From positions 1 through 43,224 of IMG/VR virus record IMGVR_UViG_3300032237_000972: 43,224 nt of DNA. The stretch is one strand, 5' to 3'. Position 1 is the first letter of the stretch. Each line of letters opens with the position of its first letter. The notes beneath the pieces were generated by a model. It was given only the letters and a program-made list of their open reading frames with translations, did not search any database and had not been told where the DNA came from. Positions 1 to 43,224 of the stretch are shown piece after piece. The translations under genes and the position numbers were made by a program. This stretch comes from a virus (Duplodnaviria; Caudoviricetes).

Positions 1-1755
1 ATAGCGTCAGCTACTACTCCGGCCGCGGCAACAGAAAAAGCCCCTTCGGCGCCTAAAGGAACAACCAACGCGGCATTCACAGGGTTGTGCCAAGCGTTAA
101 ATGCACACCAAAAACAACTGGTTGACAAAGGCGATTATGAATTTGCCGACGTGTACGAAATCAAGTTTGATCCTCCTGAATTAATGAATTTAAAAATTCG
201 TAAACCGGGCAGCACAGTGCAAGGCGCAACAGCGATGCAACAAAAGGATGCCAAGGGTGGAGAATTAAATCCAGAAACCAATAGTGTAAACAAAAATAGT
301 CAAGCAGTACAAGTACCGTTTGGCAAACAAATTGTACAGGTAATTGAAGAAGTTTTGCGAGCAAGTGAATTTGTAACTGCACAGCAAGTGGCAGTAATAG
401 ACCCACTCACCAGCAAGGTAACTCAGCAGGCAACAACACCTAATGGACAAACAGCTTGGTTTAAAATTAGTGTGCAAACCACACCAATTGGAAAAAAGCA
501 AGACTCAAAACGTAAAGACTATGCATACAAAATAACTTATTTGATTACGCCTTTTTCGATTAGCGCAGCGCCAAGTGACTGGTTTCCTAAAAGTAAATTT
601 AGAGGAGTTCATAAAAACTTTAATTATTGGTTTACCGGAAAAAACACGCAGGTTTTAAACTACGAACAATCATACAACACTTTGTATTCATTAACCATGA
701 GTGATCAAAGTGGGGTTGCAAGAACTGGCGGAACGATTAATGACAGTCGAGAACTATATGCAAAAACATTTGCCACCCGCAGTGGAGAATCTGATTCGGG
801 TAGTGCATCCAACGAGGCGGGCGCCAACTTAGCTGAGGCACTTTATAATAGCAGTGACTTTATTGAAATTCGCATGAGAATTGTTGGCGACCCTGCCTTT
901 ATGCAACAAGGCGAAGTAGTCGGTGGTATTGTGACCAATTTTAATTATGCACCATTTAATACAGACGGAACTATTAATTTTGATGCAGGAGAAGTTTTGT
1001 TTGATGTTAGTTGGAACCGTCCCCAAGATTATAATCTCAGTACCGGACTAATGGATGTAAATGCCAAAAATGTTTCGTCTGGGGGTCAAAGTTTACCACA
1101 AGAGAATCAAACTTATCGTGGCGTTACAGTTAAAAGCATGTTTAGTAAAGGTATGTTCACCCAAGATCTACATGGAAGTTTGTTGTTAGATTTTGATAAA
1201 AATTCGTTTAACCCAACTGCACCAACTGCCACAGCAGCATCGGCGTCAAATTCAACCACAGCACCGCAAACCGCTGCCGCACCGCCCTTGGTTGCTCCAA
1301 ATAATCCGTTGCAACAGGCAAAGGATGTGGTTGGTAATCCATTAGGAGCCGTTGGTAGTTTTTTACGAAACCCATTAGGATCACTAGGATCTGATGCCGC
1401 CGGACGAACACAACAATCAGCCTCACCTCCGGCAACAACCACCGATTCGACCACTTCACCACTGGCCGGCCAAACACCTCCGGTTGCGCCAGTAAGCCTA
1501 CCAAAACCAGCCACATCCGATGGCGGAATAGTAAGTTATTCCTCAGCAACTTCTAGCAGTACACCGGCATCGTCTTCTACATTGCCGGCTCAAACTGCCA
1601 GCCCCGGCTCGTCTGTATCGGCAGTGACTAATTTACCACCACCGCCTAGTGTATTGCCAAGCAATATTAAAGATGTTATATTTGGTAATAATGCTGCCAG
1701 CGGTGTACAAACCAAAGTAAATACAACCCCACCACAAAAGATAGCCAAGGATTAA
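1..1755 (+). CDS. Putative baseplate hub / tail-associated protein (gp27/GpD-like C-terminal half), 5'-truncated, with a long Pro/Ser/Thr/Ala-rich tail
   Basis: Frame 1 is open from base 1, so the TTG at 85 is not the true start. Motifs IRMRIVGDPAFM and YRGVTVKSMFSKGMFTQDL resemble the last beta-barrel of phage hub proteins. Lies directly upstream of the gp5-like gene. Confidence 0.55.
   Translation: MASATTPAAATEKAPSAPKGTTNAAFTGLCQALNAHQKQLVDKGDYEFADVYEIKFDPPELMNLKIRKPGSTVQGATAMQQKDAKGGELNPETNSVNKNSQAVQVPFGKQIVQVIEEVLRASEFVTAQQVAVIDPLTSKVTQQATTPNGQTAWFKISVQTTPIGKKQDSKRKDYAYKITYLITPFSISAAPSDWFPKSKFRGVHKNFNYWFTGKNTQVLNYEQSYNTLYSLTMSDQSGVARTGGTINDSRELYAKTFATRSGESDSGSASNEAGANLAEALYNSSDFIEIRMRIVGDPAFMQQGEVVGGIVTNFNYAPFNTDGTINFDAGEVLFDVSWNRPQDYNLSTGLMDVNAKNVSSGGQSLPQENQTYRGVTVKSMFSKGMFTQDLHGSLLLDFDKNSFNPTAPTATAASASNSTTAPQTAAAPPLVAPNNPLQQAKDVVGNPLGAVGSFLRNPLGSLGSDAAGRTQQSASPPATTTDSTTSPLAGQTPPVAPVSLPKPATSDGGIVSYSSATSSSTPASSSTLPAQTASPGSSVSAVTNLPPPPSVLPSNIKDVIFGNNAASGVQTKVNTTPPQKIAKD
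1300..1398 (+). repeat. Three 11-aa (33-nt) imperfect repeats xNPL-x7 in the low-complexity tail of ORF1
   Basis: NNPLQQAKDVV / GNPLGAVGSFL / RNPLGSLGSDA. Confidence 0.6.
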
Positions 1756-1764
1756 GGAACAGTA

Positions 1765-3477
1765 ATGGAAAATACGCAACGAAGCCGAGGACGCTCCCGC
1801 AATTATAAATTAGATCGCGGTGGAAGCCCCACAGACTTTGGCGCCTTTGTTGGCGAAGTAATGAATAACATAGATCCTACTCGTAACGGGCGTTTACAAG
1901 TATGGATTGAGCAATTTGCCGGCGCAGATAAAACTAATAAATCTCTATGGCGTAATGTAAGTTATTGCCCGCCATTTTATGGAGCTACACCATTTACTGG
2001 AACCACATCGGGCGTTGGAGGATATACTCCAGGAAATCAACAAAGTTACGGCATGTGGTTTACCCCTCCTGATCTAGGAGTCCAAGTATTATGTTTCTTT
2101 GCTGGCGGTGCAGCCGACGACGGATATTATATTGGTTGTATTCCTGACCAGGGTATTAATCACATGATTCCGGCAATTGGTGCTGAAAGCAATTATCAAA
2201 CTCAAAATAAAAATGAACAGACATACTACGCCAATGCCTCTAGATTACCAGTTACTGAAATTAATAATTCGCCAACCAACACTGAAATTAGCGAAAATCC
2301 ACAATTTTTTAAACAACCAAAACCAGTCCATAGTTTTGTAGCGGCAGTGCTATTCCAGCAAGGATTGTCCAACGATCCAGTGCGTGGACCAATCGGAAGT
2401 AGTGCTCAACGAGAAAGCCCTAGTAACTGCTACGGTATCAGCACTCCAGGCCGAGCAATTTATCAAGGCGGAATAGATGAAAAAACAGTCAAACAAAAAG
2501 TAACCACCGGAGCACTTAATGCCAATGACGCCACAGTTATTGGCCGTCGTGGCGGTCATACCTTTGTCATGGACGACGGCGATCTTGAAGGCAAGGACAA
2601 TTTAGTTCGTATACGCAGTTCTAAAGGACATCAAATCACCATGAGTGACGACGGCAATTGTTTTTATATTTGCCACGCCAACGGTCAATCATGGTTAGAA
2701 TTTGGACAAGAAGGTACATTAGATGTTTTCAGTACAAACTCAATCAACTTGCGTACCGAAGGAACTCTTAACCTGCATGCTGACAAGGATGTTAATATCT
2801 TTGCCGGCGAAAAGATAAACATAAAAGCTAAAAAAGGCTTTGCACTACAATGCGATGATGAATTAAGTATTGCCTGCAAAAAAGCCATGACTATTTTTAG
2901 TGAAGGCAAACTAGGATTAAAAACTAATGTTCAATTCGCAGTCAAGAGTAAATTGGCCACAATTGACGGGGGTACCGCATTAAGTCTCAAAGGCATATTA
3001 ATAAGTCTTAATGGCGGCCCTACTCTAGGAGTAGATGCACCCAAGGGCATTACCAAGTATGTCATGCCCGATACTTCGTTTGATAGCAGCACCGGGTGGG
3101 CGGTGGCGCCAGCCGGACTTGAAAGTATTGTAACTCGCGCTCCTACCCACGAACCGTGGCCTTACCATAATCAGGGTGTAGCAAACAATGTTAGCTTAGA
3201 AAAAGGACAACCAAGCCCGCCACCCGGAGCACCCCCAATGCCTCCTGGAACATCTATTACATTAACCGGTGCCAACGCAGCCAAAGTGGCAGAATTAAAA
3301 ACAAACCTAGCAAACTATAAAGCAGAACTAGTTAAAGACGAAGAACTTCGTGCAAGAATTATTGCGGCCGGCGATACTAAGAACTTAGCAGGCATCGACC
3401 AAGTTATTGTCGATAGAAAGAAAGTGATTGCAGTGACCGAACAACAAATTGCTACCCTGGAGAGAGGGTCAAAATAA
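1765..3477 (+). CDS. Baseplate central spike, T4 gp5/VgrG-like (OB-fold plus beta-helix), no evident lysozyme domain
   Basis: N-terminal GEVMNNIDPTRNGRLQVWI and GMWFTPPDLGVQVLCFF match the gp5/Vgr OB-fold pattern; GHTFVMDD, GHQITMSD and periodic beta-strand repeats follow; His motif THEPWPYH near the tip; SD-like AAGGA upstream; gp25 and gp6 downstream. Confidence 0.85.
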   Translation: MENTQRSRGRSRNYKLDRGGSPTDFGAFVGEVMNNIDPTRNGRLQVWIEQFAGADKTNKSLWRNVSYCPPFYGATPFTGTTSGVGGYTPGNQQSYGMWFTPPDLGVQVLCFFAGGAADDGYYIGCIPDQGINHMIPAIGAESNYQTQNKNEQTYYANASRLPVTEINNSPTNTEISENPQFFKQPKPVHSFVAAVLFQQGLSNDPVRGPIGSSAQRESPSNCYGISTPGRAIYQGGIDEKTVKQKVTTGALNANDATVIGRRGGHTFVMDDGDLEGKDNLVRIRSSKGHQITMSDDGNCFYICHANGQSWLEFGQEGTLDVFSTNSINLRTEGTLNLHADKDVNIFAGEKINIKAKKGFALQCDDELSIACKKAMTIFSEGKLGLKTNVQFAVKSKLATIDGGTALSLKGILISLNGGPTLGVDAPKGITKYVMPDTSFDSSTGWAVAPAGLESIVTRAPTHEPWPYHNQGVANNVSLEKGQPSPPPGAPPMPPGTSITLTGANAAKVAELKTNLANYKAELVKDEELRARIIAAGDTKNLAGIDQVIVDRKKVIAVTEQQIATLERGSK

Positions 3478-3478
3478 A

Positions 3479-5056
3479 ATGGCAACATTTAAATATACCC
3501 TTCCTAGCGGCAATACCTTTGAGTTAGAAGCGCCAACAGGAACCACACAGGCTCAGGCAGATTTTATTTTTTACAGCCAAGTGGCGGCTGGAAGTCTTGT
3601 AGGGTACACAATAGGACAAACACTAACCAGCGCACAAACAAGATTAACTAATTTTGAATTAAGTCGTTTAGAAAGAGATACCGCCGGAGTCGACCGCGTA
3701 ACTATTTTGTCAATTGTTAGTGGTAACGTGGCATTGTCGGTACCGGCGTTATTGAATACACCTTTACAAACTCCAATAACTGTTGCAGATTATGCCGGAA
3801 CTCCGGTAGGTCTAGGGCTAGACCCGGTGGGACCATTAACGCCGGATGAAGTAAAGGCGTTGATTACAACCACAGAAGTATATGTCGATCAACCCCCGGA
3901 TACTATCACTGATACCGGTATTGGCACTTACAATCTTACTCCAGAATCTTTAGAAAAAACAGGATATCTAAAACCAGGCACCGCCAATTATCCCGACTTT
4001 GCTTGTGTAATTGGTACACCCAGTGTATGGACTGGTAAGGATGGTGTAACCTCTGTGGCCGGCATCTTAGACGATCCAGGATTGCAAACCAAGATACAAA
4101 ATGGAGTTCTACAACTTAATTACGAATCATTAACCGCTAGCGGAACCATTCAAACTCAAAACTCGGCACCTGCAAGCACCAGCACAGGACAAATTTACGG
4201 CGCCGCAGGGTTAACAGCGTTGACCGCTGCTAGTTTAGTGTCTGGAACTGCGGCACTTAGTAACAACTTTAATAAACTTATTACTTCATCATTTTCAGGA
4301 GTTACTTCGTTAACCAGCTCCATTAGCGGTCAAATACCGGCCTCGGTTAGCAGTTTATTACAAACCCCAATTAATAATATATCAACCATTGCCAATGGTG
4401 CAGTCAATAGTGTAACTCAAGGAATTTCTAATTTAACCGCCGATGCTACCGCAGCTGCCAATCAACTAGTAAAAGAATCAGTTGGTGCAGTAGTTAATAA
4501 TGCTGCGCAGTTTACAGCACCGGTGGCAGCGGCGTGGGCACAAGGTAGTGCATTATTAAATAGTACACTAGGATCAGCTCAGGGTGTACTAAATTCAGCC
4601 CTAGGCGAAGCACAAGGATTATTAACTGGTGCTATTGGCGGCGCTCAAGGACTGTTAACTGGCGCTTTAGGATCAGCACAAGGATATGCCACTAATGCAT
4701 TGGGTAGTTTATCTGGTATAGCTACCGGAGCACTAGGTTCGTTAGGAACTCAAGCCCAGGCGTTGTTAGGCAATCTTGGCGGTAGCTTAGACATATTTGG
4801 AAAAATGTCAAGCTTCAGCGTAGACTTTAGTTTGTTCAGTTCAGACAGTTTAGTGTCGGCTACTAAAGTAGCTGGAGGATTTAGTAACACAGTCAATCGA
4901 CAAACAGTAGATGCAGCAGTGAAAAGATTATTAGGAAATGCTAAAATTCCTACACCTAGTTTTGAATTTCCTAGTGCTCTTACCGCTGGAATTAACGCCG
5001 ATATTCAACAAGCACAGAAAAAATTGTCCGAGCTTAAAACACAGTACATAGGATAG
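3479..5056 (+). CDS. Baseplate-associated virion protein with a possible degenerate lysozyme-like segment and amphipathic 11-aa repeats
   Basis: ATG at 3479 just after the gp5 stop is preferred over TTG 3449. Segment GIGTYNLTPESLEKTGYLK...WTGKDGVTSVAGILDDPGLQ recalls lysozyme-like domains of large-phage tail proteins (from memory, unverified). C-terminal half is G/A/S/L-rich. Confidence 0.5.
   Translation: MATFKYTLPSGNTFELEAPTGTTQAQADFIFYSQVAAGSLVGYTIGQTLTSAQTRLTNFELSRLERDTAGVDRVTILSIVSGNVALSVPALLNTPLQTPITVADYAGTPVGLGLDPVGPLTPDEVKALITTTEVYVDQPPDTITDTGIGTYNLTPESLEKTGYLKPGTANYPDFACVIGTPSVWTGKDGVTSVAGILDDPGLQTKIQNGVLQLNYESLTASGTIQTQNSAPASTSTGQIYGAAGLTALTAASLVSGTAALSNNFNKLITSSFSGVTSLTSSISGQIPASVSSLLQTPINNISTIANGAVNSVTQGISNLTADATAAANQLVKESVGAVVNNAAQFTAPVAAAWAQGSALLNSTLGSAQGVLNSALGEAQGLLTGAIGGAQGLLTGALGSAQGYATNALGSLSGIATGALGSLGTQAQALLGNLGGSLDIFGKMSSFSVDFSLFSSDSLVSATKVAGGFSNTVNRQTVDAAVKRLLGNAKIPTPSFEFPSALTAGINADIQQAQKKLSELKTQYIG
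4553..4783 (+). repeat. Seven tandem 11-aa (33-nt) repeats, consensus LLTGALGSAQG
   Basis: LLNSTLGSAQG VLNSALGEAQG LLTGAIGGAQG LLTGALGSAQG YATNALGSLSG IATGALGSLGT QAQALLGNLGG. Confidence 0.85.
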
Positions 5057-5058
5057 AG

Positions 5059-5064
5059 TAAATA
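5059..5064 (+). promoter_or_regulatory. Putative T4-like late promoter core TAAATA
   Basis: TAAATA in the 12-nt gap before the gp25-like ATG; the same motif recurs in other intergenic gaps of the structural module (T4 consensus TATAAATA). Confidence 0.45.
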
Positions 5065-5068
5065 CAAT

Positions 5069-5443
5069 ATGACTACTTTTGTTGGATTTAGCACCATTAA
5101 TCAATACAAAAAGTTTACACTAGTAGACTTTGAGTTAATTAAACGCGACTTGTTAAATGCGTTTAATATCCGCCAAGGTGAGCTTGTTGGTCGCCCAGGC
5201 TACGGAACAACACTTTGGGATAACGTGTTTGAAAATCAAACACAAGAAACTATCCGCACTATTACCGCAGAAATCGAACGAGTAGCAGGTGGCGATCCAC
5301 GTGTGTTTATTGATACTCCGCAAATATTCCCACAACAAAATGGACTGTTAATACAACTTCAAATTACAGTGATTCCAGGCCAAACTGCACAATTATTATC
5401 TGTATTCTTTGATCAACAAACACGTCGAGCCAGTTACGTTTAA
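5069..5443 (+). CDS. Baseplate wedge subunit, gp25-like
   Basis: 124 aa; LIKRDLLNAFNIRQGELVGRPGYGTTLWDNVFE and DPRV match the GPW/gp25 family pattern; adjacent to gp6. Confidence 0.9.
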   Translation: MTTFVGFSTINQYKKFTLVDFELIKRDLLNAFNIRQGELVGRPGYGTTLWDNVFENQTQETIRTITAEIERVAGGDPRVFIDTPQIFPQQNGLLIQLQITVIPGQTAQLLSVFFDQQTRRASYV

Positions 5444-5463
5444 CTACCCAGTTTATTCCTGTA

Positions 5464-5470
5464 ATAAATA
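5464..5470 (+). promoter_or_regulatory. Putative late promoter ATAAATA upstream of the gp6-like gene
   Basis: AATAAATA about 20 nt upstream of ATG 5490, one mismatch to TATAAATA; GGA SD-like element between them. Confidence 0.5.
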
Positions 5471-5489
5471 ATACAACAACGGAATAACC

Positions 5490-8400
5490 ATGGCCACAAC
5501 TACAAGACAAACCGCGATATTTGGTGTTGAAGATTGGAAACGAATCTATCAAACCTACCGCGAAGCTGACTTTCAAAGCTACGATTTTGAAACCCTACGC
5601 AAAAGTTTTGTAGACTACTTGCGCCTGTATTATCCAGAAACATTCAATGATTATATTGAGTCTAGCGAATTTATCGCCTTACTTGACGTTATGGCTTTTA
5701 TGGGCCAAAGTCTTGCATTCCGCACAGATTTAAACACACGTGAAAACTATTTAGACACAGCCGAGCGTCGCGATAGTGTTGTTAAACTTGCACAATTAGT
5801 AAGTTACACACCTAAGCGCAACACAGAAGCATCGGGATATTTAAAAGTATTCAGTGTTAAGACCACAGAAAATGTTTTAGATTATAACGGTGTTAATTTA
5901 TCTAATATTACCGTAAACTGGGCAGACCCAAGTAATCAAGATTGGCAAGAACAGTTCACAGCAATCATCAATGCCAGTTTAGTTAATACGCAACGCATCG
6001 GCCGCCCTGGCAACAATCAGGTCATCCTAGGAGTAGATACACAGGAATACACCATCAATTTGGTTCCAGGATACTTACCGGTGTTGCCTTACACCGCTAC
6101 AGTTGATGGGGTCAACATGCCATTTGAAGCAGTTAACTCAACTAGCGCCGGCAAAAGTTATGTTTACGAGCCACGTCCATTACCTAACGGACAATTTAAT
6201 GTTTTATTCCGTAATGATCAATTAGGTTTTGCAAGTGCTAATACAGGATATTTCTTCTTGTTTAAGCAAGGCGTGTTACAAAATCAAGACTTCAACTTGC
6301 CAGAACGTATTAGTAACCGGTCAGTAGAGATTAATATTGAGGGTGTTAATAACGAAGATGTTTGGTTGTATCAGTTAGACAACCTGGGCAACTTAACTCA
6401 AGAGTGGACTAAAGTTGAAAATGTGTATGGTGCTGCAATTGAACAGTTGACTCCCGGAACGCGAACAATTTATTCTGTAACAAGTCGCACCAACGATCAA
6501 ATTACTTTAAACTTTGGAGACGGAGTATTTTCCACAATACCTGTTGGTACATTTCGTAATTATGTTCGTGCCAGCAACGGTCTCCAGTACATTATTAATC
6601 CTGTTGAAATGCAAAGTGTTCAACTTCCTATTTCTTATGTTAGTCGTACTGGGCAGTTGGAAACGATTACCTTTACCTGTGGTATCACACAACCTGTAAG
6701 CAACAGTCAGGCACGTGAGACCATTCAAGAAATTAAGCAACGAGCACCTGCACGTTATTACACACAAGATCGCATGGTCAATGGTGAAGATTACAATAAC
6801 TTCCCATTTACAGCTTACAATAGTATTTTAAAATCAAAAGCGTTAAATCGTGCCAGTATTGGTACCAGTCGCTACCTCGACCTAGTAGATAACACTGGCA
6901 AGTATAGTAGTACTAATATTTTTGCCGCCGACGGCGCATTATATGAAGCCAATAATTTGCCAGCTTTCCAATTTACTTGGCTAACCAACAATGATATTGC
7001 CGATGTGATAACCAACAGCATTCAGCCTGTGTTGGTTGAAGACGGTGCCAAACAATTTTACTATGCCAACTATACTCGACCAGACTTGACAGTATTAAAT
7101 ATTACCTGGTATCAAAGCACCACACAATTAAATGAAACCACTGGGTATTTCCAAAATTCATTGGACAATCCAGTATCCATTGGCACTTATTCAAGTAATA
7201 ACACAAAATATATTGAAGTCGGATCTCTAGTAAAATTTGTAGCTCCTACTGGTTATTTCTTTGACAAAGACAATCAACTAGTAGCCGGTGTTCCAATTAA
7301 AGCCGATGAAAAATATTCAATCTGGGCCAGCCCAACCGCAGTTTATGTCGATGGAACTAATCAAGGCCTTGGTAACTTTACCAACGGATTAGGGCCAGTA
7401 GTACTTAACAATTTTGTACCCACCGGCGCAATTGCCACCCAGGTTATTCCATTGTTTACCACCGATTTTACCAGTACCTTTGCACAAAGCGTTGCCGAGC
7501 AAGTACGATTAAATCGTAATTTTGGCCTAGGATATGATAATTTAACAGCCACCTGGTACTTAATTAATAGCACCAATCTTGATATAAATGCTGATTTTAG
7601 TTTGGCCAACGCACAATCAACCGCCGGCGTTAATAGCGACGCTAGTTGGTTTATACAGGCAACAACAGACGGATCAACATATACTGTGGTTAGTCGTAGT
7701 TTAGATTATTTCTTTGGCAGTGTTCTAGAAACACGTTTCTTCTTCTTTACCAATCAAAAGATCTACGACAGTCGCACAGGCACAGTTATTAGCGATTTTG
7801 TTAATATATTAAAAACTAACAGCAAACCCGACAACAATACCCCACTTGAAGGCGACACTCGTGTACGGATCATTGGACAACCAGTCGAATCAGATGGCTA
7901 TGTCGATGATTTCCAAGTCGTTGTTGGGTTTGAAGATAACGATGCCGACGGCATTCCAGACAACCCAGATTTTTTCAATGACATTGTAGCACCCGGGGTC
8001 AATAGTAACTTAAAATTAGTATTCCTACAACGTACTGTGGACTTTGATAATCTTCAACGCTATTTGTTAGTTGAGCCAGGAGTAGTCAATAGCGAGTACC
8101 CCACACAAGCTGCAATTGAATTAGTCAAGGCCGAATATGTTGATGGCCAGGTATTTTATGCCTACAATCCAACCAGTGCCACTAGTAATATTAATTATAC
8201 CGCTGGTCTATTTTATCAATTAACATTGAACAACGACGGAACAAGAACCGTAGACCCTACTGCATCGGGTGAATGGATTGCTCGAGTAGGTCGTCAAGAT
8301 TTGTATTTTCAATATCGCCATAATAGTCCATTGACCAGTCGTCTTGACCCAGGCACAACCAATATCATTGACATTTATATTGTAACCTTGTCTTATTATG

Positions 8401-8933
8401 TTGCCTATCAGAATTGGATTAAAGACTCGACTGGCACGGTTGCTGAGCCAATCCCGCCTACGTTAGATGAACTCACTACCGAATATGCTGGTCTTCAAGA
8501 TTATAAAATGATATCTGACAATATGATTTTAAATACTGTAGAATTTAAACCATTGTTTGGGGCTAAGGCTGCGCAAGAATTACGTGCCGTTATTAAAGTG
8601 ATTCCGGCTGCTGGCACTACAACTAGCACCAGCGAAATTAAAAATTTAGTAGTGACCAATATGGATGCTTATTTTAGTTTAGACAAATGGGATTTTGGAG
8701 CTACCTTTTACTTTAGTGAATTAGCCGCCTATATTCATCGTCAAATTGGCAGTATTGTAAGTAGCGTGGTATTGGTTCCTCTTAATCCTCAAAAATCATT
8801 CGGTGACTTGTACGAAATTAGGTCAGCACCAAATCAAATCTTTGTTAATGCCGCAACAGTAAACGACATTCAAGTTATTCAAGCCTTGACCAGTACAAAT
8901 ATTCGTACTGCACCCGGTAGTGGAGTAATTTAA
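5490..8933 (+). CDS. Baseplate wedge protein, T4 gp6-like (large form)
   Basis: DFETLRKSFVDYL...SSEFIALLDVMAFMG...ENYLDTAERRDSVVKLAQLVSYTP, LNFGDGVF and ETIQEIKQRAPARYYTQDRMVNGEDY are hallmark gp6/baseplate-J motifs. Confidence 0.9.
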   Translation: MATTTRQTAIFGVEDWKRIYQTYREADFQSYDFETLRKSFVDYLRLYYPETFNDYIESSEFIALLDVMAFMGQSLAFRTDLNTRENYLDTAERRDSVVKLAQLVSYTPKRNTEASGYLKVFSVKTTENVLDYNGVNLSNITVNWADPSNQDWQEQFTAIINASLVNTQRIGRPGNNQVILGVDTQEYTINLVPGYLPVLPYTATVDGVNMPFEAVNSTSAGKSYVYEPRPLPNGQFNVLFRNDQLGFASANTGYFFLFKQGVLQNQDFNLPERISNRSVEINIEGVNNEDVWLYQLDNLGNLTQEWTKVENVYGAAIEQLTPGTRTIYSVTSRTNDQITLNFGDGVFSTIPVGTFRNYVRASNGLQYIINPVEMQSVQLPISYVSRTGQLETITFTCGITQPVSNSQARETIQEIKQRAPARYYTQDRMVNGEDYNNFPFTAYNSILKSKALNRASIGTSRYLDLVDNTGKYSSTNIFAADGALYEANNLPAFQFTWLTNNDIADVITNSIQPVLVEDGAKQFYYANYTRPDLTVLNITWYQSTTQLNETTGYFQNSLDNPVSIGTYSSNNTKYIEVGSLVKFVAPTGYFFDKDNQLVAGVPIKADEKYSIWASPTAVYVDGTNQGLGNFTNGLGPVVLNNFVPTGAIATQVIPLFTTDFTSTFAQSVAEQVRLNRNFGLGYDNLTATWYLINSTNLDINADFSLANAQSTAGVNSDASWFIQATTDGSTYTVVSRSLDYFFGSVLETRFFFFTNQKIYDSRTGTVISDFVNILKTNSKPDNNTPLEGDTRVRIIGQPVESDGYVDDFQVVVGFEDNDADGIPDNPDFFNDIVAPGVNSNLKLVFLQRTVDFDNLQRYLLVEPGVVNSEYPTQAAIELVKAEYVDGQVFYAYNPTSATSNINYTAGLFYQLTLNNDGTRTVDPTASGEWIARVGRQDLYFQYRHNSPLTSRLDPGTTNIIDIYIVTLSYYVAYQNWIKDSTGTVAEPIPPTLDELTTEYAGLQDYKMISDNMILNTVEFKPLFGAKAAQELRAVIKVIPAAGTTTSTSEIKNLVVTNMDAYFSLDKWDFGATFYFSELAAYIHRQIGSIVSSVVLVPLNPQKSFGDLYEIRSAPNQIFVNAATVNDIQVIQALTSTNIRTAPGSGVI

Positions 8934-11900
8934 TGGCAAGAGTCCGCACAGTTGACTTCCTGCCAGAGATATTCCAGACACCAGTCAACAGACAATTTCT
9001 TTCAGCGACGTTGGACCAATTGGTCCAGGAGCCTTCCTTTAAGAAAACGCAAGGCTATGTAGGCCGTCGTGTTGGACCTGGTGTTAATCCTGAAGATCGT
9101 TATGTAGTTGAACCTACTACTAGTCGTCGAGATTACCAGCTCGAGCCAGGCGTTATTGAAATTAATAAAGAAAATAGCAAAGAAATTATTGATGCAATTA
9201 CATATCCTGGCATTACTGATGCATTAAAACTGCAAGGTGCCGACACTACTAAAGCGGATCGCCTTTATACTAGCGAATATTATACCTACGATCCGTTTGT
9301 TGATTTTGATAAATTTACCAACTTTGCTCAATACTATTGGTTGCCGGCAGGTCCTTTAGCAGTTGACGTAAGTGCTACTGCTATTCCGTTAACCGATGAC
9401 TTTGCTGTAACTCGTGCCAATGGAGTTTATACGTTCAGTGGCGTTACTGGTAACAATCCAATTATAACTTTAGTACGTGGTGGTAATTATAATTTTAATG
9501 TTGCGCAAAATGCCACTGAAACTATAAACTTCCGGGTAACAAATAATGGTATTTCATCTTATACTATTGACTACGAACCAAACCCTACTTTAACTTTAGT
9601 ACGTGGCAATACCTATGTATTCAATCTAAACTTAACTGGTGTTTTTCCGTTTTACATTAAAACTATTGCCAGTCTAGGCAATATCAATACTTACGACTCT
9701 GGCGTTCTTCGTAACGGAGCCACCACAGGAATTATTACATTTACTGTCCCTCAAGATGCACCAGACACATTATACTATTCTAGCGCCAATGAATACAATC
9801 TGCGCGGGCAAATTAATATTATTGATGGCACACCTGGTACCGGCCCCGGTTTTTGGATTCAAACCGATCCAGGAGTAAATGGTCGACTACCATATGCACC
9901 AAACATTAGTAGCCGTGATGTTTTAGGAGTTATCAACAACGGCGAAGATCTTGGTACAGTTACATTTGATGTGCCATACAAAGATGCACAAAGTTTTTAT
10001 TATAGTTTACCTACAATTGGTAATATTTCTGGAAAGCCGTCCGGCACAGTAGATCTTGTGACCACTCTTGATTTTAATCAAATTAATAATCAATTTGTTG
10101 ACACATTTAATCAAGTTAACAACGGAATTGATGGCATAACATCACTCAATGGTCGAACAGTTGTATTTTTAAATCAAAATTTAGATCCAGAAGGTGGCGG
10201 ATGGCAAGTTACTACTCAGTTTGATCCGTTGGTTGAAGCGACAGTCAATAATGGATTACCAGGAAGTTTTGATTCTGTAGCATTTGATCAAACCACTGAT
10301 GTTCCACAAGATCAATACTACGACGTTTGGCAAATACAATACAAATATGATACTGATGGTCAAGCCTACATGGTATTGAACAATGTATTGTCAGTTAGTA
10401 ATTTAGAAAAATTTAATATTTTGTTTGGTACTGAATATTCTAGTACCAGTTGGTATAAAAATGCCTCTGGATTCTTTGAAGAAATTCCTTTGCTGACAGC
10501 AATTAAAGATGTTCTGTATTATCAAGACGGCACTGATCCTGAAATCTTTGGACAGATTCGTTTAGTTGATCCCGAAAACAACGCCACCATCGACATCAAC
10601 GAAATTATTGGTAGCCCTAACTACACAGCACCAAACGGGGTGATATTTACTAATGGATTGAAAGTTGTATTTCGCGGAGATATAATTCCTACCAGTTATC
10701 AAGGCAACGAGTATTATGTTGAAGGTGTAGGCACCGCAATTAAATTATTACCGGTTAGTAACTTTATTACTCCAGAAACCTACACACAAAGCGCCACGGT
10801 GCCATATGATAGTACTCCATTTGACGTGGGTAACTTTGATGCAACATTAAATGCGCCAATCATTCCAGATTATCTCACAATCAATCGTGCAGACTTATCT
10901 TTGAATCCTTGGACTCGTAGTAATCGTTGGTTCCACATTGATGTAATCAATGCGTCTGCCACCTACAATGATACTGTAGCAGTGGTTGATAATTTACAAC
11001 GTGCTCGTCGCCCTATTTTAGAATTCCGTGCTGGCACAAAGTTATATGATTTTGGTACTGAGGCTATAGCACCGGTTGACATCATTGATTTTAATGTTAG
11101 TGATGCGCTGAGTGTTGTAAATGGATCTCTAGGGTATGGAGTAGATGGATATACCTTTATTGATGGAACCACAGTTATCTTTGCCGCAGACACTGATCCA
11201 AATGTTAGAAATCAAGTGTATCAAGTTGAATTTATTACACCCGATACTGTACCTCCGTTGATTGCTGAACCGATTATTAATCTTACACCAGTATATTCAA
11301 CTCCGGTAAGAGTTGATCAAAACGTAGTATGCCTCAGCGGAAATACCTTGCAAGGACTAAGTTTTTACTTTGATGGTGTTGAGTGGATTAGTACTCAGCA
11401 AAAAACAAAAACAAATCAGGCCCCATTGTTTGATGTGTATGACACCGATGGGATCAGCTTTGGCTATAGACCCAAATATCCTAGCACGACCTTTGCGGGC
11501 AGCAAGTTGTTTAGTTATGCTACTCCTAGCACAGCAGCTGAGACCACAATTACCAGCACACTTAACGATCCTGTGCTAGGTTTTCAACTAACCTATCTTA
11601 GTCTAACCAATGTAGGCGACATTGTATTTGACAATAATTTGTATAAAGATACATTTGTTTATGCTCCAGACTCGGTTGGTACAACTGTTCCAATCAGCAC
11701 AGGATTTGTTCGCCAATACAGCAATCGTATTACCTACTCTCGAGAAATTGGTTGGCAAACCGCAGTAACCAAAAGTCGTGCTAGACAACAGTTTCAGTTT
11801 ACCTATGATGGTAAGCCTCTGCTGTTAGATGTTAAAGTCATAGACAACAATGTGGTTCCTGCGGTTCAATTATATGTAAATGCCGCCTTTCAGGAAAGCT

Positions 11901-14900
11901 ACAATTATAACGTAGCAACAACAGACACAACCACAACAATCACATTTAATACGGTATATGTACTGGGCGATATTATTGAAGTGGCTGTGCTAAGTGATCA
12001 AGCTAGTGCAGTTGCATTCTACCAGGTTCCGACTAATCTAGAAAACAATCCGCTGAATGCCAATAGTCCCTCGTTTACTCTAGGCACCTTGCGTAATCAT
12101 TACAATACTATTTGTCAAAATTTAATTGACATAAGTGGTCCAATTAACGGTGCCAACAATAGCCGTGACTTAGGTAACATTATTCCTTACGGTCAACAAA
12201 TTTTACAACAGTCAGCTCCGCTAACCTTGTCTGGCTATTTCATGCGCAGCCAACAATATGATATTTTTGCGGCCTTGGATTATAACAGTAGAGAATACAT
12301 TAAATTTAAATCAAAGTTGTTAGAAACAGTAATTAGTAACGATTATGGAACAATGACCATACCCGAGATACTAGATGCGGCCATTGCGGACATTACGGTA
12401 GGGCGCACAGATATCAATCCATTTTATTGGTCCGACATGTTGCCTACAGGATCAGTTTATACTGAAACCAACACCACAGTTACAGCCATAACAACCTCAA
12501 CATTTAACACAGTACAAACCTATGATTTTACCAGTGCTAACTATCTTGGCTTATTGGTTTATCTAACTAGAACGGTTAATGGACAATCTGTTACTACTTT
12601 GTTAGAACGTGATGTTGAGTATGTTGTAAGTCCAACTGGCCCCCGATTAACTATCAGCGTTCCGTTACCAGTGGGTGATATAGTGAGCATTCGAGAATAT
12701 TCTAACACTGCCGGTAGTTTTGTTCCAAACACTCCAACTAAGTTAGGCCTGTATCCTAAGTTCCGCCCTGCAATTTTTTACGACACCAATTATGTAAACC
12801 CAACAGTAGTGATTCGCGGGCATGATGGTAGCATCACTGTAGCATTTGACGACTACAGAAATGATATTTTATTAGAATTTGAAAAGCGCATCTATGATAA
12901 CATCAAGACTGATGGAAATCCTATTCCATTAACCATCGATGAAGTCATGCCAGGATTCTTCCGTACAACAGATTATACACAAGCAGAAATTACTACAATT
13001 CTTGGAAATAGTTTTTTATCGTGGGTGGGTTGGAACAAATTAGATTACAAAGCTCAAGATTATGTTGCAAATAATCCGTTTACTTACAATTATAGTGATG
13101 CCGGCAATAAGATCAACGAAGAACCGTTGCTTGGTGCATGGCGTGGCATCTATCGTTACTTCTACGATACAGAAAGTCCAAATTATACTCCATGGGAAAT
13201 GTTGGGCTTCAGTGAACAACCAGATTGGTGGATTGACCGCTATGGTCCAGCACCGTACACTAGTGACAACTTGGTGTTGTGGGATGACCTCGAAGCTGGT
13301 GTAGTAGCAGATCCAGTGGCATTTTATATTCGTCCAAACTATCGTCGCCCTGGTCTGACCACAGTTATTCCGGTTGGCAGCGAAGGAGAGCTCCTAAGTC
13401 CATTTGAAAGTGTTGTAGGAGCATATGATCCTACTGCTTTCCGTAAGAGTTGGCAAGTTGGCGATGGTGGCCCTGTAGAAGCCGCATGGTGGACAAGTAG
13501 TAGCTATCCATTTGCTGTCATGCGTTTACTTGCACTCACACGCCCAGCAGAATTCTTTGCCTTGTTTGCTGATAGAGATCTTTATCGTTTCAATGTTGAG
13601 TTAGACCAATATTTGTATAATGGTCGATATAGACTAGATGCTAACGGTATTCAAATTTACGGTAACGGCGTAAGCAAAGCCAGTTATATTGATTGGATCG
13701 TTGACTACAATCAACAATTAGGACTTAATAGTACCGATAGCCTAACAACTGCCTTGGCAAACCTAGATGTACGTTTGTGCTATCGCATGGCTAGTTTCAC
13801 CGACAAGCAGTACCTACAAGTTTATACAGAGCGGTCAAGTCCAAATAGTTTGAACAGTAGTTTATTATTGCCAGACGAAAGTTATAATCTTTTATTATAC
13901 AAGAATCAACCGTTTGCCGATATCACTTACAGTGCCCTAATTGTTGAGCGTGTAGTTGATGGTTATGCAATTTACGGCTATAGTACCATTGCACCATATT
14001 TCCAAATTTTAGCCAGCTCAAGCAATGGAGTATTACAAACAATCAGCGCAGGCGGAGCCACAGTACGTGTGCCAGCACAATACACTCAAAATATTGTGCA
14101 AATTCCATATGGATACACATTTAATAACACCACAATGGTGGTTGATTTTATTTTAAGTTATGGCAAGTACCTGGAAACACAAGGCTTAATATTTGATGAT
14201 CAAGAAAACGGATATACATTAAACTGGAGTCAGATGGCAGCAGAGTTTTTATATTTTAGTGAGCAGGGCTGGACCGAAGGCACCATGATCAATTTAAATC
14301 CTGTGGCCACAACACTTCGAGCCTACAGAGCCGGCGCCATAGTTGACACTATTGTAAGTCGAACTCCCGAAAACATGTTGCTGGATCAAAATCGTGGTAC
14401 ATTGGCTACAAGAGACCTAGTTGTACAACGCTATGGTAACGATTTCACCGTTAGTTCAACTACTAATCAAACAATTAGTTTCTTGCAATTAAGATTTACT
14501 AATTATGAAAACATGGTGGTATTAGACAATGTTAGTATCTTTAATGATTTAATATACGATCCTACCACTGCCGCTAGACAGAATCGCATTAAGATTTCTG
14601 CCAGCACCAGCACAGACTGGAATGGTCAGCTGGATGCACAAGGATTTGTGCTTAATCAAAATAATGTTAAAGAATGGGTACCAGATAAAAAGTATACCAA
14701 AGGCGAAATAGTTTTTTTCAAGAATCAATATTGGCAGGCAATGAGCATTATTCAACCCAAAGACAGGTTTGATTTCCAGGACTGGGTCAAGAGTAATTAC
14801 AGTGCAATACAAGAAGGCTTGTTGCCTAACCTTGCCAACAAGGCAGATCAATTAGCCAACAGTTACAATATTAATAGTGCAAATCTTGAACGAGACAACG

Positions 14901-17900
14901 ACTTGCTCAGTTATGGATTGATTGGATTTAAGCCACGCGAGTATATGGCAGCCTTAAATCTTGATGATGTTACCCAGGTCAATTTATATCAACAATTCCT
15001 AGGAACTAAAGGCACTATAAGAGCTGCAGAATTGTTTACTCGTGCCGACCTAGGCAAAGAATCCGGAGAATATAACATTTATGAAAACTGGGGTGTATTG
15101 GCGTCCACTTACGGGGCTAATGCTAACAAGAGTTTTTATGAACTACAATTAAATGAAGCATATCTACAAGCAGATCCTTCTACTATACAGGTTATCCAAC
15201 CACAAGAAACTAGCGAAGCCGACCAAACTGTATTCTTAAGTAATATTTGGCGTAGCAGTTACAAATTAACCTCTACGGATATTTTACCAACAACATATAC
15301 AACCGATCCGGAAACTGCACTACCTAGTGCAGGATATGTCGACCTTAATGATGTAGACATTACAGTTTACAGCTTAGACGATCCAGCAAACATTGCTGCA
15401 TCCATTGGAACTATCGGCATTGGTACAACTATCTGGGTGGCCAAGGTCAACAGTTACAACTGGGGAATTTATCGTTGCAGTGAAGATCCAGGCACAGTGA
15501 ACCAAATACAGGACAATCTCAACGGAACGGCCATTGCATATTTTACCAAGCCGCATAATCTTAAAATTGGTGATTTAATTATTTTACGTTACTTTGGCAA
15601 CGAAGACGGTGTATATCGAGTATTGGGTGTACCTTCTATATCGTCGATCACCATTGCTATTAGTTTTTACAACACTAATCAAACCAGTGTCACTGGTACT
15701 GGCTTGGCATTTTATTTAGAAAGTCAACGAGTTAATCAGCCTAGTGATATTCTTAATTTATCATACGTAAAAGATCTAGTGCCAGGCGCAAGAGTTTGGG
15801 TAGATAATGACACAAATGGCCACTGGGAAGTATTAGAAAAACAAAGTCCATTTGATGCATTACAAATTTTGCTACCTATTCCTCCAGTATCTAATAGTCG
15901 CTACGGTGCAAGCCTTGCTCAATCTGCAAATCACTTTGCCGCCTTGGTAGGTATGCCAGGCACCGGTAGTGACACTGGAATTGTACACACCTATCGCCGC
16001 ACCGATGATACTAGTTATGTAGATAATGTTATATTGACATTAAATGCAACCGATGTAGTTGGGTTTGGAGCAAGCGCCGACTGGGGCAATCAAACATGGT
16101 CTGTGGTTGGTGCACCTGGAAGTAATAATAATGCAGGATATGTGAATACTCTATATCTAGTACCAGCATCAAATGATTACAAGCAGACTCAACTTTTAGT
16201 TGCACCCGATCAAGACTTTAATGCAATTAAATTTGGGTCAGCAGTAACAATCAGTCAAGACGAACGCTGGATGTATGTTTCTGCACCAGCCGCTAATCGA
16301 GTATATGCTTATGGTAGAGTTGATGTAGAGGCACAACAAGTATCTTATATAGCAGATGGTGTTACCACCTACTACAACTATGCTGATACTATTGAAATTG
16401 ATTTTAACTACCCAGAACAATTAATTGTAACACTAGGTACTATAACATTAATCTATCAAACAGATTATGTGATTGCCGGCAATAATGTAATACTTACTTC
16501 GGCTCCTGCACTTGGACAAGTTGTAAGAATAACGCGACGCACTGCCGTTCAAATTGATCAGCAGATATATTATAACATTCAACCAAATTCTAGCACTGGA
16601 TCTGGATCTGGAGTGGTGTTTACCGTGACCAATACCCGCGGCGTTTATTTCCCCACACTAACCAATGCTGGCGTAAATTACAATGCCGGAGATGTGTTGA
16701 CTATTAGTTACACACAAGTTTGCCCAGCCGGCACTATTGCTAACGACTTAACTATTACTATCAACAGCGTGTACTCCGGCGGCGTAATTAATACATTTAC
16801 CCCAACCGGCAGTGGTATTGATGACACCGCAACATTCCAGTTAAATCCATACTTGTATACCGCCAACAACATATATGCATTTACTGTAGTGGTAGATGGA
16901 GTATTTCAACGTCCACACATTGATTATGATTTTAACAACGACAGTACCGATACAACGTACGATATTACATTTGAGGCAAGTTCGTTGCCGGTGCCCGGTG
17001 CAACAATTTCTGTAATTGCTGATACTTATTGGCAATATGTTTCCACAATCACAACTACAACCGTCGGCGCAAATCCGCAATTTGGTGCCGCCATAAGCAC
17101 AGGGGTAGATGGCCGTCAACTTATTGTTGGTGCTCCAGGAGAATCGTTTGATTCAGTTCCTGATTGTGGTGCTGTGTATGTGTTTGATCGCAGTGTATTT
17201 GCATATCAAATTACTGATACAACGCAGACAACCTATGCTATTCCAGGAAACTTTGCCGAGCCAGTTGCTGTTTTGTTAAACGGGTCGTTCTTAACAAATA
17301 CCGACCAATACCTAAATGGACAATTTACAATTGACGGCACCGATGTAGTACTATCATCCTCGGTTGCGCTAACTGTTGGTGATGTATTAGAAATTGAAAC
17401 CAATGAGTTCCAGTTATTAGAAAAATTTACGGCTGGCTATACCGCAGCTCAAGCAACACAATATGCTACCGCAGTTAAATTTGCACATGCTCAAGACATG
17501 TTCTTTGTTGGTGCACCTCGCGACACTAATATTGCTGTTCAGTGCGGATCAATCTATACCTATGTAAATCAAGCCAAGGAATATGGTGTTATCACCAGCA
17601 CCATTGCCAACCCTACATTAACCATCGGTAACGACCTTCGCATTAATGATTTTGCAGTTACGGTTCCGTCAGCTGATATTGCAGATTTGGTTGCCTTAAT
17701 TAATTCTTCCAATATTCCAAACGCTATTGCAACATTGACCTCAAACGTGACGTTGGTAGGCAATGGATACACTAAAATATTTGATGTTGGGTCGATCTAT
17801 TCCGCCGCTAGTGCTTACACCACTGTTGTTTATGTTGATGATGCATTGCAAGTGAGTGGTGTTGACTACACTTATAACAATACCACACAACAAATTAACT

Positions 17901-20900
17901 TTGTCACAGCACCTGGTGCTAAGTCTGTGATTTTAGTAGTGTCGGGACGTATGACTATCAGCGTTAAAAATGCAGTGGCCGCCGAAGATAAAAATATGTT
18001 AACTGTTCTTCCTGGCACAACCGGAACCGCCTTTGACGATCTTGGATTTAATACCTATGTATTCACACAAGAAATTAAACCGCCAATTGCCCAGGATTTT
18101 GCATATTTTGGTACATCCATTGATATTAACACCAATGGATTAAATTTAGTAGTTGGTGCTTCAAACGCCACTGCCATTGAACCAGTAATATTTGATGGCG
18201 GCGAGACATATTTTGATGATCGAAGTACCACATTCTTCTCACCAATTGTAAACAGCGGTGTGGTCTATACTTACGATTACTTGCCAAGCACCAACTCATC
18301 GGTTAGTAATCCCGGAGCCTTTGTATTTGGCCAACAAATTTATAATACAACAGGTAGCACAAATGATCAGTTCGGGGTTGCAGTTAACTATACCGCTGGA
18401 CGTTTATTAGTCGGGTCACCGGGCAGTGATTTAGGAGATAGTAGTGTAAACTATGGTGAAGTTCTTGTATATAATAATTCTAACGATGCTTTGGCGTGGG
18501 CAGTGATTAGAGCACAACAACCGGCAGTTGATACTAATTTGATCAATGGTGTGTTTGCCTATGATAGGTTAACATCAAAAACCACAACTTATTTTGATTA
18601 TATCAATCCATTGCAGGGTAAAATACTTGGAGCAGCCCGCAGAAATATTGATTACATCGGTGCTGTAGATCCTGCCCAATACAACGAGGGCTCAGTTCAC
18701 AACAATGGAAATAGTTGGGCCGGTGAACATCTGGGAGAAATTTGGTGGGATACCGATACTGTTAGATTTATAGAGCCAGGCCAAGATAGCATTAGCTATG
18801 CAAGTCGTCGGTGGGGACAATTATTCCCAGGTAGTCGAGTCGACATTTACCAATGGATTGGCAGTAGTGTAACTCCTGTAAACTATACTGGTACCGGCAC
18901 TCCGTTGAGCACTACCAGCTACACTGTAAATACTGCACTCAACAAACAAAATATTATTGAGACCACTTACTATTTCTGGGTACGCGGTATTACTACAATC
19001 GAAACTGGTGCAGGGAAAACACTTAGTACCACAGGCATTGCCAGCTACATCGAAAGCCCACGCACCAGCGGTATACCTTATTTGGCTGCTATCAACTCTA
19101 GTACAGTGGCAATTTATAATGCATTAGATTTAATTAGTGCTCAAGATACGATTTTACACATTGGTTATGATCGTCAAGCCGAAGGCGGAGACAATAATAT
19201 TCATCAGGAATATCAATTTGTTGCCGACGGTCGGCCTGATAGTTTCTTAAATGCCACATTATACCGCAAATTACAAGATAGTTTCTGCGGAGTTGACGAG
19301 GCCGGTGCCTCTGTTCCAGATCCTACACTTAGCCCCTCAGAACGGTATGGTGTACAATTCCGTCCACGTCAGAGCATGTTTGCCGATCGATTTGCCGCAC
19401 TAAAAAATTATCTAACTCGTGTAAATTTAATTTTATCTCTGTATCCTATTGTTGAAAGTAGGAGTTTTAATTTATTAAACAGTCGAGAACCAGAACCCAG
19501 TGCAAATTCTGGTGCTTGGAATAAACGTGTAGCCAACCTTGAAGAGCTTGGCTATCAACAGCTCGACACCGTAGCTATTGGATATCGGTATCTTGTAGTT
19601 AGTGATAGTAGCCAACAAGGCCGTTGGACCATATATGAAGTTGCGCTAGGAATATTACCAGGCGAGAGAATTTTAAACTTAGTTCGCATTCAAAATTATG
19701 ATACCCGTTTATACTGGAAGCACATCAATTGGTATCGGCCAGGATACAACAGCACTATCCAGCCTGTGGCTCAAGTTCCAAACCGTAGTAGCTTGGATAC
19801 GTTGACTTTAACCGCGGCACCCATTGGTAGCAGCGTTAAAGTTACAGCCAACAGTCAGGGCAAATTTGAAATTTATTTGAGAGAATTAACTGGATGGGCT
19901 AGAGTCGGTCTCGAAGACGGAACAATAGAATTCAAAGAAGAACTTTGGAATTACTCTGTTGGATATTTTGGATTTGACGTTGAAGTATTTGATGCACAAT
20001 ATTTTGATCAAGAACCAGTAATTGAGACTCGTAAGATTATCCAAGCCATCAATGACGAATTGTTGATTGGCGATTTATTGATTGAGCGTAATCAAGCATT
20101 AATATTAATGTTTAAATTTGTGTACAGTGAATTTACCGCTCCTGAGTGGTTAATGAAAACTAGTTTAATTGATGTGGATCACAAAATACGTGCTCTGTTA
20201 CCGTTCCAAGTTTACATGCAGGATAATCAAACATTTGTGTTAGATTATATTCAAGAGGTCAAACCATATCATGTTCAGGTTCGCGAATTTAATTTGGCAT
20301 ATTACGGCCAAGATACTTATCCTGGTAATTTAACCGATTTTGATGTACCAGCTTATTGGAATTCTACTTTAGACATTCCACAATACATTAGTCCTGTATT
20401 GTTACCATATGATCATGCCAGCACTACTATTCAAAATGATGTTAGTGACACAGAATCTAATGCCGAAATATGGACCGCAGACCCATGGAAACAATGGTAC
20501 AATAACTATCTATTAGGTATACAAAGTGTTACTATCGTTGATGGCGGTACTGGTTACTTTAGCGCACCAGAAGTAGTAGTCACTGGAGATTGTGTTACAC
20601 CAGCGGTAATGACTGCAATAATCAATAGTGCTGGGCAAGTAGTTTCTGTTGATATTGTTAGCCCAGGCGCCGGATACAGTACCACAGCTATTCTAACTTT
20701 TGTAGGAGAATCTACTACAACCGCAGTGGCCGTGGCATTAATGGGCAATGATCTAGTTCGATCAATTAAAACTGTAATCAAGTATGACCGGTGTGAGTAT
20801 ACCACTACTTTAGTGGAATGGCAACCAAACACCACCTACAACAATGGCACATTGGTTCGTTATGACGATCGAGTATGGGAAGCAAATAATACCACAGGCC

Positions 20901-23386
20901 CGACGGTTAACACTACAATTTTTATTTTAGCAGATTGGATCTTAGTCGATGCCAATACCTTAAATGGCGCTGATCGTACCATGGGCTACTACTTGCCCAC
21001 AGCCAACGAACCTGGATTAGAATTACCATTATTAATCGATGGTATTAGTTATCCTGGTGTGCAGGTAACTGGGCCATTGTACAGTCAAAATACTGGGTTT
21101 GACGTAGGCAACTTTGATATCAATCCGTTTGATAATATTAGCTACGGTCCAGAAGGATTGCCTACATACGATCCTGCTATTCTAGATACCATATACAAAA
21201 GTCAATACTTAGATCCGTACCTTGGAAACAGACCTACAGATATCAATGTTGATGGTGGCGCCTACGTAGATACTTACAGTAGTCATGCACCACAAGAGCT
21301 AGTACCGGGCGCAGAATTTGACACCTTAGACATGCGTGTTTATACAACTCCGGGTGCTGACTGGGCCAACAATGGCCACGGATTTGCCGAAGAAGACCAT
21401 AGTTACATTTTTAATCCAGTAAGTCCAACCTTGCCGTTCGTTCTTGACACCGATGCTATTCCAACCCCGGTTGCTGTAAAGGTAGTTAACGTATCACAAA
21501 CGCATGAATTAGTATTCAGTATTGATTATACTGTCAACTGGGTAGACCAAACAATTACCGTTATCACCGGAGCCAATACTGGAGACACAGTTCAAATAAC
21601 CACTTATGGTATTGGTGGTGGGAATCAATTATTTAAACAACTATACAACGGTGCAGACATTGGTAATAGTTTAGTAATTCCAGTTACCTACACATTGATA
21701 CAAGAAATTGCTGTATTTGTTAATGGTGTTGTAACTACCAACTTTACCTATGCTGCAGAAGATTCAATTACTACTTTAATTTCGTTTAATGACACCTATA
21801 CTTTAACCGACGCTGTGGTTGTGGTTGCAATTGGTCCGACTACAGTTGGCTCAACCACAGTTGATTATAGTTGGAGCTCTCCACAAACTCAAATTATCAC
21901 TGCTGTTACAGGGCAATTGATCTATACCTTGACTAACAGCCTAGAGTATAGCAATCCAGACAATATGGCAGTTACAGTTAATGGTGTTCGCGCTCGTACA
22001 AGTGCTGGCGCAGAATATTACGCTGACGGTAGTACAGGATATCTATTACCACAGCGATTAGGATTTAGTCAGAGCGTTATTTCTGATAATGATGTACACG
22101 TTTATATCAACGATGTTCCTCAACAGTTGAATGTTGATTTTGTAGTAGAACCGTACGATCCACTTGATCCAACACGTGGTATTATCTTTACCACGACCCC
22201 CTCACTTGGAGAACGTATTCTTGTGTGTGTAGACACCAATACTCAAGTTACAGTAGTTAACGGTAATCAATTACAGTTTAATTCTGTGGGCGGCTTGATC
22301 CCGAGTACAGGCGACACAATTTCTGTTACAACATTCAATGATACACGTCAGCAAAATATATTGACACAAGTATTTGTTGGACCGACCACTACTGGAGTTA
22401 CTATATCAGAAGCATATGATGAAACCGACTTTGACGTAGGTACGGTTACCGGAGATGCAGGATCATTTGATTATTCTACTGGTATTATTGTAACTGTTAA
22501 CAATTTAATATTAGAGCATACTATCACTGATCCAACTCGTATGTGGGTCACATTAAATGGTAATTGGTTAACTTATGGTATTAATTTTAGTTTTAATTTT
22601 AACAACAACGAACTTGTGTTGAATCAAAATTTAGGATCAACTGATGTTGTAATGATCACCGAGTTTACAGAAAGTTTGGTTCCAGAATCAATGGCATTCC
22701 GTATATTCCAAGACATGCGTGGTGTTCAGGCAACTTATCGTATCACCCCAAACACAACTACAACATTGGTCCAGGAACTGTCGACAACCGATGATGTCAT
22801 TTATGTTGTTAATGCTGGTGCATTGGATCAGCCCGAACCAATTAAAAATATCTGGGGAGTGCTCACTATCAACGGCGAGCGTATTATGTATCGTGAGCGT
22901 GATACAGTAACCAACACAGTAAGCAGTTTATTAAGAGGAACTGCAGGTACAGCAACAACATCTCACGCAGTTGGATCAGTGGTGTATGAAATGGGCCGCA
23001 GTAATTTGTTACCAGAACAATATCAAAATTATGTTGTCAGCAATATTGACACAGTTACACGCCAATATCCATTGGGCGATGGCAGTACCGTAACATTTAC
23101 CGCTGATGCAATTAATCTTGGTACAGCTGAAGACAGTACCAATTTAGATCTAGCAATTGAAGTTTATGTTGGAGGCACTTTAATTACTTCAGACACTTAT
23201 ACAGTTGACACCGAAGATCCTGTAAGTATAACATTTGCAACAGCTCCAGCAGCTGGAAGCGCAGTTACAATATTAGTACGTCGCGGAGTAACTTGGTACG
23301 CACCTGGTGTGGGTACTCCTAGTAACGGCGTAGCATTACAGGATACACAAACAGCAGCTGCAAGGTTTTTACGGGGTCTAAGCTAG
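8933..23386 (+). CDS. Giant (4817 aa) multidomain baseplate/tail structural protein
   Basis: Uninterrupted 14.4-kb ORF coupled to gp6 by TAATG, in the position of a wedge (gp7-like) gene; IQEVKPYHVQVR resembles wedge motifs; carries cupredoxin-like, FG-GAP, CBM-like and many small beta-sandwich modules. Confidence 0.8.
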   Translation: MARVRTVDFLPEIFQTPVNRQFLSATLDQLVQEPSFKKTQGYVGRRVGPGVNPEDRYVVEPTTSRRDYQLEPGVIEINKENSKEIIDAITYPGITDALKLQGADTTKADRLYTSEYYTYDPFVDFDKFTNFAQYYWLPAGPLAVDVSATAIPLTDDFAVTRANGVYTFSGVTGNNPIITLVRGGNYNFNVAQNATETINFRVTNNGISSYTIDYEPNPTLTLVRGNTYVFNLNLTGVFPFYIKTIASLGNINTYDSGVLRNGATTGIITFTVPQDAPDTLYYSSANEYNLRGQINIIDGTPGTGPGFWIQTDPGVNGRLPYAPNISSRDVLGVINNGEDLGTVTFDVPYKDAQSFYYSLPTIGNISGKPSGTVDLVTTLDFNQINNQFVDTFNQVNNGIDGITSLNGRTVVFLNQNLDPEGGGWQVTTQFDPLVEATVNNGLPGSFDSVAFDQTTDVPQDQYYDVWQIQYKYDTDGQAYMVLNNVLSVSNLEKFNILFGTEYSSTSWYKNASGFFEEIPLLTAIKDVLYYQDGTDPEIFGQIRLVDPENNATIDINEIIGSPNYTAPNGVIFTNGLKVVFRGDIIPTSYQGNEYYVEGVGTAIKLLPVSNFITPETYTQSATVPYDSTPFDVGNFDATLNAPIIPDYLTINRADLSLNPWTRSNRWFHIDVINASATYNDTVAVVDNLQRARRPILEFRAGTKLYDFGTEAIAPVDIIDFNVSDALSVVNGSLGYGVDGYTFIDGTTVIFAADTDPNVRNQVYQVEFITPDTVPPLIAEPIINLTPVYSTPVRVDQNVVCLSGNTLQGLSFYFDGVEWISTQQKTKTNQAPLFDVYDTDGISFGYRPKYPSTTFAGSKLFSYATPSTAAETTITSTLNDPVLGFQLTYLSLTNVGDIVFDNNLYKDTFVYAPDSVGTTVPISTGFVRQYSNRITYSREIGWQTAVTKSRARQQFQFTYDGKPLLLDVKVIDNNVVPAVQLYVNAAFQESYNYNVATTDTTTTITFNTVYVLGDIIEVAVLSDQASAVAFYQVPTNLENNPLNANSPSFTLGTLRNHYNTICQNLIDISGPINGANNSRDLGNIIPYGQQILQQSAPLTLSGYFMRSQQYDIFAALDYNSREYIKFKSKLLETVISNDYGTMTIPEILDAAIADITVGRTDINPFYWSDMLPTGSVYTETNTTVTAITTSTFNTVQTYDFTSANYLGLLVYLTRTVNGQSVTTLLERDVEYVVSPTGPRLTISVPLPVGDIVSIREYSNTAGSFVPNTPTKLGLYPKFRPAIFYDTNYVNPTVVIRGHDGSITVAFDDYRNDILLEFEKRIYDNIKTDGNPIPLTIDEVMPGFFRTTDYTQAEITTILGNSFLSWVGWNKLDYKAQDYVANNPFTYNYSDAGNKINEEPLLGAWRGIYRYFYDTESPNYTPWEMLGFSEQPDWWIDRYGPAPYTSDNLVLWDDLEAGVVADPVAFYIRPNYRRPGLTTVIPVGSEGELLSPFESVVGAYDPTAFRKSWQVGDGGPVEAAWWTSSSYPFAVMRLLALTRPAEFFALFADRDLYRFNVELDQYLYNGRYRLDANGIQIYGNGVSKASYIDWIVDYNQQLGLNSTDSLTTALANLDVRLCYRMASFTDKQYLQVYTERSSPNSLNSSLLLPDESYNLLLYKNQPFADITYSALIVERVVDGYAIYGYSTIAPYFQILASSSNGVLQTISAGGATVRVPAQYTQNIVQIPYGYTFNNTTMVVDFILSYGKYLETQGLIFDDQENGYTLNWSQMAAEFLYFSEQGWTEGTMINLNPVATTLRAYRAGAIVDTIVSRTPENMLLDQNRGTLATRDLVVQRYGNDFTVSSTTNQTISFLQLRFTNYENMVVLDNVSIFNDLIYDPTTAARQNRIKISASTSTDWNGQLDAQGFVLNQNNVKEWVPDKKYTKGEIVFFKNQYWQAMSIIQPKDRFDFQDWVKSNYSAIQEGLLPNLANKADQLANSYNINSANLERDNDLLSYGLIGFKPREYMAALNLDDVTQVNLYQQFLGTKGTIRAAELFTRADLGKESGEYNIYENWGVLASTYGANANKSFYELQLNEAYLQADPSTIQVIQPQETSEADQTVFLSNIWRSSYKLTSTDILPTTYTTDPETALPSAGYVDLNDVDITVYSLDDPANIAASIGTIGIGTTIWVAKVNSYNWGIYRCSEDPGTVNQIQDNLNGTAIAYFTKPHNLKIGDLIILRYFGNEDGVYRVLGVPSISSITIAISFYNTNQTSVTGTGLAFYLESQRVNQPSDILNLSYVKDLVPGARVWVDNDTNGHWEVLEKQSPFDALQILLPIPPVSNSRYGASLAQSANHFAALVGMPGTGSDTGIVHTYRRTDDTSYVDNVILTLNATDVVGFGASADWGNQTWSVVGAPGSNNNAGYVNTLYLVPASNDYKQTQLLVAPDQDFNAIKFGSAVTISQDERWMYVSAPAANRVYAYGRVDVEAQQVSYIADGVTTYYNYADTIEIDFNYPEQLIVTLGTITLIYQTDYVIAGNNVILTSAPALGQVVRITRRTAVQIDQQIYYNIQPNSSTGSGSGVVFTVTNTRGVYFPTLTNAGVNYNAGDVLTISYTQVCPAGTIANDLTITINSVYSGGVINTFTPTGSGIDDTATFQLNPYLYTANNIYAFTVVVDGVFQRPHIDYDFNNDSTDTTYDITFEASSLPVPGATISVIADTYWQYVSTITTTTVGANPQFGAAISTGVDGRQLIVGAPGESFDSVPDCGAVYVFDRSVFAYQITDTTQTTYAIPGNFAEPVAVLLNGSFLTNTDQYLNGQFTIDGTDVVLSSSVALTVGDVLEIETNEFQLLEKFTAGYTAAQATQYATAVKFAHAQDMFFVGAPRDTNIAVQCGSIYTYVNQAKEYGVITSTIANPTLTIGNDLRINDFAVTVPSADIADLVALINSSNIPNAIATLTSNVTLVGNGYTKIFDVGSIYSAASAYTTVVYVDDALQVSGVDYTYNNTTQQINFVTAPGAKSVILVVSGRMTISVKNAVAAEDKNMLTVLPGTTGTAFDDLGFNTYVFTQEIKPPIAQDFAYFGTSIDINTNGLNLVVGASNATAIEPVIFDGGETYFDDRSTTFFSPIVNSGVVYTYDYLPSTNSSVSNPGAFVFGQQIYNTTGSTNDQFGVAVNYTAGRLLVGSPGSDLGDSSVNYGEVLVYNNSNDALAWAVIRAQQPAVDTNLINGVFAYDRLTSKTTTYFDYINPLQGKILGAARRNIDYIGAVDPAQYNEGSVHNNGNSWAGEHLGEIWWDTDTVRFIEPGQDSISYASRRWGQLFPGSRVDIYQWIGSSVTPVNYTGTGTPLSTTSYTVNTALNKQNIIETTYYFWVRGITTIETGAGKTLSTTGIASYIESPRTSGIPYLAAINSSTVAIYNALDLISAQDTILHIGYDRQAEGGDNNIHQEYQFVADGRPDSFLNATLYRKLQDSFCGVDEAGASVPDPTLSPSERYGVQFRPRQSMFADRFAALKNYLTRVNLILSLYPIVESRSFNLLNSREPEPSANSGAWNKRVANLEELGYQQLDTVAIGYRYLVVSDSSQQGRWTIYEVALGILPGERILNLVRIQNYDTRLYWKHINWYRPGYNSTIQPVAQVPNRSSLDTLTLTAAPIGSSVKVTANSQGKFEIYLRELTGWARVGLEDGTIEFKEELWNYSVGYFGFDVEVFDAQYFDQEPVIETRKIIQAINDELLIGDLLIERNQALILMFKFVYSEFTAPEWLMKTSLIDVDHKIRALLPFQVYMQDNQTFVLDYIQEVKPYHVQVREFNLAYYGQDTYPGNLTDFDVPAYWNSTLDIPQYISPVLLPYDHASTTIQNDVSDTESNAEIWTADPWKQWYNNYLLGIQSVTIVDGGTGYFSAPEVVVTGDCVTPAVMTAIINSAGQVVSVDIVSPGAGYSTTAILTFVGESTTTAVAVALMGNDLVRSIKTVIKYDRCEYTTTLVEWQPNTTYNNGTLVRYDDRVWEANNTTGPTVNTTIFILADWILVDANTLNGADRTMGYYLPTANEPGLELPLLIDGISYPGVQVTGPLYSQNTGFDVGNFDINPFDNISYGPEGLPTYDPAILDTIYKSQYLDPYLGNRPTDINVDGGAYVDTYSSHAPQELVPGAEFDTLDMRVYTTPGADWANNGHGFAEEDHSYIFNPVSPTLPFVLDTDAIPTPVAVKVVNVSQTHELVFSIDYTVNWVDQTITVITGANTGDTVQITTYGIGGGNQLFKQLYNGADIGNSLVIPVTYTLIQEIAVFVNGVVTTNFTYAAEDSITTLISFNDTYTLTDAVVVVAIGPTTVGSTTVDYSWSSPQTQIITAVTGQLIYTLTNSLEYSNPDNMAVTVNGVRARTSAGAEYYADGSTGYLLPQRLGFSQSVISDNDVHVYINDVPQQLNVDFVVEPYDPLDPTRGIIFTTTPSLGERILVCVDTNTQVTVVNGNQLQFNSVGGLIPSTGDTISVTTFNDTRQQNILTQVFVGPTTTGVTISEAYDETDFDVGTVTGDAGSFDYSTGIIVTVNNLILEHTITDPTRMWVTLNGNWLTYGINFSFNFNNNELVLNQNLGSTDVVMITEFTESLVPESMAFRIFQDMRGVQATYRITPNTTTTLVQELSTTDDVIYVVNAGALDQPEPIKNIWGVLTINGERIMYRERDTVTNTVSSLLRGTAGTATTSHAVGSVVYEMGRSNLLPEQYQNYVVSNIDTVTRQYPLGDGSTVTFTADAINLGTAEDSTNLDLAIEVYVGGTLITSDTYTVDTEDPVSITFATAPAAGSAVTILVRRGVTWYAPGVGTPSNGVALQDTQTAAARFLRGLS
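15890..18480 (+). repeat. Seven dispersed FG-GAP (integrin-alpha-like) repeats within the giant protein
   Basis: RYGASL..VGMPG; GFGASA..VGAPG; KFGSAV..VSAP; QFGAAI..VGAPG..GAVYVF; QYATAV..VGAPR..GSIYTY; YFGTSI..VGAS..GVVYTY; QFGVAV..VGSPG..GEVLVY. Confidence 0.75.
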
Positions 23387-23389
23387 GGC

Positions 23390-23395
23390 TAAATA
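23390..23395 (+). promoter_or_regulatory. Putative late promoter core TAAATA
   Basis: In the 13-nt gap after the giant gene's TAG, 4 nt before ATG 23400, the same geometry as at 5059. Confidence 0.45.
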
Positions 23396-23399
23396 AATC

Positions 23400-23540
23400 A
23401 TGAATCAACCAATCACTACACCTTTGCCACAAAAGCCTGCACCAAAGCCGGCAAATGATACTGGAAGCATATCGGTAGAGGGTTTTATTCGTATATTTGA
23501 TCCAAATACCAAAGAGAAATTTGTGGAGAAACGAGCATGA
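23400..23540 (+). CDS. 46-aa microprotein not in the ORF track
   Basis: MNQPITTPLPQKPAPKPANDTGSISVEGFIRIFDPNTKEKFVEKRA*. It fills the gap exactly, has an ATGA overlap with the next gene, and its C-terminal half resembles that gene's N-terminus. Confidence 0.75.
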   Translation: MNQPITTPLPQKPAPKPANDTGSISVEGFIRIFDPNTKEKFVEKRA

Positions 23541-24157
23541 TTATTCAACCAGGACTATGCAAAATAGAAGGATTTGTTAAAATTACAGATCCTGTGTCTG
23601 GCGAAGTTTTAGTAGATAAAAAGAATGCGATTCACTACGAGAATATCAGTATTGCTATGGCTCAAAGTCTCAGCAACAGAACTTTAGCACAAGGAGCTGG
23701 CTACATTTATCAAATGGCATTTGGTAATGGTGGCAGTGCTGTAGATCCTACTGGTGTTATTACGTATCTGCCCCCAAACACCACCGGGCAAAATGCAGAC
23801 TTATACAACGAAACCTATGCCAAAGTAGTCGATGATAACAGTGCCGCAGACACTGATCCAAACTATAATAAAATGACAGTATTGCACACTGCTGGCAACT
23901 ATTATACTGACATTTTGGTAACTTGTTTGTTAGACTACGGCGAGCCCGCAGGACAACAGGCCTTTGATAATAGTACCAATTTTAACGGTGAATATGTGTT
24001 TGATGAGCTAGGGTTAAAGTGTGTAAACACGTCTTTAACTGATTTACGCTTGATTACCCACGTTATTTTTCATCCAGTACAGAAGAGTTTGAATCGTCAG
24101 ATTCAAATTGATTATACGCTAAGAATTCAGACTTTAACGAATTTAAGCGCGGCATAA
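23537..24157 (+). CDS. Conserved virion structural protein (putative baseplate / tail-fibre attachment)
   Basis: 206 aa between the giant protein and the tail fibre; MAFGNGG...FDELGL...THVIFHPVQKS..IQIDYTLRI resembles baseplate/fibre-anchor beta-sandwich proteins. Confidence 0.55.
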   Translation: MIIQPGLCKIEGFVKITDPVSGEVLVDKKNAIHYENISIAMAQSLSNRTLAQGAGYIYQMAFGNGGSAVDPTGVITYLPPNTTGQNADLYNETYAKVVDDNSAADTDPNYNKMTVLHTAGNYYTDILVTCLLDYGEPAGQQAFDNSTNFNGEYVFDELGLKCVNTSLTDLRLITHVIFHPVQKSLNRQIQIDYTLRIQTLTNLSAA

Positions 24158-24185
24158 ATATGAATACATTATCGTGCGATAAATA
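24155..24185 (+). promoter_or_regulatory. Tandem putative late promoter cores TAAATA (24155-24160, 24180-24185) upstream of the tail fibre gene
   Basis: CATAAATA and GATAAATA in and around the 50-nt gap, followed by GGAG SD and ATG 24208. Confidence 0.5.
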
Positions 24186-24207
24186 TACAAGGACGGAGTA
24201 ACTATAA

Positions 24208-25482
24208 ATGGCATATACAATTAATTTAACTAATGGTACAATATTCGCTACTATTGCGGATGGTACTATTAATACAGCAAGCTCACAGACCTTAATCGGC
24301 AAAAACTATGCTGGATATGGTCAGTTCTTGGATGACAACTTTATTCACTTGCTAGAGAGTGGTGCTAACAGCACACCCCCGGGCGCACCGTTAACTGGTC
24401 AGCTTTGGTGGGATACCTCTTCTGGACTACTTAAAGTATACAACGGTACTACTTTCAAAACAGTAAGCTCTACAACTGCACAAAGTTCAGCACCAACTAG
24501 TAATGTAACAGGCGACTTGTGGTACGATACTACAAATCAACAGCTTAAAGTTTACACAGGTACTACCTGGTTGGTAGTTGGTCCTGCTTACACCAGCGGC
24601 ACAGGTGTTACTGGAGCAATCGCTACAACAATTGTAGATAATACAAGTACAAGCCATGTGGTCATTGAATTGTATGTAAATGATTCAATTGTAGGTATTA
24701 TTAGCAAAGATGCTACATTTACTCCTCAGGTAGCATTGACTGGATTCACTACTGTACGTCCTGGTATTACACTATCGACATTGGTTGGTAGTCAGGTTCC
24801 ATTATTCCAAGGTACAGCAGTATTAGCACAAGGACTAGTAGGCGGTCAGCCATACATGCTCAACAATGCTAACACAAGTACAACAGGTACAGTTAGTGTA
24901 TTAAACAACTCTGGGTTGTTTGTTGGCACCAACAGCGACTTAAATATGTATGTTAGTGGCACATCAGCATTTATTGCCAATCAGACCAGCAACGGTAACA
25001 TTTATTTCCGTGTTAATATTGCCGGAACCCCAACTACAGTAATGACGATTAACGGTGGTACTGGTACTATCAGTGGTAATCAAATTAATGCTAACTACGC
25101 CGACGTTGCAGAACGTTTCCATGCTGATACCTCTTATGAAGCAGGTACCGTTGTTGAGCTCGGCGGCTCTAACGAAATCACTCAAGTTGACGCAGATTTA
25201 AGTGATAAAGTGTTTGGTGTGATAAGTACTAGAGCAGCATATTTGATGAATAGCCAAGCCGGATCAGACGAGACGCATCCTCCAGTTGCAATGACTGGAC
25301 GAGTTCCTGTTAAGGTTATTGGAACAGTGACCAAAGGCGATCGTCTTGTAAGTGCGGGTAATGGTTTTGCTCGAGCAGCGGTAGCCGGAGAAGCTACTGC
25401 ATTTAACGTAATCGGTCGTGCCTTGGTTGGCAAGATTGATTCGGGTGCAGGCACCGTAGAAGCAATTGTTACAATCAAATAA
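24208..25482 (+). CDS. Tail fibre protein with C-terminal intramolecular-chaperone-like (peptidase G2-type) domain
   Basis: N-terminal GKNYAGYG..NFIHLLE; duplicated GQLWWDT..LKVYNGT / GDLWYDT..LKVYTGT fibre motifs; C-terminal YADVAERF..GTVV..VFGVIST..PVAMTGRVPVKV..KGDRLVS. Confidence 0.75.
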   Translation: MAYTINLTNGTIFATIADGTINTASSQTLIGKNYAGYGQFLDDNFIHLLESGANSTPPGAPLTGQLWWDTSSGLLKVYNGTTFKTVSSTTAQSSAPTSNVTGDLWYDTTNQQLKVYTGTTWLVVGPAYTSGTGVTGAIATTIVDNTSTSHVVIELYVNDSIVGIISKDATFTPQVALTGFTTVRPGITLSTLVGSQVPLFQGTAVLAQGLVGGQPYMLNNANTSTTGTVSVLNNSGLFVGTNSDLNMYVSGTSAFIANQTSNGNIYFRVNIAGTPTTVMTINGGTGTISGNQINANYADVAERFHADTSYEAGTVVELGGSNEITQVDADLSDKVFGVISTRAAYLMNSQAGSDETHPPVAMTGRVPVKVIGTVTKGDRLVSAGNGFARAAVAGEATAFNVIGRALVGKIDSGAGTVEAIVTIK

Positions 25483-25512
25483 CATTAAGAATTTAGGAAC
25501 TAGGAACAAATA

Positions 25513-26514
25513 ATGACATATACAGTAGGTAGTACAATTTTAGCAGCTGACTACAATGCTTTTGTAGGTAACGTATCGGGCAACTGTATCAACAACGTGT
25601 GGGGAACCGGTACAGTCAGTGATCTAGGTTGGGGTCAATCAAACATTGCCAACGTGGCCGCTGCCGGAACTGTGACAGCTACACAATGGGCATCACTGGT
25701 CAATACCCTTACTACAATGGGTCAACAAACTGGCGCCACAATTACTTCAAGGACTGCTCCTGTAGCCGGTAACACAATTAGTATTTTAGCCAACGTGGCC
25801 ACAGATATTAACACATTAACCACAGCACGCGGAAATGCTGTAGCATCTGGTACAGAATATGGAACTTTTACAGGAACCACAAGTAAAACTACTGCAACTG
25901 GCTCTGGAACTGCGGCCTGGACTATTACATTTACTCACACCGTAACTTTTGCAAGTGCAGCAGCACTAAGATATTTCTTTAATGCAGGCGGCATTGTTCG
26001 CCTCAAGTATGGTAAAAGCTCAACTGGTACTGACACCGATGCAGACTGGAATACTCTTGCAGGTTGGTGCGGAAGCATTAGCCTTACTGGACGTGTAAAC
26101 AGTAACACCCAGCTTATTGCCGCACAGGCCTATACTGGAACCACACGCATTGGCGGCACAGGCGGAACACAAACCACATTGGCCACCACCACAGGGTGGT
26201 ATAATTTAACAGTATCACCTACAACTATATTCCAATTGACTAACTCTACTGCACCATACACAGGTGAATATATTAGAACTACAGCCACAGCTACATCCAC
26301 TACAGTGCTTACTTTGGTAACAACCTGGGTTAGTGATGGATCAAGTGGTGCTGGTACTAGTGCTAATATTACTGGCGGCACAGGTGTATCAAGCCCAGCA
26401 ACTGTAATTGGTGCCGCAACAGCGCCAACAACATTGGTTACATATATTCCACCAAGCACAACGTATTTGTCGGCTAGTTGGGGTACACCAACTATTGCTG
26501 CATCTGTAGCGTAA
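25513..26514 (+). CDS. Thr/Gly/Ala-rich virion structural protein (fibre-like)
   Basis: 333 aa, very Thr-rich, few charged residues; LRYFFNAGG motif; AGGA SD; last gene before the hairpin. Confidence 0.6.
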   Translation: MTYTVGSTILAADYNAFVGNVSGNCINNVWGTGTVSDLGWGQSNIANVAAAGTVTATQWASLVNTLTTMGQQTGATITSRTAPVAGNTISILANVATDINTLTTARGNAVASGTEYGTFTGTTSKTTATGSGTAAWTITFTHTVTFASAAALRYFFNAGGIVRLKYGKSSTGTDTDADWNTLAGWCGSISLTGRVNSNTQLIAAQAYTGTTRIGGTGGTQTTLATTTGWYNLTVSPTTIFQLTNSTAPYTGEYIRTTATATSTTVLTLVTTWVSDGSSGAGTSANITGGTGVSSPATVIGAATAPTTLVTYIPPSTTYLSASWGTPTIAASVA

Positions 26515-26533
26515 CAGCAACAGCGTCTTGCCA

Positions 26534-26560
26534 AAAGCCCCGTAAGGGGCTTTACCTTTA
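26534..26560 (+). terminator. Intrinsic terminator-like hairpin ending the structural module
   Basis: AAAGCCCC-GTAA-GGGGCTTT (26534-26553): perfect 8-bp stem with GNRA tetraloop, then T-rich sequence; the T-tract is short. Confidence 0.75.
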
Positions 26561-26579
26561 GTACTTTTTCAAGTATAAT
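26551..26579 (+). promoter_or_regulatory. sigma70-type promoter for the modification operon
   Basis: TTTACC (26551-26556), 17 nt, TATAAT (26574-26579); ATG at 26586 with no SD. Confidence 0.65.
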
Positions 26580-26585
26580 AAACCT

Positions 26586-26891
26586 ATGAATACTGATAAC
26601 TTAATTGCACACGGTCGTGCCCGTTTTGATCATGCGGCCGCACGTCGCTTACTCAAAGAAAAGTATCAAGGTAAGCTAACATTTGCCCACGCCGGTGGTA
26701 TGTGGCTAGCCGGACCAGAATTGTTGGCCGCACTAGCTGCCTGCACTGGACCTACTAGCGTGTTGCTTGACTTATATGAAACGCCAGTTCAAGTAGTACC
26801 CAATACGTTTCGTGACTTGGTACGCAAACACTGGCAAGAACAAATGAATACTTGGCTAGTGGAATACGAACAATTATCTAAGAACAGATGA
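26586..26891 (+). CDS. Hypothetical protein, possibly tail-fibre-assembly-like
   Basis: 101-aa ORF, ATGA-coupled to the next gene; layout (helix, beta-hairpin, VLLDLYETPVQV, long C-terminal helix) loosely recalls DUF4376-type proteins. Confidence 0.5.
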   Translation: MNTDNLIAHGRARFDHAAARRLLKEKYQGKLTFAHAGGMWLAGPELLAALAACTGPTSVLLDLYETPVQVVPNTFRDLVRKHWQEQMNTWLVEYEQLSKNR

Positions 26892-27685
26892 CCACGGGCG
26901 CACTAATCTTTGCCTACAACAATGAACAGACAGACTATGTTGCTATGGCGGCGTGGACTGCTGAAAACATACGTAGACATTTAGGAATTCCAGTGGCGTT
27001 GGTTACAGATCGCCCTACCGAATTAAAGTTTGAGCAAGTAATTATACAGGCAACCAACGGCAACAACGGGCGTTGGTTTAGTGATTACGGAACTAATGTT
27101 GCATGGCATAATCAAACAAGAGCAAATGCTTACGAACTAACACCATGGAATCAAACACTAGTACTTGATGCCGATTATGTTGTGGCAAGTGATCAGTTAA
27201 AAAATGTACTTGCCACTAACGAAAATTTTTTAGCACATCGGTGGGCATACGACATAACCGGGCTTGATAATTTTAGTGGTCTTAATTATTTTGGCTCCTA
27301 TCATATGCCTATGTGGTGGGCTACTGTTATGATGTTTAGGCGTGGTGATCATGCTCGACTAGTATTTGAAACCATGGTTATGATTAGAGACAATTGGACG
27401 CACTATCGAAATATCTATAAAAACTCCAACGGAACATATCGCAACGATCATGCTCTCAGTATAGCACTTGGCGTGGTCAACGGACACACACTTGATCATG
27501 CTGGTATTCCATGGAACTTAGCAAGCCTAACTCCAGATCATCAATTAACACAATTGGCATCTGACCACTATCGCGTTGACTTTGTAAATTCAGACCAAAA
27601 TCGCCGGTGGATAGAATTACACAATCAAGACTTTCATGCCATGGGTAAGAAAACATTAGGAGAAATTGTTGCCAATCCTTGCTGA
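26888..27685 (+). CDS. GT-A fold nucleotide-sugar glycosyltransferase-like protein
   Basis: GALIFA N-terminal strand; RANAYELTPWNQTLVLDADY (DxD); RNDHALS; late HAMGK, as in GT8-like proteins. Confidence 0.75.
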   Translation: MTTGALIFAYNNEQTDYVAMAAWTAENIRRHLGIPVALVTDRPTELKFEQVIIQATNGNNGRWFSDYGTNVAWHNQTRANAYELTPWNQTLVLDADYVVASDQLKNVLATNENFLAHRWAYDITGLDNFSGLNYFGSYHMPMWWATVMMFRRGDHARLVFETMVMIRDNWTHYRNIYKNSNGTYRNDHALSIALGVVNGHTLDHAGIPWNLASLTPDHQLTQLASDHYRVDFVNSDQNRRWIELHNQDFHAMGKKTLGEIVANPC

Positions 27686-28394
27686 ACGTGGATACGTTAT
27701 TCCTGCCTTTGGCAATGAATATGTTAAGTGTGCTGAATTATTAAAACAAAGCATACTCAACTTTCATCCTACAGTTAACATTACGATTCTTACAACAGAA
27801 ATGTTGCCGTACGGAGACCAAGGCGGATACGCAAACGACTGGCAATGTCATTGGCTTAGTCCTTACAGACAGACAATTAAACTTGAAGCAGATATGATAT
27901 GTTCTAGTCCAATTGATTATTGGTGGACATTGTTTGAAAAGCGAGATGTTGTCGTTAGTCAAGGTGCTAGAACTTTTTATGATTGTCCTGCTGAGTCTAG
28001 ATTCTATCGTAAAATATTTGATGAGAATTCATTACCGGATGTGTATAATGCTATTACCTATTGGCGTGTTAGCCGCACGGCTACGGAATTTTTTAAATTA
28101 GTGCGTAACATATTTGAGCATTGGGCAGAATATAAACGGTTATTAAAGTTTCCTGACGAAGAGCCGACTACTGATGTGGTTTATGCCATGGCCGCTGTGA
28201 TTATAGGCGAAGAACAAGTAACCTTGCCCAAGGGATTAGGTCCTACTATTGTACACATGAAACAACATATCAATCGACTACAAACAGAAAATTGGACAAA
28301 AGAGTTAACATGGGAAAATAATCCTTTTAGGATTAATACTGTGGCGCAGTGGGGATTAGTACATTATCATATCAAGGATTGGCATTATGAGTGA
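27666..28394 (+). CDS. Second GT-A-like protein, paralog of the preceding gene (ExD variant)
   Basis: RGYVI; LSPYRQTIKLEADM aligns with LTPWNQTLVLDADY; PTTDVVYA; VHMK; VHYH. Start is TTG 27666 or 27669. Confidence 0.65.
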   Translation: MLPILAERGYVIPAFGNEYVKCAELLKQSILNFHPTVNITILTTEMLPYGDQGGYANDWQCHWLSPYRQTIKLEADMICSSPIDYWWTLFEKRDVVVSQGARTFYDCPAESRFYRKIFDENSLPDVYNAITYWRVSRTATEFFKLVRNIFEHWAEYKRLLKFPDEEPTTDVVYAMAAVIIGEEQVTLPKGLGPTIVHMKQHINRLQTENWTKELTWENNPFRINTVAQWGLVHYHIKDWHYE

Positions 28395-28731
28395 GATGAC
28401 CCCAGAAGAATTCTGGGAAATTTTACATGCGCCGGTAGAGGTTAGCCCTATATTTTATAGACTATACTATAACGATGATGGCACGCCTATTTGTTATAGC
28501 ATGGAGGACTTGCCAGGTAATTATATAGAGATAGATGCAGAAACATATCACAGAACTCCAGCAAACATTCGCATTGTTAACGGTAAATTAAAAGAAATAA
28601 AATTAGCAAGTTTAGTAAAAAAATTAGTACCAAGTGATTGTGGAACTTCATGCGATCCTAGAGATATCTGTATAGTAACCAACTCTCAACCAAATACCAA
28701 ATGGAGTATTAAAACATATGAAACAAATTGA
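28387..28731 (+). CDS. Hypothetical protein
   Basis: 114-aa ORF overlapping both neighbours, AAGGA SD; LPGNYIEIDAETY..IRIVNGKL loosely resembles tail-fibre assembly proteins. Confidence 0.55.
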   Translation: MSEMTPEEFWEILHAPVEVSPIFYRLYYNDDGTPICYSMEDLPGNYIEIDAETYHRTPANIRIVNGKLKEIKLASLVKKLVPSDCGTSCDPRDICIVTNSQPNTKWSIKTYETN

Positions 28732-29644
28732 TATTGCAGATTTAGATTGTGTATATCTCAGTTACGACGAACCACAAAAAGAAGAATTTTGGGTTAAAAT
28801 TAAAAACATAATTCCATGGGCGACCCGCGTCGATGGCGTTAAGGGATCTGATGCCGCGCACAAAGCAGCTGCTGCCGCTAGTACCACAGAAAGATTTATT
28901 CTTATTGATGGAGATAATTTTCCGTACCCTGAATTTTTTAATCAAACATTAGAATTCAAAGATGAAGAGTGGGAGTCTGCGGTGTATCGCTGGCGTGCCA
29001 AAAATAATATCAACGGCTTGATGTATGGCAATGGTGGTATTAGTTCCTGGACCAAAACATTTGTTAACAACATGCAAACTCACGAGAACACAGATGGAAC
29101 AGCAGAGAACGATGTAGAGTTTTGTTTCTACCCTAACTACTGGGCCATGCATGATTGTTTTAGCACTACGTTTCCAAATCAAAGTGAGTTTCATGCCTGG
29201 CGTGCCGGGTTTCGTGAAGGTGTAAAAATGTGTTTGAACAAAGGTACCAAGCCCAATGTCAACGAATTTAAAAATCAGGTACATCAACGCAACTTGGATC
29301 ACTTGACCATATGGCACAATATTGGACGCGATACAGAATATGGAATATGGGCTATTGCCGGAAGTCGTATGGGTACATACATGACCATGCTCACCGACTG
29401 GGACTATAAACAAGTACAAGACTTTATTGCATTGGAAGAATTATGGAAAACTGTAGAAACAAGTGATCCAGAGATACTAGCTGGGCGAGTTGCCGAAGAC
29501 CTAGATTCGCAGTTAGATCTTCCTATTACTATGTATGGGTCAGAAGAAAGCAAATTCTTTAAGTTTCACTATCGTAGTAACTGGCATAACCGAGGTATTA
29601 TGACTCGTGAAATGGATGTTATTAGGAGTCAAGAAGGTTGGTAA
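28718..29644 (+). CDS. GT-A-like glycosyltransferase domain protein
   Basis: DCVYLSYDEP...RVDGVKGSDAAHKAAA...FILIDGDN (DxD)...YGNGG...AWRAGFREGVKM; GGAG SD. Confidence 0.7.
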   Translation: MKQIDIADLDCVYLSYDEPQKEEFWVKIKNIIPWATRVDGVKGSDAAHKAAAAASTTERFILIDGDNFPYPEFFNQTLEFKDEEWESAVYRWRAKNNINGLMYGNGGISSWTKTFVNNMQTHENTDGTAENDVEFCFYPNYWAMHDCFSTTFPNQSEFHAWRAGFREGVKMCLNKGTKPNVNEFKNQVHQRNLDHLTIWHNIGRDTEYGIWAIAGSRMGTYMTMLTDWDYKQVQDFIALEELWKTVETSDPEILAGRVAEDLDSQLDLPITMYGSEESKFFKFHYRSNWHNRGIMTREMDVIRSQEGW

Positions 29645-30210
29645 AGAGATTATATCTTGATGGATGTAGTTTAACTTACGGTCAAGGTCTCGACCGTAAA
29701 GATTCTTTAGGAGCATTATTTGATACTCGTGGTGGGTATCAAGTTCTTGACTACTCAAGACCCGGTAAGAGCAACATGGCTATTGTGTTTGATACCTATC
29801 AACATTTTCGCAATTATGATACATTTGTATTAGGATTTACATATTCTTCAAGGTTTGGTTTAAAGTACAAAGATCAAAATTTAGATTTTTTTACAGGATT
29901 CCACGGGAGAGGGTCGGCTCTCGAAACAGAAACGCTTGATATTGCACAAACTGAAATGTACAAATATTTTTACTCTGTGTTTGGCTCTCCATATTGCGAT
30001 GATTTGAGTGATATGTTAATTGATACCTTGATTAGTTTTTTGATTTCACAAAACAAAAAAGTTGTCGGTTTTTCCTGGCAACAACGAAAAACAATTTGTC
30101 ATTTAGAATATCCCTTAATTGGTCCGTCTGAACGGTTTAACGACGGTCACTTAAATATCAAAGGCACTGAGCGTCTTTTTAATTTTCTACAAAATATTAT
30201 AAATGAATAA
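29638..30210 (+). CDS. SGNH/GDSL hydrolase-like protein 1
   Basis: LYLDGCSLTYG (block I Ser), PGKSN (block II), DGHLN (DxH). Confidence 0.7.
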   Translation: MVKRLYLDGCSLTYGQGLDRKDSLGALFDTRGGYQVLDYSRPGKSNMAIVFDTYQHFRNYDTFVLGFTYSSRFGLKYKDQNLDFFTGFHGRGSALETETLDIAQTEMYKYFYSVFGSPYCDDLSDMLIDTLISFLISQNKKVVGFSWQQRKTICHLEYPLIGPSERFNDGHLNIKGTERLFNFLQNIINE

Positions 30211-31606
30211 CAAAGGCGACGAAGTTACAACAGACTTTAAATCAAAGTTCTTAGGTGATGCAGAAAAGATGAAGGATATGTTAGGCCCAGCATTATGTCT
30301 AGCAAAATGGAAGCAAGTGAGTTTGCATTTGCCCACCGGGTTAAATAACAGTTGCTACCATCCTCCTTTACACGCTATACCTGCAGAGTTGTTAGCAGAC
30401 AATCCGTCAGCATTGCACAATACACCTTACAAAAAAGAACAACGCAAGATTATGTTACAGCAAGAAAGACCCACAGAGTGCGGTTACTGCTGGGCCATGG
30501 AAGATAACAATAAGTTAAGCGATAGACACTATCGTAGTGGCGAGCCATGGGCCGCTAAAGATTTTAACGCTATAATGAATAGCACAGGAGATGAAGATGT
30601 CAACCCCAGTTATGTTGAAGTTAATTTTAATCATGCTTGTAACCTTAAATGTAGTTATTGTAGTCCTCAGTTTAGTTCGAGTTGGCAACAAGAAGTGGAC
30701 GCTAGCGGAGGATATCCTACAAGCACTGTTCATAACGATCCTAGTCATTTTACTGGCAGCCGCCGCCCTATCCCCACTCGTGATCATAACCCTTATGTAG
30801 ATGCATTTTGGGCATGGTGGCCCACCTTGTATCCAGAACTAGAACACTTCCGCATGACCGGGGGAGAGCCGTTACTGGATAAGAATACCTATCGTGTGTT
30901 TGATTATGTACTTGCTAACCCTAAACCCAACTTACACTTAAATGTAACATCAAACTTTAGCGTAGATGAGAAGTCTTGGCAGAAGTACAAGGGCTATGTT
31001 AAGCAACTGTGTGAAGGTGAAAAGATTGAACACTTCATGCAGTTTGTTAGTTTAGACGCATGGGCCTTGCAAGCCGAATACATCCGCCACGGATTGGACT
31101 TTGCATTGCTATGGGATCGAGTAAATCAATTCTTAACAGAGATTCCTGGGCGTAATTCAATTACATTTATTATAACTATGAACAACTTGTCAGTCACAAC
31201 ACTAGACGCCCTGTTTGCGGGCATCCTAGGGCTTAGACACATTTACAGCGATACCTATCAACGTGTATGGTTTGATACTCCTGTGTTACGTACACCCACT
31301 TGGCAGAGCTTGCAGATACTACCAAACAGTTATGCTGATAAGTTAGAACACTTGTGGGCATGGATGCTTAAACAACAAGAAACCGAAGCAACACGATTCA
31401 AAGGATTTAAGGACTATGAAATTGCTCGGTTGGATCGTGATATTGCTTGGATGCGATCAGGCCAAGGCAAGGATCACACAAAAGACAAAGCAGACTTTTA
31501 TCGTTTCTTTGCAGAACATGACCGTAGACGTGGCACAGATTTTTTAACAACATTTCCAGAAATGACTGAGTTCTGGCGGCAATGCCAATACTACGCACAA
31601 CAATGA
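30203..31606 (+). CDS. Radical SAM enzyme 1 with N-terminal Twitch/SPASM-like domain
   Basis: CNLKCSYC (CxxxCxxC), TGGEPL; N-terminal CLAKW..SCYH..CGYCW. Confidence 0.9.
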   Translation: MNNKGDEVTTDFKSKFLGDAEKMKDMLGPALCLAKWKQVSLHLPTGLNNSCYHPPLHAIPAELLADNPSALHNTPYKKEQRKIMLQQERPTECGYCWAMEDNNKLSDRHYRSGEPWAAKDFNAIMNSTGDEDVNPSYVEVNFNHACNLKCSYCSPQFSSSWQQEVDASGGYPTSTVHNDPSHFTGSRRPIPTRDHNPYVDAFWAWWPTLYPELEHFRMTGGEPLLDKNTYRVFDYVLANPKPNLHLNVTSNFSVDEKSWQKYKGYVKQLCEGEKIEHFMQFVSLDAWALQAEYIRHGLDFALLWDRVNQFLTEIPGRNSITFIITMNNLSVTTLDALFAGILGLRHIYSDTYQRVWFDTPVLRTPTWQSLQILPNSYADKLEHLWAWMLKQQETEATRFKGFKDYEIARLDRDIAWMRSGQGKDHTKDKADFYRFFAEHDRRRGTDFLTTFPEMTEFWRQCQYYAQQ

Positions 31607-32748
31607 TAAACGGGCGACGATTAGTAAGCGACAATATGAGCGAAGTATTTGATATACTGCTGCCGTGGACTGACGAAAAGTTTTGGGACTTTAAAAGGGT
31701 TCGCTTACAACCAGGGAGCATTTACATATTTGGTCGGCAACACTTTTTAGATAACATAGCAATGATAAAAGAGTTAGCCGAAACTGGTGACTATACTTTT
31801 ATATTTGGAAATAGTGCCGAGGGTGCGTGGACACTAGAAAGTCAACTAAAACAACTACGAGTAGATGATCTAGTACGCAAAGGCAAGATACTTGTAATTG
31901 GCGGTGCTGATATATCTCCAGAATACAACATATTAACACACGAACATTTTCTTCCTAGGATATTGGACTACGAAGAAAACATAGCAGCGCAACAATACAC
32001 AGATGAAATATTCACCAAGACTGATAAACCATATAAGTTTTTATTTTTAAATGGGCGGGCACGTCCACATCGCAAATACCTGTACGAGCATTTCAAGCGC
32101 AACGGCCTACTTGATCAGAGCTTGTGGACCATGTTGGACAGCAAACCCACAATAGTACGGCACTTTACCATGGTTGAAAATCACATCAACATCATGGCCA
32201 CTCCGAGCGAGTTACGCCGCTTGCCGGATCAGTACGAAGTACCACAATACCGCGAACCTTTATTTGGTACTATCATTCCTGACAACTGTTTCCTTAAACA
32301 AGAGTTGTTCCGCAGAGAATGGGGCGAGATATATCTAACTCCAGAGCCCTACGTAGATACTTACTTTAGTCTAGTAACCGAAACCATCTGCGCTGAAAGT
32401 CTGTACAGTTTTAGAACAGAGAAAATGGCCAAGCCATTGGCAATAGGACATCCGTTTATTGTGGCCAGCAATGCAGGCTTTTATCGCGACCTGCACAACT
32501 TAGGATTTAAAACATTTGGACACGTGATAGATGAGTCATTTGATCTAATTGAGCATCATCAAGATCGTTGTGATCGTATTGTGGAAATAGTAAAGGATTT
32601 ATGTCAACAAGATCTTGCAAGTTTCCTTAGAGAGTGTTATACTGTATGTAAATACAATCAAGATCATCTTGCCCTATTACGTGATCAAGAACGTAAAAAC
32701 TTCCCTGAAAGATTTACTCAATACATTAATGAACGACCTAGAGTTTAA
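31603..32748 (+). CDS. Putative glycosyltransferase-like protein 1 (GT10/exostosin-like C-terminus)
   Basis: ATGA overlap favours start 31603; FLFLNGRARPHR, YFSLVTET, RTEKMAKPLAIGHPFIV, LGFKTF..IDESFD; the TEK motif recalls GT10 fucosyltransferases. Confidence 0.55.
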   Translation: MINGRRLVSDNMSEVFDILLPWTDEKFWDFKRVRLQPGSIYIFGRQHFLDNIAMIKELAETGDYTFIFGNSAEGAWTLESQLKQLRVDDLVRKGKILVIGGADISPEYNILTHEHFLPRILDYEENIAAQQYTDEIFTKTDKPYKFLFLNGRARPHRKYLYEHFKRNGLLDQSLWTMLDSKPTIVRHFTMVENHINIMATPSELRRLPDQYEVPQYREPLFGTIIPDNCFLKQELFRREWGEIYLTPEPYVDTYFSLVTETICAESLYSFRTEKMAKPLAIGHPFIVASNAGFYRDLHNLGFKTFGHVIDESFDLIEHHQDRCDRIVEIVKDLCQQDLASFLRECYTVCKYNQDHLALLRDQERKNFPERFTQYINERPRV

Positions 32749-34069
32749 ACAACTAGTACTAGACCCCAAGGGTACCTTTTGTGCTGCCAAATGGTACAAT
32801 GCCACCATCTGGTTAGGCTCGGGACAAACAACAAGTTGCCATCATCCTCCTGCACACGCAATAGATGTAGAAGCAATTAAAACAAATCCTAGTGCTATAC
32901 ACAATACACCAGAAAAGAAACTAGATCGGTTAATGATGCAGACCGAACAACGACCCAAAGGTTGTGAATACTGTTGGAAGATAGAAGACATAGGTCGCGA
33001 TGCTGTTAGCGACCGTGTATATAAAAGTAAAATTTACCCTATAGAGGCCCTTAATGAAGCATACACAAAAGATCACAGAGAAGATGTCAATCTTCGCACA
33101 CTTGAAATTGCATTCGATCGCACTTGCCAATTCGCTTGTAGCTATTGTAACCCTGCTTTCAGTAGCACATGGGTTAAAGACATACAACGCAACGGCGCCT
33201 ATGAGCGCCTGGTGTCTGATGGGCGTAACCATTTTACTCATAGTCACGATAGCAGTCAACTATACCGCTTTGGCGAAACGAATCCCTATGTTGAAGCATT
33301 TTTTAAGTGGTGGGAAACAGATCTCCACCAAACACTACAAGAATTAAGAATCACCGGCGGTGAGCCGTTGATGTCGGGCGAAACCTGGAAGCTAATTGAT
33401 TGGTTTAAGACCAATCAAGGTCGTAGTACTACTCGGTTAGCCATCAACAGTAACTTGGGCATGGATGATGTAAAATTACAAGAGTTTATTGCTAGAGTTG
33501 AGGATATACCGCATCTTGAAATCTATACCAGTATGGAAGCCATTGGTCAACCGGCAGAGTATATACGTGATGGTCTTGACTATGATCAATGGATACACAA
33601 TGTATCAGAACTATTAGAACATACGTCAATCAAGGCTGTTCATTGTATGGCAACTATCAATGCCCTATGCTTGGCTAGCTTGCCAGACCTACTGACTGAA
33701 TTAGTAAACTTAAAGCGGGTGTATGGTCGAGAGCGTGTGAGCTTTACACTAAATATTTTACGCTTTCCTAGCTTTCAAAGTCCTCTGGTATTACCGGAAT
33801 ATTTGCGCCGCACATTTGAATTGAATCTGACAGAGTGGCTGCGCAACCATCGTCACAATGTGTTGATGCACGAACATGAACTAAACCATTTAAGTAGATT
33901 GGTTGATTATTTAGACGTGGTTAAAACTCCGCACAGTGAAGCATTTGAACGGCCTAAATTGTTAAATGACTTTAAGCAATTTTATAGTCAATACGATCAA
34001 CGTAGAAATAAAAACTTTACGCAGGCATTTCCCTTATTAGCAGATTGGTATGACTCAATACAAGTATAA
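32729..34069 (+). CDS. Radical SAM enzyme 2 (close paralog of enzyme 1)
   Basis: CQFACSYC, TGGEPL; CAAKW..SCHH..CEYCW. ATG 32729 preferred because alignment with the paralogs starts there. Confidence 0.9.
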   Translation: MNDLEFKQLVLDPKGTFCAAKWYNATIWLGSGQTTSCHHPPAHAIDVEAIKTNPSAIHNTPEKKLDRLMMQTEQRPKGCEYCWKIEDIGRDAVSDRVYKSKIYPIEALNEAYTKDHREDVNLRTLEIAFDRTCQFACSYCNPAFSSTWVKDIQRNGAYERLVSDGRNHFTHSHDSSQLYRFGETNPYVEAFFKWWETDLHQTLQELRITGGEPLMSGETWKLIDWFKTNQGRSTTRLAINSNLGMDDVKLQEFIARVEDIPHLEIYTSMEAIGQPAEYIRDGLDYDQWIHNVSELLEHTSIKAVHCMATINALCLASLPDLLTELVNLKRVYGRERVSFTLNILRFPSFQSPLVLPEYLRRTFELNLTEWLRNHRHNVLMHEHELNHLSRLVDYLDVVKTPHSEAFERPKLLNDFKQFYSQYDQRRNKNFTQAFPLLADWYDSIQV

Positions 34070-35309
34070 CTCAACAGACCTAGTTCGACCTACAGAGCTT
34101 ACAGAGCGTGAAGAATTCTTGCTTAAAGATTCAAAGACATTCTGTATATACCCTTGGATACACTTACACGCATACCCTACAGGAGAAGCATATCCTTGCT
34201 GTCATGCTGAAATGGCTTACCCAGTGGGCAACTGCCGCACTAATACCCTAGAAGAAATCTTCTACAATGATGAAATGACAAAACTACGCAACCGTATGGT
34301 ACATGGTATAAAATCGTCGGCTTGTCAACGCTGTTACGAGCAAGAAGAATCCGGTTTCTTTAGTGGGCGTCTTAGTGCCAACAAACATCACGGACATCAT
34401 GTTAAAAAGCTAGAGTCAATTCCGTTTGAAATGACCTATTGGGATATACGCTTTAGTAACTTGTGTAATCTAAGTTGCCGAAGCTGTGGACATATCTTTA
34501 GCTCAAGCTGGTATCAAGATCAAGCCAAGTTAGCTGGTGGTGACTGGGCAGAAAAGAATACAGTACTTAATTACGCAGGCCGTACTGCCACAGACATGTG
34601 GGAGCAATTACTACCACACTTGGACTATGTAGAGCAGATATACTTTGCCGGTGGTGAACCTTTGATGATGGCTGAACACTACAACATCCTAGATGAACTA
34701 GAACGTCGTGGACGCTTTGATGTTAGACTTATATACAACACTAACTTTACACACATCAAGTTAAAGGATCGCACTGTGTTTGATTACTGGAAGCGGTTTA
34801 AAAGTGTGGCAGTAGGTGCTAGTCTGGATGCTCAGGGTGCTAGAGCAGAGTATATTAGAAAAGGCACTGTATGGGACACTGTAGAGCGCAACCGCGAATC
34901 CATGTTAGAAATATGCCCAGATGTAGACTTTTATATCAGCCCTACCTTGAGTATAATGAACGCACTACACCTACCTACATTCCATCGTACCTGGGTAGAT
35001 CGAGGTTATATCCGGCCACAAGATCTAAACATAAACATCTTACAAGACCCTCAGCACCTGCGTATAGACATTGCACCCATCAAGTACAAGCAACGCATAC
35101 GCCAAGCATACGCAGAGCATCTAGAGTGGCTACGTCCTTTGGATCCACTCAACCGTGCTACTGTGGGATTTGAATCAGCTGTTACCTACATGATGGCTAC
35201 AGATAACTCTGCACTGATTCCTAAGTTCTGGGAAAAAACACAAGAGCTGGATCTTATACGTGGAGAAGATATATTAACAGTTATTCCCGAGCTAGAAGCA
35301 TTGAAATGA
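34050..35309 (+). CDS. Radical SAM enzyme 3 with N-terminal Twitch/SPASM-like domain
   Basis: CNLSCRSC, AGGEPL, YNTN; CIYPW..PCC..CQRC. Confidence 0.9.
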   Translation: MTQYKYNSTDLVRPTELTEREEFLLKDSKTFCIYPWIHLHAYPTGEAYPCCHAEMAYPVGNCRTNTLEEIFYNDEMTKLRNRMVHGIKSSACQRCYEQEESGFFSGRLSANKHHGHHVKKLESIPFEMTYWDIRFSNLCNLSCRSCGHIFSSSWYQDQAKLAGGDWAEKNTVLNYAGRTATDMWEQLLPHLDYVEQIYFAGGEPLMMAEHYNILDELERRGRFDVRLIYNTNFTHIKLKDRTVFDYWKRFKSVAVGASLDAQGARAEYIRKGTVWDTVERNRESMLEICPDVDFYISPTLSIMNALHLPTFHRTWVDRGYIRPQDLNINILQDPQHLRIDIAPIKYKQRIRQAYAEHLEWLRPLDPLNRATVGFESAVTYMMATDNSALIPKFWEKTQELDLIRGEDILTVIPELEALK

Positions 35310-35974
35310 GATTTAAGTTTATAAAGTTTAAGTTTGATGATTATTTCTCAACCATATACAATCATAGATCTATTGTGGGCTGTGCTGGAGATTGGATAGT
35401 AACTGGTTGTAGCCACACAGCCGGGTTTGGGGTAGAAGACAATGAAATTTATACAAATTTGTTAAGTCAACACTATACTCGTCCTGTACATAATCTAGCC
35501 TTGGGCATGAGCAATCATGCCATATGTAGACACAACATACAGCTATGGTATGAACAAGTGGGCAAGCCTGGCCTAGTTATTGTACAGTGGCCCAATCCGG
35601 TGCGCCGCACAAGTTGGAACAATGACGCAGGAGTAACTGTTAGTATAAGCCAAGATGATGCTATACTGCAAACTATGTTACGAGCCGGCGAACAAAATCT
35701 TTACGCAGATTGGTTAGACAGTGTAATTACACTAAATCAATTTTGTAGAGCCACAAAAACGCCCATAATTAATATATTGTTCGAAACACTCTCACCCAAA
35801 TATTGTGCCATTTTACAACGGCATAATATAATTGTGCATGATGATAAAAAACTGCCGGGCCAAAGCTGGGTGTTTGACAGTGCAGGAACCGACGGCCAAC
35901 ACCATAGTGCCCGGTGTCACCAACTGTGGGCAGAAAGATTACAAGGAATAGTTAATGAAGTTACCACACCCTAA
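35306..35974 (+). CDS. SGNH hydrolase-like protein 2
   Basis: VTGCSHTAGFG, NLALGMSN, IVQWP, DGQH. Confidence 0.7.
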   Translation: MRFKFIKFKFDDYFSTIYNHRSIVGCAGDWIVTGCSHTAGFGVEDNEIYTNLLSQHYTRPVHNLALGMSNHAICRHNIQLWYEQVGKPGLVIVQWPNPVRRTSWNNDAGVTVSISQDDAILQTMLRAGEQNLYADWLDSVITLNQFCRATKTPIINILFETLSPKYCAILQRHNIIVHDDKKLPGQSWVFDSAGTDGQHHSARCHQLWAERLQGIVNEVTTP

Positions 35975-37175
35975 ATTCTGTGTGTTGCCTTGGGTTAGTT
36001 TAGAAACCAGTCCTATTGGTACTGTAAGACCTTGTTGCCTGGCTGAATACGAGCTCAAAGACGCAACAGGTACAAAGTTTAATCTAGCAACTGCTGAATT
36101 TAGTACCATACAAAACAGCCAGGACATGCAGGCGTTACGTGAGCAGTTCTTGGCAGGAGACCAACCAGAAACATGCCGCAAGTGCTGGCGTGAAGAACGG
36201 TCAGGACGTACCAGCAAGCGTATGCACACACTAGATCGACTCAAGCACATGCTACCCGATCAAGCATGGACACGAGATGCTAAACCTCTAATGTTCTTGG
36301 ACCTAAAGCTGGGCAACATCTGTAACCTTAAGTGTCGTATATGCGGGTCATGGAGTTCAAGTACCTTTGCCACAGAAGAACTGGCCAACCTGGGACCAGA
36401 CCAAGATAAAAAGTCCAGCTTTCATTATACCATGCTGAAACAAGGTGCATGGCCCAGAGAGAATCCAGTGTTCTGGCGGGAACTAGCAGGTGTAGCAGAT
36501 CAAATACGTTACTTGGAGTTTACAGGTGGCGAACCATTTATGATTGAAGAGCACTTTGAACTCCTAAGAAGCCTGGTCAGCTCCGGTCTAGCTCCTAACA
36601 TTGAAATACACTACAACACCAATGGCACACAGTGGCCTCGAGATGCAGCCAGTATTTGGAAATCGTTTAAGACAGTTGAAATTGCATTCAGCATAGACGA
36701 TGTAGGTGCCCGCTTTGAATACCAACGTACCAATGCAGTATGGACCGAAGTAAACGAGAATATCACACGTTTCCGCGAACTACGTCGTCACTTGCCCAAT
36801 ATACAACTACAAGTATGCAGTACTATCAATGTATTCAACGTCAGTTATCTAGAAGAACTAAGCCATTGGATAGAAGCACAGCAGTTTGACTATGTATACT
36901 GGAACATGATGCACGAAGCCTATTACTTTAGTATCAGTACCTTGCCAGAACAAGCCAAACGAGTTGTAGCACAACGCTTAGAACTAGCCCGGGTAAACGC
37001 AGCAGACACAGCAGAGTTCGAGCGTGTGCGTGACTTTATGATGGCAGCTCCCAGTCTGGATGGAGATATCTTACGCATGAAGATAGCAGACTTAGACCGT
37101 CGGCGTGGCACAGACCTAAGACAAGTTGAGCCAGAGTTTGCCACGTTGATCAATTATGCAGGGCCGCATGGCTAA
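35955..37175 (+). CDS. Radical SAM enzyme 4 with N-terminal Twitch/SPASM-like domain
   Basis: CNLKCRIC, TGGEPF, YNTNGT; CVLPW..PCC..CRKCW; AAGGA SD. Confidence 0.9.
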   Translation: MKLPHPKFCVLPWVSLETSPIGTVRPCCLAEYELKDATGTKFNLATAEFSTIQNSQDMQALREQFLAGDQPETCRKCWREERSGRTSKRMHTLDRLKHMLPDQAWTRDAKPLMFLDLKLGNICNLKCRICGSWSSSTFATEELANLGPDQDKKSSFHYTMLKQGAWPRENPVFWRELAGVADQIRYLEFTGGEPFMIEEHFELLRSLVSSGLAPNIEIHYNTNGTQWPRDAASIWKSFKTVEIAFSIDDVGARFEYQRTNAVWTEVNENITRFRELRRHLPNIQLQVCSTINVFNVSYLEELSHWIEAQQFDYVYWNMMHEAYYFSISTLPEQAKRVVAQRLELARVNAADTAEFERVRDFMMAAPSLDGDILRMKIADLDRRRGTDLRQVEPEFATLINYAGPHG

Positions 37176-38136
37176 ATTTACACTGCTCACAAGTCCTGGT
37201 TCGACATACCTGTATTTGACCTTGCCCTGGGTACAACCGCATTACCAGGATTATTTTGATATAGAACCATACTATGCGGATAAAACCTACAATACACAAG
37301 ATTCAGCTATCTTGGTTGATTATACAGAACAACTAGAACGACCCCAGTGGATGCAGCAACGGCAAGCCGAGGGCTATCGTGTTGCGGTAGAACACCTGGG
37401 CGACAGTGATGTCGAACGTACCAGCACAGTAGACCAGGGTGTTTTAACCCTGCGTTGCCCAAACTGGATGTGGTATAATGCAGCGTGGGAATGGCAATGG
37501 TACGGCTTTGATCGGTATCAGCCCAGTAGAGCGTACCAGTCGGCGTTTCTGTTACAGATGAATTTACAACGCTGGCACAGAGATCGAATCGTTGAAGATT
37601 TACAGCCCCTACTTGCCGAAGCCTTGTACAGCTATTGTGCTCGGGGTCGAGAGTTACCGGGTAAGCCACCACCACACATACCTTGGCGCGGATACATGAA
37701 CCCTGAATGGTACAACTCAACTCCTTACAGTGTGGTAGCAGAAAGCTACATGCGCTCAACCAAGATAAATTTGGGACTAACTTATAGAACAGAAGTAAGT
37801 GAAAAGATCTTCAAACCCATGCTGGGGCAACAGCCTTTTATAGTTTATGGCAGCGTTGACACACTTAGATATCTCAAACGCGAAGGCTTTGTGACATACG
37901 ATAACTTGTGGAACGAAGAGTACGATGGTACCTTGGATAATCGAGCAAGATTTGACCAGGTCACTGGTGTGGTACAGCAAGCAGTTAAAGAACACAACTA
38001 TCGAACATTCCACATAGACGCAGAAACTCAACGCAGAATTGATCACAATCACGCACAACTGTTTGATCATACCTTAGTTAAACAACGCTTCCAGGCAGAA
38101 GTTGTAGGAGATATTGTTGGGTGGTTCAACCAATGA
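37168..38136 (+). CDS. Putative glycosyltransferase-like protein 2 (paralog of 31603-32748)
   Basis: FLLQMNLQRWHR, YSVVAES, VSEKIFKPMLGQQPFIV, EGFVTYDNLWNEEYD. Start is 37168 or 37156. Confidence 0.55.
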   Translation: MAKFTLLTSPGSTYLYLTLPWVQPHYQDYFDIEPYYADKTYNTQDSAILVDYTEQLERPQWMQQRQAEGYRVAVEHLGDSDVERTSTVDQGVLTLRCPNWMWYNAAWEWQWYGFDRYQPSRAYQSAFLLQMNLQRWHRDRIVEDLQPLLAEALYSYCARGRELPGKPPPHIPWRGYMNPEWYNSTPYSVVAESYMRSTKINLGLTYRTEVSEKIFKPMLGQQPFIVYGSVDTLRYLKREGFVTYDNLWNEEYDGTLDNRARFDQVTGVVQQAVKEHNYRTFHIDAETQRRIDHNHAQLFDHTLVKQRFQAEVVGDIVGWFNQ

Positions 38137-38789
38137 AACAGGTGTACGTATGCGGCGATAGTTTTAGTACACCCGATCCGGAATACGGTACTGTGTGGGT
38201 GGACTTATTACAACATAAACTAGGTGCAGATTACTCGATAGTTAACAACAGTAGTGTGGCGGCCAGCAATTTACTAGTGGCTGTACAAGTGGATAATGCT
38301 ATTAAAAATCATGCAGACTTTGTCATAGTCTTGGCCACTGCTTGTACACGCAGCGAAGCCCTGGTTCAACCTGCAACTGATCAAGCCCTAATGACTAGAT
38401 TTAATCAACACGAACTGGTCAGCTACAGTGTATATAGACCTTATAGATCGCATTTAACTGCTAGAGATCAAGAAGCAATATCGGATTTTCATCGCCGCTA
38501 CACAGACTTAGAGTTAAATATCTTTAGAGATCATTGCATCTTGTTGGGTATCTTAACAAGACTACAACAGGCCGGTATTCCGTTTTTGTTTGATCAGGGT
38601 GGATTTGAGCACCCTCGATTTGGTGGCCAGGCGGGATACTTTGACGAGTTTGCAGCACAGCGCAGTGCTCTTAATGTATGGGACTACGGTACAACACAAG
38701 ATGAACGCCCGTACTACCACATCAAAGAGGCTACAACACATGTCAGAATATCAGACTACTATTATACAGAAATAACACAACGCATATGA
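38133..38789 (+). CDS. SGNH hydrolase-like protein 3
   Basis: VYVCGDSFS, AASN, late PYYH; ATGA overlaps at both ends. Confidence 0.65.
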   Translation: MKQVYVCGDSFSTPDPEYGTVWVDLLQHKLGADYSIVNNSSVAASNLLVAVQVDNAIKNHADFVIVLATACTRSEALVQPATDQALMTRFNQHELVSYSVYRPYRSHLTARDQEAISDFHRRYTDLELNIFRDHCILLGILTRLQQAGIPFLFDQGGFEHPRFGGQAGYFDEFAAQRSALNVWDYGTTQDERPYYHIKEATTHVRISDYYYTEITQRI

Positions 38790-40075
38790 ACGACAAGTTA
38801 TGTCTAGCACCCTGGACACATACATATCTAAGTCCACAAACAGAACGGCGCTTGTGCTGTGCCAGCAGAGAACCTGCCACCAGCTTTCGACAGTATATAG
38901 ATACAGAAGCAGGTACCGGCACATACATGCCTGTTGCTTTAGAAGCGCACTGGAACTCGGAACGTATGCGAGCGGTACGACTACAAATGTTAGCAGGAGA
39001 AGCTCCGCCCGAGTGTGAAGTATGCAACAATAAACTGCTCAACACCGACGTGTATCGTGACTACTTTAACCAGATGTTTGGACATCGACGTGACGAACTC
39101 TTGTCAAGTACACAAGCAGATGGTAGTACCAATATACTGCCTGTATCGTGGGACTATCGCTTCACGAACCTATGTAACTTTAAATGCCGTATGTGTGGTG
39201 ATATGCTGAGTAGTTCGTGGGAGTCAGAACAACGAGTAAACAACATGGTCAACTGGACTGATCCTAAGAACGGGTGGATGGTGCCCGAAGTACGTGAACA
39301 AATAACCCGTTTCCAAGACACGCAAATTGAACAAGAGTTCTCAGACGCTGTAGAACAACACAGAGTGGAAGAAGTGTACTGGGTCGGAGGAGAACCGCTC
39401 ATGTACGAACAGCACTGGCGCTACATGCAGCGCATAATAGAACTAGGAGACGGACCCAGAGTATATGCTAGATACAACACTAACCTTAGTAGGATTAGGT
39501 ACCGCGGCATTCACCTTTTTGATGATATACTTGGCGGCATTAGAGATTGGCAGGTATGCGCCAGTCTTGACGGAACCGGAAGAATTGGAGAATACATCCG
39601 TACAGGACTCAACTATGCAGAATGGCTTGACAACTTTAGAGAAGGATTGAAGTCGGCTAAGAACCGTAGACAAATGCGTATAGACTTTACACTTACACTA
39701 CCGGGCCTGTTTGAAGTACAGAATATACAACGCTTGGCCGAAGAACTCAATGTAGACATCTTGGCCAAGGTCATATTCAGTTTTAGCCCAGATATCTTAC
39801 TAAGCCCGCTAGCACTACCTAGGCCGATCTTAGATCGTAAGATAGCAGAAGTAATACCCGGCACAACCGGCGCCCTACGTGATGTGCTTAATCAGCTAGG
39901 TACCAGGCCCACGTTTACTGAACAATGGCCTCACGGCGAAGCCGCAGCCGCCGGACTGGTTCAAGGTAAACAGCGTATTTTAGAACTAGAACGCATACGT
40001 GGTGATACATATACACTAGCCGACATATTACACGAGGATCCAGAAATATATGAGTGGTACCACGCAATTGCTTGA
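38786..40075 (+). CDS. Radical SAM enzyme 5 with N-terminal Twitch/SPASM-like domain
   Basis: CNFKCRMC, VGGEPL, YNTN; CLAPW..LCC..CEVC. Confidence 0.9.
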   Translation: MNDKLCLAPWTHTYLSPQTERRLCCASREPATSFRQYIDTEAGTGTYMPVALEAHWNSERMRAVRLQMLAGEAPPECEVCNNKLLNTDVYRDYFNQMFGHRRDELLSSTQADGSTNILPVSWDYRFTNLCNFKCRMCGDMLSSSWESEQRVNNMVNWTDPKNGWMVPEVREQITRFQDTQIEQEFSDAVEQHRVEEVYWVGGEPLMYEQHWRYMQRIIELGDGPRVYARYNTNLSRIRYRGIHLFDDILGGIRDWQVCASLDGTGRIGEYIRTGLNYAEWLDNFREGLKSAKNRRQMRIDFTLTLPGLFEVQNIQRLAEELNVDILAKVIFSFSPDILLSPLALPRPILDRKIAEVIPGTTGALRDVLNQLGTRPTFTEQWPHGEAAAAGLVQGKQRILELERIRGDTYTLADILHEDPEIYEWYHAIA

Positions 40076-41114
40076 TAACATTGTTATCACACTACGGAAT
40101 GACAGCACCGGCGACTGTATGCCGGTGTACATCGACGTGATGGATAACACCTTGAGCCGTAGATGGTTAGCGGCCCTAAACGCAATACTGCATAACAATC
40201 TACACCTGGAAAAGAACTACTGCTGGATGGGTTGGACTGAATCACCGCGCACAGGACCTTACTTGCTGGAGCAAGTTAACCTGACTATTCAAGCCATTAA
40301 TCGTGCTGATATAGGTTACCACATAGATGATTGGTTTAGCTACCATGGATGCATGGACACTGAACACAACATACAACATGACAGGTTTAATCAGCTGCAT
40401 CGTTACTTTGAAGACCTACAGGGTACTAGTGGGTCTATGAGTGAATACTGGACCGCTGCGGACGACGCTACACGCTGGCATATACGTCAGCTTAATTTGT
40501 TGTGTCATGAGTTTGAATCATGGGCCTTGGCCTGGCGTAAGTTGCACACAGCACCCGAATGGCAGCGCCCTAGTCAGCTCATGTGTTGGCTCGGCGCACC
40601 ACGCTTTGAACTTGATGTAGAAGACTTGGAGCTGTTTGGCATAGAAACCATTAACCGTAGCTTGGGTGGAGTGTATGTGGGTGTTAACAAGGCCATAGGC
40701 AAACACCATTGGGAAGTGTTCTCGGACGAGGGCGGTGACAGCAGACTAGCTGAACTAACAACTACAACCTTGCGTACACAAACCGAAGCAGCCGGAGACT
40801 TTGACATAGAGTGGGCTAGAGATCCTGGTGCATATGAGTGGCAACGTCGGAAACTGGCAGAGTTCCGCACATGGTTAATTCGCAACGGTTTTGACCCGGC
40901 TGATCCCGCACTCACCATAGGACACCCTAGGGTAGCACAGGTGGACCTGATGAGAACATTTGGCACAGAAGATTACCGTTACATATGGAGCCGGTTAAAT
41001 ACTCACCTAAACGTGGTTGCTGTAGCAACTAGTCATGCCCGAGCAGAATACCCTTACTCGTGGCAGGATGCAGACTACATGCAACAACAAATACAATCAC
41101 TTAAAAAAGGATAA
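40050..41114 (+). CDS. Hypothetical protein (His/Trp-rich, possibly metal-binding)
   Basis: 354-aa ORF in the operon; NQLHRYFE and NLLCHEFE helical HxxE motifs. Start may be TTG 40068. Confidence 0.65.
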   Translation: MSGTTQLLDNIVITLRNDSTGDCMPVYIDVMDNTLSRRWLAALNAILHNNLHLEKNYCWMGWTESPRTGPYLLEQVNLTIQAINRADIGYHIDDWFSYHGCMDTEHNIQHDRFNQLHRYFEDLQGTSGSMSEYWTAADDATRWHIRQLNLLCHEFESWALAWRKLHTAPEWQRPSQLMCWLGAPRFELDVEDLELFGIETINRSLGGVYVGVNKAIGKHHWEVFSDEGGDSRLAELTTTTLRTQTEAAGDFDIEWARDPGAYEWQRRKLAEFRTWLIRNGFDPADPALTIGHPRVAQVDLMRTFGTEDYRYIWSRLNTHLNVVAVATSHARAEYPYSWQDADYMQQQIQSLKKG

Positions 41115-41118
41115 TAAC

Positions 41119-41220
41119 ATGAAATGGATTCGTAACTTAATCAATCGTGTACGCTTGGAAATACGCTATCGTAAGAAGCTCAAAGAACTACGCAAGCGAG
41201 ACCCATTTATATACAAATGA
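41119..41220 (+). CDS. 33-aa basic peptide ending DPFIYK
   Basis: AAGGA SD at 41107-41111, ATG 41119, ATGA overlap with the carbamoyltransferase; MKWIRNLINRVRLEIRYRKKLKELRKRDPFIYK. Confidence 0.75.
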   Translation: MKWIRNLINRVRLEIRYRKKLKELRKRDPFIYK

Positions 41221-42707
41221 AGTTACCGTATACGTTAGGTATCAGTGGCGGGTATCATGATGCGGCTGCTACTGTAATAGACTGTCAAGGTAACATAGCA
41301 TTTGCCGGGCATTCAGAACGCTATAGCAAACTGAAGAACGATGCTAATCTAAGTGATGGCTTAATAAGCGAACTGTGTGACTATGAGTTTGATACCATAG
41401 CATACTATGAGCGGCCTTGGCTACACAACCTACAGCAACTATATTCAGGACAACGTCCTACTGGAGCTTGGACCACAGGTGGTGCCATTAGACAACAGCT
41501 AGGCGCTTGGTATAGTCGTCCTGCCGGTAGAGAACTAGCATATGGCCATCACTTGAGCCATGCTGCTGCAGGGTTCCAAACCAGTCCATTTGATAGGGCT
41601 ACAGTGGTTGTTATAGATGCAGTAGGTGAGTTTGATACAGTAACTATATGGGCGGCAGAATATGATAGAACAGGTACGGCAACTTATAAGCGGTTATGGA
41701 GCCAACACTACCCACACAGCATAGGTCTGTTCTACAGTGCGGTAACAGCCCGCTTAGGACTTAGACCCTTAGATGAAGAATACATCACCATGGGCATGGC
41801 TGCCTACGGTAGCACTATGTCCAGTGTGTTAATGCACAGCGAACTTGTAGCGAGTGTACGTGATGTACGCTTCAAGCAGAACCTACATGCTGGTCTAGAT
41901 GACCGGGCTTTTAACGGCTACACTGACGCAGACATTGCAGCAGGAGCACAAAGAATAGCAGAAGAATTGATATATAGTGTAATGCAACGTGCCAGAGCGT
42001 TTGGCTGGAGTAGCAACTTGGTATACCAGGGCGGTGTTGCCCTGAACTGTTTGGCCAATCGTAACTTAGGTGAATATTTTGAAAACATTTGGATCATGCC
42101 TTGCCCTGGCGACGCTGGTAGTAGTCTTGGTGCTGCTGCCCTTGCGTACGGTCAACGTGTTAATTGGACCAACGCTTACCTGGGTAGAAACATACCCGGT
42201 GAGTATCCCGTCCATGCCCTTGTCGATCGTTTGGTTCACGATCGAATCGTTGGAGTTGCTTCCGGTCGTGCTGAATTTGGGCCTAGAGCCTTGGGCAACA
42301 GAAGCCTCCTCGCCGACCCTAGAGGACCAGATATAAAGGATCAAGTAAATGCGATCAAACGTAGACAACAATTCAGACCATTTGCGCCGGTCATTCTGGA
42401 GGAGTATGTTGACGACTATTTTGACATGCCTGGTGGTTTCGTTACTAGTAGGTATATGCAAGTCGTCGGTCGTTGCCGGAATCCTGATGTATATCCTGCT
42501 ATCCATCACTATGACGGCACTAGTAGGATACAGACAGTGGCTCGTGATAACTCGGGCATTAGGCGACTCTTAGAAGCCTGGTATCGAGCAACAGGTTGCC
42601 CTATGCTGCTTAACACTAGCTTGAATATACGTGGAGAACCCATGGTCAACGACAGAACAGATGCCGATCGTTTTGAACAGCTATACGGTGTCCGGGTCTG
42701 TAGTTAA
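41217..42707 (+). CDS. O-carbamoyltransferase, NodU/CmcH/TobZ family
   Basis: LGISGGYHDAAA, ERYS..K, HHLSHAA, VIDAVGE, MGMAAYG, GGVALNC, PGDAGSSLGAA, EFGPRALGNRSLLADP, FRPFAP, DGTSRIQTV, LLNTSLN..GEP. Confidence 0.95.
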   Translation: MKLPYTLGISGGYHDAAATVIDCQGNIAFAGHSERYSKLKNDANLSDGLISELCDYEFDTIAYYERPWLHNLQQLYSGQRPTGAWTTGGAIRQQLGAWYSRPAGRELAYGHHLSHAAAGFQTSPFDRATVVVIDAVGEFDTVTIWAAEYDRTGTATYKRLWSQHYPHSIGLFYSAVTARLGLRPLDEEYITMGMAAYGSTMSSVLMHSELVASVRDVRFKQNLHAGLDDRAFNGYTDADIAAGAQRIAEELIYSVMQRARAFGWSSNLVYQGGVALNCLANRNLGEYFENIWIMPCPGDAGSSLGAAALAYGQRVNWTNAYLGRNIPGEYPVHALVDRLVHDRIVGVASGRAEFGPRALGNRSLLADPRGPDIKDQVNAIKRRQQFRPFAPVILEEYVDDYFDMPGGFVTSRYMQVVGRCRNPDVYPAIHHYDGTSRIQTVARDNSGIRRLLEAWYRATGCPMLLNTSLNIRGEPMVNDRTDADRFEQLYGVRVCS

Positions 42708-43224
42708 TGGCTCAGTTTACCCCAGTTGATGATCGCGGTCGCTTATGGTCGGTTCAAGACCTATTACCCGCAGAACTACTAGCGGATGTACTCAGCACAC
42801 CTTGGATGGATCTAGCATGGAGTCCTGGTGGCGGACAAGAAACCTGGGCACGTAGGCAAATAGCGTGGGACGATGCTCGAGCACAACACCTGGGCAGTTA
42901 TATCTCTGCACAATTACCTGAAATCAACAGTGCGTTAGGTACTGAGTTTACACAGTCAGGAGGGCACTGGTGGGTAGATCAACCGGGCTTTACTGTGGCC
43001 CTACACACAGACGGACATGTGCCCAACGCCATGCAGATCTATTGGTGTGTACCGGGGCCAGAATGGGGTACAGGATTTTATCGTTACAAGCGTCAGGACT
43101 CTTTAATGTATCAAAGCGTGAGTAGGCCCAACACAGGCTACATCATGCTTAATCATCTGGAAGACAACGGTAGTCAACCCTTGATATGGCATGCCATGCT
43201 AAACCCTGTACCAGAGGGCACAAT
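42707..43224 (+). CDS. 2OG-Fe(II) oxygenase-like protein, 3'-truncated, not in the ORF track
   Basis: TAATG overlap; open to the window end: MAQFTPVDDRGRLW...WWVDQPGFTVALHTDG..MQIYW..GTGFY..PNTGYIMLN..WHAM, giving an HxD...H facial triad. Confidence 0.7.
   Translation, partial: MAQFTPVDDRGRLWSVQDLLPAELLADVLSTPWMDLAWSPGGGQETWARRQIAWDDARAQHLGSYISAQLPEINSALGTEFTQSGGHWWVDQPGFTVALHTDGHVPNAMQIYWCVPGPEWGTGFYRYKRQDSLMYQSVSRPNTGYIMLNHLEDNGSQPLIWHAMLNPVPEGT

What the first reader, a model, noticed from the sequence alone, without database searches (positions are those of the whole stretch)
26586..43224. Phage-encoded tailoring operon of at least 16.6 kb (5 radical SAM, 5 GT-like, 3 SGNH, carbamoyltransferase, 2OG oxygenase) abutting the tail-fibre genes
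Seen: at least 19 co-oriented genes, nearly all overlapping by roughly 1-26 nt, with motifs for sugar transfer, acyl transfer or hydrolysis, radical chemistry, hydroxylation and O-carbamoylation, behind one promoter. Known: this mix resembles glycan or natural-product tailoring clusters (NodU/TobZ carbamoylate hydroxyls; SGNH proteins add or remove O-acyl groups). Inference: the phage builds a complex decorated glycan or adduct. Position next to Thr/Ser-rich fibre genes favours virion protein glycosylation; DNA hypermodification or host-surface remodelling are alternatives. I recall similar genes in large aquatic phages but know of no characterised pathway for them.
Basis: partly seen in the sequence, partly recalled or inferred. 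Interest (0 to 1): 0.9.

Follow-up and report, generated by a model that had tools for sequence, protein, structure and literature searches.

The report
Jumbo-phage fibre chaperone–glycan tailoring operon
An uncultured giant phage packs 19 overlapping genes right behind a threonine-rich tail-region gene, mixing two likely halves of a fibre-assembly chaperone (one predicted to bind that tail-region protein) with likely sugar-transferring enzymes, five radical-SAM enzymes of an untested family and a carbamoyl-adding enzyme, so it likely coats the virus particle with a heavily edited sugar chain whose structure is still unknown.

Summary
The operon is real: 19 co-oriented genes, 17 of 18 junctions overlapping by 1-26 nt. 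Five radical SAMs pass NF033640; the carbamoyltransferase and SGNH calls hold; the glycosyltransferase calls are moderate to weak; the 2OG call rests on a motif. The phage belongs to a ~320-350-kb T4-like clade related to Ralstonia phage RsoM2USA. New here: the 101-aa and 114-aa genes look like the two halves of a split tail-fibre-assembly chaperone, with two GT8-like genes between them. A complex model supports the 114-aa protein binding the upstream 333-aa Thr/Ser-rich protein (0.62; best control 0.00). All 62 evaluable loci of that 333-aa gene carry the five-gene core. Relatives add a nucleotide-sugar epimerase, DegT aminotransferase and amidinotransferase just beyond the window, carry 8-16 such radical SAMs per genome, and 5 of 5 lack a thymidylate-synthase-type enzyme. 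Best reading: glycosylation of a virion protein with radical, amino and carbamoyl tailoring (0.6). Against: the promoter is sigma-70-type, not late, and no GT-target contact was predicted. The scan found this operon before on other DNA (13 findings).

The parts
24208..25482 (+). 424-aa virion/fibre-like protein with a C-terminal intramolecular-chaperone-like domain; context and possible second acceptor (22% Ser+Thr)
   Evidence: phrog_14394 'virion structural protein' E 4e-10; PF11962 sub-threshold E 6e-5; TAAATA motifs upstream; composition
25513..26514 (+). 333-aa Thr/Ser-rich tail-region protein (32% Ser+Thr); predicted partner of the 114-aa protein and likely glycan acceptor
   Evidence: family mean 30%; directly upstream of the 101-aa gene in 77 of 80 loci; complex model
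26532..26579 (+). GC-rich hairpin whose 3' arm carries a -35 (TTTACC), 17-nt spacer and -10 (TATAAT); the ATG follows 6 nt later, so the first gene is likely leaderless
   Evidence: sequence; conserved in 43 of 63 distinct relatives, spacing 5-7 nt
26586..26891 (+). 101-aa DUF4376-fold protein; likely the helical half of a split tail-fibre-assembly chaperone
   Evidence: ESM Atlas nearest named cluster DUF4376 at 0.89; AF2 pLDDT 92.5; BFVD DUF4376 proteins at ranks 3-7, TM 0.53-0.60, probability 0.98-1.0, E 0.02-0.04
26888..27685 (+). 265-aa GT-A/GT8-like protein with invariant D-x-D
   Evidence: paralogue of the next gene
27666..28394 (+). 242-aa GT8-like (glycogenin-like) protein with invariant E-x-D
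   Evidence: profile versus PDB, glycogenin E 2.8e-4
28387..28731 (+). 114-aa protein with a Tfa-like N-terminal domain; predicted to bind the 333-aa protein through residues 2-59
   Evidence: ESM Caudo_TAP 0.77-0.79, lead only; top 2 of 48,161 chains are the Mu fibre chaperone 5yvq_B (Z 3.2) and a 162-aa chain of the Pam3 fibre entry 7ypx_a (Z 3.0, rmsd 2.4 over 49); complex
28718..29644 (+). 308-aa GT-A-like protein, invariant DGD
   Evidence: PF00535 E 0.0094, below cut-off; no PDB profile hit
29638..30210 (+). 190-aa SGNH-like protein (variable gene)
30203..31606 (+). N-twitch radical SAM 1 (467 aa)
   Evidence: NF033640 314.6 bits
31582..32748 (+). 388-aa protein of a large unnamed family, weakly GT10-like (ET..F.TEK motif)
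   Evidence: 3228 unnamed relatives
32729..34069 (+). N-twitch radical SAM 2 (likely ATG start; longest ORF from TTG 32615)
   Evidence: NF033640 298.6 bits
34050..35309 (+). N-twitch radical SAM 3 (419 aa)
   Evidence: NF033640 384 bits
35306..35974 (+). 222-aa SGNH-like protein (variable gene)
35955..37175 (+). N-twitch radical SAM 4 (406 aa)
   Evidence: NF033640 331.5 bits
37156..38136 (+). 326-aa paralogue of the 388-aa GT10-like protein
   Evidence: BLASTP E 5e-8
38121..38789 (+). 222-aa SGNH-like protein (GDS motif; no Asp before the final His)
38786..40075 (+). N-twitch radical SAM 5 (429 aa)
   Evidence: NF033640 273.8 bits
40050..41114 (+). 354-aa conserved protein of unknown fold
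   Evidence: alignment; upstream of the carbamoyltransferase in 56 of 65 loci; no family hit
41119..41220 (+). 33-aa basic peptide ending RDPFIYK; likely accessory subunit of the carbamoyltransferase
   Evidence: found in 75 of 80 carbamoyltransferase loci with a nearly invariant C-terminal half
41217..42707 (+). O-carbamoyltransferase of the TobZ/NovN/GdmN family
   Evidence: PF02543 and PF16861 above cut-off; PDB E 1e-48 to 4e-34
42707..43224 (+). 2OG-Fe(II) oxygenase-like gene, cut by the window end; accessory
   Evidence: HxD...H motif only; in 4 of 58 relatives downstream of the carbamoyltransferase

Best explanation
The operon likely glycosylates a tail-region virion protein, most likely the 333-aa Thr/Ser-rich protein encoded just upstream, which the operon's own 114-aa chaperone-like protein is predicted to bind, and it likely edits the sugars by radical, acyl and carbamoyl chemistry. 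SHOWN: gene content, order and conservation. PREDICTED: the 101-aa and 114-aa proteins are the helical and beta halves of a split tail-fibre-assembly chaperone, and the 114-aa protein binds the 333-aa protein. INFERRED: (1) the chaperone halves hold the nascent 333-aa protein in the cytoplasm while the co-translated GT8-like pair and the 308-aa GT add the first sugars to Ser/Thr; (2) GT10-like proteins extend the chain; (3) an epimerase/dehydratase, DegT aminotransferase and amidinotransferase, encoded just beyond the window in relatives, make amino and guanidino nucleotide sugars; (4) the five radical SAMs oxidise or invert sugar carbons, by analogy to the twitch enzyme BtrN; (5) the carbamoyltransferase with its peptide and the SGNH proteins add carbamoyl and acyl groups. 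The five-gene core is fixed and the tailoring genes vary, which would give clade-specific glycans.
For: Core block present in 62 of 62 evaluable loci found from the 333-aa gene (80 fetched of 518, 18 too short) and in 75 of 75 evaluable loci found from the 308-aa gene, including RsoM2USA. Chaperone-like folds; DUF4376 is the C-terminal domain of tested fibre chaperones (PMC10579305 passages). Complex model: score 0.62 versus best of 3 controls 0.00, and 0.00 when the 333-aa chain was replaced; mark reached by 116 of 157 solved and 2 of 215 mismatched pairs (only roughly applicable to this four-chain job); runs share at least 51% of contacts; partner pLDDT at least 61. The closest solved match of the GT8-like profile is glycogenin, a protein-glycosylating enzyme (function from own knowledge). 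Downstream in 58 relatives: DegT 52, epimerase 49, amidinotransferase 26, long GT 57. No membrane segment in any operon protein (hydropathy at most 1.53). No PF00303 in 5 of 5 near-complete relatives, control 10 of 14. In G001, late TAAATA motifs precede the amidinotransferase and three dispersed radical SAMs.
Against: No glycan has been observed. The 333-aa protein is not shown to be a fibre or in the virion (no PDB hit; 2 of 46 members with weak PHROG hits; its RsoM2USA homologue ORF355 is not among the 10 bands identified in PMC8504454). The predicted interface is not significantly more conserved than the rest (p 0.06 and 0.54). The Tfa-fold match is weak (Z about 3; Foldseek E 5.7) and PF14301 does not hit. 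The promoter is sigma-70-type in 43 of 63 relatives and late-like in only 6; in G001 that pattern precedes 26 of 411 ORFs and no structural gene. Relatives carry many further radical SAMs far from tail genes, so the family need not serve this target. A chaperone for the 333-aa protein could share the operon without the enzymes acting on it.
Confidence: 0.6

Rival explanations
1. The chaperone halves only assemble the fibre, and the enzymes hypermodify phage DNA with an edited glycan.
For: Sigma-70-type promoter. Phage GTs often glycosylate DNA (PMC12619734 passage). G001 carries FolE and QueD; weak QueC-like hits in 3 of 5 genomes.
Against: No PF00303 homologue in 5 of 5 genomes; G001 has ThyX. 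The ThyA near the cluster in 22 of 80 loci lies beside a DHFR-like gene and looks ordinary. DpdA 0 of 5, with a weak control. The GT genes sit between chaperone-like genes and never separate from the 333-aa gene. The Tet/JBP search had no working control, so that route is not excluded.
Confidence: 0.1
2. The operon remodels a host glycan or glycosylates a host protein, for example for superinfection exclusion or counter-defence.
For: Early-type promoter; SGNH, GT10-like and carbamoyl chemistry is typical of surface polysaccharides (own knowledge).
Against: No membrane or export protein in the operon; fixed linkage to a structural gene and predicted binding to it.
Confidence: 0.1
3. The tailoring half makes a diffusible aminosugar or aminocyclitol metabolite, independent of the five-gene core.
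For: Twitch radical SAM plus DegT aminotransferase, amidinotransferase (inosamine-phosphate amidinotransferase hit E 1e-10) and a TobZ-like enzyme mirror aminoglycoside pathways. The core occurs without the radical SAM block in the visible flank of L009-L011. Vibrio phage K566 has four such radical SAMs with no core gene in the fetched region.
Against: No transporter or resistance gene recognised; tailoring genes are translationally coupled to the core; RsoM2USA keeps one radical SAM between two GTs.
Confidence: 0.1
4. The GT-fold core proteins are non-catalytic virion parts (sugar-binding fibre-tip components held by the Tfa-like proteins), and the tailoring genes act elsewhere.
For: Some Tfa proteins stay on the fibre (PMC10579305); the 242-aa protein has ExD rather than DxD.
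Against: Metal and nucleotide motifs are invariant; the promoter is non-structural in type.
Confidence: 0.05
5. The 33-aa peptide is a RiPP-like precursor modified by the radical SAMs and the carbamoyltransferase.
For: Nearly invariant peptide beside five radical SAMs in 75 of 80 loci.
Against: It tracks the carbamoyltransferase and is absent from the fetched RsoM2USA region, which has a radical SAM but no carbamoyltransferase. Small partner genes of a carbamoyltransferase are known (SxtJ/SxtK, PMC2679770 passage).
Confidence: 0.05

Closest known systems
NCBIfam NF033640, N_Twi_rSAM
   Same: All five radical SAMs are members above the cut-off.
   Different: I found no paper giving a reaction for it. 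Here 8-16 members above cut-off lie in each of five phage genomes.
Tail-fibre-assembly chaperones: Mu Tfa (PF02413, 5YVQ) and DUF4376 chaperones of Alteromonas phages V22 gp27 and A5 gp9 (PMC10579305, passages read)
   Same: Fold likeness of both halves, position directly behind a Thr-rich tail-region gene, predicted binding.
   Different: The two domains are separate genes in reversed order with two GT8-like genes between them; no HMM-level match; no fused form found (weak evidence).
Megavirinae fibril-glycosylation clusters (PMC10117803, abstract read)
   Same: Virus-encoded clusters of GTs plus nucleotide-sugar pathways making rare amino-sugars for virion appendages.
   Different: Those are eukaryotic giant viruses. 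The abstract mentions no radical SAM, carbamoyl or chaperone part. No glycan has been shown here.
Mycobacteriophage virion glycosylation (Freeman et al. 2023; not held; seen only as cited in PMC12619734 and PMC12582341)
   Same: Glycans on virion proteins of a tailed phage.
   Different: Reported targets are capsid and tail-tube C-termini. From recall those phages use a few GTs and no tailoring cascade.
Aminoglycoside tailoring enzymes BtrN, TobZ, StrB1
   Same: Twitch-cluster radical SAM chemistry on an aminocyclitol (PMC9012708 passages); PDB homology for the carbamoyl- and amidinotransferase.
   Different: The twitch domain is N-terminal here, and BtrN orthology was not shown.
Ralstonia phage RsoM2USA ORF349-355 (MG752970)
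   Same: Same order: homologue of the 333-aa gene, 101-aa homologue, GT, GT, small gene, GT, radical SAM.
   Different: One radical SAM and a second GT here, no carbamoyltransferase in the fetched region; annotated as hypothetical. It was the only record matched by the core GT queries among 50,697 phage records.

Membership tests
NF033640 N_Twi_rSAM | Score above curated cut-off 170 | tested here: met
   274-384 bits, 5 of 5
NF033640 N_Twi_rSAM | N-terminal cysteine (twitch) cluster before CxxxCxxC and GGEP | tested here: met
   SPASM hit at the N-terminus in 3 of 5
TobZ/NovN-type carbamoyltransferase | PF02543 plus PF16861 above cut-off | tested here: met
NodU equivalog NF041651 | Score above 1000 | tested here: not met
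   128 bits
Tfa/DUF4376 fibre chaperone | DUF4376-type helical domain | tested here: met
   By predicted structure only: TM 0.53-0.60, probability 0.98-1.0 for ranks 3-7; ESM 0.89
Tfa/DUF4376 fibre chaperone | HMM match to PF14301 or PF02413 | tested here: not met
Tfa/DUF4376 fibre chaperone | Tfa N-terminal beta domain | tested here: inconclusive
   Z 3.2 and 3.0, top 2 of 48,161 but low; three BFVD proteins hit by both half-models
Tfa/DUF4376 fibre chaperone | Both domains in one polypeptide | tested here: not met
   Separate genes; no longer forms found
Tfa/DUF4376 fibre chaperone | Binds the product of the upstream fibre gene | tested here: inconclusive
   Model supports binding, 0.62 versus 0.00; not a measurement
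GT8 (glycogenin-like) | Profile similarity and DxD motif | tested here: inconclusive
   E 2.8e-4 over about 100 positions; DxD in the 265-aa, ExD in the 242-aa protein; no PF01501 hit
GT10 fucosyltransferase-like | PF00852 match or alpha-1,3 motif | tested here: inconclusive
   No PF00852 hit; motif aligned to 7 GT10 sequences at P 0.0025 versus 0.04-0.49 for six control profiles
SGNH/GDSL | GDS block I and C-terminal His | tested here: met
   the triad Asp is irregular in two of three
Virus-encoded virion glycosylation | Glycan on a virion protein that depends on the viral GTs | not testable with these tools
   needs glycoproteomics
Virus-encoded virion glycosylation (Megavirinae type) | Clustered GTs plus nucleotide-sugar pathway | tested here: met
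   In relatives:
T4-type glycosylated-pyrimidine DNA modification | Thymidylate-synthase-type hydroxymethylase | tested here: not met
   0 of 5 genomes, control 10 of 14
T4-type glycosylated-pyrimidine DNA modification | Tet/JBP dioxygenase route | tested here: inconclusive
   0 of 5, no control rang
Serotype-conversion cassettes (Gtr/Oac) | Multi-pass membrane proteins | tested here: not met
   Maximum 19-residue hydropathy 1.53

The most novel reading that the evidence does not exclude
A widespread jumbo-phage clade has turned a tail-fibre-assembly chaperone into a two-part targeting scaffold for protein glycosylation. It dresses its tail appendages in a guanidino-, amino- and carbamoyl-sugar glycan built with aminoglycoside-like radical chemistry by 8-16 paralogues of an enzyme family with no known reaction, as a variable chemical coat of the virion.
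Probability: 0.3. Interest if true: 0.92.

Novelty: new variant of a known kind. Interest (0 to 1): 0.74.

Why it matters
Virion glycosylation is known from mycobacteriophages and amoebal giant viruses. My searches found no description of such a pathway in aquatic jumbo phages, although relatives are abundant (438 and 518 IMG/VR matches). The split-chaperone link names a candidate acceptor and a six-gene minimal test, which makes the operon directly testable. It also points to substrates for NF033640, a radical SAM family of unknown reaction.

Tried and rejected
PDB profile searches found nothing useful for the 265-aa, 308-aa, GT10-like and 333-aa families. The member-wise Pfam scans gave only scattered weak hits. 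The VIA search of the 101-aa model gave generic helical hairpins, best Z 7.3, not informative. In the complex job no confident contact of the 114-aa protein with the two GT chains was listed; unnamed residues are uncertain, so this is no evidence either way. No fused longer forms were found, which is weak evidence. No RNA holder was listed for window 24200-32800. The 33-aa peptide had no meaningful Pfam hit; its likeness to SxtK/DUF5989 is recalled, not tested. The four 'bacterial/archaeal' hits are MAG contigs; three show the phage-type gene block and the fourth a related one, so I read them as mis-binned phage DNA and draw no host from them. Four-base palindrome counts in the window were not informative. 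The moraphage paper (PMC12619734: abstract and passages) does not mention radical SAM, carbamoyl or RsoM2USA. The viral CAZyme preprint (10.64898/2026.08.04.742344: passages) has no occurrence of 'jumbo', 'tail' or 'radical SAM'; its supplements are closed. I did not open the RsoM2USA supplements, which could bear on virion proteins.

Full report
Observation. The window is a T4-like baseplate and tail region, all on the + strand. From 26586 to the end lie 19 genes; 17 of 18 junctions overlap by 1-26 nt and one has a 4-nt gap. All five radical SAMs pass NF033640 at 274-384 bits and are 21-32% identical to each other. The carbamoyltransferase is certain but is not NodU itself. A profile of 73 SGNH-like relatives hits GDSL structures at E 8e-6. 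The GT calls differ in strength. The 242-aa family reaches glycogenin at E 2.8e-4 and the 265-aa family is its paralogue. The 308-aa protein has a sub-threshold GT2 hit and an invariant DGD. The 388-aa and 326-aa proteins belong to a family of at least 3228 unnamed clusters that aligns to seven GT10 sequences only at one motif (P 0.0025). The 2OG call rests on a motif.

Whose operon. The 308-aa protein has 438 relatives among 440 IMG/VR stretches; the best 80 were kept, on contigs up to 354 kb. Among 50,697 annotated phage records only RsoM2USA (343,806 bp) matched it, with the same gene order. The 101-, 265- and 242-aa genes precede the 308-aa gene in 75 of 75 evaluable loci (81 examined, 6 too short). 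The 114-aa gene is found in 80 of 81 loci; RsoM2USA has a 184-aa gene in that place. In the reverse test, 62 of 62 evaluable loci found from the 333-aa gene carry all five core genes (80 of 518 fetched, 18 too short). Both samples are the closest hits, so they are biased towards near relatives. A homologue of the first radical SAM follows in 50 of 51 loci with enough flank; L009-L011 show the core without one in their shorter flanks. SGNH and GT10-like genes come and go.

Beyond the window. Of 58 carbamoyltransferase loci with 9 kb downstream (80 fetched of 317), 57 have a long protein with a 308-like GT domain, 52 a DegT aminotransferase, 49 a nucleotide-sugar epimerase/dehydratase, 47 more GT10-like genes and 26 an amidinotransferase, mostly on the opposite strand. 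Five near-complete relatives hold 12-21 NF033640 matches each, 8-16 above cut-off. In G001 I scanned 198 of 427 ORFs against Pfam (those of 165-1000 aa not already assigned) and found MetK, two UDP-glucose dehydrogenase-like genes, GT2, GT8 and methyltransferases. Sugar chemistry is therefore well supported.

The two small genes. I suspected from their motifs that they were chaperone-like and tested this. The 101-aa protein: nearest named ESM cluster DUF4376 at 0.89, a lead; AF2 pLDDT 92.5; DUF4376 proteins at BFVD ranks 3-7 with TM 0.53-0.60. The 114-aa protein: nearest named clusters Caudo_TAP at 0.77-0.79, a lead; AF2 pLDDT 90.2; the top two of 48,161 solved chains are the Mu fibre chaperone (Z 3.2, rmsd 9.2, 62 aligned) and a 162-aa chain of the Pam3 fibre entry (Z 3.0, rmsd 2.4, 49 aligned). 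Each score is low, but three BFVD proteins are hit by both models, as expected for two halves of a two-domain chaperone. PMC10579305 (passages) places DUF4376 in the C-terminal half of tested fibre chaperones and models their N-terminal strands against the fibre. Neither Pfam model hits. The 333-aa gene lies directly upstream of the 101-aa gene in 77 of 80 loci.

Complex model. I folded the 333-aa protein, the 242-aa and 308-aa GTs and the 114-aa protein together, scoring the last. Score 0.62, best of three controls 0.00; replacing the 333-aa chain also gave 0.00. The mark was reached by 116 of 157 solved and 2 of 215 mismatched pairs, counts that hold only roughly for this job. Runs share at least 51% of contacts and partner pLDDT is at least 61. 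The best contacts join W59 of the 333-aa protein (invariant) with F9 and I12 of the 114-aa protein (F9 nearly invariant). The interface as a whole is not significantly more conserved than the rest (p 0.06 and 0.54). The 333-aa family has no PDB match, so recall of a solved complex is unlikely but not excluded. The model supports binding; it does not show it, and it says nothing on whether the GTs act on that protein.

Expression. A hairpin with TTTAC[CT]-17-TATAAT, 5-7 nt before the ATG, is conserved in 43 of 63 distinct upstream sequences; 6 are late-like and 14 other; control starts 2 of 62. In G001 this pattern precedes 26 of 411 ORFs, mostly small hypotheticals, and no structural gene, whereas TAAATA precedes several structural genes, the amidinotransferase and three dispersed radical SAMs. 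The operon is thus likely switched on before the structural genes in this clade and late in another. This counts against a purely late role, but shows that late expression is tolerated. Earlier notes calling the operon late-promoted do not hold for this window.

Rivals. DNA modification: no PF00303 in 5 of 5 genomes with a working control, ThyX instead in G001, no DpdA with a weak control, Tet/JBP unresolved; 22 of 80 loci carry an ordinary-looking ThyA beside a DHFR-like gene. Host-surface remodelling: no membrane protein. A diffusible aminoglycoside-like product cannot be excluded. The 33-aa peptide (75 of 80 loci) is better read as a carbamoyltransferase partner than a precursor; SxtJ/SxtK are a precedent (PMC2679770 passage), and any sequence likeness is recalled only.

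Comparison and novelty. It likely works like the fibril-glycosylation clusters of Megavirinae (PMC10117803, abstract) and mycobacteriophage virion glycosylation (seen only as cited), but membership cannot be tested without a glycan. PMC5332604 (passages) noted 12 radical SAM genes in a marine T4-like genome without a pathway. PMC8504454 (passages) lists ten virion bands and none of ORF349-355. Searches returned no description of this operon (listings only, apart from the papers named). The scan noted the operon 13 times before, and one note names a fibre-chaperone-like gene; the second half and the predicted partner were not in the notes I saw. Verdict: new variant of a known kind, interest 0.74, confidence in the virion-glycan mechanism 0.6.

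Noticed in passing
window 8933-23386: A 4817-aa baseplate/tail-region protein with weak FG-GAP and CBM5/12 hits; 4855 aa in G001 and 2540 aa in RsoM2USA, where it was seen in virions.
   Followed up: no
window 23400-23540: A small ORF of about 46 aa behind a TAAATA motif overlaps the start of the 206-aa gene and resembles its N-terminus; similar 50-57-aa ORFs occur in relatives.
   Followed up: no
G001 (L167-L184): Of 411 ORFs, 67 have TAAATA within 40 nt and 33 of these within 8 nt of the ATG, so leaderless late mRNAs seem common in this clade.
   Followed up: partly
G001-G005, genome-wide: 8-16 NF033640 members above cut-off per genome, many inserted among replication and packaging genes, some beside SGNH genes. 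G001 also has MetK, two UDP-glucose dehydrogenase-like genes, several methyltransferases and TauD/Asp-hydroxylase dioxygenases.
   Followed up: partly
L146:15544-17742 and relatives: A 600-1000-aa protein with repeated Trp/Pro/Tyr-rich units and a C-terminal domain like the 308-aa GT lies downstream of the carbamoyltransferase in 57 of 58 loci.
   Followed up: no
L082:11965-18701 (Vibrio phage K566): An isolated 255-kb Vibrio phage has four N-twitch-like radical SAM genes with no core gene in the fetched region; a possible cultured source of the enzyme family.
   Followed up: partly
L004:2513-2779 and about 20 other loci: A 68-104-aa basic protein with a C-x4-C-x2-C motif is often inserted between the 242-aa and 114-aa genes.
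   Followed up: no
L081:13600-14574: RsoM2USA has a nucleotide-sugar epimerase/dehydratase directly after its tail-sheath gene, inside the structural cluster.
   Followed up: no
L171:3373-8231 (G001): FolE and QueD homologues without a detected DpdA or QueC in that genome.
   Followed up: partly
L163, L164, L165, L166: Contigs with this gene block sit inside GTDB MAGs labelled Haliscomenobacter, Lishizhenia and Pacearchaeota, likely mis-binned phage DNA.
   Followed up: partly
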